In this document: in pieces, positions 1-64,000 of the stretch
Position numbering within the stretch: position 1 is the stretch's first letter
How the letters are laid out: the number at the start of each line of letters is the position of its first letter
NCBI GenBank assembly: GCA_017499595.2
Contig: CM038999.1
Span: 496,001-560,000 of the forward strand
Direction of reading: 5' to 3'
DNA: 64,000 nucleotides
Source: Psilocybe cubensis
Lineage: Eukaryota
Made by a program: the position numbers and the translations under genes
The notes under the pieces: model-generated
Seen by the model: only the letters and a program-made list of their open reading frames with translations
The model's database searches: none
Told to the model about the DNA's origin: nothing

Positions 1-2174
1 TCAAGAATCTCTTTCTCCTGCATTGGCTTTCCCAAGAGTCGCTGTACTTCAATAACAGCGGGTTGCTTTTTGTATTTTGTTTTCTTCGTGTTGGTTGCTC
101 TGACAGTGACAGTAATATGCATGATTTTGACAAGGCTAGAAGCGTGAAATCGAGCATGCAGATTGCCTTTTATTCTAATTCTCGATGTGCATTGTGCAAC
201 AAGTTGTGGATTACCGCTCCTCAGGATCTGCATGTCCCTCTTTAGCTTCCTATATGTAGATGGAGATACGGGAGATTACGTCCAAGTAAGCCACCGGGAT
301 TACTGCCCGCAAGCGCTGCATTTAATTCGCTTGTCTCCTCCGGCGTCCCGAGGTGACGTTATCCCAAGCAATGAAAGAAAGGACTCTACGTACCGCCAGG
401 CGTTTGAGGAATCCTGTGAGAGCTGTTGCGTTAGAAACGCCGGATAGCTGCCGAGGCTCGAGGCAAGGGATTGAATATTGAATATTATTCCGCCGATGTA
501 GCTTCGGTAATGCGAATACAGGACTTGCTTAGGTTTGCAGGCTTCAGGCCCGAGGTAAGTATAGCTCTGCATCCATGAAATCCTCGGAAGCATTGAAAGC
601 ATTTCTTGTGATTAGGCGATACTGTAAATGGAGAGAACTCGTTTGAGCGGTAAATTTATATGAGAAATAGAATCCTGAGCCGAAGGCTTGCGTGTTAGAT
701 ATGAAATCTGGCCCAAGGTCCAACATGCAAACCTGGAAAGCGGGCCACGCTGCGTGGTTTGGACATAGTGACCTGAGAAACTTCGCCGAGGTGTCGAGGT
801 TATTAAAACAGTCTGTGGAAGTTGGCGAAGCGCTTGCCATCCTCGCAGTGTGCATGCTCCTGGAATGCCAGGCATCAGGCCAGCAGCATGCATAGATTAT
901 TGCCTGGAAGCTCTGGGCGCAGAGAGAGGCCTACCATGGCCCCAACCTTCCATGGACCTAATTCTAGGCGTAAACTTGGTTACTGTGAAACACGCCAGAG
1001 GCCGCCGCCTCCCGCCTCCTCACAATACTTCTGTCGGAGACCGCACACTTCATCTGGAAAACCAGATGCCAGTGATGTATAACAGATAGTGCGGATCCCG
1101 CGCAAGCATCAGCCCTGAACCGACGACTGCGTCTGGAAACCCTGGCGACCAACCGAGCCAGATATGGTCACTTCAGCCTTAAGAGAGAGCTAGTAGAGGT
1201 GACATGATGGGTGGGGAGTCCTTGCAGACAGAGATGGACTGCAAGAAGAACTGGGTCCGGCAAACCGGGGTTTTAGTGGGTGTGGGTTGATTTCTTTGGA
1301 AGTGGCACCCTAGTCCTCCACACTGCCTAGTAATAGGTGTGCTAAGACATTATGGTGACAGACCGGACGGAGTGCAAGTCTCCCTTTCAACGAGCTCCCC
1401 GGCGGGCGAGCTGCTTCAAAAAAAGAAGAAGAAGAAACGGTCGTAGCATGGTGTCACGTCAAAGACCTAGTAGAACCCAAAAAAGAGAACACCACCAGTC
1501 AAGTAAACATAGGCGCCGCCGTCCGTCATGGAGCACTTCTATTACCGATCAAAAATGGAGTCTTTCGAGGAGCCCAGGAAGCAGACCTTTCGGCTCCAGG
1601 AGAGATCGCAACGTCAAGGTTTCTTGGGATTTGAATAGCTGGGAACAGCCTCTACTTGGACCATGGTCATTGGTTCATCATAGGATGATCTGCATCATAC
1701 ATGCAGAATATTCGTGTGACATGCAAGAAACGTCAAGAAAACAAAAGGTTTGTTTTATTGTACGTACCTAGACAACGGTTGGCTTTAAGAGGCAAAAAGT
1801 AAACGAGAATCTGGACATGAACTCGCCAAAGTCAAATTGGATCCATACCAGTGGAGCGATATTCCCCGACTCGGTAGGATCCCTCTAGAGCAGCAGCGCA
1901 CAGCAACGCACAATAGACCTATTAGATAGACAAAAGATCGATGGGGCGCATAGACTCTAACGTTGCAACCAGAACAAGTTCAACAAAAACAAGTGTTGTT
2001 CGGGGTTTTTGAAGCACGAAAAAATCCGGTAACTTCAGAGAAAATCTGCCATAGAGGAGGTAAAGGGCCCTTATAAGATATCCTGTGGGGCTAAGAAGAG
2101 AAAAAAATAGGTATATAAGTCGGATCAGAGCCTGGAAGGCGTTGAATTCGTGACAATACCTCAGATTTGAGACC

Positions 2175-5100
2175 ATGTTTAGGCCGGACCCGGACTTTTT
2201 TGATTCCGGCGAACCTGCTTCCTACCACCAGGACCACTCCTTCATCCCGAATTTCAGCTATTTGTCGTTGTCGCCTCAAGTCCAGCGCCAGCAGTCATCG
2301 GGAGGGTACAGCGGTGAGCAGCGTTCTCCCAGGGGCCCGGTGATGTCCCGGTTAATGCTAGTGCATTACTGACAAATCAGGGCTCGCTACCATTAGGCCC
2401 ACCGATGTCAACCAGACAAAACAAGAAACAGCGGAAAGGTCGCAACAATGCTATGAACCGCGAACGAACAGTCACCACTCTTACTGAAGATCCAAACACA
2501 CCTTATCTCGTTCCGACACCGAGCGAAGAACCAGCTCCCAACTTGCTTATGGCGCCGCAGTTTTCTGGCAGCATGTCTGGCGGAGGCAAAATGCATAACA
2601 ACATCGCGATGGGCCCTCCGACGCACACATATCAGATGCAAAACAACTTTGGCCAGTATGGTTTCGGATCAGGGTCGTTTGGGCCAATGCCACAGCAGCA
2701 CGTAAATCAACCTCAACCTCAACCCCAGCAACACTCTCAACAGCAGCAGCAAATGTTTTCGCCAACGCAAAAATACAATAAACCTCAGCAACGCGTTCCG
2801 GTACCTGACGTTCGTCCCAAGGTGCCTCTACCACCTGGAAAAAACGACCTGGAGATTCTGCAGAATCTGAAGAAGATGATCATCGAGGGCCAGCACCCAC
2901 TTTACAAGGCTGTTCCCGCTCCTATGTCTCTTGCGCGTCTTTACAAAGGAATTATCCCGTCACAGCTCCAGCGTACTGAGCAGACACCTGCGGAGCGGAA
3001 TGATCCTGATGATGGAAAGCTTCCTACACCTACGTCTGGCTCCAACCAGTCAGCTGGAGATTATGGAGACAGGCGGCAGCGTGGTCGTCCTCAAGGAAGG
3101 GACAGGAGGCCAGGTCCTGGTGGTCCTGGTGGAAACCAACAATACAATGTGCCGTTTGCTTTACATCTCTGCAATAAATATGACTAATTGCTTTTTGAAA
3201 CCAATCTTAGGCTTCTCAAGGTAATCAAGGCAATCGTTACAGTAATGCTCCTGCTGGGAACTCTGCTGCAACTTCTAATCTTCAAAATGTCAAAAATGGC
3301 AAGAACGACTCCGGACCTCCTTCAACTATTCTTCAGCCTGAAACTCGGCCTTCTGATGTGTCAACTGGTGGGCCACCCCCGCCTATCCAGGATGGCCAAC
3401 GTCGCGGGAATGAGTATCCAGCTCGCTATCCAGATACCGAGCCTGCAACAGGTGTTCGACCTGGTGATTCCAGGCACAGCACTATAGACGTAGTTGGGCT
3501 TACAGCTGGTAAAGCTTCTGTGTACAGTGGTAAGGACGAGGCTTCTCGTCCAGCGAATTGGACTGGTCCACGAGATATGGCTCCTACTCATGATATACGA
3601 GAATATGACTCAGAAAGGACTTCTACACCTCGGCCACCAGCTGTGACAGGTCCTGCCAATGTTGATGCTCGGTCTGCAGCGGCTTCTGATGAATATGACA
3701 GACAAAGAGGAGAATGGTCTGACCGCGATCGCGGCTATCCTGATCGCGGTCGCGATACAAGGCCCATTGATAACCGTAGATCTTCCTCGGTTGCTGATCA
3801 GCGGCATTACGGTTCTGATTATGGACAACCCCCCGTACGCAGAGGCACTGCTGAACCACCTCTATCTTCCGATGCCCGTCATTTGTCTGAAAATCCTCCT
3901 GTTGATGATGTTCGACCTTCTGTAGAGGCTCGTCCCCCTCCTGATGCTCGTGCGGCTCCTGTTCGTGCAAATGATCGTCTGGGCCTTGATTCCGAAGATA
4001 TCCAGTCATCGCGCTCTTCTTCTGTTCGTCCAGCGGATGCTTCTGCTCCTCTTGGCTCCGTTCCACCTGCTACATCTGGGGTTGATACTGTTGATAACTC
4101 ATCAACTCGTCCGTCTTTGAAAGATCGCCTTAATGCTGAGCCGTCGAGAAACCCAACTGAGACTCCCGTCGGCGCTGATGAGCAGCAGCAATCTCCACAT
4201 GCGCAAGACCGGTCTAGAAAACCTAATAAATATCGTGGTAACGGTGACTCTCCTTATGATGAACCACCACGAAAAGTGGAAGCACCGCCTCACGCTGACG
4301 AGTATCCTCCTCACAATGCCCCAGGAAATGTGCCTGGCGGCGCACCGCGTCGCGCATTCGTTCCTCGTGATGGGCGCAGAAATGCTTCTCCTGCTACACG
4401 TGGCAGACGACGCGCCGAACATCCAGCTTATCAGCGGCCTCCGCCATCCTCTCGCGATGACCCATACTACCATTCAGAGTATCGTGATCCTCGGTCGAGT
4501 TATTCTAGTGCTGTAGACCCGGATGTTCGCTATGAGGGCAGGCCATACAGGGACTATTCACCTCCTGGATCTGCAAGACGCGGCCCTCCGATTGATTTAC
4601 CCCCTGGCCCTGGCCGTGATTACAATCCATACCCACCTAGACGAGACTGGAGTCCTCAAGAAGAAGAAGAATACTATAAGTCCAGAGGCTGGGATGTTCC
4701 TCATGACAGGGGTCGCTTTTCCGATAGGGATTATCCCCCTCCCCGCGCAGCTGGCTGGGAAGGTCGTCCGGATCGTGACTATGCTGCTAGAGGTATTTTT
4801 GCGCTTGCATCTTTCCTTATGTTGCGACATGCGATTTGGTAATTATGCATACATTGTATTCTAGATGCTTATCCCCCAGGACCTCCTCCTGGCCCTTTAC
4901 CTGATGATCGCTACCCTCCTGTTCGCGATGCCGATCGCGCTCGAGCTCCGCCGCCACCACCTCCTCCTGGGGGTTACGGAGGCTCTTTCAACCGCGTGCG
5001 TCCTCGAAGTCCTAGCCCGCCCAGGCGTCCTGGTCCAGGGTCCATCGACGACGCGCGACCTGCCGTCAAACGCCCACGAGAAGACTTCAGCGGTCAAGAT

Positions 5101-5448
5101 TATTACCCGAGTGGTGGTGGTGGACGCGATTCCATGCGTCGACCCCCTGCTGACTACCCCCATCCCCCGCCACGCTCATCCAGTCAGGGCCCGCCCAATG
5201 CAGGCTGGGCACCTCCTGCCTCGGGATCGAGCGCTGGTGGGGGACTACCTGGAGACCGTGACTATCGAATGGGAAGAGACCCTATGGACTATGGGCCACC
5301 ACCCGGTAGTGTGTATGATAGGCGATCGCCTGGACCCCCTGGGCCACCTGGTGGGCGAATGCCTTATAACAGGGGCGGCGGCGGTTATGGACGTGGCGGC
5401 GGCGAGCCGCGAGATAGGGGCGGCTATGGAATGCCTCCGCGCCCATGA
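2175..5448 (+). CDS. Multi-exon low-complexity Pro/Arg/Gly/Asp-rich protein, function unknown
   Basis: ORFs 2175-, 2405-3187, 3358-4842 and 4996-5448 can be joined across short GT-AG introns (~2314-2380, ~3149-3210, ~4792-4864). One folded-looking segment (NDLEILQNLKKMIIEGQHPLYKAVPAPMSLARLYKG), then RD/RP repeats and an RGG-rich C-terminus. Confidence 0.75.
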
Positions 5449-5813
5449 ATCAATTTATGACTGGATCTTCCGACTGGTGCCATCTGAACGACAAAAATGC
5501 TTATCTAAATATTCTGATCTACTCGAAATAATGGACACGTTTTTCTGTTTTACTAGGGATGTTAGCGCCATGTTCTTCCTCTACATGGGACACTGATCAC
5601 CACCACTCACGATCTTCTCAAAATCTCAAAACATGCATTGGACTTTTTGTTTTAATCTCTTAAACTGAACGACTGGATATGGTCTCCTGTTCTTATGGAT
5701 TTGTAACTTTTTTGTGTCCTCCATTTATGCCTACATAACTCCATGTCATGTAAAAACAAACATTTGCGTCAGGGACGCAAACATTATGCTCAATCACCTC
5801 TCTTCGTCTATGC

Positions 5814-7130
5814 CTATTTAGCGCCGAAAGTCTGTATGGCATCTCGGACAACGAGGTTCGGTAGAGGCTTCATGTCTGGTAACACCATCTCGGCTTTAGC
5901 TTTCGGGCTCATCATGGTATCTTTGGCGTAATAATCCAACCACAGGTTACCGTCCGCGACGTAGGGATTGATGAGCAAGAAACGCGCAAAATCTTCGGAC
6001 CCTGGTTGGCTTGAAACTGAAGTCTGAGAGCTTGCGGGACCTTCTGATGTCGTTAATACAGGCATATTTCGGATCCCAAAATGGACAATCTGTATCCAAA
6101 AGTAAGTCATCGTGACGTGGAACGACCGTCCTTTTGTCTGTGGGCTGACGGAAATATATTTTTCGAGGCCTGTAAAGATAAGATCCTTTGCTATGTTGAC
6201 TGTGATCAATTGACTCCGTACAACAAATTGATAGACCTACCTTCTTTACGACCATACTTTGTGAGAATCACATATGCAATTCGAATATGCGTGTAATGGT
6301 CCCACTGTGGCAAGCTGAAAGAATTGAACAAATTCAAAAAAGTGTCGGGCGAGCAGTCGGTTTCGTTTCTGGTCAACCAGGATTCCAGCTTATTGGCCAG
6401 AGTGCTAGGTGACCTAGGGTTCGGCGCTGCTGTCAATGGTTCCGGCAAATTCTTCATCTGTTTCCCGGATTCAGCTATTTCGATTGCGAGCTGGAGCCAT
6501 TCAAACGCTTCTGGTAGGCCCGTTTGGACTTCTGTGAGTGAGGTCTTGAAAACGGCGGCAATTTTTCCAGAAGTTATCTTTGAAAAAGCTATCCGAACAT
6601 AATCAAGGCTCATTGCTTTAGGCAGGTCGGACTTGTTCACAAGACTATTTTGTTTAGTAGCAACGATGTAAATCATTTCATCTGTCAACAGGTTTTGGCT
6701 TGAAAACTCACATCAAGATCGGCAGTTCTTTTTTGTCTGCCGTATCCTCTCTCGCCCTGGACGAAGAGAGTAATATCTCCTTCAATGCTTCTACGCTTTC
6801 AGGTAAACAGTTGGGGTCCGAGGCATCGACCATCCAAATCAAGGCCTTGCCACAGTTGACGTAGTGGTGCAGAACGCCAGATAGGTATCTGATCCCACAC
6901 CCGGTACCGACATCCCATGCAGTGATACAGAAAGATTTTCCTTTGGTGGTAACAGCATTCAATGTCTCCACGTTGAACCCGATGGTTGGAATTGTCTGGA
7001 CGATTTGTCCTGTTTTCAGCAAGTAAAGCAGCGTCGTTTTTCCAGAGTAACCTAAGCCCAGAATCGTGACTGTAGTGGGGTTGGAACCGGTGAACAGGCA
7101 GCTCATGAGCCGATGGATGATAGATGCCAT
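5814..7130 (-). CDS. ARF/ARL-like small GTPase fused to a C-terminal His-rich domain (copy 1)
   Basis: G1 GLGYSGKT, switch I PTIGFNVE, G3 WDVGTG, G4 NKSD after splicing. C-terminal domain WDHYTHIRIAY...FHVTMTYFW...VLPDMKPLP. Three exons in ORFs 6708-7130, 6206-6688 and 5814-6209. Confidence 0.85.
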
Positions 7131-7588
7131 TTCTGGGAAAATACGAGGACGCCTTCTATTTGAGATGTAGGAAGAGGTGTGATGATTGAGCCTTACTTAG
7201 GAATATCATTTTCAATTGTGACCTCTATATACATAATCAAAGTGGCTGTCCATGCCGTCGAAATGACTGCAAGATGTTGACGCAAGCCAACACCGTCGAT
7301 GTCAACGTGTCCGTAGTAGTTGGCGCACGACCGCCGAGATGACTGAAAGATGTCAATGCATGTCAGCGCCGTAGATGTCAACGTGTCCGTAGTACATCGT
7401 ATCGCGTGCCAAGAATCATGATTTTGGAAACTAGGTAGAAATCACAATTTTGTGAGCTCAAATCCACGAAAAGCCAGACAATTCAGTTTGTTTATGTATA
7501 CATATTCTACTTCGTTTATTTAATTTTTGAGCTGGATATATACAATTCTAGGAATACATACATACCGTACATATATACATGCTACCTA

Positions 7589-8813
7589 TTATAGCTGAAA
7601 TTTGAAATCGAATTCCTCGTCAAGTTCGATTGCTGAGGTCTTAATCAGAACATCATCGACGATGCGGACAGGGGGGTTCTTTGCGGTAACTCTCGCAGAT
7701 GACGTCACGGCCTGCGACGTATGTGGGCGCCGCATGCTTGTGGAAGTTGGTGCAACGCGGGGCCTCGCAGCAACAGACGTTGGAGGTCGCGTGAGCACTT
7801 TAGAAACAGCTTTGGGAGCCAGGGAGGAGGTTGACGAAGGAGCTTTTCTAGCCAGAGATGATTGTGGCCTCTTTGAACGCAGATAAGAAGGGACTACAGG
7901 TACTGTTGGCTTTGATTCAAGGCGTGCCAGAACAAAAGGATCATCGGATTCTGTTATTGTACGTATTAGTAGGATTATCAAGAAATGTTTAGAGAGCGGG
8001 CGTACCGAGTTCAGGAAGGTGGATCATGTTCCAATTTGCTGACTCGAGTTGAATTATCGGCTCATCTGGGGGACTAACATCCTCATAGGGAACCGAGTGA
8101 GCGAGTTGGAACAGTGTTTTCCCCAATTGCTTGTAATCCGGAAGGTCAAAGTCGTAGCTAGGTTGGAAGGGTATATCTGCAATACGGTCACAGAAAGCAC
8201 ATGCATTGGTAAAGAAATCATACCAAGAGTATTGGGAGGTCCATATTCCACATCGTCAAAGTCGTCCTCCTGCTCAGGTATAGTTTCTTGCAGTTGCGCT
8301 GTCGCTTCTAAGACAATATCGCCATCGCTGATGTCCCAGTGGTTTCCAGTGTTGATCGGTGTCTCGAGTGCTTTGCCTGACATCCGCGGTTGTTTGATGT
8401 GCTTGCGCATGGAGCTGGGGCGCTGTCCAGATCCATTCTCCTCGCCTTTCAGTTTCGATGGTTTTGTGGCTCCTGGAAGAGGTGTTTTTAGGAGCAAGGC
8501 GCCAATCCGGTTGGGCATTGGCGTTTTATCGCCCAATGGACGTCCCGTAGTGGCTAAAACAATCTTCTGATCTTTGAACAACCTTTGGGGCTCTTCAATC
8601 CAGTTATCAGTTATCTAACATTGGAAAACAAAAGTTCAGTCACCTACGAGCAGAAGCTGGGTGAAACGGAGTTTTGGGTGCCACATTCTTTCCCTTGCCA
8701 TTCACAGTCATAGCGTGCGCGTTCTCAGAGCGAGCTTTCAACGCTCTTCCTGGAGTTCTTGCAGGAATTGAGACCCCGTCCATGGGGAATTGCATTGGCC
8801 GCGAACTCAGCAT
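7589..8813 (-). CDS. Probable securin (Pds1/Cut2-like), multi-exon
   Basis: ATG at 8813 (MLSSRPMQF). Basic, disordered N-terminus with TP sites and D-box-like RPLGDKTP, followed by acidic EDDFDDVEYGPP resembling the Cut2 DIEYMPP separase-binding motif. Introns near 8590-8645, 8160-8220 and 7950-8005. Confidence 0.55.
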
Positions 8814-9186
8814 TGTAGTCGTGAAAGCATAACGAATACGGACGCGGATTTCGAACAGACGCGATCACGTGAGTCAGTTTTAATGTTTAATGGGCGCTTC
8901 AAACCCCGACAGATGACCGTCCGATGAAAAAAATAGAATCTCTACTTTTCTTGGTGGTACCTTTATGACGGACGACAACTAACACCAGTTAGGCTCGCCT
9001 GTCGGTATATACAATTACGGCGCATATTGCATAAGTCGTAACCAAGTACGTCCTATAAATTTGGAGAAATGTGCAGCAGGCTATCAGCTGCCAGACAAAC
9101 TAACTATGTATTTGAAAATGTAGACGTTGGCAATGCCACGCACTGACCCCATCAAGGATGTACGCCAGAATGGGTCATTCCTTGGT

Positions 9187-10487
9187 TCACCGATTCCTCT
9201 TTAGTGCTTTGTGATTGGTGTCGAGAGTGATCAGGTTTGGTAGCGGTTTTTTGTCCGGCAGAACCATCTCCTTCCTAGCATTTGGACTCATCATCACATC
9301 TGTGCTATAGTACTCTGACCACAAATTTCCATCGGCCACATGCGGATTGGTGAGGAGGAAACGAGGGAACTCGTCCGGAGTAGCAGGAACGCCAGGGTCT
9401 GCGGAAAATGGGACATAATACGGCTCATATGCGAGGTTTGGTGTCATGCTTCGGATACCAAAGTGGACGATCTGGATCCAAAAGTATGTCATTGTCAAAT
9501 GAAATGACTTTTTCTTTGTCTGTGGGCTGACAGAGATATACTTTTCTAGTCCTTTGAATACAAGGTCCTTTCCTACCACAAATGAAATGATATCCTAGGT
9601 GAAATTTGAAGAACTCACCCTCTTTACGACCATGTTTTGTTAGAATGACATAGGCGATGCGGATATGAGTGTAGTGGTCCCATTCTGGGAGCGCAAACGT
9701 GTTGAATTGCTCCAAGAATACGTCTGGTGGTGAATCTGCCTCGGCTCGCTTCAACCAAGAGTCTACTTTGGTAGCCAAAGTCATCGACAAAGGGCCTGGA
9801 TCGGGAAGCTGTCCATCCGAGGTTGTCGGTATGTTTGTTTCTTCCCCAAATTGTTTTTCAATTGCCAGTCTCAGCCAGTCCAGCGCCTCAGAAAGTCCCG
9901 TCATGGCAAAGTTGTCGTTGTTCATAACGGTCTTAAACATGGACACCGTATAGCCAGATGTTACTTTGGAAAAAGCGACGCGAACATAATCAAGGGTCAT
10001 CCCATTTGGTTTGTCTGCCTTATTGGCGAGGCTATCCTGCTATCAGTAAGTTGTATACGTTTTATACAATTTGTATAACTTACATCACTACAGGCAGCTT
10101 TTGCTCAACGTCTCCAAACTCGCGCAGTATCTCACTCAACGCTTCTATGCTTTCGACTAGCCTCTCCGAGTCCGCTGCATCGACGACCCAGATTATACCC
10201 TTGGTGCCGTCGTCTATTAGATAGTGGCGGAAAAGAGGGTGACTATACCCGATTGAACATCGGCCACCGACATCCCAGGCGCTTAACCGAAACCGCTGCC
10301 CATTGGTGATTGCAACTTCAGTAGTTTCCACGGAAAATCCGATAGTGGGGATAGTAGTATCGACGACCCCTTTCATGCCGTAAAGTAGTGTCGATTTGCC
10401 TGCAAAATCCAGTCCTAACACTTTTACTGGTATTGCTGTCTTGCTGGGATAGAACACATCCATTAATCGACGAATGATAAACGACAT
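9187..10487 (-). CDS. ARF/ARL-like small GTPase fused to a C-terminal His-rich domain (copy 2)
   Basis: Start MSFIIRRLMD at 10487. G1 GLDFAGKS, PTIGFSVE, WDVGGR, NKAD. C-terminal WDHYTHIRIAYVILTKHGRKEG...FHLTMTYFWIQIVHFGI is nearly identical to copy 1, with the same intron positions. Confidence 0.85.
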
Positions 10488-10943
10488 GTCGAACGAATTT
10501 CGGAAGGAGGTTAAATGATATGATGAGTATTGGGCGCTGGGAATCCAAACGAGCATTATATAGCCCACATTAAAAATAATGTTGGCAGTGAGCGCGACAT
10601 CGTCAGAACGTCCAAGTGCAAACGTGGCCGTAGTCAAGCTTTTAAATTGTACAAGACTCTCACTGTCAGTGCACAGCAATGCGTCACCAACATCGTTTTT
10701 CCTGTGTAAACGACCTTGCAGTGATCTACTACGAAGAGGCAGAACGACAACATCAAATACTTCCGGCTTTGACATGATCTTCCATATTTCACCTCACAAG
10801 CCTACCTCGAGGCTCAAGGATAGCGGAAGCTATAATCCGGCTTACGTGTGTTCGCAGGTGACACACCAATGCCACACACAATTAATCTTTATAAGTGACC
10901 ACCATCTTCTCGCTCAGGACTGTCTATCAACAGAAGATTTGCC

Positions 10944-11252
10944 ATGGAAGGCTCCCCAGTAACCGATTTATGGCTTGCCAACAACGATAGGCCACCCGAC
11001 CAAGTTATCCGTGAAGTTCACAGTCTTCTGGAGAAACCAACCAAAGAGCGAATGACTCTGGACATTGAAATCCAAATCCTGGAAACACATCTGAAGAAGT
11101 TGAGGGATAAACGATCCACGGTCGACAGCACTATTACTTGCTACAGGGCAATCATGTCGCCAATCCGTCGAGTTCCCGTAGAAATCCTTCGCGAAATATT
11201 CTTGTTTTGTCTTGTTGCACACCGGACAGCCATGTAAGCTGTAATGAAGCAT
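10944..11252 (+). pseudogene. Truncated Agaricomycete-type coiled-coil + F-box gene (5' half only)
   Basis: Coiled coil followed by MSPIRRVPVEILREIFLFCL. After a frameshift it continues as SCNEA and then breaks off at the hairpin starting at 11253. Confidence 0.7.
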
Positions 11253-11318
11253 CCCCTACGGCAGTTGGCCAAGGCATGCGAACTATCAAGGCGGGCAGCT
11301 TCCCAACTGCCCAAGGGG
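11253..11318. repeat. Inverted repeat/hairpin at the putative KDZ left terminus
   Basis: cccctacggcagttgg (11253-11268) pairs with ccaactgcccaagggg (11303-11318) at 14 of 16 positions. Confidence 0.65.
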
Positions 11319-11491
11319 AAGTATCGCTCTCTCCAAGCGGGCCATTTGGCTGGTTTTGATGGATGCCGGTGGCGTCCAAAACAAACATACCTAAAATGGG
11401 CCCGCAGGGCGAAATTTTTTGGTTTTTGACTGTTTCGTAGGCCTTTTGGACGCGCAAAAATAGGTGTTCTGTTTTATTAATAAATCTATGT

Positions 11492-11685
11492 CTAATGCAC
11501 CCATTGGCGCGCATAAATAGGGCGACGGCGGGGTGGATGCCAAATGAAAGAATTGGATGACGTTTATTAATAGATGCAATATGAGGTCATCTTTCACGAT
11601 GAGATAGGCGCCTTTTGTACTATAAATATTTCTACTCCTAATGCACGTATTTGCGCGCCTATATACAGGCACTGCGGGGTGGATG
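11492..11685 (+). repeat. Two imperfect 48-bp direct repeats (subterminal)
   Basis: ctaatgcac...gcgcgc.ta.ata..ggc...gcggggtggatg at 11492-11539 and 11638-11685. Confidence 0.7.
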
Positions 11686-12367
11686 GCACAGGAATGATCT
11701 GGATAACGTTCAGGAACATGATGTCCTTCCTGATCAGCCGCGGCTACATGTTACCGCAGCATCTTGGTACTATTTCAAATCGGATGTTATATGGTAGATT
11801 AACCGAGTGGTAAGCAGAGCTGAGTTGTGTGGAGTGCTCTTCGTCCCGCGGTATTGGCGTTCGAGACTTGGTAGTGCATACAATTTTTAACCTTTTTGTG
11901 TATGATAGTAGTTCAACTAAGTTCCCTTTCATTCCATCTTAAAACTTATTATTTCACGTTCGGGATGAATATAACTTTCTATTGTCATGTACTTTTATTC
12001 AACGGTTTAATGCCTAATATATTTACTATTTGGTCTATCCTTCAGTTAACTTGTCCTCGGCATACTGCCAAAATCTAGACGGTTTTGCGGCCTTTCCACT
12101 TCGAAGGATTACCGTGCTTGGATCCGCCAGTGTTACCGATGCAGTAGGGGTACTGGATCATGGTGTGAATGTGCAAACTGATAAGCCAATGATTCAAGGT
12201 AGTTATGTGATTGGATTTACCTTACTGCTAATTTTGGTGCTCTGCTACGTGTCAATCGCTGTCCGCGCTGGCTATCTTCGTTACTTGTTTGTGAGGGCAG
12301 CGCACTAAAAAGCATAGTAAATGGATGGTAAGATCGTGATTTTTTATGCCTGATGAATGAGCATGAC

Positions 12368-14479
12368 TTACGAGGTTGGTTGTGAAGCAGTCTTTTGCTT
12401 TTTTGAGGGTGCATTGGCGGCGTTTGGAATACCTTTGCGTTTTGGTCCTTTAGCATTCAAAGACAAAGGTGCCGCCGACACAGAACCGGTGGCATTTGGA
12501 TTGCTTTTCTGCTTTGGCGCTCCGCTCTTTGAAGTAGAAGATGCTGATTCCACAACAGAAGAGATCGCCTTTCTAGAACCATTACTGCAAATATTTTAGT
12601 ATGCAAATTGATTTAAATATTGCTGACGTACGGGTGTTTGTTGGCCTTTTTAGCAGGACCATTTCAGCGCCTTGATTGCGCAGTAGTTTGTGGCACATCA
12701 CTATTGTTGGCACCGACATTTAATAGTGAAATTGACGGATGGTTTGAGCGTGGAGGTAGTATGACAGCCTTACTCGACAATGGCTCCTGTGTTTCAGGTG
12801 TAGCGGATGGCACTGAAGGTGTCGCAGGTGTCGAATCTGGTTCTACGGCCATGGACTCCTGTGTTCCAGGTTCAGCGGATGGTGCTGAAGGTGGCTCTGG
12901 TGTTGGCAAATTGTGGGTGGATGGAGCCGGCGAAGGAGGTGTAGACGGCGGTTGAGATATGATGTCCATGTCATTTTCGTCCCAGTCGTGAGTGAATGGA
13001 TTCACGTTTGATTTCTCTGTGTCGCTCTGGTCTGTATCGCTGGTATGTTGACTAGGAGAGGCCGGTGCGGGTGCATGTGTAGAATCCAATGGCGTGTGTT
13101 GCGGCGCTAGGTTGTCGGTTGTGTTGACATGGTTGTCCGCCGTATTCCCTGGGTTATCTGTCATGCTATTCTTTTCTCCAGCAACGTATAACGTATCAAT
13201 CTCCTGGACAGATTCCTTATCCTCAAAATTGGCCAACATAGACAACGATATAAATCCTGCTTCTTCCGGAAGTGCGCATTTTTGACAATCCACTTTCGCT
13301 GTAAGTAATATGGAATAAGCAAGTGAACTAATTAGAGTGTTTTGGGTGACTTACAATAGCATTTCCGTAAGAAATCACCAAAGATAGGGAGAATGATCCT
13401 TTTATACCGCACACGCTCAGCTTTTCCAAAGTTCATTTTTGATTCTCCAGCCATAACGCCACAGTGGACACTGCATTATGTTAATCTTTAAATCATATAC
13501 ACAATATAAAATGAGGCAACGCCCACACCTGATTGTGTTCAGCATACCGCCATTTGCTGGTTCTGGTCCACCGGCCAAAAAGGTAACTTTCCAACCCGTA
13601 ATGTTGCATATTCCTTCAAGGATTGGAGCTATAAAGCTTCCAAGATTTTCAATAGCTCTAGATAAATGTTATTAGGAAGGCTCGACATCTACAAAAAGGT
13701 TTCGTACCTTTGACGATCCTCTAGAGACAATGATATACCATCCACTGCCATGTCCGCCTCATATTTTTCCATTGCCTCTTTATGTTCCTCGGATGCCCTA
13801 ACCGTCCACTTTCTTTTCTCATCAGCGCTTAACTCCTTGAATAGCCTCCGGGCAATTTCCTCTCGTGTCTTGGCGAGGTGTTTTGTTTCGACCGGTGGCA
13901 CCATGCTATTAAGTTCTTGTTCAATAGCCTCACGATTATTTTTCTCCTTTCTCCACATATTGACAGGAGTCTTGAGTCTGGGACGCGTAGACTGTTTACC
14001 GAGGAGTTGTTGTAGCAGTTGAGCATAAGGATTCACGGTGTCAGAGCCACTGGACGTTGGGTTGATCTTGTGATCTTTTTTGTATTGGTATTTGAACCAA
14101 CGTCTAATCTTCTATAATTAAAGGTGATGTAAGTTATAACGTCATGCAATAGTCGGCATGTGATGTAGAACGCTGCACTCACATCTTTTTGATTCTTATA
14201 TGCCGCCTTTCGCTTTTCCCTCAGTTGGACTGCCAGTTCACTATCTGGATCCGGTTCGTACATTTCTGGGTCTGGTTCTTCATCATTTACAGCAAGCAAT
14301 TGCTCTTTGGTAGGCTCCCACTCCTCGGACTGAGTTACGGGAAAGCGCTTGAAAAATCGCCGCTGAATATCAGCTAGGGCCTCAGCAAGACACCCTTCTT
14401 CACGCGCAGTCTGGTAGATGGCTTTCTGCGATTTCAGGAACTCAAGACGAGCACCCTTGAAATATCCAGGATGAGGCAT
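12368..14479 (-). CDS. KDZ-associated divergent HMG-box-like protein, multi-exon
   Basis: MPHPGYFKGARLEFL...LADIQRRFFKRFP N-terminus, HMG-like NMWRKE...IARRLFKELSADEKRKW, a GWKVTFLAGGPEP exon (~13530-13660) and a low-complexity, basic C-terminus. Several canonical introns. Confidence 0.7.
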
Positions 14480-14791
14480 TGATTCAATGTCTAGTTATAT
14501 GCAGTAAGTACAGCACACTTTACTTAAAGTGTCTACTTACATTAGCGATACACACTCCTTTCCGTCGGGATACTATCCTACTATCGTCAGATCTTGTCGG
14601 CCGAACTCCTCTAGTCTGGCCAATGGGAAATACTAGTCAGTTCCAACCCGTTTTTCATTTTTTTTTTGAATTCCGCTGATTTTGTCTCCCGCTTTCGCTC
14701 CATCTATTTTCCGGGCCATCTTGACCATCAACTACTATCTTCTACTGCGGTACCGTCCTACCGTGGTACTGGCTCCTGGAAGGCATTCAAA

Positions 14792-16850
14792 ATGTCTGCC
14801 AATGACATTCAAGCCTTAGGCGAGATTGGTCCTGTCTTGCAGGAACTCAATGAAACCCTGCCGGTATTTGTGTGTGTAGTCCGCGGTCCCTTGAACGAAA
14901 TCATCAATGATTATCGGTATCTTCTTTCTCTTTCTCTTCTATCTTTTTTCTGGCCTAATCAATTAATACAGTGCATACGGTGCGGACTGTTTTGTTCGTA
15001 TAACGGAGGCCGGCCTTGCCCAATTTCTTGAAGAAAGAGATCAAGCGGGAGACGTGCATTTCAGGAAGACTGTGTCAAACGATGACAACAACTCGGTTGG
15101 GGGCCTTCTACCATTTCTTGTTGTGCTGAGAGGCACCATCAATGGGGTTCTTCAAAAATCCGAGTGCGTCTACAGCAATAGATTTTCATTTTTCGAAGTC
15201 TTATCTATGAAATTCAAGGTTGTTTAAAATTGAGCATGTTCTGAGCATGCCAAAGAAGTCTGTCGACGCCTTTCTTGACTCCCAACGGACGGCTGGTAGT
15301 CTTCACCTTGTACCTGCAGCCGACCCATCCCCGTTTTCTGCATCATCTCACCTTCTTAGGTCGGGTGAAATCAGATATACGCAATGGCCTGCCTTTGGTC
15401 ATCTTGGGCCTGCTACCACTCGTATCAGACGACGAAGGCCAAAGGTTCCGCCAGTCCCAAAGCCTGATAGCGATTCTGACAGCGACTCCGTTATTGTTAT
15501 TAGATCCAAGCAATTGAATAGGCAGTCGACGTCTACCCAGTTGAGAACACCGACTTCTCTGTCCGAAGTTGGCACTCCCACTCTTAGGCGTTCCAAAAGA
15601 ATTCAAGAACTTTCGGTCGCACCAAGCTTGAGGATGACAACTTCCAGTTTGAGACAGAGAACTGTTCTCAGCACCCCCCTATCATCACATCGTTCAAAAA
15701 GGACTCAGGACCCTCCTTCCACGCCTTTGCGCCGCTCACAAAGGCTTCAAGCATACGCTGTTGAGCAGTCGTGCCGCCTTCCAGACTTTATCGTCACTGC
15801 TCCCACCTGCGACATCGAATACTTCAACGAGTTGGACAATATTGTCGACTATTACAATCCGGTTGCCTGCAACTTTCATCCCGCAGTCTTGGAGCGTATT
15901 GGAAAAGCTACTCTTGAGCTTGACAAAGTCTCAGTGGGGGTCAGCTGGAAAGCGTAGTAGCATATTTCATATTTAGTTATACATTTAGTACCTTACTATT
16001 AAATGTAACTGTGTCTAATCTAACAATAGTCATTCAACTGATCCAACCCGAATGTATGCGCCATTTGTACTTCTGCTTCTAAGATACAGTGTAGTACCAA
16101 TAGATAGAGAAGGAATAGAATACATATTGATACGATGATTCTACACATTTGTTCTCAATCGCTATCTAAGCTTGTATTGTTTATGCCAGCCCGGTCCTGC
16201 AGCTATTCGCTTTTTAATCAGACTAACAAAAAGTATTGCAAGGTTAGTAAACTGCTGTATATATATGGTAGCAGTTCCTTACCGATTGTATCGTGCCCTG
16301 CTATTAATTCTGTCCCGATGCTTCTCGCGGTACCTGGCTTGTGCCTTACGATGTTTTGCTCGAGCGATTTCTGTAGCCTCCTCGGACATGCGTTCCCTGA
16401 CAAACCATGATGCGTAAGACATATGTTAATACAAAGTTTTCTCCTACTTACTTCTGCCTCTTCTTACGCTCACGCCCTTTCCGTTTTTCTTCCATATGAT
16501 TTCTGCTAACATATTTGAGTACCACAATTATACGACATTCAAGGCACAAATTACTTACTTGTAGTATAGCAGGCGTCGTCTCAATAGATCATACTGATGA
16601 TCCGGATCTCCAGTGACATATTCTTTGCCCCGGGTTGAGTACATGCTGAGATTGTTGACCAGGAAGAGGAATCGACTTTCGGTAGTTAGCTGCCTCCCGA
16701 TGATTAAAAATGCATGCCGACATTGCCGACTTCAACTCCGATTGATCGAGGCTTCTTATTGGCAAATAAAAATAGATCTAGTTCCCAATACGGAATCGGG
16801 GCAGACATGCCATAGTCGCCAGTGGTATAAAGGATGTTCTAGGTAGTATC
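14792..16850 (+). CDS. Hypothetical, possibly degenerate multi-exon gene(s) inside the KDZ element
   Basis: MSANDIQALGEIG exon at 14792 and a 245-aa S/T/R-rich ORF at 15220-15957 with repeated TPLRRSxR. Apparent splice sites, but at least one stop or frameshift near 15030. The extent is uncertain. Confidence 0.35.
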
Positions 16851-17438
16851 TGGCTATATAAATGAAAGAAAATGATTTGAAATGGTTAAGAGATCTGATA
16901 TGAAAAAAAATTTGAGTCCATTTGGCCCAGCACAAAAAGTACTTCAATGCTCAATTTTCGCTGGAAGCTAAGCATAGATTCACGATGCTTTACCACTTGG
17001 AATTGGGAAATTCTTATGCCACTATTAGTTACAACATGTGCAATGTACTAAACTCTGCGATTTTGAATTGCTACAGATCTTAGCTTGAATTTCGCACCTT
17101 TTTTTTGTTGAGATGTTGTAAATTGAGAGAGTAATTTTGTAAACATTGCATGTATGGCATGAGTTGTGATAACGAGAATCATCGCATGCAAATTCAGCAT
17201 TTTGTTCGTTCATTATCATATGCATGATGTTACACCAAAACATTGACTAATTTATGTTCTCTAGGGTCTTATGCACCGGAATATATATAAAAACATATTG
17301 TATAACAAACAAGAACCGCAATATTGAACAATTGAAAGTATGTGATTCGAAGAGAATCACGGCACATGCAACAAAAAATCAAAATAATATTCAGTTCAAC
17401 TACTGCGCCGCCCAGAAAATCAAACAAGCAATATGATA

Positions 17439-18674
17439 CTACCCTTTGGAGATGACCGGCATCTTTTTAAGACCCTCTGTCCAACGAGCTGCCTCTTCTT
17501 GTGCATACTGAGCCAGCCCTTCAGGAGACAGTGAAGCTAGATATTCGGCTTTGGTCTTGCCTCCATATGCCACCCATCGAAAGAGGCCGCCAGCGGTATA
17601 CTGCGTGAAAGAGTACCTGCGCTCGTGGGGTGCAATAGAGACGTTGGAGCGAGAGATCAAAGCAGAAGGTAGCAAAATAGAGGATCCCGATGGGAATTCA
17701 ATTGCTATCCCAAGCTCCCATAGGATGAGCTCCAGGCTGTTCAGCCATTCGACGATAATTTTGTTGACCGTTGAATTAGAAAGATTAGATGATGCAGTTT
17801 GCCCGCCCCCATACGATACACCGCAGCGTAGCGAGATAAAGTCGCCCCAGCGGTGATGACTGTTGGAGGATGATACTGAGCACTTATTGCGGGCAACCTC
17901 TATAGCATCTGCTGCCAAATCCATCAATATGTCCCATTGAACATCATCCGGATGGCCTGCACATATAACAACGGCCCTGCCACAAGAATCCGAAACAAAC
18001 ATGGGGGTTCTTAAAGAATGTCAGGGCATTGAACACATATGATGGTCGTATACGCACCTTCCATCCCATTCAACAACCCGAATTCCCATTTTCGCTAGCT
18101 CGCTCAAGCTATACACCTTACTCGACTTCGAACGATTATTGACGCCAATGAACCCGGTGCTAGCAACACGAGAATCTGTGGCCATGTTAAACGAAGCAGA
18201 TATCTCTAGCGCACGGTCGGTGTATTTCTGTCTTGACAATTCGCATGGTTAGGATGAGGACATGTTCTTATCCTTGTCTCTGTTGCGGCGATGTGATCGT
18301 GCAGCCTGAGCAGCGGCATGCTGCCTGGCCCTTCGATGTTGAGATTTGGGTTTCTTGTTTTTTTGGGGCATGGATGCCACAGCCAAAGGAAAGGTTGTGA
18401 GATTGACGGAAGGATGTGTCGCAGTCAAACAGGATGGTTCTGTACTTGAGCTTGACACCAGACAAGGAGACGCCAGCTGAGCGATGTGGTCTGCTAGGGT
18501 GGGCGTGTGGCCTTGAGGTAATGCTGTGCTAGAAAGCAGTGGAGAGGAAGGTGGAGTTGGATCTGGGGAGGAAAGAGGGGACAGACTAATAAGGTTGCAG
18601 TCGGTTTCATACATATCGATCCACTCGGATAAGGCAGTAGTTGTGCAGAACTCGGTGTGTAGAATGTGTGGCAT
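17439..18674 (-). pseudogene. TET/JBP-family 2OG-Fe(II) dioxygenase, inactivated
   Basis: Family signatures HHRWGDF..LRCGVSYGGGQ and LILWELGIAIEFPSGSSILLPSALISRSN...RYSFTQYTAGGLFRWV. In-frame TAA at 18249-18251, HxD-containing segment absent, and distal His read as Arg (SRSN for xHSN). Confidence 0.85.
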
Positions 18675-19017
18675 CGTGAACTGGTGCAGTAGGAAAATAT
18701 ACTCTGGTGGCTCAGTGTATGTCCGGGCTCGAATATTCCTAAGCCACCAAGAGTATACGATGAGATGGGGAGTTGAAGTTGGAAGTTGAAAACGCACCTC
18801 GATGATGATCTTAAGGGCACCTGGGAATCCCTTGTTTATTGCAATGCGTCATGAGCACGTGACAGGTCGTATGACTGTCTCGCGTCCACTCCAATTTTGC
18901 GATTTGGAAATTACTGCTTGAAACTCTAATGGCGTTTTTAATGCTTCATTCATATCTTGCGAGATCTTGCCCCATCTAACACTGGGCGCCTATCGAACAT
19001 TTGATCTTTAATAAACC

Positions 19018-22000
19018 ATGTCAAACCCCCGCAAAAGACGCCGGATCGTCACAAGCACTTCGAATAAAATCTATCGCGACACAATTCCGTTACCAGACAG
19101 TTTTGGCACTGTACGTTCAAGCGAAATCACCGAAGATGGGAGAGTCGATTACTCTACGGTTATCACTGCAAGAGCATGGGAACAAGCCGGATCTTGGGAA
19201 CCTCAAGATGATACGACATTTGCATTGCAACCTAATAGCAGTGAATTTGACCAAGTTGTAGAGGCCGACTTCATGGAGCCTGATCAAGGCTTGGAGGTTG
19301 AAAACTCAATTGATGAGGATCAGGCGGGTATATCAAGCAACTTAGAGCACCCTCCACCTCTAGATAACACGCACATCCCTCTTCAAAAAGCAAAAAGAAG
19401 TTTGGTGTCGGTGAGTCTACCACATACTCGATGATTTGAGTTCCTCATTTATTTGTACACTTCCAGAGACGTCCAAATGTAGTATGGCATTCGTTATATC
19501 GACAGGCATATTTAGAGGAAATTATTCGATGGTCCGGTAGAGGCGACTTTCAGCATCTCAAAGCGTGTTCGGATTGCATTGCTCGTGGGCTCGAAACACC
19601 TGGCGCCGCAGAATATCGATGTAGAGAGTGCTTCTCTCCGGATCTTACGTATCAAACCTGCTGTGTAAAGCGGCATCGACAGCATCCCTTTCACCGTATC
19701 CAAGTAGGTTTGTTTCTTTCTGAACTTTTGACATCATGTCTTATTATCAACGCTTTCCGTTCAGAGATGGACTGGTTCAAACTTTGTCAACATCTCTCTC
19801 AAGACACTCGGCCTCGTAATACAGCTAAACCATGCAAGCTCTCGCTGCGACAACCCCATCAAATGTCACTCAAATATGCTGGTTCTCCATATCAACGGAA
19901 TTCATTCCTGCAACATTCAGTATTGCGGTTGCTCAAGAGAGATTCCACACCATATTCAGCTACTTCGCCGCCGCCTATATCCCGCGTCTCAACTCTCGGT
20001 AGAAACATGTGCAACCTTTGAGTTGCTTCGACATCTTCACAAGATTGCACTTACCACTAAAGCTTCAACGTACGACTTATATCGATGTCTAGAGAAATCG
20101 ACAACAAATATTGGCATCAATGTGCCCAAGTCTCGCTATCGCGCCCTCTTTCGAATGATTCTTCAATGGCGGCATTTGCAGATGCTGAAGTGGGCAGGCC
20201 GAGGACACGATGCTCGTGGGGCGGCAGGAACACTACCAGGAGAATTGATCGTGAAATGCCCCTCCTGTCCACACCCCGGTATCAACTTACCTGACAATTG
20301 GAAGGATGCTCCGGATAACCTAAGGTGAGTAGTAATTTTCCGGCTTTTTCTTCTGCAGTACTAAATATCCAAAGGTTCCTATATGCGGTCATGATATGTC
20401 TCGATGCAAATTTCCGCCTCAAAAATCAAATGGTATCGAACTACTCCCAGGATCCTGGCCTGGGCCTGGGACTTGCATATATGATCCACAGAGACAAATA
20501 TGAGAAATATGTAAAAAGCAAGGCGAATGAGAAGGATGTGAGTCTATAAGTCACTTGCTCATATCTTGGTGTTAATCAAGTAATTTAGATTAGCACCTGC
20601 GTTGGATTTCAAGCACTGGCAAAGGCAAATAGCAAGTTTTCGAAGGGACTGAGATATACAGGAGTTGGTATGGGTGTATGCGGGAGGTCAGAGATGATTT
20701 TAGGGGTTGGAAATCTCCACAAGGGTGAACGGTGTGTGTAGCAAGTTTCAACATATTTCAACCTGCCTAATAGTTTCTTGATTTTAGGTATGCTAACATG
20801 GATTATATTTTCGGAGTGATTCTTCAAGCAATTGCGGTCACCGCCGTTCTCGCTAGCTATGATATTGCATGTCAATGGTTTCTTAACCTCCTAAGACGGA
20901 TCCAGGAGGATTGGCCACCGGAAATCAAACCATCGTCAGCCATCCAGTTTACACCAGCAATTCCAAAACTTCACGCCTCTATGCACAAGCAGTCACACTC
21001 TAACCACGACATCTATTCCCTCAACCTCATTCCTGGTGTTGGACTATCCGATGGCGAGTGTCCGGAACGAGTTTGGGGGCCACATAATGCCCTTGGAAAT
21101 GCCACCAAGACCCAAGGCCCCGGAGCGCGACAAGATACTCTAGATGACCATTTTGGATTTTGGAACTGGATGAAATACTCGTCAATGGGTACAACCCTTT
21201 TGCGACGTTATAGGCAGGCTGTTGCGGACCGAAATATGCAGTCTGAAGGGCATCGCGGTTTAACTGAATCATTAGAAAAAGAAAACAAGGAGTTGGTTGC
21301 AACATGGGAGAAAATGTGCATTGAGTGGGAGAATGACTCTTTTCCAAAGAAAACCGCAAAAAACCCGTACTACATGCCAAGTTTTAGTGAGTTCATCCTT
21401 TACATTGAAGCGACACATTGATTCTGAAACTTTTTTTCCATTAGCTCTTTCTGAGGCCCAGGTTAAAAAGCAGCTTGCTGAGAAAGATGCAGAATACATT
21501 GCTCAAGGAGGAGCATTTCCTCACGCCACGACCGCCTCAATGTTTATTGCACTCGGGCTAGAGCTTGAGGAAGCAATGTGTGTACTTTCTGCCGCTATTA
21601 CCTTTCTTGATCTCACTGAAAATTGTATAGCCGTCGTGTACGTCGGCTTGCTAAGGGTGTTGGGTCTCAGTCAACAATCAGACAGTCTGGGTCTCTGACC
21701 GAGCAACGAAACTCGTTAGCAACTCGGATTCGTTCCTGGGAGCAGCTGCTACCTGTTTACATGCCGGGCATTTTACAGTACCGCACAGATTATCCGGTTA
21801 CCACTCGCTCTATCAATTCCGAAGACACAATCCTTTATCTTCCTTCTTTCGTACCTGAGCCTCACCGTTCTCGCATCTGTGTCCCAGGCCTGGCTCTTAT
21901 AGAGCAGGAACTCCGATTTGCACAACTCTCGGACTCGCTATCCTCCATTCGACAAATTCTTATCATCAAATCACGCATGATCGATTTCAAAAATAAGAAC

Positions 22001-22789
22001 ATTCGGGGCCAACGGGATGGGACTCGGTCGACTACAATCATTGACCGGGTACACGAAAGAGCTCGTTTTGCAGCTTCAAAGTATCGTGCTGCGCGTATCG
22101 CATATCTGGCATTAGCAGGAGAAGGTGACTGGATGGAAACATACCAGGTTTTGGAGGATAAAGATGTCCGAGGGTATCAAGACCCAAACAGGTTACGCAC
22201 GCACGTGGGCAGACGGGGTATATACGAGGATGGGCATGAGCCGATTGCTGGTGGAAGAGAGGAGGTCGAGACAGAGGACGGAGTTACACTTTTGAACCAG
22301 CCAAGGAGCAGGAGGGATGGAACTGGGGAGACGCGAAGAACCCTATCTTGGATATGGTCGGTAAATATCGGTGTCCGCTCTGAAGAAGACAAAGACGATA
22401 TTCTTCGTGTTGAGTGGGCGAAAAGCCGAGCCCGAATGATGCGTGCTAAAGAAGAGGTCATGCTGCTAAAAGAAGAAATGAGACGCACACTCGCCTTCTT
22501 GGAATACAGGAAACAGTGGTGGCTCAAACGTAAATCCGCATGGACAGGTGTCCGTAAGGATTTATTGGAAGGTATATCTGCATTTGCGATTTCTCAGGCA
22601 GATATACAGGACTCTTTGGCTCAACATTTTCGTGCCCTTTGGGCGACACCCTTGGTTGATGGATTTTCCCAGACGCAGGGGGATGATGTTGACGATGATG
22701 AGGCAGAAGGAGAAGAAATGGAGGAAGTGGAGATTCAGGATAATGATGAGGAGGATGTTGACGATATTGTAGAACACCCCCTGTTGTAG
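19018..22789 (+). CDS. CxC2-domain KDZ transposase, 8 predicted exons
   Basis: CxC2 cysteine cluster (CRECF..CCVKRHRQHPFHRIQ; NGIHSCNIQYCGC; CPSCPHPGINLP). KDZ core CLDANFRLKN, KGER/YANMDY, SYDIACQW, DGECPERVW, DTLDDHFGFWNW. C-terminal SWIW and RVEWAKSRAR..EEMRR. Exons join across canonical GT-AG introns. Confidence 0.93.
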
Positions 22790-22845
22790 CTCCTGTATCT
22801 ATTTGTCATCACAAAGAAGTCACCACAATTCTATTTTCAAATATG

Positions 22846-22866
22846 CCTGGACTCTTTAAGTCCAGG
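22846..22866 (-). terminator. Helitron 3' subterminal hairpin (rolling-circle termination signal)
   Basis: Perfect 8-bp stem cctggact-cttta-agtccagg about 50 bp downstream of the RepHel stop. On the minus strand it is followed by CATATTT rather than CTRR. Confidence 0.65.
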
Positions 22867-22917
22867 TTTAGGGTGGTAGCATTTTTCTATAAAAGGAAAT
22901 AGGTGGTCTCGTTCGGT

Positions 22918-25900
22918 CTAGATTGGTCTAGATTGTTCGACGTCGGACTTCGCTATGTTGTCCAATCTGTTTAACTCGTTGCGCAGTTCTTCAGGTAACC
23001 GATTGTATATTTTATTCTTAGGGAACCATCGTAGAACTAGTAATCCAGATATGGATTTTACTCTGGAGAGCATTACATATGCACCTTGACCTCTTGCCGT
23101 TAATAAATCAACAATTACCCTATCAAGTGTGCGACCTTGTCCTTTATAGTCTGTGTACGCATACGCTGGTATTAGTGGGACTTGTTTCCGTGTAAAGCTG
23201 TCAAACAATTTGATATGCTTTTGGTATTTAACATCTATTGAAGTCGAAGAAGGGAAAATTGGAACAACATCTTTTTCTAGCCCGTCTACTTGTATTCCAC
23301 AACCTTTGACGTGTACATACACAGCTTTGCAGTATCGACGGTATTTCTCATCCACTTCATATTTTATGTCTGTGACTATACCCTCAGTGCCATTGACTAT
23401 TTTATCATCGAATGCAATGTTTTCTGTTATCATTACTTTCATTCCAATGAAAAGAGGTAGTTTTCCAAGGGCGTCGTTTGTTTTTGTTGAAGGTAGTCTC
23501 CATAATATCTGTTGGAACTCACCTGTAATCCTTTTTTTGTGTCTCTCATCTCGTGAATAGTATATATGTGGTGATATATTTGCTTTTGTTGAATGGTACT
23601 TGATTAGCTTGGCATTCAGGATGTCTCGTACGGCCTTGTTGCCTACAATGATAGGTGCATCTCTGAACAATGCTAGTGTTTTTGGATTAGAAGCCTGTTT
23701 CTGGATAAGTCTGTTATATATATAATGGTAATCTGACTGTTCATTGTCACTTTTAATATTGTTAATATTACTTCTGCAGAGGCCCAATCTTAGTCTATCA
23801 AGAAAAAGGGCATACTTTATGTCTCTTGCGTGTCTTTCGTTTTTGACTAGTTGTATCACTGTTTTTACTTGTCTCCATAGAAATGCGCCATTTAGTTGTG
23901 ATGGTCCTGACACGTTCCGAGCTTCTGCAAAAGACGGGTTCTTCACCAATTCATTTGCATATAATGGCTTTTGTAGAGGGGGTTTTAGTTGTGCGCAGTC
24001 GCCCATAAATATTACATTAATTCCTCCGAATGGTTTATTGCTGTTAACGACGTCATCTCCTTTCCCTTGCCTAATTCTGATAGAGATTTCACTGAGGAAT
24101 TTTGCGCTTATCATTGAGGTCTCGTCTATTATTAAAGTTTTTATGTATTTCCAAATTTGAATTAGTTTAAGTTTATTGGGTTTTGCTTGTGACTGATTTG
24201 CATGAGATACTATCAGTGAGTGTAGTGTTTGTCCTCCGATCAGCACTGCCGCTATTCCGGTCGGTGCTCCTAATAATAACTCATTCCTGCGATGCAAGCG
24301 CTCGAATAACATAATCAGACATTTTATCAAATGGGATTTACCTGTACCGCCAACGCCTGCAATATGAATCAGCAACTGTTCCTTGTTGTCGGTTATGATA
24401 TGGTTACCGATGATTCGGAACGCCTTTAGCTGTTCTGGGTTATTTAAAAGTCCCATTTCTTCTGCGATGTTGTTCATGGTGTCAGTGTCTGTTATTGAAT
24501 TGTAATTATGACTTAAATCATACAAATCCTGGAGTATAGCTTGCTTGGCAATAGGTGCATAGTTCCCATTGCGATATCGTTTGGGTGGCGTAGTTATGTC
24601 GTCTGTGTCGGGTTCATGTAGCATTGCACGTTTTCTTTTTGATTTCATGATGGCGCGATGGCTTGCTAACAGATCATCCACTTCATGTGATGTTAGAGTT
24701 TGTTGGTTTACTGGAACTGATTTTTGATATTCCGTGTCCACAGCAGTTTCCGTTGTATCCAGTGGGAGACACATGTCTAGAAATCTTGAAGTTTCCTCTC
24801 CTATGTTATCTATGGAGTCGTGTAAGTTTGTTGTAAAGTCTTCGTTGGGGTTTTCAATGCATTGGAAGGGATCTGGAGAGTATACATCGTTAGGGTTGAG
24901 GGTGTCTGTATTACCTTCCGTGTCTGTTAATATTATATCCTGTACTTCATCGGACACTACATCCTCGGATGTTTTTCCACGTCTGCGCTGCCTGTGTGCG
25001 TCGCGGGCCTCGCTACATTCTGTCAAAGCTTGCATGTTCTGTATGATGCGCGTGTGTTCTAGTTTCATTGATATCTCGTAGTTATGAAATGTGTCTGTCC
25101 ATGTTTCTGATGGGGTCTTTAAATCTGATATATCCCTCCACGGTTTGAAGAGGAGTAACATGTCCCTTGCCCAGTCATCTTTTAGTTGATCAGACTTCAA
25201 TGGATTCGGAATAGAAGGGCCTAGTATAATTGGTATACAACTTTTTCTTCTGATTGTCATATAATGGGTGAAATACTCAGGGTGCTCGTCGTTTAAGAAT
25301 GATCCTAGACGTACTGCTGTTTCAATGTGTAACATTTCTTTGGTATACCGTTGTTTGATACCCCATGCTACAAAGTCATACAAACACAAATCTATGAATT
25401 TGTCGTTCGCTGGTCTTAAACAATAGTCCAGTCGTTGGTTGGACGCCGTTATGTCTCTGTCACCCATATTTAACTCAACTGACTCTTCGTTTTCTTGTTC
25501 GTTGGTATTGCTTACGTCGTCTAATGTGCTGTTGTTGGGCGTCTGATTGGATTTAGTGTGATGAGACATGCAAAACCTTCTTATACTGTGCCATTTGAGT
25601 ATAGCAAATTTGTGAGATGTGTAGTGGTCGCCTCCGCCTACTAGATAGCTCATTACTTGTGGTTGTGATATTTCCTGTCTGCCCATCATACTATTAACAG
25701 CTGTTATGATGGCACCCACTGTTTGATTGTCTGATATTTCTGATTGATTTGCGGACATTTTGCTGTACGCTTTACTTACAGCATACGACAACGCGGCCAT
25801 ACCTGCATGAACTGGTAGAGATGCCTTTGTTATATAATCAGTAACATAGTACAAGAACGCTTTTGCTGCATCTCCTGACCCTACGAATTTAATGTCCATG

Positions 25901-28779
25901 TTGCACTGCAATAAGAATGATACTATATCAGTGTGTTGCGCTAATCTTGGATGGTGTCTGCGGAGTAGTATCTCTTTTGTTATTTCGTCTAATGTAGTCT
26001 TTTCCAAGGTCTGCCCATTTATACCCATTCTGCAATTATTGTCTGATTTGGATTGACCTCGTTCAAGGTATTTCCAGCACGTTGCTTGGTGCTCGTGCCA
26101 TGCGTACTGATGTAAGATTCGCTCCAGGAAGAAGTCGAACTCGAGCCAAAATTGGTTTATATCGGTATAATTTTGTGGGGAAGGTGATTGTATTACACCT
26201 GGATGAGGATCACCTGTTTCAGTAGATAGTATTCGTCGGGGGTAATCGTTAGTCTGTTGTTCGGATCCTACTGAGTTTGGAAATTCACATTGAATTATAG
26301 ATTCGATCCACATGAACACTCTTGTTTGATAATGTATTGATCGGGTCATTTCATCGCGTAGTTTCTGGGGAGATAAGTGCCCGTGCAACCAAATCAGCAT
26401 GTGGCAATGTAATGTTCCTTTACCTTGTGCCTCGACAGTACCGTAGTACGCTGTACATTTGCCGTATAAACCATTTTCCTCGCGCCCGTATCGTAATATG
26501 ACGTTAATGAAGTTGTTTATCATTAGGTCAAAAAAACGTGCACATCCTGAAGGGTTCCGTGCTGCAAAGAGTGATCTTCTCCATTTCGTCCAGTCCTCTC
26601 CTCGTTCGATACTTTCCAATGAAATATCCTCACCCGCTAACAGACGTACGATAGGGTTGTCCACGTCAGACGGGTTGATAGTGATGAATAGTGTTGGTGT
26701 TCCTTTATTATTAATCAATGCCCTGATTTGGTTACGTAGAGTTAGTTTGTAGCCATCGCTCCCGGGTACGTGTTTTGATACCAGTCTGATCGAAGACAGT
26801 AGTCTAAAAGCTTCTTTTTCTTTTGTTTCTGTTGGTTTGTAATACGGATTTTTCTCACATTCTTTGGTTAAGTGACTTAACATGTCTAAATCGATATTTA
26901 ACAGTTCGTTAGCTATTTTCTTGTGTGACGATTGGGATACCAAGAAACGTAGACTCTGGGACACTAGTGCCTTCCGACATATGTTATAGAAAATAAACGC
27001 GAATTCTGGGTCTTTCGCAAACGGGCTGTCGTCTACTAAAAGAAGATGTTTGAGTTGTTCCTCCATGCTTATTTTAATCTTTCGTCCGGGATGGTAAAAC
27101 CCTCCGATACCCCAAGGGTCCAGATGGGGGAATAACCATGTCAAGATCGATGGATTTTGAAAGTCAGGTACCATACTAGATCCTGTACCAGAAGCCAGGA
27201 ATGGTTTCCCAGTGAGACATCTCTCCAAAGCAGTTGATTTCATAGTCAGGAATGCCTGTGGTGAGTTGTCTCCAGATGTATATCCTACATTTTCCATCAG
27301 TAATTCATTGTATAATTCGTCCTTTGAATTTTCATCCACATTTCGACATGTATAATCTGCGACGGCTGAGCTGATGGCGTCGTTATCGGTCATAGCGCCT
27401 ATATGTACGGCGTGTGGTATACCCTCGTCTTTGTCGTTGTCAAACAAAAGTCTCATATTCTCTTCGCTGTACTCGGTGCTCGCAGAGTATTCTGGATTTT
27501 CGGTTAATAGAAAGTGTATTATTGTCTTTACCCTCGATCTTCGGACTAAGGTAGGTTTATATCTGTGAATGGTCTTACGGTTAGGTAGATCTTTACCGAT
27601 GAATATAGCACACATTGTGTCCCTTATCGTGTCAGACGCAGGTGGTATAACATTGTTCATGCGTATCACGTCTAGCGGTGATACTAGAACGTTTCCTCTT
27701 ATACCTTTCCTAGCTCGACTCAACGTATTTTCGTTGTCGTCTTTGTCTTCTGTTTGTGTGGTGTGGTTCAATCTGCACGTGATTACACTGGACCGTGCTC
27801 GCGAACATAACATCCTGTCGAAGATAGTTGAATGTTCTATCGCCGTCTTCACGGTTTCTGGTAAACTTTCAATTCCATAATACATCCAGTTACACAAAGC
27901 AAATTTAGGCATAGTGAAGGCCGCTAGTGCTTTGTCACATTTTGGACAGAGACATAGCTTGCCAATACGATCACGGTATTCCATGCCTTTATAATGCAGT
28001 ATGGCCTTTCTGTAAATCTTGATATCATAAGTCTTAGGTAAAATTGAATCTGGCAAGTGTGGATTTTGTAGTAGATTCAGCTTGGTATTGTCTGGGTTTA
28101 CCCATATACAATCGCGCTTGAAAAACCTCAAAGCGCATGCCGCGCATACTACATTGGACAGTCTGTCCGTAGACATTTCTTGTTTCCATTCCCGTATAAT
28201 TTTTAATTTTTCATCTTTCCCGATAGGTTTAAGATGATCTTTGTCGATGGGGACCGCTTTAACTCGATTGGGTTGCTGTGATTCTGTAATCGTATCCGCG
28301 CAGTCTATACCAGGATTGTCTTGTGGTGGGTTGTTCAAATTTTCTTTGGCGACAGTTCGTCTTTCAAAATCGAAATTGCCACACCGTTCTTCGAAAATAC
28401 TGAATATATGTTGACGTGGTCTTGCCATGCATTTGAAAACATATATCAAGTTACTGCATTTGCTACTGCATTGGTGTTCAAATATCTTAGCGAATAGTTT
28501 GGGTTTAGTTAAACGGGAAAATTGTATGCCATGGGAATCGGCTATGGCTTTCATGTCATTCATAGTAAAATATCTGAACCAGAACATCAGTACAGAGATA
28601 CTGACAGTGAATACGAGATTTGTAGTGTCATTTATGTGTTTTATAGCGTCATCATGATAAAGCCATATTGTGGTGAACTTGTAATATTCGTTGAAACGTA
28701 ACACTTTAAGTTTTTCTACATATGGACGGCTATATTCGGGTTTGTACCTGTAGATATCGATATCTGAAATTTCGTCCAA
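22918..28779 (-). CDS. Helitron Rep/PIF1 helicase (RepHel) transposase
   Basis: 1953 open codons. N-terminal Cys clusters (CAAC...CPKC), Rep motifs PTLFITINP, HUH YGTVEAQGKGTLHCHMLIW and YVTDYITK. PIF1 motifs GVGGTGKS, LIIDETS, FGGINVIFMGDCAQLKP, YAYTDYKGQGRTL, YVMLSRV. The ORF begins at TTG, so the true start is probably in upstream exons (donors at ~28920 and ~29035). Confidence 0.96.
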   Translation of the reverse strand: MDEISDIDIYRYKPEYSRPYVEKLKVLRFNEYYKFTTIWLYHDDAIKHINDTTNLVFTVSISVLMFWFRYFTMNDMKAIADSHGIQFSRLTKPKLFAKIFEHQCSSKCSNLIYVFKCMARPRQHIFSIFEERCGNFDFERRTVAKENLNNPPQDNPGIDCADTITESQQPNRVKAVPIDKDHLKPIGKDEKLKIIREWKQEMSTDRLSNVVCAACALRFFKRDCIWVNPDNTKLNLLQNPHLPDSILPKTYDIKIYRKAILHYKGMEYRDRIGKLCLCPKCDKALAAFTMPKFALCNWMYYGIESLPETVKTAIEHSTIFDRMLCSRARSSVITCRLNHTTQTEDKDDNENTLSRARKGIRGNVLVSPLDVIRMNNVIPPASDTIRDTMCAIFIGKDLPNRKTIHRYKPTLVRRSRVKTIIHFLLTENPEYSASTEYSEENMRLLFDNDKDEGIPHAVHIGAMTDNDAISSAVADYTCRNVDENSKDELYNELLMENVGYTSGDNSPQAFLTMKSTALERCLTGKPFLASGTGSSMVPDFQNPSILTWLFPHLDPWGIGGFYHPGRKIKISMEEQLKHLLLVDDSPFAKDPEFAFIFYNICRKALVSQSLRFLVSQSSHKKIANELLNIDLDMLSHLTKECEKNPYYKPTETKEKEAFRLLSSIRLVSKHVPGSDGYKLTLRNQIRALINNKGTPTLFITINPSDVDNPIVRLLAGEDISLESIERGEDWTKWRRSLFAARNPSGCARFFDLMINNFINVILRYGREENGLYGKCTAYYGTVEAQGKGTLHCHMLIWLHGHLSPQKLRDEMTRSIHYQTRVFMWIESIIQCEFPNSVGSEQQTNDYPRRILSTETGDPHPGVIQSPSPQNYTDINQFWLEFDFFLERILHQYAWHEHQATCWKYLERGQSKSDNNCRMGINGQTLEKTTLDEITKEILLRRHHPRLAQHTDIVSFLLQCNMDIKFVGSGDAAKAFLYYVTDYITKASLPVHAGMAALSYAVSKAYSKMSANQSEISDNQTVGAIITAVNSMMGRQEISQPQVMSYLVGGGDHYTSHKFAILKWHSIRRFCMSHHTKSNQTPNNSTLDDVSNTNEQENEESVELNMGDRDITASNQRLDYCLRPANDKFIDLCLYDFVAWGIKQRYTKEMLHIETAVRLGSFLNDEHPEYFTHYMTIRRKSCIPIILGPSIPNPLKSDQLKDDWARDMLLLFKPWRDISDLKTPSETWTDTFHNYEISMKLEHTRIIQNMQALTECSEARDAHRQRRRGKTSEDVVSDEVQDIILTDTEGNTDTLNPNDVYSPDPFQCIENPNEDFTTNLHDSIDNIGEETSRFLDMCLPLDTTETAVDTEYQKSVPVNQQTLTSHEVDDLLASHRAIMKSKRKRAMLHEPDTDDITTPPKRYRNGNYAPIAKQAILQDLYDLSHNYNSITDTDTMNNIAEEMGLLNNPEQLKAFRIIGNHIITDNKEQLLIHIAGVGGTGKSHLIKCLIMLFERLHRRNELLLGAPTGIAAVLIGGQTLHSLIVSHANQSQAKPNKLKLIQIWKYIKTLIIDETSMISAKFLSEISIRIRQGKGDDVVNSNKPFGGINVIFMGDCAQLKPPLQKPLYANELVKNPSFAEARNVSGPSQLNGAFLWRQVKTVIQLVKNERHARDIKYALFLDRLRLGLCRSNINNIKSDNEQSDYHYIYNRLIQKQASNPKTLALFRDAPIIVGNKAVRDILNAKLIKYHSTKANISPHIYYSRDERHKKRITGEFQQILWRLPSTKTNDALGKLPLFIGMKVMITENIAFDDKIVNGTEGIVTDIKYEVDEKYRRYCKAVYVHVKGCGIQVDGLEKDVVPIFPSSTSIDVKYQKHIKLFDSFTRKQVPLIPAYAYTDYKGQGRTLDRVIVDLLTARGQGAYVMLSRVKSISGLLVLRWFPKNKIYNRLPEELRNELNRLDNIAKSDVEQSRPI

Positions 28780-29192
28780 CGCGTGAAATCGGAATTAATC
28801 CGTGTCAATTTAAATTCATTTAATATCAAGTTTCAAGTTTAACCAGATTTGAATTGGATACAAGGTGACGAATCGAATTTTTCATCAGCGATAATTCCCA
28901 TAGGTAAAACGATTACTTACCGCGTTGCAGAGTCGACGCTTTCAACGACGATACCGTGTTTTGTGTGTTAATATAAGTGGTCTGCGTTGTGTAATTTGAC
29001 AGATAGTTCTACTATAAGTTTTTGTAAGCGCTCACCATTCTTCAATATATCTGGAAATGGGTCTGTCGGGGCGTTGGTGTTGATTTTATCTGTTCTGGTC
29101 TTTTGTCTTATTTAAATAGGGTGTACTCGTTTATATAGAGTTTTGTCTGTGTATGGTATCTGGTACTGTTACTGAAATTCGTTCAATGATTC

Positions 29193-29604
29193 TTTAATTG
29201 GGTCCAGTCACGAACTGTTCATGTAACACCAAGTAGGCGACACTTTGTCCGCCGTGTGTTGTTATTTTGTTTGGTTGTTAGATCATATGAGTAATAGCAA
29301 CTATCACGCTAACTAGTCAGCACTTTTACCCATCGTGGGAGGAAGTGTACGTGTTTATGTTTACGTGATGACGTATGCAAGTATTACTGTCACTTAGCTT
29401 GTGTTTAATTGGGTCCAGTCACGAACTGCTCACGTAACACCAAGTAAGCAACACTTTGTCCGCCGTGTGTTGTTATTTTGTTTGGTTGTCAGATCATATG
29501 AGTAATAGCAACTATCACGCTAACTAGCCAGCACTTTTACCCATCGTGGGAGGAAGTGTACGTGCTTATGTTTACGTGATGATGTATGCAAGTCTTAGCT
29601 CGTG
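29193..29604 (+). repeat. Tandem duplication, period 211 bp, two near-identical copies
   Basis: tttaattgggtccagtcacgaactg... starts at 29193 and at 29404, with only scattered substitutions through ...gtatgcaagt. Confidence 0.92.
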
Positions 29605-29717
29605 TTGTAAGTGACGGTGTATTGCATTCTGAGTCTCTTTATGTGTAAACCGCGACGTAGATTTAAGGTCAGGTCGTCAGACAGAGTCAGTGTGCACAAG
29701 TTCACAGCTCCATTGTT

Positions 29718-31032
29718 ATGGCGAATCTTGGTGAGCGCCTCAAATGTCGCGGTTTGTTGTGTTTGTAATGTTATGATAGAGATTCATAGGTTCTCTCCCG
29801 CTCGAATTCTTATTCTTGATGTGCAGGAGCGACTACTCGCTAAGGATTCGCGGCGTTTTGTTCTCTTTCCCATTCGGTACATTAAGGTGTTGTTGTTAAT
29901 GTAACATTTTTTCCTTCGGGACTAACTTTGTTTGAATTGCCTTGGAACTGCCCTGTTCAGATTTGGAAAGCATACTTGCATGCTGTGACGACGTTATGGG
30001 AAGCACGTTGTGCTGGTTTATCACGTGACTCTAAGGATTGGACTGAGTGTCTGTCATTCCAACAACGATGCGGTGGCATCTTCTTTTTCAAACTTTCTAT
30101 TGCTTCTCATGGGATACATAAGCGACTATTGGATATAATCTCCAAAGAAATTACAGTCCCAGAAGCACATTGCTATTTCAGTTTCCAGTCGGTCAAGTGG
30201 GTGTGAATTTTTTATACATGGATTTATCTCAGGATTCGATTAACAACGTTCTAACAGTGAAAACGTCCACCAGGAGGCGATGGCCAAGATTACGCACGGT
30301 CTCACAGGAATTCGAATGGACGATTGCGTCGATGAATGGGAACTCTTGCGTCCAAAGGAAAAATTTATGAATATTTGGACGAGATCTTCCGTGTATCCTT
30401 TCTCTGAGAGGTTGCTCGTTTTTATATTCATTCAAGGAATATTTGGTATTTCTCTGTCCCGGCTTCTACAATGGTTTTCTGGCAAAGATTACCTCCCAAC
30501 TATGGTATCTACTTACACCCGGATCTTCAATGACAGGGAATGTCATGTAGACTTTGTCTCGCTGCTTTTTTATCATTTGAAAAGGCGTCCGTTAACCAGT
30601 TTTGTCAACGAATTCGTCGGGACCATTGTTAAAATCGAAAAAAAATTCGGCAGTGGTATGATAATGGTTTGTTTTTTAATGGTCCGTGTCTGATTAGCAT
30701 GCTGAATATTATAGATTTGCTGGACCTTTCCGAGATAGACATTCCATTAGACGACCTGAATCGGTACGTGGAATGCAAAGCAGACGCCCTTCTGGTGTCT
30801 CTTGGGTACAAGCAATTGTACGGTACATGTAACAAAGTATGACATTGTTTGTCTGAATTTGGGATTCAGTTGACGAGTTTTTAGGGGATCGATGATCTTA
30901 TCCCTATCGTCCCTGGGGAACTGAAAGCTGGTTTTTTTTCTCGAGGAGATGGCGCTGGCGTATATCCCCCCAACTATGGAAGACGCTATTTTAGACGGAC
31001 AGTTCGGTAATCATCTCCTTGACCTTTCTTGA
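29718..31032 (+). CDS. Highly diverged ribonucleotide reductase small (R2/beta) subunit homolog, predicted catalytically dead
   Basis: Six exons collinear with RNR2: ERLLAKDSRRFVLFPIRY / IWKAY...PEAHCYFSFQ / ENVHQEAM...FSERLLVFIFIQGIF...NDRECHVDF...YHLKRRP / YVECKADALLVSLG / KAGFF. A T8 run at 30932-30939 may shift the frame of the final codons. Confidence 0.85.
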
Positions 31033-31333
31033 ACATGTTATATGGTTTATTCATACTTTTTGTTGATGTAATATCTATGTACCCGCTACTGAAGGGTAAA
31101 TCCTAGACACCGTGGAATAATACAACTTCCTGTTGAAATTAAACCCTTGTCATAGAGTTCTGGATGGGAAGGTGAATACTGTTTCATTCCAATTATCCGT
31201 CTGTGGTGATTTTGCGCTCTTTAGACTGTATGCCCAGTATCAATCTCGGAAAACTCCAAGCGCGTGGCAATCTATCAGTTCATATTACTGTGACTATCCA
31301 CCCAACCAATGTCCACTTATTATGCTGTGACTA

Positions 31334-31490
31334 ATGTACTCCCACCCCGCGCCCGCGCAGGCGCAGGCGGCACAGCCCAAAGCACCTGAAAACGAGCTCT
31401 TCTCGTTCGACTTCCACGCACCGTCTCTGGTGCAGAACACGGCTGTGATGGAGCAGCCGAAGAAAGACGTGAAGCAGAATATTTTGTCGT
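31334..31490 (+). pseudogene. GC-rich captured exon fragment resembling the C-terminal region of fungal Age2/SMAP-type ArfGAP
   Basis: ENELFSFDFHAP...PKKDVKQNILS, an isolated GC-rich island with no ArfGAP zinc finger nearby. Confidence 0.45.
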
Positions 31491-31676
31491 TTACATTAAT
31501 CAGCGTTTGTACGCTGCCTCTGTTTTCTTGTGATTATGATAGACATTAAAATTTCATGTAGACTGTAGGTTGTACAGACTTTCTCATGCTTGGATTAGGG
31601 TATGTACCTCAATGGGTATCTTGGTATCGCTGTGCTTTTCTATACCGCTTCACTGGCGGACTCGTGTTACTCTAGG

Positions 31677-33500
31677 AGAAGATGGTATGTATGAAGATGT
31701 TCTACGCTTTTGGATGGACAAAGACAAAGAAGGCAACACACCCGACGCGTTGCAGGAGGTTATCGAGCATCTCATGTACCAAGGAAAGGCCTGTCCTCAT
31801 CTATACTCGCTTGTTCTGAGGTTCTTGACCTCGACGCCGGAGCTGCTTAACCGACATCAAACTGGTTTGAAGGACATCCTGGAGCATATCGACGATGTGC
31901 AATTGATTCTCCTTGGGAGTCTTACAAGTTTTGAGTCGAAATGGAGTGGCGAGTGTCGGTTTAATGAAGCAATGGTTGATCAAGACGATCAAGGAAAGTA
32001 GGAGTGAAATTCAGAATGTAAGTTTCCCTTTCTATTTAATCTGTTCGTTGTTTTTCCTTTCGTAGGATCAAGCTCTCACGAAATCGTATCGTCTGGAGAT
32101 CGTTGACAGGATAAAGCAATTTGCTGAATTGACAAACACAGAAGAGTCTCGGGTGTTCTATGACAAGGTGCTCCAGTTACATCGACCAGCTCGATCTTCC
32201 CAGCGTGCACTTCATGTGTAACCGTTCTTATCATCCATGGTATGTATTGTGTGTATATCTTCTTCTGCGTGTCTTCTGTACGTGTATTCCTCTAATTGCC
32301 ATTCGCTTGCTCGTAGGTACATCGCGGACGGGCACTGGAAAATGTCAGTGCAATGTCAGTGCGGTCAGTGCATGTCAGTGCATACCACAGCAATGTCAGT
32401 GTAAACTGCAGTGATGTCAGTGCAGTGTCAGTGCATGTTTCAAATCATCTATAAATTGGTCAGGGTGTGTCAGTGCGTCCTGGGTTATGTTAGTGCGTTG
32501 GTTAGTTCATTGTGTGGTGGCAAAGTTTTTACTTGTTAGATTGAAAGTCGTGGGCCGTGAGAAAGTTAACTTAGGGAGGATTAAAACATACAGTCTCGGA
32601 ATTTATGGGCCAGACATGGCTAAATAACAAGATATAGAAGTAGACATATATTTTCTACATTTTCAAATAACGATCCGGTGTACTAAATCAAGCATAGATG
32701 TTGGAAAATGAATGAATTATGCTGGAATCATTAGATAGACGCCTCAGAGTATCCCTGTGTATAAATGATCCAATATGCTTGTTTGACAATGATTTGGGAT
32801 CATACTTGGCTGCAGGCGCAACAATGCTTTGAAATATTGGCCTTAGCTTGGGTGCGGTTTTTTAGTAGGGAGGACGTCCCTATGACACAGCTAAAAGGGA
32901 AAGGGAACTAGAAAGTCCCATCGGTGCATCCTAGTTGAGCAGGTCTTTGGGACAGCTGATGGACCAGAGGTAATTCATACCAGTCTACCTACCTACCATT
33001 GTGTTCTTCGTTTGAAATAAAAGATAACATGATTATAAGGTAAAAATAATGTCAGTGCATCGTCAGTGCACCATTACTGAAAGTCAGTTTATGTCAGTGC
33101 ATGTGAGTGCACCGTCAGTGCATGTGAGTGCATCGTCAGTGCATGTAAGTGCACCGTCAGTGCATGTCAGTGCACAGTCAGTGCAAATGCTTGGCGGTCA
33201 GTGCATGTGTCAGTGCATCAACTCTTGGCAGTCAGTGTTAAAATAATTCTAGGAGGATACTAGATTTCCAGACACTTAAAATCCGGTCAAAATCCATCTA
33301 AGTAATCCTGCAATAAACATAGTTTTATTGTATAGAAGTACAGACTTCAATTTTTTCACAAATCCTAAGTGATGTCAGTGCATGTCAGTGCATAGACATT
33401 ATATTGTCAGTGAATGTCAGTGCCGACGTGCACTTACATGCACTGACATGCACTGACATTTCTTGTTGCCCATCGCGGACAACGAAGTCGGTAATAACAT
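31677..33500 (+). pseudogene. VPS11: Vps11/Pep5 C-terminal fragment (intron-retaining, frameshifted, split by a MITE)
   Basis: MYEDVLRFWMDK...LYSLVLRFLTSTPELL; QVLSRNGVASVGLMKQWL; DQALTKSYRLE; RING remnant TRCSS...LDLPSVHFMCNRSYH. IAD/NE continues across the MITE. Confidence 0.75.
32330..33471. mobile_element. Non-autonomous Mutator-like (MULE) MITE, 1142 bp
   Basis: 9-bp TSD atcgcggac at 32321-32329 and 33472-33480. Imperfect TIRs gggcactggaaaatgtcagtgca / tgcactgacatttcttgttgccc. Dozens of gtcagtgca(t) motifs. Confidence 0.9.
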
Positions 33501-34302
33501 GGAGATTTGTTTGAAGGGCGGTGGTGTTATACCAACGTCTGTCTGTCCGGAATGCGGTGAAGCTAATAGAGGAGTATTTCACATGTTGCTTGACACAAAT
33601 ACTGTAGATTCACGTTTCGAAGGAATCCTCAGGGACATGGGCGTCACTGATCGAGTTTTCTACTGACACAGACAGTGTATCTCATGACAAACGTGGTCTT
33701 ATATTTCTGAACCTGGTGAAATGATAGTTTAAATAAATAAATGTCATATGCAATGAAGCTCATGTACTTTGTACTGAATCGCGAACGATCGCAAAGCAAC
33801 CTCCATCAACTTAAATAATTCCCGTGATTGAAAGGAAGTGGGTTTTGTGGTTTTTTTTTTAATCGCCAAATTTTGGCGCGTTGGGTCGTGTCTCTGCAAC
33901 CATTTACATAAACTCATACGTTTCACGGTCAAATTCGGTCCGCTGATCCTCTTTTTCCTTGTGCAGTTTCCGTGTGGCAATGTTTTGTTTCACGAACTCT
34001 TTCGTTGTTGACCCATGTATCGTTGCTTATGGTCTGCTTTTATATTGAGATAGCCTCCAGGCCTGTGTCTGTCCCGTTTGACTCTGTAAATACCCATTCT
34101 TTACTGTTTCGCTTTCCTTTAAATTTCTACGCTTGTTCTTCGTTGTATCGCTGCTATTGACCATTTTTAACAGTGACATCACTCCTAACCTATCTCTTAC
34201 GTCTGCTGTGCGATTTGTCGTATTGTCGGAGGAGTTAGATGTCGACTCAGTCATTGGCGATAGTTAGTTGCCTGTTTGTGAAGTGTATAAGGTGCGTGTC
34301 TG

Positions 34303-34353
34303 TTTTTTTTTTTTTTTTTTTTAGTTGTATTCTAATCCTCAATACCTGATTAT

Positions 34354-34397
<44 letters not shown>
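34303..34397 (-). repeat. Two poly(T) tracts (20 and 43 nt), possible retroposed poly(A) tails
   Basis: T runs at 34303-34322 and 34355-34397, followed by a duplicated ~31-bp motif cctac.aattgcttaat..catgccttacaa. Confidence 0.75.
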
Positions 34398-34399
<2 letters not shown>

Positions 34400-37300
34400 C
34401 TACAAATTGCTTAATTACATGCCTTACAAAATCCAATTTCATACCTACGAATTGCTTAATCCCATGCCTTACAACAATATTCAATAACATGCATTTTACC
34501 TCTCTGAAAAGTATGATTTGTATACTCTGCCAAACAGTCGTTGGCATTGCCGGTGTCGAACGGTGTCACCGTGAATTATAAAATAGGGGCATGTTTACTA
34601 CTGACGCTAATTCCAAACAAACGGACCGCGTCGGATTTGACTGCGGGCCCCAAGCATGATTTTTTTTCCACCATTTTTTCGAGGTCGATTGTCGTTCAGT
34701 CTCAGCGACATCAATCTCAGTACCACTAATCATCGTTTACGATATTGCACGCCATAGTCACTCCAAAAGCTTCATCATCAACCCTTAGAATCCTCAGAAG
34801 GGACTTTACTCGAACCGGCAAAAGATGATCGTCACTGTACAGGAAGGCTAGCACTTGTCTACCTAGACCTACCACCTTGCAACATATCATATCATATACA
34901 CGTACACCGAGGCAACATCTTCGCAGGCCATATACTACAACAGCGACCGGGCAGTACCGTCATCTTCCGACACTTCCCCACCCAACACGAATATGAACCA
35001 GAACCGGAATCAGAAATAAATCCCATAACATTCGCTGACCCTCGTCGGCCCGACCTGTTCTACTATTACACTCCCGTTCCAATGCCATTCTCACCCGTGC
35101 TCCCGGCCTTCGCACTGTCATATTTTGATACTCTTCCCTGCTAGTGCTGTTGGCGGGGAGGGCTCCGAAGCATTGATTGGGTGGCTTCCTGTACAGACGA
35201 TTGTCGAAGGAGGAGTGAAGGGAGGGGCAATACATGGAGAAGGGCAGGGTTCAGCGTTGGATGATTTCATAGGGAACGGTAAGTCTTGTATTCAATTTCC
35301 TCTCTGCTTGAGCGCGTAGAAAGTGCGGCGGGTGCGGTTTATGCTGCCCTGCACCCCACCCTTTCTGTTTATCTGAAAACAAGAAAATTCTTAACTGATA
35401 CTCTGATATCGATACGATGAAGCAACAGACAAATTTCTCTCGTTCCTGCACATCACCATCCAAACTGTACTTGAACAGGGACAAGACGATATTCGGAGAG
35501 ATGCCGCTATTGCCCATGGGAATGGCTGGATGCATATTGGCGGTAGGTCTCTTTGCTTCCATTCCTTAAACCTATTTCAGTTCTTCGAACCGAGACCCCA
35601 CTTAAATACGGGTCAAAACTCATGTTTATTTCGCCTATGTATGTGCGGTGAATAGATCAGCGGAATATTCAAGTACTGGGACACGTCGGTGATCCAGACG
35701 AAATCTTAGTGTCTGTGCTCGTGCAGGATGGAAAGGTGAATGATTCAATGATAATCTCTCTTCACGTCGCTCCCTTTAAAGCCACTTCCAATCATCCCCA
35801 TATCCATGACCGTATGCTGACCCAACAATTTTTCCCTCTCCAAACACCCAGATTGTACCAGGCACATACGATGCCATGCCTTCATATCTGATATGCACCG
35901 TCGATGGTGTGTTGCAGTTCATTCTCGTGCTCGTTGGATGTCTTAGGGAAGTCTTGGTCCAGTCTTGGGCCGCTACTGCTGATGTAGACCAGGCGTATTC
36001 AGTGGGATGAGCACCTTAAACCTGGAGCCAAAAGCTGACGTGATTCGAAAATGTTGGTAACCGGACTTGAATGGCAAAGCGACGAGCGTGCCGCTGCAAA
36101 TGGAAATGTCCACTTCACCTTCAACCGTCACCATCACCACCACCCCTCTTCAAGGTTCCAACAAGACACCACCAGTCCCCTTCAAGGCTCTAAAAACATT
36201 TACATGGACTCGAATCGTACGGTAGTATTGTTTCGACGGACAATATAAACGAGCTCTGCGCGGGTTAGTCTATATGGATGTGGGCTACACAACAGACACC
36301 AGCGGTACGTACCTGGATGTACTACAACCAACCATCGCTAACACATCCTTCAAAACTTCAACGATACACCCGCGTGGACTCGACCCGCGACCGTATACTG
36401 GACGATAAACGGGTCAGTGTGTATAAATGGACACTGCAGACATATCTGGTATGCACCTGCATTACATACCAAACCACTCTCCCTAATACACTCAGAACAC
36501 CGCCAATCGTCTGTTCAGCGCCGTCCGGTCATGACTGACGGAGGTGTACCTGTATTATGTTAGTGATACTGGACTCGGTCTCTCAGCATGGCAGGTATAC
36601 ACCTGCATTCCATACCCTCAACACCCACTCAGAACCCTACCCGTTGAGTGTCTGTCGCCGTTTTCCACCACTGCTGATGGACTGTTCAGTTAGTCCACTT
36701 CACTTACTATACTCGATAATGTGTGCTGCGCCGCAGCTTGGAAGTTGCGTCGGGAATGTCAAGGTTCGTGCAGATCAGCTGGTATAATTAATCACTATCT
36801 AGTCACCCTACCCGTATCTGCTAATCCCACCAAGCACAGCAATTGCAGTGTCCTTCCACCCATCCCTCAACTGGTCAGACTGGGCTTGTTGGTGATGACG
36901 GTAATCAGACGGAGATCCGTGTATAGGCAGTAACGTGTTTATTGACCTACAGGTGTGGATGCAAAGTCAATCATCATGCGAGGAGACAAAGGACGTATAG
37001 GGTACGTATCTTTTCTACTGGTCATTCGGGTTAACGACGCGTCCCATGTTCAATAACACGCAGTTCGACTGTGAGTCGGGCGCGGTAGGCCACGTCGTAT
37101 CCCAGTATTGTGCTGGGTGACATGTAAGAGGCTGAGACTCACCTGACCAGCATGCTAGCGTGGCGCGATCCGTCGTCAAGTGCATTCTCCGTGGGGTGCT
37201 CCTTGGACAACAGGTGTCGTGTCAGAGTTAGCAATAGCAGAAAGACGATGACAAACCGTGACTTACTAATCAGCCGCGGCGCACCACGTCCGGGTGGCAC

Positions 37301-38228
37301 AGAGGACCGAACATTATCAAGGCGCGTCAGTACTGCCTCCGCAACGGGACATCACAGCACAGTACCGCATTGTTAGGAATCGATGATAGACGATGGACGG
37401 AATGAGTAGTCAAATCGATAATGTCATCGCAGTTGGGAAGCGGATAGATTGGGAGCCGCGTGCACAACAAACAGGAAGGTAGAAAGGTAGTAAAGCGATA
37501 GCGGCAACTGGTTTATGCTGATTGTTGATGGAAGGGTATCAGCACAGCAGTGATGCTGATCCTTGTCGTCGAAAAGGTATTCCCAGTATGACTCTCACAA
37601 CATCGACAATGCTAAATGGTATAGAGTGTCCAGTTTAACGGTAAAATGATCCATAATGATGTATATCGTCGGGAGTATAATGATATGACTAACTCCTCTC
37701 GGTGCCAAGTACGTAAGGTACAGTACAATAGAATTAGACTGCAATGCGATGTGCTGGGCAAAACCTTTAGCTGTCACGGAAGCTGAGTACCGCGCGCGGT
37801 GTGTAGACCTTCTACTAGACACGAGACAGAACTGTGACGGCGGTGTGTAGACCTCCTATGGATATCCCATCATGAAAATTTCCTTCAATGTAATGAGATT
37901 AGTCCATCATTGCAGTGAACATTGTACAGGACAGTATCGACACATTACGGAAGTTTACCAACACTTCTCGTCCGAAATGATTGGTCTTCTCGTCTACTCA
38001 CTGTCACTTGTATACGCGTAATAAGCGCGCCTTTACATCCTCCGCGTACCGATAGTCTCTTGTTACATAATGGCCAATGTGCTCGGACTATCCCTTGTCA
38101 TCCAATTCAATGCTCGACGTCAACATTTCGGAACTGAAGTCAGACGGTTTCTCACGTCAGACGGTAGTTCATCTTAACTCACACGGCAACCACGCGATCG
38201 AATGACAAGGGTCAAGGCCAAAGGTCTA

Positions 38229-39205
38229 CAGTTGAGGACAATCAAAGACATCAATTTTTTTGCACGAATTATGTAGTCTATGACACACATGTAGGGTGCC
38301 TCGAAACTGTTTTAATAGGTAATACTACGTCTAATTAAACGATTTGCACGAGCAGATTTTTCAGATTCAACTTTTTTGGAAAAAATTTCCCAAAAAATTT
38401 GGCGGTGGTCAAAAAAATTCGCTAAATTCTCGAAAAATTCATTTTTAGATAGCTTTTGATATTCTGGGTTCGCGCCTGAAATATCAAAAAAAATTATCGA
38501 GCCGTTCCGCTTAAATAAATTCGGCAAGATGCCACCTAACGGCAGACCACCCAGGCAAATGAGGAACATTTCCGGCCAAAAACAATAACTTCCTCAATCT
38601 TCTTTTCTCTAAAGGCCATGAATGCATTTTGAGCGAAAATTCTGTTGCAAATTGAACCCTGTAGAACTGGCAAGCTATTATACTTTTTAGCTATGGCTAT
38701 TCATATTCATAAACTATGTCTATAGTGCTGTGGATGACTGTGCAATACTGCTATTGTGAAGTTGAAAAGAAGACATTTCAAGAAGCAGCTAGGATATAGA
38801 ATCTGAGCAAAAAGACACATCTTGAAGCACTTCCAAAGGATGTTCCACCAAAAATATTCGTTGTTTCATCAATTGCTCCTGGCGTTTTACGGGTGCTCAT
38901 CTTGATTTGACGGCGAGTACATCGGCATGGGCAGTGAGAAAGCAAAAGTAGGCCCGCCGATTTTTCAGCGAGTCATTTGTGGTAAATTTTGGAGTCGCCG
39001 AGCTGCCCGGCACCAAGTAACATGACTATATTTTGAAAAATTTTGGCCAAAAAATTTGGCGGTGGTCAAAACCTCGTGGGAATTTTACGAAAAGTGTGTT
39101 TTTAGACGCTATTTGACCGTCCGAGTTTGAATCCGTCGTTAGTTTTTGCCAGAAAATTCGCGTTCCTGAGATACAAAATTTGATGTCTTTGATTGTCCTC
39201 AACTA
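38229..39205. mobile_element. Non-autonomous Tc1/mariner-type MITE, 977 bp
   Basis: 26-bp TIRs cagttgaggacaatcaaagacatcaa / ttgatgtctttgattgtcctcaacta (terminal base mismatched), flanked by TA on both sides. Internal 24-bp direct repeat at 38391 and 39048. Confidence 0.9.
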
Positions 39206-42200
39206 TACGTCCCAGCGGGCTCTAGATGAAGCATCATCACAGAACCATCTAATGAAACGAGTATCATCGATGACGTCATACGCCACCCATTGACCAAATT
39301 TGATAAACCCTTCTAGAATATTACATTGATAGGCAGCGATAGTGAGACGGCAAACCCACGGACCTTTATACGTCAGCATCTGGAAAGGGAATAGTTAAGT
39401 AATGAAGAGGCTAGTGGGAAGGGACGAAGTCATAAGGATATAGACAAAGAGGAATACCCTTTGCCCTCACGATCGGTTCTTCAAGAAGTTAACGCTATAC
39501 GAGCAAGTTGCTGTCGGACCATGCAATGGATAGCTTCCGATAGGCAGATACCAGTAACGTCATCATGGTATGAATTACCAATTACCGCAAGGTTTCTGTC
39601 AGTCATATCGGTTCATGATCAGTATAGAAAATCACCTGAATAAGCCTTGTAATACATCAATGACTTGATAGTAGATAGTATTTACACAAATCCTATTCTC
39701 AACTATGATTTCTATCTATTTCTGATAGGAAAAGTGGTTGTATAAACAAATATTTTAACTGTAATACAGATATACATAATGACATTTGAATTCAAATTAA
39801 ATCCACAAAATATAAATTCAATAAATTTGTCACCATGCCACTGACATATATCATTATTACTTAAACGCTAATATGAACACACCACACTTATTTAAATAAT
39901 ACACTAGAACCAACACACATTCAATATGACTTTCTAAATCTTGCTGTTAAATAGCTTCTAAAGGTCGTGCATGTCTACATATTGTATCAGACATATACAA
40001 TGACATACTTTACTATTTGGTTTAATATCCAATTAAAAGGATACTAACTGCAAATAGTTGCACCAAATCCGTAAAGTACGTACAATGTATATTTCTGGAC
40101 AATAGATATGCACAATATCAACATCATAGAAATGAATAGGATCTTAGCGTCACAATAAAACACCTATTCTTGATAACTATATAAAAAAAAACAAGATCAG
40201 ATTCTACGTAACTGATAAATATCAATTATATAGAATTATACATACAATGTGAAACAGGGTAATGATACTATAATATAGTTACTTTCTGATGACATACAAG
40301 TGCGTTTCTAAACTAAAAATAAAATGTGTTAAACAAATTTGTTATAAAAAGAGAAAAGTAAAAACATAACTATAAACACCTTTTTATTCGACAAGTATAA
40401 TTATCATAATAGAGAGTAGAAAAAAATCAAAGGAGGCTGTGAATGTTGGTATAATGTACATTGCATACTGTCTAATATATTTGTTCAAAAGTAAAGATGA
40501 CGCCATCATGAGGAATCATTCTAAAAATACAATGTGTTTCATCATATTACGCCACTATGAGCAAAAGATCCTGAGTAATTTTAATTTGATTCTAGACTAT
40601 AGAAAAAGACTCTGTGTCTAATTACGTATAAAACACAATTCAAAAAATGAAGTTATTTGCTATTAAATTAAACTATTTTATGTAAGACTATATTAATATG
40701 CAGCCCACCAATGAGTGTATATCTGAATAGTCATTGCCGGAATCAAGAAGTTTAATAGTAATAAAGTTGAACCCTGTTTCTAATTCAATGAAATTAAATC
40801 CTATTTAAATTCGGACGTAAATAAAACGTAACAACTATAGAAGTTTCTATTCGAATTCAAAAACAACAGATCTTAGGATTATAATATTTCAGTATAAAAC
40901 TGGGTTGTAACAACCTAATAGTCATCGACATTGGTCAAAGCTTTACTACAGCTTTTCTGTCTTTAAACAACATCATGGTCGAAAATACTGAAATAAACAA
41001 TGCATCTCTTGGCCAAAACCAGCAACATTCAGACAATATACAATTCCATGTATGTTTAATCCATGCTCAATTCTCTACTTTAACCATTGGTTATACTCAT
41101 ACATTTTCTAGATTGGAACTAAAGTTTTTTTCTTTAGTCAAGGTGGGAAAGTCATATATGGAACAGTCAAGGACACGACCATTAGAGATGTATGTTGTTT
41201 GTCTAATAAAACATGACCACTGACAAATATCTTTTTTAAAGGGAACGCTCTATGTAATTATAGAACCAGACAACCTTCATCTCTGCCATAGGCGCATATG
41301 TTTACCGTGAGTGTTCATTCCAATATTTAATATTATTATATATACTTATACAACGACCGTTATAAGAGTATTTGGTGTACTTAAAGTATAACTGGTGTAA
41401 AACTCTGTATAGCCACGTACAAAGTCTTCCTGTAGTCACCGCTTTCAGATAACGACAGAATAAATCTTGATATTAACATGTGCACAAAAATAGAACGTGA
41501 CAGTACTAAATAGGAGTACGCGTCGAAAAGTCATTATACTCATGTGATTTGTTTGGTGTGACTAAGAAAGTGTAAACGGTCCCGGTCAGCGCTTCAGCGC
41601 TTCAGCAACCAAATCCACTTCATTGCAGACGTCGATTTTACTCGTGATCTACTGTCCCACATACCCTTCCCCCGTTCGCGACAAGCAGAAGCCTACCACT
41701 ATGCTCATCCAGTACAAGCGACAACTTTCCCGTAGTCTTCCTTCACATCGCCTTCGCTACGAAGTATATTTTATGCTACTTCCGCCAAACTTCCGTGTCG
41801 ACACGACATCGTGGAGCTGTTTGCTACCGTCTACTCCCCTTTCCCTGTCAACGAGTCCGCTCTCACACCCTGTTCTCGTTTACTTGACAGCAGACAATAT
41901 CTGGTCACCTCTGGTTTGTTACTATCAAAATCCTCATATGTTCGATGATATTCAGTGACACTCCCCCCTCATATCGAAATTCGTACTACTGCTTGTCTAC
42001 TAACCATATATTCCCATTCTCGTTCGCTCGAGTAAAGTAAAGTAGCGGCTTGTTTTTTACTGTTGACATTGTCGCTATATCAGCTACATTTTTGATATAG
42101 ATAAAAATACTATCGTGAACAGAACATTATTCAGCGGATAACTCAGATTGATCTGGGACCTTTACTCTACTATACCAGCTAGGGTAATCATGGGAGAGAG

Positions 42201-42899
42201 AACCCTCCCTTGGGTGAAACGGATGCAGATGCAGATGCTAGCAGGATAGTATACGCGAATACGAAAACAGAGGACAAGAAGAGCGAAAAGCGCATTTTGA
42301 TACTCTTGGGGTTCTATTTCAACCGCGTCGGCGTTCCGGTGCCTCCCCGTGCAGGCGGCACCCCGCTACTTGTATGTCGTGGAGGATGGAGGTGCGACGG
42401 CGGAGTGTATGTCACGGTGGTGGCGGCTGCAGCGACACGCAGGAGCGGAATGGAGGGCGTGTGCGCCATGCGCTCCATGTAGTTGTGGGCGGAAAATAAT
42501 GGCGTCAGAGGAGGGGTGGAGGGCACAACACAGAGCGCTCTGTGTGTTGTGGTAGGCAAGGTGGAGCGTGGCGGCAATGCGAAAGCCATAACATACATGG
42601 CATTGTCGGAGGTGTATCATCAGTCATCGTTCAACCCAACATGTCCTCCCCACTGGCCATCTCACCCGCTTCCCATCGCTTCATTGCTCCTCTGCACATT
42701 TTGTACGCCTCAACTTTACTAGTCATACGTGATACCACAACCATCTCTCCTGTATGCCATCGGTTCAACCCTCATCGGCCTGAGCTTCGCATAGCGAGGT
42801 ACGCATTCTGCACCAACGGATGGCCTGAATACACACCGATGAGAGTACTCAGTGTTCCACGCTGTGCAAATCAAATTACCACCGATACTATGGGGATGG

Positions 42900-43625
42900 A
42901 ACTCAACGTGTTGCGGAGCTTCGTATGGTGCATACAGACTGCATCCAGGTGTATTATCAACTCTCTGTACGTCTTACACGCTCCAGCTCACCGCTCCGTA
43001 CCCTGACCGTATACAAAACGTATCAGTATCACCTCAACAGCGCATAGATACAACTCAACATATTGTTGGCACAAACAATGTCGGGGCACTGTAGAAAGGT
43101 TCTATTCAGGTGCGGGATCAGTTCTCTGTTCTTTGTGTACACTCCAACACACCGCTCAGTGTACAAGCAAAACCGTCATCCGTTCTATCAGATACCTGCT
43201 CGTCGTCTACGCCCCAACTCACCGCACAGTGATGCCATGTGTCTGCGGTATAAAGGGTATTAACCAGATCAACAGTGTGCGAATACGACTCACCGTCACG
43301 TCGACCCAAACACCACTGGGCATTATAAAGCCATTCTATCCAGATGCGTCGTCAACCTTTTGCTCGTCATGTGCACTGCAACTCACGTTAGCTCAATAGC
43401 GCATAGATATGACTCAAGAAATCCTCGACATAAACACTGTGTGGGCATTGTAGAAGCACTCTATCCAGGTGTATGATCGGCTCTCTGCTCGTCGTGTACA
43501 CTCCAGCTCACCGCTCAGCGTGCAAACAAAAACCATGGGCATTCTGGAGGCGTTCTATTCAGGTGCGTCGTTAGCTCTCTGTTCGTTGTGTACGAGCCAA
43601 CTCACCACTTGCTGTACAAACAACT
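42900..43625 (+). repeat. Degenerate tandem repeat array
   Basis: Recurrent ttctat(t/c)caggtg and cca(g/a)ctcaccgc motifs at roughly 70-160 bp spacing. ctcaa.agcgcatagata occurs at ~43033 and ~43392. Confidence 0.6.
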
Positions 43626-46029
43626 TAGGGTATCCCCATGACACGCAGCTTCATGCGTGCCACTAACAGCGAGCTCGTGGTGACGTGCTTGGCTTGGCGG
43701 ATGCGACCGTCGTGAAGGGTGGCGGAGTCGATGAGATGGTAAAGCTAGGAAATTATGGTTAAGGTTAAAAAATTGAACACAAGTAGAACGTACCATTAGG
43801 GCCTCCCTGGATGGGTCCCTTGCTTTGTCCACCGTCCCTCCGTCTTCGAGCGTACTTTTGAACGAACAGAATGCAGCTGCAGAAAGTTCTTTTGAAACAC
43901 ATTGAGAGCCACTGCAAGTATTACATATGCGTCGCGGAACTACATGTGACCTAGTACCCGCCCAGTGCCGGGTAAACATAAACGCGAAAACAACCGGGCG
44001 GTAAATGCCGCGGCGCCTTCCATATTGGGCGATACTGAACACTGTTTTTTGTTCCAGCGTTAAAAACTTGGACTCAAATTGGCGGACGCACCTTATAATA
44101 GATGAACCCTTTTTTGTAAAAAAGAAATCGTAAAGAGATTGAGATTGAAAAATTTAATGTAAAAAGCACACAACGTACTGGATGGGTCTCCCTACATAGA
44201 TATCCTGTTCATTTTTCCTTACCACGCTCATCATTATCCTAGAATCCTTTGAATACTACTCTATCTGTCAGAAATCTTCCCGTCTAACTGTGTATGGCAA
44301 GGTAATAAATCCGCTTTGAAACGACTGATGGAACTGCCACACATTCGTGGGATTCACCAGATACATCCGACCCTGTTTAACGACTAGCACTCGACGCTCC
44401 ACAAACCGATCGATACACACTGACTATTTAACCAACGCGGTGTTGATGAACGATGGATACGCGGTCGGAGAAGTAACTTGCGGGTACAGTGGGAATCGCA
44501 CGGACGGTAATATGCGAAAATCTGTTCAAGTCGCTTCCAGAACAAAAGCATCTTCACACGACTGACTTTAAGGGTACGACTTTGCGACTGCTCATCGCTC
44601 TTCCAAAATTATGGATACATGATGAGCAGAGAGCATCAAGTTTTAGAGGCGACACATATTTTTGCTTTCACTATGTCATAGGATGGCTGCAGAGCACAAA
44701 AGTCGTGATTTGTGACGTCCAAAATTTTAAACAGTTCATAATTTTCTTCTAAAATGAATGGAGCTAGGCATATATAAGTGCAGTGCTGACACACGGTATA
44801 GATGACAAGCAACTGATAAACGCTGCCAGCTCAGACGTTCACAGTGCTGATTATCATTGCTCGGCGATGAATGATACTGAATGTTCGAGATATCTTCTTC
44901 AATGGGCACATCGGACCTTAGATTACAATGTCATAATAGAGATCGCTTGCTGAGATCTCCCATGAGTGGCATAAGAATATCACGGGTTAGCTGTCTATCT
45001 GAGTGCATCGCCTATCCGCTAACTGGCGACGACTTTGGATGGATCACGATGTCACCGGACAGATGCCTGACTATGAGTGCACAGTTACAGTGTAACCGGT
45101 AGTCTGTTGACTGTAGTATCTATATGATTGAGTAGCAAGGTAGATACATTAATTGATATTGAATGTGTTGGTAATAAAGCATTGTATATGATATTGAGCT
45201 CTAAAATCGAGATACACAAACACACTTCAAACACCCCATCACGCCTTGACTGGTACCGTCTCTTTAGGACAGTGCGTCGTAACAATTTCCAAAAGCCCAC
45301 TTTCGACTATCTCTGAAAGATATTTGTCCCGACGCAATCCAAACTCCGACGTCTCCAACGTCATGGTACCGTAGGTTCTTATCCGACAACCCGGATCTGT
45401 ACTACGCGTAGCGGGATTTCCCACCAACCACCCGGCGCCCCCCTTCCAACGATATCATACATGAAGTGACTGTTTCTGAAGAAGAAAAATGGATATCATA
45501 GAAGATAGTGCTACGCCCCACATTCGACCTATCTTACAGTGCCACGGCATAAGAGATATAAATGGAAATCCAGTACCATACCACCGAGCACCTGCCCAAT
45601 ATCCTACAAAAAAATTACAACAAAACCGGGATGTCTTGTTCCAATAAAATGACTTTACAAAGCATTATAATTACGAGGATATTGATGACTATGGTGAAGC
45701 GATATGAAGATATACGGCATTTATATTAACATTTGCAACATTATTAACCTTGTTGACTTGTATATGGACTCAGTGGTTCATTCTAACCGGCCAAGAAGCA
45801 CAGGTTATTGGTCAACCAAATTACGTACACGACGAAGACAGAAGGGGTAAATAGGGCAAAAATGATAGTATATTCGACATAACATAAGTTAATTTATGCG
45901 ATTACGCATTACACTCAACATCTTATGTGTTAAGTCATATTACGTAAGAACATTTCGCATCTCGACTAACCAGTCAGAATTTAAGTATAAAAAGGTTGAG
46001 GCTGAACCTTTCATCTAATATATCACATC

Positions 46030-46779
46030 ATGAACCAACCTATTACTCAAAATCAGCTACGACTTGCGATTCAAAACGGATTTGTTACCTTACCAAACAC
46101 AGTCAGACCTGAAGAATTTCTAAACGAAAGAGTGGTATTATACCGTGGGGACACTTTCGACGACAATATTTCTTACCGGGCTATCAATATTGTTGGACAA
46201 ATTGCCGATGCGACTGACATTACCACTTCGGCAACTAATGGTTCTGTTGTAGGGGACGAAGATGGTGCCGATGTAAGATATATTCAACCAACAATCAACG
46301 GGTATATTCTGATGAATGTAGCACCTAATTATTCTAGAATGTTTTAACTGTACCGCCACTTTTTGGACGGAACTTTGGTGCGCTCAAATAAAGGGGATGC
46401 GGACATTTTTAAACAAAGCTGAAAAAATATATCCTTGGACCGGGATGGTATGTGCTCACTATCGAGGCAACCATCCATGATTCACCATCTATAGGCTGGA
46501 GGGGTTGAATCTACTTGTATCAACTTTATGGATGTAAACGAGAGAGAAGCCAAAATATCAGTTTATTGGAAAAAAACGATGACGTCAATTCTCGACAAAG
46601 AGGGGCGAGATATACCGAAAGGAATTTGGGCAAACAGTTTGTGTCCAGGGAAATGGATTCTGATTGAAGCGGTAATCGTGTGCGCAGAGGATTTAGTGGA
46701 CGACTGGAAAATGGGGGTGTATCGGAATTATCGTGCCTGGGGCCGAAGTGCTCAAACGATAAAGATAAATAAAACGTAA
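46030..46779 (+). CDS. Small hypothetical, probably spliced gene
   Basis: tataaaa at ~45987 precedes a clean ATG ORF (46030-46347), followed by a same-strand ORF at 46528-46779. No recognisable family. Confidence 0.35.
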
Positions 46780-49522
46780 AATTAAATAGTACAGTGTAAA
46801 GCCTCTGCTTGTGTATAGTAGCCTTGTAATGTGACTGCAAATGGAAAAGTAGGACAGGTGTGGCCGAAAGTAAGGAAAACGGGAAAAGTAATCATGTGTT
46901 GAAACTTTACCGTAGAGTGTAATGTAAGCATCAACCAGCTTCCAGCGTCTAATCATAACATTTTAAAAATGGACGAGGAAAACCAGTCCGACCATTCAGA
47001 TTCAAACTTTAAAACGAACATTATCAAAGATTTCATTGACACCCAAATCCTATTTGCCTCCCGTAGCATGTGAATGTATCAATAATGTCAATAACACTCC
47101 AATATCTTTGTATTACCATTTTATATATATATATCACTCCACGAGAAGAGAAATTACTATATATTACCCCTGAGAAGGTATATCCGTTTTTTGTTGATTT
47201 GAGGCCTAAACCGACACTTTCCGACAGCCATATATCTCTGCACTACACAACTCACACCTACATTGATTACTTTTTATCGCCCAGGGCGCGTCCTCATTCC
47301 AATCCATGAAGTTACCGCACATGTTTGGCATTGACTCATAGACTAGACTCAATTTGACAGACGGTTACTGCCATCGCTACTTGAGTGTCAGTGTATTACC
47401 CGTTAATAAAGCACTATGTGGTAAGAAACTTAGTATATTTGGCAGCATTATGTTTCAAATGAATGTGAAAGACGGATGGACCAATATATTTCAAGTATGT
47501 TGTAACATTTGATTACCTACTTTGTGGAATTTCTATATTCTGAATATCCCGCCGTGAAAAGTCCAAAAAATGGAGACAAAAAGAGACAGGCTCATAATGC
47601 TTTATTTCTGTCAAAATTTTGAAGAGTAATGAGTTGAAACTGCTTCACAATATGTATGGATTGTCACAAACACAAATTTTGTGAAATACCGTGTGAAACG
47701 AGAGGGTTTCCGGAAATTATATGAAATTTACAATAAACGTGCTCGTCGGTCCAGAATGAACCGAGCTTCAGGTGCAAGGGTCCTGTAAAACACAGTGGTA
47801 GAAATGAAATGGTAACGGTAATAGTGTTTACATGGTCATACGATAACCGATTACAGTTTTGAATAGATTGACATCTGACGGGTTATCCAATCTCCCGAGT
47901 CCTTAGTACGCCACCCTGGGGCGTATATTGGTGTTTAGATGGTCATACGACATTAGGTTTTTGATTGAACGACTCAGGGCAGTTCTATAACCATTCTGAG
48001 TAGCGTACACGTTACCGTGGAATATACACTTTTGTCGTACTCCACAACGAGCAATAGTTCATGCGGATTCGTTAGTTTATCTGCTCCAGCCTCCCACGGG
48101 AGATTTCCACCAGAATAGCATACGTAGACATGCATACCAGATAACCTGAATTTCAAAAGCAGTTACCATTCCTAGATGTCCATGATGATTAAATGTGAGC
48201 TTATTCCAACCTATGACACTTCTTCTTGTCTCGCCACATTCAGTACACCTCTCCCGAACGCGGATGCAATAGCCTCGAATCTATTCTCCTCGACCTCCGC
48301 AAGGAATAAATCATGTCTATCAGCAAGCTTATCATCGCTCAGCTTGTTCTCGCATATGACACCATGTTCGCGTGCATACGCGAGTCTACTTTGTTGTCTA
48401 TGGTTCCGGTCAGTAGAACGTTTTTGTGTTTAATAACAAGTCATTCGACAGAGCATACGCTGACTAGGATTAACCTGATTTTTTTAGACGACAATGACGA
48501 TCACCACTAGTGTTATTTTTAATATTGTCGATGCGGCAAGGCAGAACGCCTTGGCTACTCTTTCGTAGAGGTGGGGGCTAAACCGAACATGTAAGTCAAC
48601 AATGGGGTATTTGAGTGACTGTGTAAGATTCGTGTGCAGTGTTCAATCTCAGATACAAGCTGTTATGGATTTCTTTGTTTTGATAGGAAATCGGAATTGT
48701 ATACTTTTCGAGGCTTCTATTCTGGACTACATATGCATTCTGGGTTCATCATGTCACTCGACGACAGAAATGATTCAACTATTAACGACAAATAACCCAG
48801 ACTTTACTACACCTGTTACTGTGTGAGATGCCCCTGGACCAGGCACTCAGGGACTGTTCCTCTGGCATTGGGGTCAAAAAAAAAAAATGACGTGGATGTT
48901 CATTGTCCCTACAGTTCTAGTCGTTTCTGAGTAAAAGAGTACAACATCATCAACAAACGTGAAAAGCTAGGATTTAATTGACGGCACTACTGGGCAGACT
49001 TCCCGATGCCATCAAACACATGTCGTCGTGTTATTGACATGCGTACACGTAGGGTCTATACTGTACAGTATCTAGGTAAGCTTTGAGATCAAGATGGGAG
49101 CTGAAGTCGCTTGGACGGGCAGAGGCGAAGGGTTATGATGAAGCTCATGCATCAAGAAAACCGCCATGTACAGAGGAAAGGTGCGAGGATGTTAGAACAT
49201 TAAATTGGTACGGCGTTCCATAATCGAAGAATAGAGGGCATTGCCACGCATATACTCGACATTAGTAAACTTTTGGACGTAGAGATCTGCCGTACATCGC
49301 GCCTACAAACTTTCCACTCAACCTCTACGCTTCCGGATGGTTTTCGACAACAAGGTTCTACAAACCACTATAATACCCTTTGCTTTTACATGTATAGGCA
49401 TATACGACTCATAGTTTCAATTTGATACCGAGTCGCACATCATACTTGCTGTGTATGGATGAAACGGTCGCATAAATGCGCGTATGATGAAGTTTGTGAG
49501 TGTCTGCATTTGCAACTAGGGC

Positions 49523-50016
49523 TGTGACATCCCTAGCTTTTCCCATCTTCGTTATCTTCCTTTTGTTATCTTATCTATGTTTCAACTTCATTCCTATTCC
49601 GTCGATCACCTGAGACTGATTAGATTACTTCCCTTCGGCTAGATTGTATATTATTCATCTTCCTTTTCTCCCTTGGCTTTGTTACTTGATTCGGATTCTG
49701 ATTACCTTGGCTAGCTAGTCCTACAGTATAAATACATTCATGTTTCTACTGTAGACCCCAGCGAACAACGAACACTTACACTTATCTTTCGAATGTTCCC
49801 GCTTCCCTACCTAATCTCCCCGTGTGCCAGAACGACATTATCGTTACCTCCCAGTCACGATAGTCACTTCTGTCGCATTCGTGGTGTCCCTCTCTCCCAA
49901 TCATCGCAACACAAACCCAATACAACACTATCAACACCAACACACCTAGCTCCTGGACCCCCTCATTGCATACCATTTCCAGTACCAACGATCACTTTTC
50001 CAGGAGGGAATACACA
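49523..50016 (+). mobile_element. Possible solo LTR
   Basis: Begins tgtgacatccc and ends gggaatacaca (TG...CA, 8 of 11 inverted match). Pyrimidine-rich body with internal tataaata at ~49727. No matching TSD. Confidence 0.4.
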
Positions 50017-51688
50017 GTTTCACTTCAAGACAGTCTCGAACACAAATTCCATACGCTCCGCCGTACGTACGCTCGCCTTGTTCGACCAATTCGCGTGCCG
50101 TAGGCCGATTCCGTTCGACGATGGTAGGTCCAGTGTGTAGTACAGTAACATTCGAACGGTGTGTGTGGTGATGTGCGTGCGCTGGAACGGTAGGAAGATG
50201 ATCGCATACCCGATCTCGGTCTGTAGGTCTATGACAGATGTATGTGTGAAACCGATGATACGCAGTATGGTCTGGAGTTCGTCGGATATGACAAAGGTAA
50301 CTGATCCAGAGTTGGTATGGATGTTCACGAGGTAGTCATTTGTGAACGCGTCCAAGTCTGCAAAGGGCTTCATGGGTAGCAGGTCGGATACGTGGGGACA
50401 CACTTGCATTTGTGTAATTACAGGAAGAACGTGTTCCGAAGGCTACAATGCTTGCGTCAAGGTACAGTAGAATGTACAGTGCTAGAAAGGACGTACAACG
50501 AGAGGTACGAGTTTAACGTTGTTAGCTCTCTAGAAATAGAGGTAGAGGGAAGCAAAAGTTGCTATCCTGTGTGGACATTAGAGGAATATGTCGGGACCGT
50601 TCGGTAGCACCAACCAAGTGTTTGCTTTTACATCGGATAAGAAAATGATTTGACAAGGAAGTAATAATCCTAGCGGTGATATTAGATAATGTCAAATGGC
50701 TTTACTGTGGCTCAGCAGTTGCGTCGTGCTGTGGACATCGCGCGTGTTGTAGGTCCATATTCTATCGTCACGTCCGTAGCCGAGAAACTGCATGAAATAT
50801 CTAGCATGTGATGTCACAAGTTATGATATAATATTAGAAAACAATTAGCGGGGATCTAAGTGTAAAGTGTAGTATGTTTGCGTAGGCGGATATGCTTGAA
50901 GAGACTGACACTCGGTACTGACTTTTTCCTGATAATTTCATGCCACATTTAGTCCTCGAACAAATCCAAACCAGTTCCAAATACAGCGTTGCACTTGTTC
51001 CGAACAAGTACCTTGCTTGAAGCCGGGCGCAAGACAAGAATTCCAGCGCATGCAACCCCAAGGCATAGCGTTAGAAGCAGTAGAAAATCTCGTGTTTTTG
51101 AGATGTCCATCAGCAAGATGTGTGATAAGATAATTGGCACAATGGAATTTACATATTCCATCCTCTTGTATTACTCGATGTTTTGTACATGCGTCGACAT
51201 CGGCAGAGACCCGTCTATGTCTTTTGTGGTCTTCTTCATGATGCTCTTGAGTTTGACCTGACTGTTGTTGGTCATGTCTGTCATGGGATTATTATCTTGG
51301 TCGCCTTAGGTTCTTTATCCATTGCTCTTCCCTTTGACTAACGCCTTCCAGATGGAGAAACCTGTGCCAAATATACTGAGCTGGAAGTGTGTGTATCAAT
51401 CCTGTGTGTGCTCGGATGATATGGGTTGCATGTTCCAAGTAAATGCGTCCGGTCAGTAGCATGTAATTTGGACGCGGTTGGTTGGGCTGTTATATACGCA
51501 GGCATTTATCGGTTATGGGAACTAGGCATCCTGCCCATGTAATATAACGAAAAGCGTAGGCTTACAGACAATGTTTGATGTCTCGACATGTATCTAAATT
51601 ATATGTCGGAGTACACACCTGTCTATTACACATCTAATTACATATCCGAGTCGTTGTTCGAGTACATTGCGGTTGAGTGGCGATTACA

Positions 51689-53047
51689 TTAAGAACGATT
51701 AGTATTTTTTCCTCCTCTACCCGATCGAAGCCGGTTTTTGGAATTGGTTTCAGGTGCATCAACATGCACGTAGTCGTCATCTAACACGGGTTCGTCGTTC
51801 ATATTGATGTCTTCCTCTTTCTCGACATGACCTTTCCTTCGATAGGAGTCTTCTTCTTGGTTGTATGAATCATGCAACCTAATCCGTTTTACTGGTCTAG
51901 GAGAATGATCTGGTTAAAAAAAGATACCTTGCGCATTAGATGAATATCGACCATAATAAAGCTTAGCAACTAACCATCTGTGAACTCGACGATGTCCCCG
52001 GCGCAAAGTAAATTGAACGACTCGTCAACGGATGGGAAGAGTGAATGATCGGCTTTAGAATGTATTTGCTCCGGTAATTTCCCTACCCTTACAAATTCTA
52101 TAGGAATGATTTCCGGCCACCAATAGCCACCAGTAACAACAAACCCTAGCTTGAATGTCATCCAAATAATGTCTCCTTGCTTGAAGGTAGGTTCGTTAGA
52201 GTCCGCAAGACTGCTAATTCGATTTTCCGTAAATTCAAAGTATTTCGGTCTGTCTGGGTTCGGTATTTGATGAGCTTCAGGGAATCGTGTTATGCCTTCC
52301 TTCAGCCAAGGGTGAACTTCATAAGGGACTTTATATTCGCCACCCTCTTTGGTATTGAATGCTGAACGGTTCGCGAAAACTCGAGTGTTAATGATATATT
52401 TATCTCTATTAGTCGAGCTGCGACCGTTCTGCCATGGTCTACGAGGTCTGTTCCCTTTGTTAAATCCAGGTTGACGGCATACATGATCTTCAAAAATCTT
52501 CCCGTCATTGGCGGTCATAGAACGGAATTAATATAGTGTAGGAAGATACCTTGATATTGTCCCATATGCTAGTATCGCGGGATGTGTCGAAGGCGTAACT
52601 AAATTTACATTTAAACGATGGTTCATCTTGACTATTAATTGATATGAAAAGTGGTATTAATATACAATGATACTTTACATGCAAATTCACTTACATTTGC
52701 CCGTCAGGTACGCCTTCGGGTGCCTCCTCTCCATACGGTACAAAATTTCCGGTTTCGAGGTCAGTAGTCCATTTCCATATACCCGCGTGTACTAGTACAG
52801 CCACTTTCCCTGTGACAGTGTCACAGACCTGTAAGCGCGGACTATGGTCAACCGATATATTTTGTGATTTAGTATGAGCAGTGAGACTGACTATCCATTT
52901 CGAATTATTTAAACCTGGTCGTGCTACCACCAAAGGGTCGTTCGTATTCAAGGAGATGGCCGCTTTCGTGAAGGTGATGTCCTCTTTTCTTAATTTCTTT
53001 GACTGCCATATAGTCATTATGTCAGATATTTCTTGTGTGTGAGACAT
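51689..53047 (-). CDS. Hypothetical multi-exon protein, beta-rich with acidic/basic tail; possible OB-fold ssDNA-binding protein
   Basis: ORFs 52691-53047, 51970-52518 and 51689-51877 are linked by GT-AG introns. Contains PTFKQGDIIWMTFKLGFVV...IEFVRVG followed by a disordered acidic tail. The fold is inference only. Confidence 0.55.
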
Positions 53048-53397
53048 AATGGAAGTCGAGTGTAAAATGTGATAAGAAGGGGTCGTTCAACTGGTACAAT
53101 CGAATATAACCTGTTGAAGTATATTCTTTTATAGCTGTATCATGTCGTAAAATGTGTCTACAATGCTAAGGCCAATGTTTTTTCAACTTTGGAAGGGTAT
53201 AGTAATCGTGATGATATAATACAATTTGATCCAAATGCGGGATGGTTGTGCTTTTTGCAACGTAATTAAGATTAGTAATATGAGTAATACGTCGCACGTA
53301 AGTGGGAGGATGCTTACGAGCAATTTTCTGACTGATTCGTCGTATATATCATCGTACAGCGAAGAAGTGTTCTGTTGCTACCGAACAATATATTCGA

Positions 53398-54320
53398 ATG
53401 GCCGACCACGACTACGCAAAGGATACTCTTTTCACTTCGATGGCATGTTTACCCCCAAATTTAATCTACCGGATAATGTCGTTCTGTCACTTAGAACAGT
53501 TGATCGCAATGAGAGGGACTTCACGTCTCACTCGAGAAATTGTTCAGTCGTACGTCAGGTACATCTGGGGTTTTGAACCAAGATTCCGACTCTGGTTTTT
53601 CGATGTCCGTGGTTTCCAGCGCAAATTACGCGAATGTCGAGCGATAGTATCGGGATCCCAAGCGGTACAATTCTTTGATAGAACGTATATACCGGACAGC
53701 GACATGGACATCTACACCCATCATAAAAGTGTTCTACGACTCGCAGACTGGATAGCAGGTGAAGGTTACACCTTTGTTTCAGGAGATGTTCAGTACGATT
53801 ACGAAAAATCGTTCAAGACGGATTCTTCGATACCTTTTCGATTGATTCCTAGTAGAAGCTCGATCACAGTGGTTTTAAATTATCGCAAGACGGAAATTTT
53901 ATGGGACGGTACTCAATATTGTCGGTCTATTCAAATTATAGGGGTTGTTGGGTCCCCAATTCGGCATATCCTCCACGAATACCATTCGAGTAAGTACACT
54001 CTTCTGGTAGATGTTCGGATCATTACAGTTAAATAACGGTAGCGGGAGTAATGAACTTCATTTCCGCCACCTTTGCAGTGTCCGTCTTCCCTCGACACAC
54101 TTTCATAGACAGAGAATTCAAGTGTGTGCGCAAAGAAGGCACTGAAAGACAAACACGTTGGATAGAAAAGTATACCAGCCGAGGATTCCGTATTATACAC
54201 GACAGAGAACAACATTTCAAGTTCGATCTTTTAGACACTGTGCGCGATGTCCTGGATACTCAGTGTTGGAGGATAAATTTTGAATGTACGTTTTTTTTCT
54301 TTCTTTCTTTTTTCCTGTAA
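53398..54320 (+). CDS. F-box-like N-terminus plus pol-beta-type nucleotidyltransferase motif protein (3' end may extend to ~54550)
   Basis: LPPNLIYRIMSFC (F-box-like); IVSGSQAVQFFDRTYIPDSDMDIY (GS...DxD); intron at ~53990-54041; VMNFIS...WIEKYTSRGF. Confidence 0.65.
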
Positions 54321-54752
54321 ATCACTTGAGTGTGATCTGACCGTTAATATATTTTAGGTTCGAGTCATCTAATGAACCAACGTCGAGCAGAAGAGAAGTT
54401 GGTCTCTGTACCGTTCTGTGTCATTCGAATACCCGACTCGCAAACGAACTCCGGAACTGTGCGGGTTATACCGTCTCTTCAATGTAAGTGACATTCATAT
54501 CTAGGCGTAATAACTAATCGCAAACAATCCAGTACAATTAACATTACGACGGATAAAATGTCTTGTAGCGCGTGTACAGCAAAACTTACAGACCCGTCAA
54601 TGATCCGACAGATGAAGTGATAGCATTTTCCAATGTTATTTCGAAATTTAAGGCTCATGTGACGTTACGTTCGATAGATTCCATGTTTTTCATCCACCTT
54701 GACATTGTTGTTGGGATTAATACTAGAAACAATTGGTCTGTAGTGATGAAAC

Positions 54753-55290
54753 TTACAATGAGAAAATAGATACGACAGATTCGATTTGATTGATGTTAAA
54801 ATCTATCGGGTGTATACCGTTAACGTCGTATTGGGCAACGACGATGTTACCGTGCCATTGAATGTTGTATATTTTCTCTACACTCTTGTTAACAGGACCG
54901 CTCCGGTCGTTTTTTGACACGATTATCCTAAGATGGTTCCCGAGTCTGAACGCGGTACCTGGAATACAGGTAACTCGGGAGCTGATGGCACCATTTGGGA
55001 ACAGTCTTCCAACGTCGAATACATCCGAAGTTCTGTCGTTAAATGGGGCAATACTCATGAGTTCGATTGAGCCACCTGTAGCGAAAACAATGCAAAGAAC
55101 GCGTCTAGGGGCCTATAGATACGAAGTAAGTTCGGTCATATCTCTAATAGAAGAATAGCATAGATGATACATTTTCAGTGCGTACATTCATTTCGTGTGC
55201 TCTGGCCCTCGTAAATAAATCTTCGTGGTGTGTAATATCCGGTTTCAGGTCGACAGAGTGCTGGTTATATAGTAAGCGAATGGTCATAAA
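54753..55290 (-). CDS. Small hypothetical multi-exon protein
   Basis: ORF with VNKSVEKIYNIQWHGNIVVAQY (N...WxGNhhV pattern recalled from Agaricomycete hypothetical proteins), flanked by splice-like sites. Confidence 0.35.
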
Positions 55291-58200
55291 AAGCAATAGT
55301 GAGAGGTGTACAACGCACGTCGATGATCCAACCACCTAAGCCAGCCATTACAAACATACTTTACCAGTGTTCTGATATACAATCGAATTTATAGTGGCGG
55401 TAATAACTGATTGGGGCGACGATGGTCAAGTTGTTGCTCTGGCACAATAACTCTCCGATCTAGATGGACGTGAAGTTTACGCAGTTTACCGGTGTTTTTT
55501 ACGAGCCGTTAAACGCTCTTTGTAGGTGGAGATACTCGAGTCACACATTTCTAGTGAATGACATAAATCCGATACTGTACATTGTATATTTCGTGTGATT
55601 TGTGTGGGTTGAAATCTCCATTTGGTGTTCCTATAACAAGTAAGACAGTGTCATTACATCTGGGTTATACAGTTGTATCCGTGCGTGATTATCAACTTCG
55701 ATCACAGTTCCTGGAACCATACTGTTCTGAGAACATGGTTCACCGGATAGGATATTCGAGAGTTCACATGCCATGCCGTGGCGTATGTGTAGTCATTCTC
55801 CTTGAGATACAATTTGAATAGAACGCTATCGCGTCTAGACTATAAAACGTCGACGCCAAAAGTCGACCCTGTATTGGACTCAATGTGAAGATAGTGAAGT
55901 GTGCCGGTCAATTGTACTTTTCAATACTCGAGTTTCTTTTGATAAGACTAGAAGTTGGAGTGACTGTGCTTGTCCAGTCGTTAACATTCGTTCCGTCGTA
56001 CATTTCAATCGCGTTTGGAAATTTATTATGTTAATTTCTTGACGCAGTAAAAGCCACAGTCGATTGAGTTTTTGGAACCCATCATCCGTTTGTTTTGTCC
56101 GCTTCTGGGAACTGTGTATGTAACTCATAAAAGCGATTTATTTGCTCGTCATATCATTAGCTCATCAGTATATAAATTGGAATAAATTGAAACAAAAAGT
56201 GGTATAAAGACATTTAGAGGTTTCAGATTTCAGATACCCGTATATATAGATCCAAACGCGCTGATGTTGTGGTCGAGGTCGTCAGTCGCGATGACTTTAA
56301 ATATTGGTTTTAGCTGAATCGTTGTAGATAGAGAAAAAATTCTATATTTGGAAGTATCCTTGACAATGTCTATCCGGTTCCGTGGATTTGAGACCCAGAT
56401 TCTCGCGGATTTGAGGGCCAAAAACAGTAAACTTTCGGACAAGCCCTTAGGAGATAAAAGATTAGCTTTGTCAATTCGGGTCTCGTTGGGATTTTTTTTG
56501 GATGTTGAAATCTGTTCTGGTAGTCAATTTTACGCTTACACTTATACAAAAAATACTAAAAATACTAATGCATGTAAGTCTGGTTAATCGGTCAATTTTA
56601 AGTACAGAGAAGAAAGAAACAAATATGTACAAAAATGTATCATAGCAAATGTACCAAAAAAAAAAATAGTCAGTTATACAGAGTAGAGATATATGAAAAT
56701 ATCTGAAAGCCAGTCAGACGGTATGGTCATCAGCGTAGATGTTAGGAGGGAGAGGAGTATTCGTCGCGAGTCTAGTCCAAATGGCGGTCATGATTGGCAA
56801 ACACGATAAAGAAAACTGTGACAAATAATCCCTCAACATTCACAATCATCGACCAAACAATGTCCCAACATTTGGCGATATGCCAGAAATCCATTCAAGT
56901 AATGTTTGACAAAAGGGTGAAGAAAAACACGAAGAAACATTACCTCAACATGCATCTTTTAGAAAGTGAGAGCCTTACTTTACAGCAAGGCCAAGTTTCC
57001 CAGGCCATTCGTTCCTGACTGAACTATTTCGAGTTCCGACGGTTTCATCGGAACGGTTGGTCAAACGGTTCAATTTTGGGTGAGTCATACTTTGTCATGT
57101 CCATCATGTCTGTTCATTGGAATTCAAACGAGAATACTCTCCAATTCGAGCCGTTCACCCAGACCCTGCGCTTTACATTTGTCTCTTCTCGTACTCTGGA
57201 TATGTTCGACGAACAGGTATGTATGCAAACACGTCACTCGTTACCTTGCGTATTCAGAAAAGATACGAAGATTCACTAAGGTATGGACCGCGATGTTAGA
57301 GTCCTCCTCTTGATCTCGTCCTCTCTTCGTCACCGCCACTCTTGTCGTCGCTACATTTCTCTCGTCTTTATCCTTGTCGTCACCAACCATATCCCAGTCA
57401 CTATCTATTGTCCTGCCATCATATGTCGTCTCGCTGCCGCTACATCATTTTGTCGTCGCTACCAACACTACCACTCCTCTCATCGGCATCCATTGTCTTC
57501 ATCCGAGTCTCCTACTTGTCTTCAAGACATTTTCAAGTCTCTGTCTAATGTTTGATTACATGGTTTGCTGGTAAGTTTTAAATTCCGTTGTACGTTTCGT
57601 TATGTGTGTTGAGGACGATAATGTATGTCACACAGTAGTTTTTTGATTTTTACAGGTTTGACTCGGACTCCTAACTCACTAGTGGTGGACAATGCTTGTT
57701 GACCAAAGACGGGCTTTCGTTGTTTTCCCGTTTCCATTCACAAAAAGCGCCGTGTTCTCGTTTTCGGTGTCTTATTCCTTCGCCTTCGCTACGTTCTATA
57801 CGTCCTCAGTTTCGTCAAAGAGATGGTTAACTTGTATCTTATGTCATATCACTGAGACAGCATGTAGCTGGAAAACACTGTTCGTTTAAACGTGTTCCTG
57901 TGTTGTTTCTCCGGGTTCTATGTAACATTGGCGCTGCAACTCATTCCGCTTCCGAATGTTGTGGTTCTACATATCTCTTGACCATCCCATGCTCTTGGTA
58001 CTGATTCGCCACTCATGTTCTACTTACCACCCCTCTCGTGTTCAACCCTGTTGAGTCATCCCACAGTCTGTCTTATGCCGTACCCAGCCGTGTGACGAGT
58101 AGCGTACTCACCACTGCTGTTTACGTCTCCACTTGATAGATCTGCCGTTTGTTCCTATAGCAAGATTTCGATGAGTGACATTTATTGTGTCAATATTCAC

Positions 58201-59133
58201 AAGGTTGAGGAGTACGTAAAGTTCTAAACATTAATACTTAGCAGTTCAATAACTGTTACTTGTTTTGTCTCCTGAACGATTTCATATTGCCCAAGACATT
58301 ATACCTTGTACAGTTCGTTACCGTGTCCATATCTAGTCCATTCGACACAAGGATCGATTCTTCACCTTTGACAAATTTGCAATCCATCACGCTTGCGCCT
58401 ACAGCCCTGCTATGCGCTTTGATGAACCCTGTTGGGGCGGTGAGTTTTGCTTTTTCTATCTGATCTAGCACAACCACTACTGCTGCTGTTGTTGTGTGCG
58501 TTAGAACCAATTGCAGAGGCAGAGAAAGGTTCGCCGTTGCCTGTAGCCTCCTGCAACGCAACAATACTGACCAAAAAATCAATAAAAAATAGTACGAACC
58601 GATTAATGTCCAGCTAGACTATTACTCAAAAACTCGCACATTACAAGCTCCGGTTTGTGTAGGAACGCGCCAACCCATATGTGGTGCAGAGACACGGGGA
58701 AGGTGATTTGTGATGAAGTGCTTGTTTGGACACGGATGTGAATCATGTATATTAAGTTATCTGGCGTGAGACATGATAGTGTTTTCCTAGTACATAAATC
58801 TCTTAGTTGTGATTGGGTACATATGCAAGTGCGGTTCATCTCCTTGATAGCGGCGCTGAACGAGATGAGGGAAGTGCCGGTAGCACTGATCGGAATCTTG
58901 ACGTTGACCATCTCAAGAGGGCAAGAGCTCGGATATCAGCGAAGACTTCAGTAAAGGCGGAACCGGTCAACCAGATAGCAAATTATAACCAAAATTTCTA
59001 AGCACAAAAGAAGGCTTCGTAAATGCCACGCTTAATGCAATTGCCTACACTAGACAAGTACTAATCGATGCGTCTGCGAATCAGTATATATGTTCTATGT
59101 CATATTCGATACACCAGTACCTAATTCTGTATC

Positions 59134-60800
59134 TTAATATTCGATCTGATCTTCTTCATATTCGTTTACGTTCGGTTCTTTGAAGTACGCAAGTCCTAGA
59201 ACGTCTGATGGTCTTGGTCTGTCGAATGGATCGAGACGGGTCATAGTCTTAACCACAGTGTGTACGTCGTTGTCTTTAATTAGTTTCTAATGTATCGAAT
59301 TTAGCGACATGCTCTGGTATTCTTTATTTATTTTGGAATGTACTTACCCTTAATGTATTTGATTTATCTCCGGTTTTTCTGATCGAGTCTGATATACATG
59401 GGGTCGTGTGGTGGGTTGTTGGATCAGGATAAGTGAAAGCATGGCTATATGGTCTCCTTATCTGTGTAATGAGACCGCTTGGGAAGGGTCCTAGAATAGC
59501 GTCGTATAGAAGCGTCTTGTCCCGTTTGTAATATGGTGACCTGGTACAAGAAGGAAAAAGAGGCACACGGGTGAATATTTCCGTTATTATGCAACCTAAC
59601 GAGAAGATATCATTTGGTCTGCCGATTGCTAGACCTATCGAGTCATATGGAACGGGTGAATACATTTGTCATGAATTTACAGTAATTTATTAAAACATTA
59701 CCATAGACCACTTCCGGTGATGCATATTGTTCCGTACGGTCCGTTAGACGTGTTTCCTCGGTAGTGTATCCATAAAATGAAAGTCGTAGTTTAGTTGCTG
59801 CCAGTACTTTCTGTGTATTGAACATGAATGACAGCGCCGTTTGAGTAGTAAGGTAGAGTTTTACCCTTGTGTCGAATTGACCGATGAAAAAGTTATACCA
59901 CTTCTCTTCGATCACGTTGCCGTTGACGAAATCTATAGTATCCGGTGATATGTCTCTGTGCATTATGCTGTGTTCGTGTATGCCTAAAGAGTTTTTAGTT
60001 TATGAACAGTAAGTCGTTGAGCTGTTACTGACTGTCGATTGCGTGCAATAGTTGGGATACAATTTCTTTTTTGTGTCGCTCGGATAAGTAAAGCTCTGGG
60101 GTTGACAGAACTTCTCTTAATGTTCTTGTCGGTGCCTCGAATACCAAGTAGTAATAAATTTTATCGGTGTGGTATCCCATTAACTTGGATATTCTAAGAG
60201 GCAACAGATTTTCAAGCGTCATTGATCATGGTCATTGCCACTTACCTTCCACTGCTTTCCCCTATCGCTCGAAGCCATTCACACTCAGTGGCTATCATAA
60301 TGTCCGTGGCTCGGGTCCGACAAACCGTTCTTACTATTTTCATGGTCTTGTCTATAATGTCCTTTGCTTGCACTAGCTGGGACGATCTGCCTTCGTGTAG
60401 GATATGTTTAATCGTATCTGGGTATTACGGCGTCGGACTTGTTAATGTCATGTATGTCATAATCTCGTGTTATACGCTCACAACGATTGCATAACATTTT
60501 ATTCTGTGGGAACCTATATAAAGCGGATTGTAAATGTCATGGAATGTTATTCCTGAGTGTGTTACATACCTCGGAGGTGTGTTGATAGTCCACAATATCT
60601 CTGGCATAGTTGTACCTTGTATACGTAGAGTGTTTACTATGCGTGAGTCTTATGTATTTTTCGGAGTCGGTTATCGGTTCGAACCAGCCGGTCGAAGGGG
60701 TGCGTATAATACAATTCCGTCGTAGACTTTCAGACTGTGATATACGCGTGAGTTTTCCGTTACTCTCCTGTTGATGTCTGCGGTGAGACCTGTGCGAAGT
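59134..60800 (-). CDS. CMGC/CLK-like pseudokinase, multi-exon (start uncertain)
   Basis: HILHEGRSSQLV (degenerate G-loop), KIVR for VAIK, YYYLVFE, HRDISPDT, SFYG for DFG, TEQYASPEVV, DIFSLGCIITEIFTRVPLFP, LDPFDRP. Stop at 59134-59136. Confidence 0.75.
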
Positions 60801-61356
60801 ACTATGGTAAATGATTATTGGTCGTGATGGGAAAATCTGAAATCTGATATAGAACAAAATGCTCGTAATGTAAATTTAATCATTTGATGACCGTTCGTTG
60901 AACATTCATAAACGTCAGCAACCCGAATAATATTATATTATCATTAAATTTGAATATTTAGGAAAAAAAAAGAAGAAGATGAAGAAAATTGTTTCTTTAC
61001 TATGACCAACGTTTACAGAAACGTAGGGAACGATGAGAGTGTGTATTACTCTTCACTGAGTGGTAAGTGAATGGTCGTATTCTATATTTTCTTATTGATT
61101 AGTCATTAACATTGTCAGTAGTTTTTGTCGTTAGTCAATAGTTTTGACAAACTTAGAACCATGTGGTCCCGGTGGGCAAAAAAGTGTTGATTAGTCAGAA
61201 GGGTGGTCAGTTGATTCGCCACATAACGCGTCATGAACTGGTCACGTAACTGGTCTGGGATTGGATCAGGGTCATCGGGATGACGTGCTATTCGATTGTT
61301 TTGTATTGTTCTTTGTTCGAAAAAAGTTGAATGATGTAGGGTACTATATGCTTATA

Positions 61357-62918
61357 ATGGACCGAACTCCTCTGCGTACCTACGCGAACAGTCGTTTGAT
61401 TAACTACCAGTTCTATTTGGTATGGATGACAATCAGTCATCCAGTGGGTCTGAAAACTTTGTGTATGTTTCTCTGTATTTGTTTGTCGTGTATTTAACTT
61501 GGTTGCAGGTCATCAAATGTCCAGAAGAACGACGTCATAGCAGACGACTGTAAGTAGTTTGATTAACTTACTGTGTTTTCTCTACTTATCATTGTCCTCA
61601 TTTTTTAAATTTTTATTATTATTATTTTGAGATCTTGCCGTCGAACTAATAAATTCCGGATACTCTGGTGAAGTGTGGAGATGCGAAAGTAAAAGCTGTG
61701 CCCGCGTCGTCGCGATTAAAGTTATGTATACCGTCGGTGAGAGTGTGCGGGCCACCCGTGCCGCGCACGTATCTGCATTATTGAAAAATTCTTCATCTGT
61801 GGATGCAAGGTGAGTATTTTCTTCTTTTGGTCGATTCCATTATTCACTGTAGTTCATTGTACTTCAGTTTTATTTGTGGTCTGGCGGAAACTGTCTTTCA
61901 CCTCCGTCATCCTTGTCTCGTATTCGAATTGTATGGAATGAATCTCAAGGAAATGATAACAAAGGAAAATGTGCTTCCCCTTCCTTTGTTCCAAATCAAG
62001 GCCATAATGTGGCAAGTATGTAACGGTGTGGCATGTGAGTGTTTTCAATTTATGGTGATTACTTTGCGTCAGATATTCATGTACATTTAGTCCTACATAA
62101 TACGTTGGATATAGCGCATACGGACATCAAGCCTGAGAACGTCGTTCTCGTCGATGACCAAACGACTACTGTGTCTGATATCAGTCCAGATGGCGCTTTT
62201 TACAACAAAGTACGTCACAATTCTTGTCAATTAGACCATTACAATGCTTAAAGAATACGTGTTTGAAGAACGTTGTGTCTAATGTCCAAATCAAAATCAT
62301 TGACCTCGAAGATTCTGTCACAAGTCCTCGTAACCTCCATTTTGTCCCCGGTACAATGGGGTATCGTGCTCCGGAAGTGTATGGTGGTGGGTATGACGTT
62401 TTCCGATACTCCTTACATTTCTGATTATACGCTTCTATAGGTGTCGGTTGGGGTTTCCCTGTCAATGTCTTCGCTGTCGGATGTTTAACATTCGAGATCT
62501 TTACGGGTTTGTCATTGTTTCCGAAGACAGATGATGTTCGGGAGTATTTTTTCTGTATGGAGAGGCTGCTTGGACATTTCGCTCCGGGTCAGGCTCAAGA
62601 TATCAGTGAAATGCATCCAGCGATATTCCGAACTAAAACTAGGGTCCCGAAAGTCCGTGGCGCAGCAATCAATGCTAAAGTTTGCAACAAGCTTTTGCGC
62701 CATGTGGCCGATGTCAAGTGGTTCAAGGTGTGTTACCTCGAGCGTTCGTGAACCGTGAAGTCTATGATTAAATGCATTGTTAGAAATCAATCAACCAGTC
62801 AGACGCAGTGGAATTTATATCTATGTGTACTGCAGTCGACCCTCATCGCAGACTCACTATCGAATCCGCTCTACGCCATCGGTTTTTCACGAAATTTTCG
62901 CGTGTCAAGTTAAACTAG
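61357..62918 (+). CDS. Divergent CLK/LAMMER-like protein kinase, multi-exon
   Basis: SGYSGEV, VVAIKV, HPCLVFELYG, HTDIKPEN, IKIIDLED, GTMGYRAPEV, VFAVGCLTFEIFTG, EYFFCMERLLG (cf. EHLAMMERILG), DPHRR...ALRHRFF. TAG at 62916-62918. Confidence 0.85.
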
Positions 62919-64000
62919 ATTACTTTCCTGATGCGTATAACCTAAATGGTAGCGTTTCTGTGTCGTCTACAATATATTCCTGTCTTCTCGTTCTCGGTGT
63001 CATCCTCTTAGAGTTTTTATACTGTTTGTGTGTTGTATTAACAAATATAGAATCTTTGGTTGTCCCTCCAGCAACGACTGGGTTGTTTGTGTCATTGTGT
63101 TTTTTGCCCGGATCTAGTTGTATTCAATTCGCTATATGTTTTGACGTGTTAATTATTTATGTACCTCGCTTTTTCGAAGATGCGCCGGTATTCTGTGGCG
63201 TCCTTTCTAGTTCATTGCGGGCGCTGTTAGATGAATTTATGTACGACATATCCAAAGCGTTCGTAGTGGTCTGGATGCATTCCTTTTTTTTTATCGATCC
63301 AGGTCTCACTCGGTCGTTGTACGTCGAAACATTTTCTTTCTTCCCTGAGTATTCTGTGCACGCACAGTGAGAATGATCTTTTACGCACTCCATGAGAGAT
63401 GTGAGTTGAACTGTGTTGAATTGTACATACGAGCGTTGAACTTGTTATTGGATCGGGATGGTAAAGGTAGTATAATGATACCGTTGCTTTCTCGAGGAAA
63501 GAGTTTACACGACGGGATGCATTCGGTGAACATTCTGGTTGAAAGTCAGTGTGTCTTTACGTGTAGTAAACACTCGCTCGTGTAGTCCTGCTCCAGATGT
63601 ATCCACTGGAATTTACCGACATCCATGCCATTGGTGGCCGTGTTACCGATATGGTGTGCATTAGGTTCTGTGCAGTAGCTCCAAGGGTAGTTACTAGTGG
63701 TACACCCTGACCAAGAGTACCGTGGAAATCGGACTTTGCAATGTATCTCGGGTGTGAATATCGTATGCAATTATTTAGTAATTCTCTTTACATTGCTAGT
63801 GTATTTCGGGTGTGTGAGTGTCATGCAGTAATATGTGGTAGTTTCCTTTACGCCACTCTCGACGATATTGACAATCGAGCGCGATACCTTTTCTGTACAT
63901 GTATTTAATGTCGTGAGCTGTAATCTAGTGTAACCGTTTTTATGTCATTGTTTTGAATGGACTGGAATGACCTAGTGTATATTCCGGCGACTCGAGTGGA

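Follow-up and report, generated by a model that had tools for sequence, protein, structure and literature searches.

Among the Agaricomycetes, Pleurotus ostreatus has Helitrons, named HELPO1, in which between one and four complete gene-like sequences, their origin unclear, are found and which insert without target duplication (Castanera et al., 2014; PMC4289320). The Helitron2-type FoHeli elements of Fusarium oxysporum have non-canonical ends with terminal hairpins and a short inverted 5' repeat near the other end, and their subgroups carry RepHel in either orientation relative to those ends (Chellapan et al., 2016; PMC5148889). In a review, plant and animal Helitrons are described with RPA-like genes, maize Helitrons reach 39 kb and fungal ones about 14 kb, and capture of full-length genes is called exceptionally rare (Arkhipova and Yushenova, 2019; PMC6431247).

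We have analysed a 64,000-nucleotide stretch of the Psilocybe cubensis genome (hereafter the window, to which all positions refer) that holds an element comparable in part with each of these systems. Like HELPO1, it appears to be an autonomous Agaricomycete Helitron with a RepHel transposase and a subterminal hairpin, well above 6-7 kb in length. HELPO elements end in a conserved 3'-CT[A/T]G and have their captured genes downstream of RepHel, whereas the element in the window lacks CTRR, has its boundary 2-4 nt past the hairpin and bears its cargo on the N-terminal side of RepHel. Its cargo also differs from that of HELPO in that one gene, the ribonucleotide reductase (RNR) small-subunit gene RNR2, has an identified family and is conserved among elements that have diverged from one another. 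By its termini we liken the element to FoHeli, although those elements are about 5-6 kb long, are described without extra genes and end in TCAG.../...ATTTT rather than TATKCCTGGAY (PMC5148889). With RPA-bearing Helitrons it shares enlargement by added coding sequence and the keeping of a DNA-metabolism accessory gene; the accessory genes listed in the review (PMC6431247) do not include RNR, and no RPA/SSB gene was confirmed in the window.

As a large fungal mobile element with cargo genes, it also recalls the Starships of the Pezizomycotina. Starships use a tyrosine recombinase, are described from ascomycetes and measure tens to hundreds of kb, whereas the best-supported unit in the window is 13 kb. 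Their hallmark is a terminally placed 'captain' gene that encodes a tyrosine recombinase (DUF3435). Pfam returned no DUF3435 match in the frames scanned, which were four of six at 28.8-43.8 kb, the plus-strand frames at 43.8-52.0 kb and 20 of the 51 frames of at least 90 aa.

The transposase and its hairpin terminus

The RepHel transposase is a single open frame (Table 1) in which Pfam recognizes Helitron_like_N (E 6e-36), DUF6570 (9e-25) and PIF1 (E 1.2e-22). The protein thus joins a Rep (HUH, two-tyrosine) domain to a PIF1-type helicase domain, the combination expected of the Helitron superfamily. The strings HCH (residue 796), YYVTDY (982), GTGKS (1483) and DETSM (1557), which we take to be the catalytic motifs, are all unbroken, and the transposase is as intact as an earlier, sequence-only reading of this DNA had suggested. 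At 85% likeness or more it is single-copy in each of the sequencing runs X1, X9 and X12, whose contigs and raw reads served for comparison between strains. There are no other RepHel fragments within the window (best E 0.03), and a scan of viral contigs returned no relative. Relatives were found on metagenome contigs, and 21 such loci (L-numbers) form our comparison set, with L009 and L011 counted as one independent element and L004 corresponding to contig Ga0247741_1000195. The RepHel of the window is 44-47% identical to those of L001, L004 and L011 and 34% identical to that of L002; L001 and L011 are 59% identical to each other.

Table 1. Features of the locus, with positions in the window.
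Feature	Position	Strand	Details
KDZ transposase gene, outside the Helitron	19440..22789	+	Pfam CxC2 E 4e-36, KDZ E 1.1e-27
RepHel-proximal Helitron terminus	22842..22866		motif TATGCCTGGAC and hairpin with 8-bp stem; in RepHel sense, hairpin then CATA
RepHel transposase	22918..28794	-	open frame of 1958 codons; likely start Met near 28560
Two tandem copies, RepHel-RNR2 intergenic	29193..29597		194 nt aligned, 211-nt spacing, 95% identical
RNR small-subunit-like gene, spliced	29743..30839	+	Pfam PF00268; head-to-head with RepHel
Open frame of 152 aa, no family assigned	31543..32001	+	no significant Pfam match
Nested non-autonomous DNA transposon (MITE), 1142 bp	32330..33471		Mutator-like by target duplication
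Candidate distal terminus	35987..36026	-	TCCAGGTTTAAGGTG, a 14/15 inverted copy of 22861-22875
Gene Y, no family assigned, outside the 13-kb element	51973..53086	-	38-48% identical to L004 2771-3851
F-box + Pol-beta-type nucleotidyltransferase (NTase), outside the 13-kb element	53332..54320	+	GT..AG intron ~53990-54041
Gene X, no family assigned, outside the 13-kb element	54756..55112	-	41% identical to L004 5807-6175 (E 4e-21); no Pfam match
Kinase-like gene A	59324..59999	-	weak Pkinase match (E 0.0039); HRD-type motif; similar to L001 5-310 (E 1.9e-8)
Kinase-like gene B	61785..62915	+	weak Pkinase match (E 0.047); 38-47% identical to the L004 kinase 35-930

Between this frame and a KDZ transposase gene to its left (KDZ and CxC2 domains at 19.7-21.4 kb) lies a hairpin with arms CCTGGACT/AGTCCAGG at 22846-22866. 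Folded as DNA, it has an energy of -8.5 kcal/mol (z -3.7; equalled by 0 of 200 shuffles). It starts 57 nt past the end of the KDZ frame (22789), close to the roughly 50 bp from the KDZ stop given by the sequence-only reading, and ends 52 nt short of the RepHel stop. Strain data change at this point. In X1, two contigs meet with an overlap of just 28 nt: 20183-22871, at depth 14.2 and with 0 differences, and 22844-29269, at depth 90.3 and with 9 differences. The raw reads of X12 give a summed depth of 0-9.8 left of 22669 and 47-88 across 22669-32006. The KDZ flank is thus polymorphic between strains, with flank and element depths of 14.2 and 90.3 in X1, 7.2 and 24.9 in X9, and 0-10 and about 50 in X12. 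The strain boundary falls 2-4 nt beyond the hairpin, which is where a Helitron terminal hairpin is expected. A BLAST search of the window with 11200-11700 returned no inverted match, in line with the earlier reading by eye; nor does any inverted repeat in the window pair with the stretch ending at 22843.

The same end is found in related elements. Exact TATKCCTGGAY is present, as one copy per locus, in 6 of the 21 loci (5 independent elements: L002, L003, L006, L007 and L009/L011), with about 0.4 copies expected by chance in about 380 kb by our estimate. In every locus carrying the motif an inverted repeat follows it, and four of the five hairpins folded are strong (z -3.7 to -4.65), that of L011 being weak. 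The 94% similarity between L003 and L007 begins at the motif itself. An exact 32-nt scan of the metagenome contigs with the hairpin end of the window returned no match. The hairpin end near 22842 is a real element boundary, as had been proposed from the sequence: contigs and reads from other strains switch there, and related elements carry the motif and hairpin. The ends of the element are non-canonical, one of them being a TATG and hairpin motif common to related fungal elements. No CTRR follows the hairpin, where the RepHel sense reads ...GTCCAGGCATATTTG, and the closest CTAG belongs to the RepHel stop region, ahead of the hairpin. Its absence past the hairpin rules out a canonical Helitron1 structure (5'-TC, 3'-CTRR, hairpin 10-12 nt before CTRR).

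An R2 gene kept beside RepHel

Head-to-head with RepHel is a gene whose exons, separated by introns, give two Pfam matches to the RNR small chain (E 4.4e-13 and E 3.2e-08), which bears out the earlier description of a spliced, divergent small-subunit (R2) gene. Aligned with protein P0041, the window R2 reads ASHGI for ASDGI, ENVHQEAMA for ENIHSETYS and IQGIF for VEGIF. D is thereby replaced by H, Y by A and E by Q, at positions that we take to be the radical tyrosine and two metal ligands, and the C-terminal tail is unmatched; the protein does not have the features of a class Ia R2. Judged from these residues, the window copy is probably a relic or a non-catalytic partner. The R2-like gene of L004 is likewise degenerate. 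Those of L001 and L011 keep all catalytic motifs (ENIHSEMY, VEGIFF, RDEGMH). Identity between these two is 68-74%, and none of the 118 other proteins listed exceeds 59% identity to them. In an RNR2 tree, read for topology alone, L001 and L011 group together outside the Agaricomycete cluster, and the window and L004 branches are too long for placement.

The association with RepHel is conserved. RNR2 lies directly upstream of, and divergent from, RepHel in all three independent elements of the 42-47% identity clade with upstream sequence (L001, L004 and L009/L011) and in none of six loci of more distant clades (L002, L003, L007, L008, L012 and L014). The co-occurrence at unrelated loci that the sequence-only reading had put up for testing therefore stands for RNR2 as a conserved RepHel companion, while the genes farther to the right were found near RepHel in one contig, L004. 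These comparisons suggest that this RepHel lineage has kept the R2 gene through deep divergence. Our search of titles and abstracts, which left supplementary files aside, found no link between Helitrons and ribonucleotide reductase, and searches by phrase for giant or large Helitrons returned unrelated papers only.

The distal boundary and the neighbourhood to its right

Rightwards of RNR2 the element contains a nested MITE with imperfect inverted ends starting GGGCA, GTCAGTGCA subterminal repeats and a 9-bp target duplication, ATCGCGGAC. The MITE has 4-10x the depth of its flanks, and in X12 there are 337 reads with loose ends at 32330 and 285 at 33471. The X1 and X9 contigs end at the tandem repeat between RepHel and RNR2 (29269/29535).

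The candidate for the other end of the element lies near 36.03 kb. There, TACGCCTGGTC, similar to the terminal motif but for 2 mismatches, stands 14 nt from TCCAGGTTTAAGGTG, and no inverted match to the terminal 79 nt within 28.8-64 kb scores higher than 36012-36026. The 15-nt inverted match of 22861-22875 to 36012-36026 has a score of 25, inside the shuffled-query null of 21-28, and the hairpin at the 36-kb site is not significant (z 0.19). Because the match is at null level and the hairpin non-significant, the distal end is placed by its coincidence with a step in read depth, itself located to about 100 bp. Extra depth from a partial copy about 90% identical to the element fills the bin 35342-36008 and is absent in 36009-36675 in X1, X9 and X12. 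In X12, depth is 74.5 and 73.3 over 34675-36008 and then 50.3 from 36009, with no extra depth in the bin 34008-34674; the same pattern is seen in X1 (99.9/96.9, then 89.6) and X9 (32.6/32.6, then 27.8). The extra depth spans about 22.7-24.2 kb and about 31.8-36.0 kb, and X1 contigs break at 31808-31837, at the onset of the second stretch. If the two stretches belong to one copy, this depth pattern is consistent with a copy that has lost its interior and retained both ends. An X1 contig (35495-38255, depth 87) passes uninterrupted through 36.0 kb, so the right flank is the same in the main haplotype and the left flank different, a combination left unexplained if one element simply sits at two loci.

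Up to 64 kb we found neither a second TATKCCTGGAC (at most 1 mismatch, required strand) nor a second hairpin. A hairpin-like stretch at 63270-63303, short matches at 52910-53134 and a 3'-end-like 9-mer pair within the L004 kinase frame were discarded as likely due to chance. L011 has its motif 6.27 kb upstream of RepHel, and the distance from motif to 3' end, taken as the point where the 85% similarity of L005 and L011 stops, is 12.1 kb, in agreement with the size of the element in the window. A second boundary near 36.03 kb is thus most likely, for a unit of 13.2 kb, or 12.0 kb minus the nested 1.14-kb MITE. The single mobile unit running from 22.8 kb to past 64 kb that the sequence-only reading envisaged is not supported, given this boundary and the lack of any terminal motif or RepHel fragment farther right. 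Its more general claim, that the element exceeds a typical fungal Helitron, agrees with our estimate, which is well above the usual 6-7 kb. Conserved linkage may nonetheless reach beyond the motif-defined ends: homologs of the more distal genes of the window occur in L004, and P and Q genes common to L001 and L011 lie on both sides of the L011 motif.

Those distal genes belong to the right-hand region, from about 36 to 64 kb. Gene Y matches a 315-aa UniRef protein from Psilocybe cubensis at 100% identity, and only 2 further clusters were found; its AlphaFold model (pLDDT 35) was unusable. The F-box/NTase gene, with a nucleotidyltransferase motif reading SGSQAVQFFDRTYIPDSDMDIY, scores 19.9 bits for F-box, below the cut-off of 20.5, and its relative in L003 scores 29 bits, above it. 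The L004 homolog, modelled with AlphaFold (pLDDT 82.8), matches CCA-adding/TENT-type nucleotidyltransferases over 167 aa (VIA Z 9.9, rmsd 3.6) and an F-box over 48 aa (Z 6.2, rmsd 2.3); Foldseek alone gave no match at E 0.001 or below. We base the nucleotidyltransferase call on the VIA Z of 9.9 together with the G-S...D-x-D motif, and at family level the F-box/NTase assignment made from sequence is upheld. The kinase and pseudokinase named with it are recovered as two kinase-like genes, their Pkinase matches being weak and both below the Pfam cut-off. The L004 kinase also falls short (Pkinase E 5.2e-7, 29.8 bits, cut-off 31.7), and that of L011 is one weak BLAST match (E 2.5e-4) with no Pfam match. 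An SSB-like gene proposed at 46.0-46.8 kb was not recovered, having no Pfam match and no meaningful Atlas match (best 0.85). Across the frames scanned rightwards of RepHel (4 of 6 frames at 28.8-43.8 kb, 3 plus-strand frames at 43.8-52.0 kb and 20 of 51 frames of at least 90 aa), Pfam returned only RNR2 and weak F-box, kinase and GNAT matches, and to that extent the reported absence of a conserved host gene holds. One contig, L004, has homologs of Y, F-box/NTase, X and the kinase in the 10 kb upstream of its related RepHel. We read the region as a repeat-rich, gene-poor neighbourhood outside this Helitron copy, with lineage-specific gene families that recur beside related RepHel elements.

Competing readings and the meaning of the pairing

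On balance we favour, with some confidence, an autonomous Helitron of about 13.2 kb, from about 22842 to 36030-36080, in which RepHel and R2 stand head-to-head. RepHel would nick the terminal motifs and move the segment by rolling-circle transposition, and the distal end would carry a short inverted copy of hairpin-side sequence, as in Helitron2-type elements. A composite rolling-circle unit of at least 40 kb, running from 22842 to beyond 62.9 kb with its far end outside the window, a cargo of RNR2, Y, F-box/NTase, X and kinases, and a length swollen by nested insertions, seems to us unlikely, though it has points in its favour. Five genes of the window (RNR2, Y, F-box/NTase, X and kinase B) have homologs in the 10 kb upstream of the L004 RepHel, a kinase-like stretch lies about 10 kb upstream in L001 and a weak one in L011 (E 2.5e-4), no KDZ end reappears in the window, nor, in the sequence-only reading, does the 3' half of the F-box gene, and the strain without the KDZ flank has depth near single-copy and undiminished over 22.8-40 kb. 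That read evidence, however, covers up to 40 kb only, and a repeat boundary and terminus-like sequence intervene at about 36.0 kb, with no second terminal motif or hairpin (as searched above) up to 64 kb. The Y-F-X block and the kinase also have the opposite orientation relative to RepHel-RNR2 from that in L004, and a nearby F-box/NTase is weak evidence in a family of 1227 representative clusters. We give a similarly low probability to the broader proposal of a family of large composite Agaricomycete rolling-circle elements (RepHel, R2, F-box/NTase, Y, X, kinases), rearranged by inversion at hairpin motifs and represented in the window by an inflated unit of at least 40 kb. If it is true, such composite elements would bring their own toolkit of dNTP supply, ubiquitin targeting and signalling, like ssDNA and large DNA viruses.

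Two further readings appear less probable still. A compact Helitron of about 6.5 kb could end in the RepHel-RNR2 intergenic region, where the 2 x 211-bp repeat lies, with RNR2 and what follows rightwards a conserved gene island or other element that this Helitron clade targets repeatedly; the distant L002/L003/L007 clade is compact in this way, with a 5' hairpin 400-480 bp upstream of RepHel. Yet 28.8-29.7 kb holds no terminal motif or hairpin, and contigs do not branch in the intergenic region except at the tandem repeat. RNR2 identities moreover rank as those of RepHel do, with L001 and L011 closest in both (59% for RepHel, 68-74% for R2), which fits joint inheritance better than repeated targeting. 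It is just as improbable, in our judgement, that the window is a vertically inherited host locus, orthologous with that of the L004 organism, in which RepHel is domesticated or stranded and nothing is currently mobile. The Y-F-X microsynteny common to the window and L004, the single copy of RepHel in the window organism and the degenerate RNR2-like gene in both would fit such a locus. A frame of 1958 open codons, however, is unexpected in a neutral relic, and the left flank differs from strain to strain, the change falling precisely at the hairpin. The two sister metagenomes contain three diverged elements with RepHel and RNR2 (L001, L004 and L011), whose downstream flanks are unrelated, and the 85% identity of L005 to L011 stops sharply at a 3' end, past which they differ.

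With the 13.2-kb Helitron as the preferred reading, what distinguishes the lineage is its cargo. A whole, intron-bearing R2 gene stays head-to-head with RepHel though the transposases are 44-59% identical, and its catalytic motifs are intact in two elements. Retention across elements so diverged suggests that selection has kept the gene for an accessory role in the element itself. The simplest such role would be nucleotide supply for the element's own replication: the intact R2 of L001 and L011 could join the large subunit supplied by the host and so increase dNTP supply during replication of the element, as large DNA viruses do. A Helitron lineage that keeps an RNR small-subunit gene beside its transposase is unusual, whole genes being rarely carried. 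Encoding ribonucleotide reductase is otherwise typical of viruses, and the RepHel-R2 pairing offers a testable case of a transposon taking up a virus-like strategy.

An intact RepHel beside a KDZ gene

The HCH, YYVTDY, GTGKS and DETSM strings are all intact in the window's RepHel, the Helitron transposase gene (Rep plus PIF1-type helicase), and a search for RepHel fragments elsewhere in the window found none. Folded as DNA, the adjoining hairpin reaches -8.5 kcal/mol (z -3.7), a value that 0 of 200 shuffles equalled. The uninterrupted frame, the Pfam domains and this fold bear out the sequence-only reading of an intact RepHel with a hairpin near the end of a KDZ gene.

Features of the window, in order of position
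Feature	Position	Strand	Description
Arf-family GTPase genes (paralogous)	6206-7196; 9425-10793	minus	Pfam Arf E 2.5e-21 and 4.5e-21
Direct repeat at the Arf genes	6063-6193 / 9445-9575		78% identical
F-box-like frame	10945-11236	plus	N-terminal part of an Agaricomycete-type protein; frame stops at GTAAGC, a possible splice donor; the gene may be interrupted by an insertion or may run on past an intron
KDZ transposase gene	ends 22789	opposite to RepHel	Pfam CxC2 E 4e-36, KDZ E 1e-27
Hairpin	22866-22846		CCTGGACT-TAAAG-AGTCCAGG; just beyond RepHel stop
RepHel	22918-28794	minus	uninterrupted 1958-codon frame; Pfam Helitron_like_N, DUF6570, PIF1
Nested MITE	32330-33471		imperfect inverted ends beginning GGGCA; GTCAGTGCA subterminal repeats; 9-bp duplication ATCGCGGAC
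Candidate distal terminus	36026-36012		TCCAGGTTTAAGGTG; 14/15 inverted match to terminal 79 nt; starts TC in RepHel sense
Sequence near the candidate terminus			TACGCCTGGTC; 14 nt further in from the match
Probable dispersed repeat	38010-39343		two copies of 41-nt repeat TTTTGGAAAAAATTTCCCAAAAAATTTGGCGGTGGTCAAAA, at 38374 and 39031
Direct-repeat families	42938-43623		59-87 nt, 3-5 copies, 61-81% identical

Elsewhere in the window, the two Arf genes lie ~3.4 kb apart with similar flanks and protein frames 38-59% identical; the pair looks like a local tandem duplication. The direct-repeat families occupy a GC-richer block (0.50) that adjoins an AT-rich one (0.34 at 40-42 kb).

Read depth and a probable distal end

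In nine public sequencing runs, at least half of the words sampled from 28.8-38.8 kb are present. Runs X1, X9, X10 and X12 were mapped to 20001-40000 at 85% likeness, at which RepHel is single-copy. The KDZ side is a minority in these runs or absent from them. In X1, a contig of 20183-22871 has a depth of 14.2 and no differences, against 90.3 for the contig of 22844-29269; in X9 the two sides have depths of 7.2 and 24.9; and in X12, where raw reads of the two directions were added together, it is 0-9.8 as far as 22668, then 47-88 to 32006. Because the two X1 contigs share only 28 nt at the hairpin, the haplotypes part at ~22841-22844, 2-4 nt past it. The KDZ flank as a whole (20001-22843) reaches only 16-30% of the Helitron depth beside it in two runs and is absent from a third, and the change falls exactly at the hairpin.

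A second, ~90%-identical copy adds depth at 22.7-24.0 kb, where X12 has 88 vs ~50 and 34 of its 109 reads have 2 bp deleted at 24000. Its depth resumes at ~31.82 kb, X1 contigs breaking at 31808-31837, and continues to 36.0 kb. This copy lacks 33818-34577, a gap bridged by an X9 contig of depth 12.5. The excess occupies the bin 35342-36008 and is gone in the bin 36009-36675, with depth falling from 73.3 to 50.3 in X12, from 96.9 to 89.6 in X1 and from 32.6 to 27.8 in X9. Within this stretch, 32330-33471 is a nested Mutator-like MITE, at 4-10 times the depth of its flanks and with hundreds of loose ends at each edge. Further right, 38010-39343 has about twice the flanking depth in X1, X9 and X12 and is probably another dispersed repeat.

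The inverted match at 36026-36012 is the best to the terminal 79 nt in 28.8-64 kb, and it sits inside the ~100-bp interval where the excess depth of the partial copy stops. Alone, the match is no better than those of shuffled queries, and the site does not fold as a hairpin; we estimate that match and depth step would coincide by chance about once in 100. An element reaching this end measures 13.2 kb (12.0 kb once the MITE is subtracted), and the element at metagenome locus L011 is of the same size. On balance, we favour a distal end at 36 kb, an element of 13.2 kb and a partial copy that would be an internally deleted derivative retaining both ends. The Helitron is real, intact and unusually large; the cargo of >35 kb claimed for it is not backed by the best evidence.

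Three observations fit the favoured reading poorly, one from the reads and two, given below, from related elements. An X1 contig of depth 87 crosses 36.0 kb uninterrupted, so the right flank is the same in the main haplotype and the left differs exactly at the hairpin. Recombination between full and partial copies could possibly account for this mismatch, as could copies in tandem in the other haplotype or a rearrangement nearby.

Related elements and linkage beyond their ends

A scan of metagenome contigs for RepHel gave 21 loci, against which the window frames were searched by tblastn and tblastx. RepHel identity to the window is 47% for L004, 44% for L001 and L011 (59% identical to each other) and 34% for L002. 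L009, from a sister metagenome, is the L011 element again (99.4%), now with a 1.49-kb insertion within RepHel (L009 14481-15968), which shows that one allele or copy was recently inactivated by insertion.

Pairs of loci delimit ends. L005 and L011 are 85% identical over the 3' half of RepHel and diverge ~55 nt after it (...GGTACTARATCTC), past which L005 continues into DNA with a Ty3-type gag gene ~5 kb on. L003 and L007 are 94% identical from GTATTCCTGGAYGC-TGTAA-GCRTTCCAGG, ~480 bp upstream of RepHel. Each of L002, L003, L006, L007 and L009/L011, like the window, has a single TATKCCTGGAY motif with an inverted repeat after it; by our estimate, ~0.4 TATKCCTGGAY matches are expected by chance across the loci combined. 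Hairpin folding gives z -3.75 to -4.65 for L002, L003 and L006 and is weak for L011 (z -1.5). In the window and in L006, the locus closest to it (53%), the C-terminal side of RepHel carries the motif, which points inward and ends ...GTCCAGGCATA in RepHel sense; in L002, L003, L007 and L011 it lies upstream instead. In L011 it is 6.27 kb upstream, and motif to 3' end spans 12.1 kb. A study of Helitron2-type elements describes related subgroups with opposite RepHel orientation (PMC5148889).

In L004 the 10 kb upstream of RepHel carry, in order, a kinase, Y, an F-box/NTase gene, X, a second F-box/NTase gene and RNR2 (the ribonucleotide-reductase small subunit, R2), whose counterparts in the window sit at 62, 52-55 and 30 kb; the orientation of the window's Y-F-X block and kinase to RepHel-RNR2 is opposite to that in L004. 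Two more genes, P (F-box-like) and Q, are common to L001 and L011; their block (L001 2763-4817, L011 1957-4012), inverted relative to RNR2-RepHel, straddles the L011 motif. Block inversions upstream of RepHel thus seem to recur. Given the L004 synteny and the P-Q block, linkage past motif-defined ends is real in some elements at least. Its cause may be a larger unit, a tendency of family members to cluster, or a neighbourhood that these elements prefer. Because of the L004 synteny we still grant the larger unit a small chance; the 13.2-kb element remains our preferred reading.

Genes right of RepHel and the R2 companion

The Pfam scan covered four of six frames at 28.8-43.8 kb, all three plus-strand frames at 43.8-52 kb and 20 of the 51 frames with 90 aa or more. 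Right of RepHel, the frames scanned yielded an RNR small-chain gene matched in two exons, as the sequence-only reading had proposed, and weak signals for an F-box at 53.3 kb (19.9 bits), kinase fragments at 59.3 kb (E 0.0039) and 62.4 kb (E 0.047) and GNAT at 50 kb, with no further families. A frame previously called SSB-like found no support from Pfam or an Atlas search.

An AlphaFold model of the L004 F-box/NTase protein (56-sequence alignment; pLDDT 82.8, pTM 0.84) best matches CCA-adding-type and TENT5/FAM46 nucleotidyltransferases (VIA Z 9.9 and 6.6), and its residues 14-64 match a Skp1-bound F-box (Z 6.2). Foldseek alone returned only weak rows, every one a Pol-beta-type transferase. In the window copy the motif reads SGS...DMDIY, and the interruption is a proper GT..AG intron, not a frameshift. 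With 1227 representative clusters at E <=0.001, this family is large; its Atlas members belong to Basidiomycota. Y is rare, with 3 clusters including the window's own, which is 100% identical to a UniRef entry bearing the species name Psilocybe cubensis. Pfam assigned X to no family, and neither Pfam nor a model placed Y.

A review puts the upper size of fungal Helitrons at ~14 kb and calls whole-gene capture exceptionally rare (PMC6431247). In Pleurotus, each HELPO1 Helitron holds between one and four whole genes of unknown origin (PMC4289320); these elements resemble the window element in this cargo but differ in having it downstream of RepHel and in their CT[A/T]G ends. FoHeli elements (PMC5148889) have the same apparent non-canonical end architecture but are smaller (5-6 kb) and cargo-free. 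Literature searches at title and abstract level found nothing relevant on Helitrons with ribonucleotide reductase, nor on giant or large Helitrons.

Aligned to a cellular R2 (P0041), the window R2 shows four exons and nothing matching the C-terminal tail, and has lost three key residues (ASHGI for ASDGI, ENVHQEAMA for ENIHSETYS, IQGIF for VEGIF). The L001 and L011 proteins retain ENIHSEMY, VEGIFF and RDEGMH; they are 68-74% identical to each other, and their identity to the other proteins in a list of the best 120 out of 5.8 billion does not exceed 59%. FastTree joins these two and puts them outside the R2 cluster of Agaricomycetes; the copies of the window and L004 are too divergent to place. 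In L004, RNR2 is badly degenerate and RepHel has two in-frame stop codons (11228-11230 and 11936-11938); the adjoining F-box/NTase gene (364 aa) is intact. RNR2 is the immediate upstream neighbour of RepHel, on the other strand, in all three independent clade elements with upstream sequence (L001, L004, L009/L011), and beside RepHel in none of six loci from more distant clades (L002, L003, L007, L008, L012, L014). The Helitron lineage of the window has a conserved R2 companion gene.

What the first reader, a model, noticed from the sequence alone, without database searches (positions are those of the whole stretch)
29718..31032. RNR small-subunit pseudoenzyme kept open and spliced, head-to-head with RepHel
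Aligned by eye to eukaryotic R2: AASDG->IASHG (Asp ligand to His), ENIHSETY->ENVHQEAM (radical Tyr to Met), VEGIF->IQGIF (Glu to Gln), RDEGLH->NDRECH (Glu to Arg). Three of six di-iron ligands and the tyrosyl radical are lost, yet the exons stay stop-free with canonical introns despite heavy divergence. The neighbouring Vps11 fragment shows the opposite pattern: similar to the host gene but frameshifted. Yeast Rnr4 is a known ligand-deficient beta-prime subunit. Inference: a transposon-borne R2 mimic under selection, which could heterodimerise with host R2 or titrate RNR inhibitors to alter dNTP supply for rolling-circle replication.
Basis: partly seen in the sequence, partly recalled or inferred. 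Interest (0 to 1): 0.82.

Follow-up and report, generated by a model that had tools for sequence, protein, structure and literature searches.

The report
Dead RNR subunit carried by Helitron
A rolling-circle transposon (Helitron) of the mushroom Psilocybe cubensis carries an intact-looking but catalytically dead copy of the small subunit of ribonucleotide reductase, which belongs to a small, old and so far undescribed branch of that protein family.

Summary
Window 29718-31032 (+) is a six-exon gene with five GT-AG introns. Its product is a full-length homologue of the ribonucleotide reductase small subunit (R2): Pfam PF00268 E=1.1e-42, AlphaFold2 pLDDT 85.9, Foldseek best match human RRM2. Three of six metal ligands are replaced (Asp>His, Glu>Gln, Glu>Arg) and the radical Tyr is Met.

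The organism is Psilocybe cubensis. The same protein (P0001, 340 aa) is annotated on 3 contigs, always next to the same neighbour gene.

Read and contig depth shows that RepHel, the R2-like gene and the host-gene fragment form one repeat unit. It has about four copies in run X9. Its left end lies at a hairpin just beyond the RepHel stop codon.

The T8 run is peculiar to the window's copy: 67 of 70 reads of another strain have T7.

Nothing else in 1.84 billion representative proteins exceeds 32% identity. Two unnamed proteins (P0062, P0162) share Gln, Arg, an aliphatic residue at the Tyr site and a private C-terminal motif, and they form a clade with P0001. This points to long-term selection on a non-enzymatic protein.

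Transcription, the right end of the element and the mechanism remain untested. Verdict: real, a new variant of known kinds, moderately high interest.

The parts
22839..22866 (-). Helitron 3' end: perfect hairpin (stem CCTGGACT / AGTCCAGG, 22846-22866) followed by CATATTT. The repeat unit ends at about 22839-22845.
   Evidence: Sequence read. In X9 the single-copy flank contig (depth 5.7) reaches 22872 and the multi-copy contig (depth 24.9) starts at 22903. X12 depth goes from 0 to about 73 between the bins 22340-22799 and 22800-23259, and a joint lies at 22845. The exact terminal base is inferred, not shown.
22918..28794 (-). RepHel open frame, 1958 codons from stop to stop, first ATG at 28587
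   Evidence: ORF. Helitron_like_N E=6e-36, DUF6570 9.2e-25, PIF1 1.2e-22. (ATG).
29193..29597 (.). 211-bp unit repeated 1.9 times (95% identical), in the 1,130-bp spacer between the two divergent genes
29718..29730 (+). R2-like exon 1 (MANL + 1 nt)
   Evidence: matches P0001
29780..29886 (+). R2-like exon 2. Codon 19 is GTG (Val) here and GCG (Ala) in all other copies (29822 T>C, a CpG site).
29961..30196 (+). R2-like exon 3. It holds IASHG (Asp ligand > His90).
30258..30655 (+). R2-like exon 4. It holds ENVHQEAM (Glu120 and His123 kept, Tyr > Met127), IQGIF (Glu > Gln178) and NDRECH (Glu > Arg212, His215 kept).
30715..30836 (+). R2-like exon 5
30885..31032 (+). R2-like exon 6. Stop at 31032 in the T7 frame of the other copies, and at 31010 in the window's own T8 frame.
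30932..30939 (+). T8 run, one T more than in other copies. It shifts the frame of the last 30 codons in this copy.
   Evidence: 'left out 1' in 67 of 70 X12 reads and in the X9 contig..
31331..32243 (+). It changes frame near 32160.
   Evidence: Minority reads carry extra letters at 31907, 31913 and 32162 (6 of 56, 8 of 52, 9 of 72). The name Vps11 was not verified.
32330..33471 (.). Nested high-copy element with inverted ends (GGGCA...TGCCC), GTCAGTGCA-type internal repeats and a 9-bp target duplication ATCGCGGAC
   Evidence: Sequence. (tandem repeats); depth 175-410 against about 50, and loose ends at 32329/32330 and 33471/33472 in 71-294 reads with low agreement.
33474..34355 (+). Rest of the captured fragment and further sequence that still belongs to the repeat unit. 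The right end of the element lies at or beyond 34355.
   Evidence: X9 contig 19 has depth 22.8, covers 33606-34290 and runs 87 nt further. An X14 contig and about a third of X12 reads differ at 21 of 236 positions in 33518-33753 (a second, diverged genomic copy).

Best explanation
Shown:
1. The gene is part of an autonomous Helitron of Psilocybe cubensis, at least 11.5 kb long and running from about 22843 to beyond 34355 on the minus strand. The element consists of RepHel, a divergently oriented R2-like gene 1.1 kb upstream of it, and a frameshifted fragment of another gene that holds a nested small transposon.
2. The R2-like protein keeps the whole R2 fold. It lacks half of the di-iron ligands (His90, Gln178 and Arg212 replace Asp, Glu and Glu) and the radical tyrosine (Met127). 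It therefore cannot generate or store the tyrosyl radical.
3. It belongs to a small deep clade with two unnamed relatives that share these replacements and a private C-terminal motif.
4. The window's own copy is a slightly decayed member, with a T8 frameshift, V19 and CpG>TpG changes. Other copies are intact.

Inferred:
1. The clade has been kept by selection as a non-catalytic protein. It is an accessory gene of the element, as RPA-like genes are of plant Helitrons, and not a passenger.
2. It acts by binding the host's RNR. The most likely mode is pairing with host R2 through the ordinary R2 dimer interface to give a half-dead beta-beta' pair, which would change RNR activity.

My own guess, untested: the useful effect for the element is lower dNTP supply and more single-stranded DNA at forks, which is the substrate of the HUH nuclease. 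Extra dNTPs for copying 11 kb seem a less likely benefit.
For: R2 homology and fold: E=1.1e-42, profile 1-276 of 281; yeast Rnr2 2.8e-38; pLDDT 85.9, pTM 0.85; human RRM2 3olj/3vpn, TM 0.89 on the target, rmsd 1.9 A over 276 columns.

Dead site. Only 19 of 36 positions that are invariant or nearly so in 55 canonical R2s are kept.

Transposon-borne:
- P0001 is on 3 contigs. Its accessions KAH9474294, KAH9477364 and KAH9479911 are each followed by the neighbour's KAH..295, ..365 and ..912.
- There are two further annotated copies, P0003 (the window's) and P0004.
- X9 contig depths are 4-7.2 in the flank, 24.9 over RepHel, 20.6 over the R2-like gene and 22.8 at 33606-34290.
- X12 depth is level (45-73) from 22800 to 32000, while the left flank has none. 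The element therefore sits elsewhere in that strain.

Old and constrained:
- The best non-self hits among 1.84 billion representatives are 28-32% identical. Agaricomycete RNR2 is 31-32% identical.
- The gene still has 340 stop-free codons and 5 canonical introns.
- P0062 (30% identical over 242 columns) and P0162 (34%) share ENVH-EA with I/L for Tyr, (I/V)QG(I/L)F and DRExH. P0062 shares the tail F(L/V)EEMxxAYxxP...D. The three form a clade with SH-aLRT 99.
- P0062 and P0162 are 53% identical to each other.
- Homology in both starts at the exon-4 boundary. In P0162 it ends at the exon-4 end with the same S-G-M read-through that the window's frame gives. This suggests shared intron positions.

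Binding: the co-fold of P0001 (18-300) with Agaricus RNR2 P0157 (76-372) scored 0.89, against a best of 3 controls of 0.49. That mark was reached by 51 of 78 solved complexes and 2 of 108 mismatched pairs. The runs agree in at least 97% of contacts and the partner's pLDDT is at least 84. Similar complexes are solved (R2 dimers, 1jk0), so this shows likeness and not that this copy binds.
Against: - No transcript evidence of any kind was obtained.
- The window's own copy is frameshifted.
- The copies are too alike for dN/dS: one codon change and one indel in the coding sequence.
- The clade has only three members, and the genomic context of the two unnamed ones could not be seen. Whether they are Helitron-borne is unknown.
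- Scans of metagenome contigs and viral contigs found no further member.
- The predicted interface residues are not clearly more conserved towards canonical R2 than the rest: 11 of 27 against 78 of 250 identical, Fisher p=0.39.
- The tail of P0001 ends ...FGNHLLDLS. Canonical R2 ends ...D(E/A)DF and P0062 ends ...FDGLDF. R1 binding may therefore be lost.
- The right end of the element was not mapped, and canonical 5'-TC/3'-CTRR ends were not found.
- The clade sits on a very long branch (warns about long rows).
Confidence: 0.6

Rival explanations
1. It is a passenger relic. An R2 gene was picked up by the Helitron and is drifting. The frames are open only because the present copies are young duplicates of one lucky copy.
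For: The window copy carries a frameshift and CpG decay. The copies are nearly identical, so their openness is one observation and not five. Helitrons are known to carry gene fragments, and this one carries a broken fragment next door. Fungal Helitron 'captured genes' of unknown function are on record (PMC4289320, passages read).
Against: At about 31% identity to any R2, neutral drift should have left many stops in 340 codons and broken some of the 5 introns. None is seen in the consensus copy. The fold is predicted with high confidence. Two relatives 30-36% identical keep the same derived residues and tail motif. Drift does not produce that.
Confidence: 0.17
2. It is a host gene, an Rnr4-like beta' subunit that the fungus needs, and it merely lies beside a Helitron or was duplicated with it recently.
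For: Ligand-poor R2 partners with a host function exist. Yeast Rnr4 (PDB 1jk0_B/1sms) has Tyr, Arg and Tyr in place of His, Glu and His, as read from the alignment. The same Glu>Arg replacement is seen here. The co-fold with canonical R2 passes.
Against: All five annotated copies are the Helitron-linked type, and its depth is not above that of RepHel (20.6 against 24.9), so there is no extra host copy. No orthologue turned up in any other named fungus in the two protein collections, although canonical RNR2 of Agaricus, Scleroderma and Laetiporus did. The Rnr4 orthologue P0011 groups with canonical opisthokont R2 and not with this clade.
Confidence: 0.08
3. It is a dead RNR subunit put to a use that has nothing to do with RNR, for example silencing escape, DNA-damage signalling or a scaffold for the transposase. 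The R2 fold serves only as a stable helical bundle.
For: The tail that canonical R2 uses to bind R1 has changed. A new conserved motif, F(L/V)EEMxxAY, has appeared. The interface residues are not specially conserved. Recalled, from no call: herpesvirus R1 homologues that lost catalysis serve other purposes.
Against: There is no positive evidence for any other partner. The N-terminal RRFVLFPI strand of the dimer interface is identical to canonical R2.
Confidence: 0.15

Closest known systems
Yeast Rnr4 (beta' subunit; PDB 1jk0 chain B, 1sms)
   Same: A eukaryotic R2 homologue that keeps the fold but lacks 3 of 6 metal ligands. One replacement is the same, Glu>Arg in RDEGLH (Rnr4 RDRGAY, here NDRECH). 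It pairs with a canonical R2 in a solved heterodimer, and the co-fold here uses the same kind of interface.
   Different: The other lost ligands differ: Rnr4 has His>Tyr twice, this protein has Asp>His and Glu>Gln. Rnr4 keeps Tyr at the radical position, and here it is Met (Ile and Leu in the relatives). Rnr4 keeps the ...DDDF tail. Rnr4 is a single-copy essential host gene (recalled). The Rnr4 orthologue is not in this clade, so the likeness is convergent.
RPA-like genes of plant Helitrons (PHRPA; Roffler, Menardo and Wicker 2015, PMC4683698, abstract read)
   Same: A homologue of a conserved host replication protein is carried as a second gene by Helitrons. It forms its own clade off the 'core' host proteins and is old.
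   Different: The protein is different (single-strand binding protein against RNR subunit). PHRPA is widespread in monocots and dicots, while this clade has three known members. PHRPA is not reported there as a dead enzyme.
Accessory or 'captured' genes of fungal Helitrons: capA-F of Pleurotus HELPO1 (PMC4289320, passages read) and the upstream, opposite-strand ORF of Fusarium FoHeli elements (PMC5148889, passages read)
   Same: Agaricales and Fusarium Helitrons carry whole extra genes. In FoHeli the extra ORF lies upstream of the transposase in opposite orientation, as here. HELPO1 cap genes are transcribed.
   Different: Those genes have no known domains or origin, and HELPO1 cap genes lie downstream of RepHel. 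Here the gene has a clear ancestry (R2). The word 'reductase' does not occur in PMC4289320.
Metal-free class Ie R2 (R2e QSK/VPK; PMC11846895, abstract and passages read)
   Same: Three metal-binding carboxylates are replaced, one of them by a basic residue (Lys there, Arg here). This shows that ligand loss alone does not prove inactivity.
   Different: R2e is bacterial and derives from class Ib. It needs the neighbouring Tyr, which becomes a DOPA radical, and it needs NrdI. Here the Tyr itself is gone in all three clade members.

Membership tests
RNR small subunit superfamily (Pfam PF00268, ferritin-like R2 fold) | Sequence and fold homology over the whole domain | tested here: met
   E=1.1e-42, 146.7 bits against a cut-off of 33.6, profile 1-276 of 281; pLDDT 85.9. 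TM 0.89-0.90 to human and mouse R2.
Catalytically competent class Ia R2 | Six metal ligands Asp, Glu, His, Glu, Glu, His | tested here: not met
   The residues are His90, Glu120, His123, Gln178, Arg212 and His215.
Catalytically competent class Ia R2 | Radical-bearing Tyr four residues after the His of ExxH | tested here: not met
   Met127. Relatives have Ile (P0062) and Leu (P0162).
Catalytically competent class Ia R2 | C-terminal R1-binding peptide ending ...D-x-D-F | tested here: inconclusive
   P0001 ends ...ILDGQFGNHLLDLS. P0062 ends ...INFDGLDF. Canonical ends are ...FTIDEDF and ...FSLDEDF. The window's T8 copy loses the tail altogether. No R1 sequence was at hand to test binding.
Yeast Rnr4-type beta' | Common descent with Rnr4 | tested here: not met
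   P0011 is an Rnr4 orthologue (7e-132 to 1jk0_B against 1.1e-109 to Rnr2). It groups with P0005 and P0147 inside canonical opisthokont R2. P0001, P0062 and P0162 form a separate clade, SH-aLRT 99 (quick tree, 40 of about 160 available rows, long branches).
Yeast Rnr4-type beta' | Forms a heterodimer with the canonical R2 of its host | tested here: inconclusive
   Co-fold 0.89 against a best control of 0.49. This was with an Agaricus stand-in, similar complexes are solved, and the interface is not specially conserved.
Autonomous Helitron | One ORF with a Rep (HUH) domain and a Pif1-type helicase | tested here: met
   Helitron_like_N 6e-36, PIF1 1.2e-22, in a 1958-codon open frame.
Autonomous Helitron | Subterminal 3' hairpin, defined termini, several copies at different sites | tested here: inconclusive
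   The hairpin at 22846-22866 and the depth step at about 22843 are met. Several copies are met. A CTRR end was not found (CATATTT follows the hairpin, which resembles the ATATTTT ends of FoHeli1/2 in PMC5148889). The 5' end was not mapped. One 10-nt inverted match at 36017 is what chance gives.
Helitron accessory gene (as opposed to a neighbour) | Lies inside the element and is copied with it | tested here: met
   It has the same multi-copy depth as RepHel in X9 (20.6 against 24.9; flank 4-7) and in X12. It has the same neighbour gene at 3 loci by consecutive accessions. Caveat: the right terminus was not seen.
Class Ie metal-free R2 | Tyr kept and converted to DOPA; derived from class Ib; NrdI partner | tested here: not met
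   The Tyr is absent. The best structural and sequence matches are eukaryotic class Ia R2.

The most novel reading that the evidence does not exclude
Helitrons of some fungi have domesticated a dead R2 subunit as a tool against their host. The protein poisons or re-tunes ribonucleotide reductase by forming half-dead dimers. That slows forks and exposes the single-stranded DNA that the HUH transposase needs. The Glu>Arg plug in the empty metal site evolved independently of the one in yeast Rnr4. This would be the first transposon-encoded modulator of nucleotide metabolism in eukaryotes.
Probability: 0.15. Interest if true: 0.85.

Novelty: new variant of a known kind. Interest (0 to 1): 0.62.

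Why it matters
Helitrons are known for picking up host gene pieces. Extra genes that they keep for themselves are few: RPA-like genes in plants, endonuclease and OTU domains in Helentrons (recalled), and unnamed cap genes in fungi.

An RNR subunit that has lost its chemistry but kept its shape for a long time would be a new kind of Helitron accessory gene. It would also be a second, independent case of a beta'-type dead R2 after yeast Rnr4. It links a transposon to the enzyme that sets dNTP supply, and this link can be tested directly in yeast or in vitro.

It also corrects the public annotation. These genes are named 'Ribonucleoside-diphosphate reductase small chain', but they cannot be that enzyme.

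My searches found no paper that describes an RNR small subunit inside a Helitron. 'Helitron' plus 'ribonucleotide reductase' gave 12 papers, none on this by title or abstract; I read passages of one of them, PMC7928374. 'Ribonucleotide reductase', 'small subunit' and 'pseudoenzyme' gave 0 papers. 'Psilocybe cubensis', 'transposable element' and 'Helitron' gave 1 unrelated paper.

Tried and rejected
- Whole genome of the window: not held. Other copies could not be aligned and the element's 5' end could not be mapped.
- Expression: no RNA holder was listed for 29600-32300. Run X14, whose RNA label is a guess, laid only 3 contigs, none on RepHel or the R2-like gene. This says nothing either way.
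- Further clade members:
  - The metagenome scan with the 3-sequence alignment matched 168 pattern stretches, none confirmed.
  - The metagenome scan with P0062 alone matched 28, none confirmed.
  - The viral-contig scan matched 33, none confirmed.
  - Word-index protein searches added only P0162.
- 'Vps11' name: P0002 and its pieces gave nothing above noise.
  - PDB: best hit oligo-1,6-glucosidase, E=0.032.
  - Pfam: best hit zf-C3H2C3, E=0.01, below its cut-off.
  - ESM Atlas: best score 0.76, an unnamed cluster.
- Helitron2-type inverted terminal repeat: one 10-mer (22870 against 36017) where about 0.6 are expected by chance. Rejected as evidence.
- Interface conservation as support for heterodimerisation: not significant, p=0.39.
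- Earlier notes of this scan: nothing by place, sequence or words.
- Huang and Elledge 1997 on RNR4 (PMC232460): not held. The Rnr4 residues were read from the PDB alignment instead.
- Origin of the clade inside fungi: it cannot be placed. The branch is too long, and the tree root falls on it only by the midpoint rule. The only hints are a slightly higher score to Agaricomycete RNR2 (146-154 bits against 136 or less for others) and the shared LLxKDSRRFVLFPI stretch.
Full report
**What is there**

The stretch 29718-31032 on the + strand holds a split gene. Three frames hit consecutive parts of the Pfam model of the ribonucleotide reductase small chain (profile positions 11-89, 91-240, 240-276).

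A word-index search with exon 4 found a 340-aa protein, P0001. It is 100% identical over the query and is named 'Ribonucleoside-diphosphate reductase small chain [Psilocybe cubensis]'. P0001 gave me the gene model, which I checked base by base:
- exons 29718-29730, 29780-29886, 29961-30196, 30258-30655, 30715-30836 and 30885-31032;
- introns of 49, 74, 61, 59 and 48 nt, all GT..AG.

P0001 matches PF00268 at E=1.1e-42 over 276 of 281 profile positions and yeast Rnr2 (1smq_A) at 2.8e-38. An AlphaFold2 model built on a 75-row alignment has mean pLDDT 85.9 and pTM 0.85. Its best Foldseek matches are human, yeast and mouse R2, with TM 0.89-0.90 on the target and rmsd about 1.9 A.

**The active site**

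I compared P0001 with solved yeast Rnr2 and human p53R2 and with 33 other homologues in a careful alignment. The ligands read His90 (Asp in canonical R2), Glu120, His123, Gln178 (Glu), Arg212 (Glu) and His215. The radical tyrosine is Met127.

In the fast alignment of the 149 other hits, 118 have the canonical E,H,Y,E,E,H. Of 36 positions that are invariant or nearly so in 55 canonical R2s, P0001 keeps 19. Among the lost ones are two Phe residues (the P0157 positions Phe146 and Phe252, both Ser in P0001); as I recall, Phe residues line the radical pocket in canonical R2, but no call maps these two positions to it.

Metal-free class Ie R2 shows that loss of carboxylates need not kill the enzyme, but that class depends on the tyrosine (PMC11846895). 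Here the tyrosine is gone, so the protein cannot be a radical-generating R2.

**The T run**

With T8, as in the window, the product is 333 aa with 23 unrelated C-terminal residues.

In raw reads of another strain (X12), 67 of 70 reads have T7. The contig of X9 has T7 as well. The annotated protein of the window's own locus (P0003, 468 aa, Val19) is a model fused to the neighbour gene that skips the last exon. This fits a T8 that is really present in that assembly.

Fourteen sites are listed in the element where all X12 reads differ from the window. At 13 of them the window has T or A where the others have C or G, and 8 are CpG in the others. That table is truncated.

The window's copy is therefore a slightly decayed member of a family whose other copies are intact. 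Alternatively the T8 is an assembly error; reads of the source sample would tell.

**It travels with the Helitron**

The frame 22918-28794 (-) has Helitron_like_N, DUF6570 and PIF1 domains. Its first ATG (28587) lies 1,130 bp from the R2-like ATG, on the other strand. A 211-bp unit repeated 1.9 times lies between them.

P0001 is found letter for letter on 3 contigs. Its three GenBank accessions are each followed by the next number for the neighbour protein P0002. Two more annotated copies exist, P0003 and P0004.

Contig depths in run X9 are:
- 4-7.2 in the left flank;
- 24.9 over 22903-29269 (RepHel);
- 20.6 over 29535-31837 (the R2-like gene);
- 22.8 at 33606-34290, on a contig that runs on to about 34377.

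This gives roughly four copies of one block. In X12 the depth is 45-73 from 22800 to 32000 and 46 at 33840-34290. The left flank (20500-22799) has no reads at all. That flank is a KDZ transposon (CxC2 4e-36, KDZ 1.1e-27). The block therefore exists in that strain at other places.

The left edge of the block falls at about 22839-22845, directly after a perfect hairpin (22846-22866) downstream of the RepHel stop codon. This is where a Helitron 3' end belongs. A CTRR end is not there. CATATTT follows the hairpin, which recalls the ATATTTT ends of the Helitron2-like FoHeli elements (PMC5148889). The right end is at or beyond 34355 and was not mapped.

**The neighbour**

31331-32243 and 33474-33666 are pieces of another gene, interrupted at 32330-33471 by a small element. 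That element has a high copy number, inverted ends and a 9-bp target duplication.

A minority of X12 reads carry extra letters at 31907, 31913 and 32162. About a third of the reads, and one X14 contig, differ at 21 of 236 positions in 33518-33753. A second, diverged copy that keeps those letters therefore exists in the genome, presumably the parent gene. No tool confirmed the name Vps11.

**How old, and is it constrained?**

A full HMMER pass over 1.84 billion representatives gave 1,575 hits at E<=0.001. Apart from P. cubensis's own fragment, the best are 28-32% identical. Canonical RNR2 of Agaricus, Scleroderma and Laetiporus are 30-32% identical.

Among the hits, two unnamed proteins stand out.
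- P0062 (260 aa) has ENVHREAI, FIQGLF and DRENH. Its tail KAAYFVEEMTFAYVHPSPHDDALD matches P0001's KAGFFLEEMALAYIPPTMEDAILD, which no canonical R2 has.
- P0162 (174 aa) has ENVHREAL, VQGLF and DRETH.

In a tree of 40 rows the three form a clade with SH-aLRT 99. They are apart from the Rnr4 orthologue P0011, which sits with canonical opisthokont R2. This is a quick tree with long branches, so the shared derived characters are the better argument.

P0062 and P0162 are 53% identical to each other. In both, similarity begins exactly where exon 4 begins here. In P0162 it ends where exon 4 ends, with the same Ser-Gly-Met read-through into the intron that the window's own frame shows. I take this as a sign of shared intron positions, that is, a eukaryotic intron-bearing gene family. 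This is inference.

Three lineages that far apart keep open frames, the same replacements at three catalytic positions and a private tail motif in the T7 frame. That argues for long selection on a protein that is not an enzyme. dN/dS among the P. cubensis copies is useless, because they differ by one codon and one indel.

**How it may work**

The R2 fold dimerises, and yeast uses a ligand-poor R2 (Rnr4) as the partner of the active Rnr2. Read from the PDB alignment, Rnr4 has His>Tyr, Glu>Arg and His>Tyr. The Glu>Arg change is at the same position as Arg212 here, evidently by convergence.

A co-fold of P0001 (18-300) with Agaricus RNR2 (76-372) scored 0.89 against a best control of 0.49.
- The mark was reached by 51 of 78 solved complexes and 2 of 108 mismatched pairs.
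- The runs agree in at least 97% of contacts, and the partner's pLDDT is at least 84.
- The interface is the ordinary R2 dimer interface.
- Because such dimers are solved, this shows likeness only.
- The interface residues are not significantly better conserved than the rest.

The R1-binding tail is recognisable in P0062 (...FDGLDF) but altered in P0001 (...LLDLS).

My best reading is a beta'-like subunit that pairs with host R2 and changes RNR output. The direction of the effect, and the benefit to the element, are open. This is a guess.

**Comparison with what is known**

- Plant Helitrons keep an RPA-like gene that forms its own old clade (PMC4683698, abstract).
- Pleurotus HELPO1 elements carry transcribed 'captured genes' of unknown origin (PMC4289320, passages).
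- Fusarium FoHeli elements have an extra ORF upstream of the transposase and opposite to it (PMC5148889, passages).

None of these is an RNR subunit, and my literature searches found no report of one. The public name of these genes is misleading, because they cannot be the reductase subunit.

**Verdict**

It is a new variant of two known kinds, Helitron accessory genes and dead R2 subunits. Interest 0.62.

Noticed in passing
window 19440-22789 (+): A KDZ (Kyakuja-Dileera-Zisupton) transposon abuts the Helitron's 3' end: CxC2 domain E=4e-36 and KDZ transposase E=1.1e-27. This stretch has no reads at all in strain X12 but single-copy depth in X9, so it is an insertion polymorphism between strains.
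   Followed up: partly
window 32330-33471: A 1.14-kb non-coding element with inverted ends (GGGCA...TGCCC), a 9-bp target duplication ATCGCGGAC and arrays of GTCAGTGCA-type 10-21-bp repeats. Its read depth is about 4-8 times that of the Helitron, and loose ends point to many different flanks. It looks like a MITE, perhaps Mutator-like to judge by the 9-bp duplication (recalled).
   Followed up: partly
window 22965-32297: Of 14 listed sites where the window's Helitron copy differs from all reads of another strain, 13 are C/G in the others and T/A in the window, and 8 lie in CpG. This is the signature of deamination of methylated cytosine in a silenced copy.
   Followed up: partly
window 29193-29597: A 211-bp unit repeated 1.9 times (95% identical) sits in the spacer between the divergent RepHel and R2-like genes. 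It could be a duplicated promoter or regulatory piece.
   Followed up: no
window 22800-23700: The 3'-terminal roughly 900 bp of the Helitron has higher depth than the interior (X12 about 72 against about 50; X9 bin 29.6 against 24.9). X12 also has a joint 22845/24161 on opposite strands. Truncated or rearranged copies that share the 3' end probably exist.
   Followed up: no
proteins P0051, P0152, P0005, P0147, P0070, P0144 and others (one search hits): Other ligand-poor R2 homologues are scattered in the databases. One pair, the green alga Ostreobium (P0152) and P0051, has Glu>Gln and Glu>Arg but keeps Tyr and the ...D(A/E)DF tail. P0005 and P0147 group with the Rnr4 orthologue. In the fast alignment, 31 of 149 hits deviate at one or more of six positions, some of them perhaps through misalignment.
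   Followed up: partly
window 34300-34397: Two long T runs (about 24 and 43 T) lie near where the multi-copy contig of X9 ends. They may mark the target site or the 5' end region of the Helitron.
   Followed up: no
window 31121-31330 and protein P0003: The public gene model for this locus (468 aa) fuses the R2-like gene to the neighbouring fragment through a small exon (…LNR|VLDGK|AQAAQ…). This is evidently a way round the T8 frameshift, so the model is an annotation artefact.
   Followed up: partly
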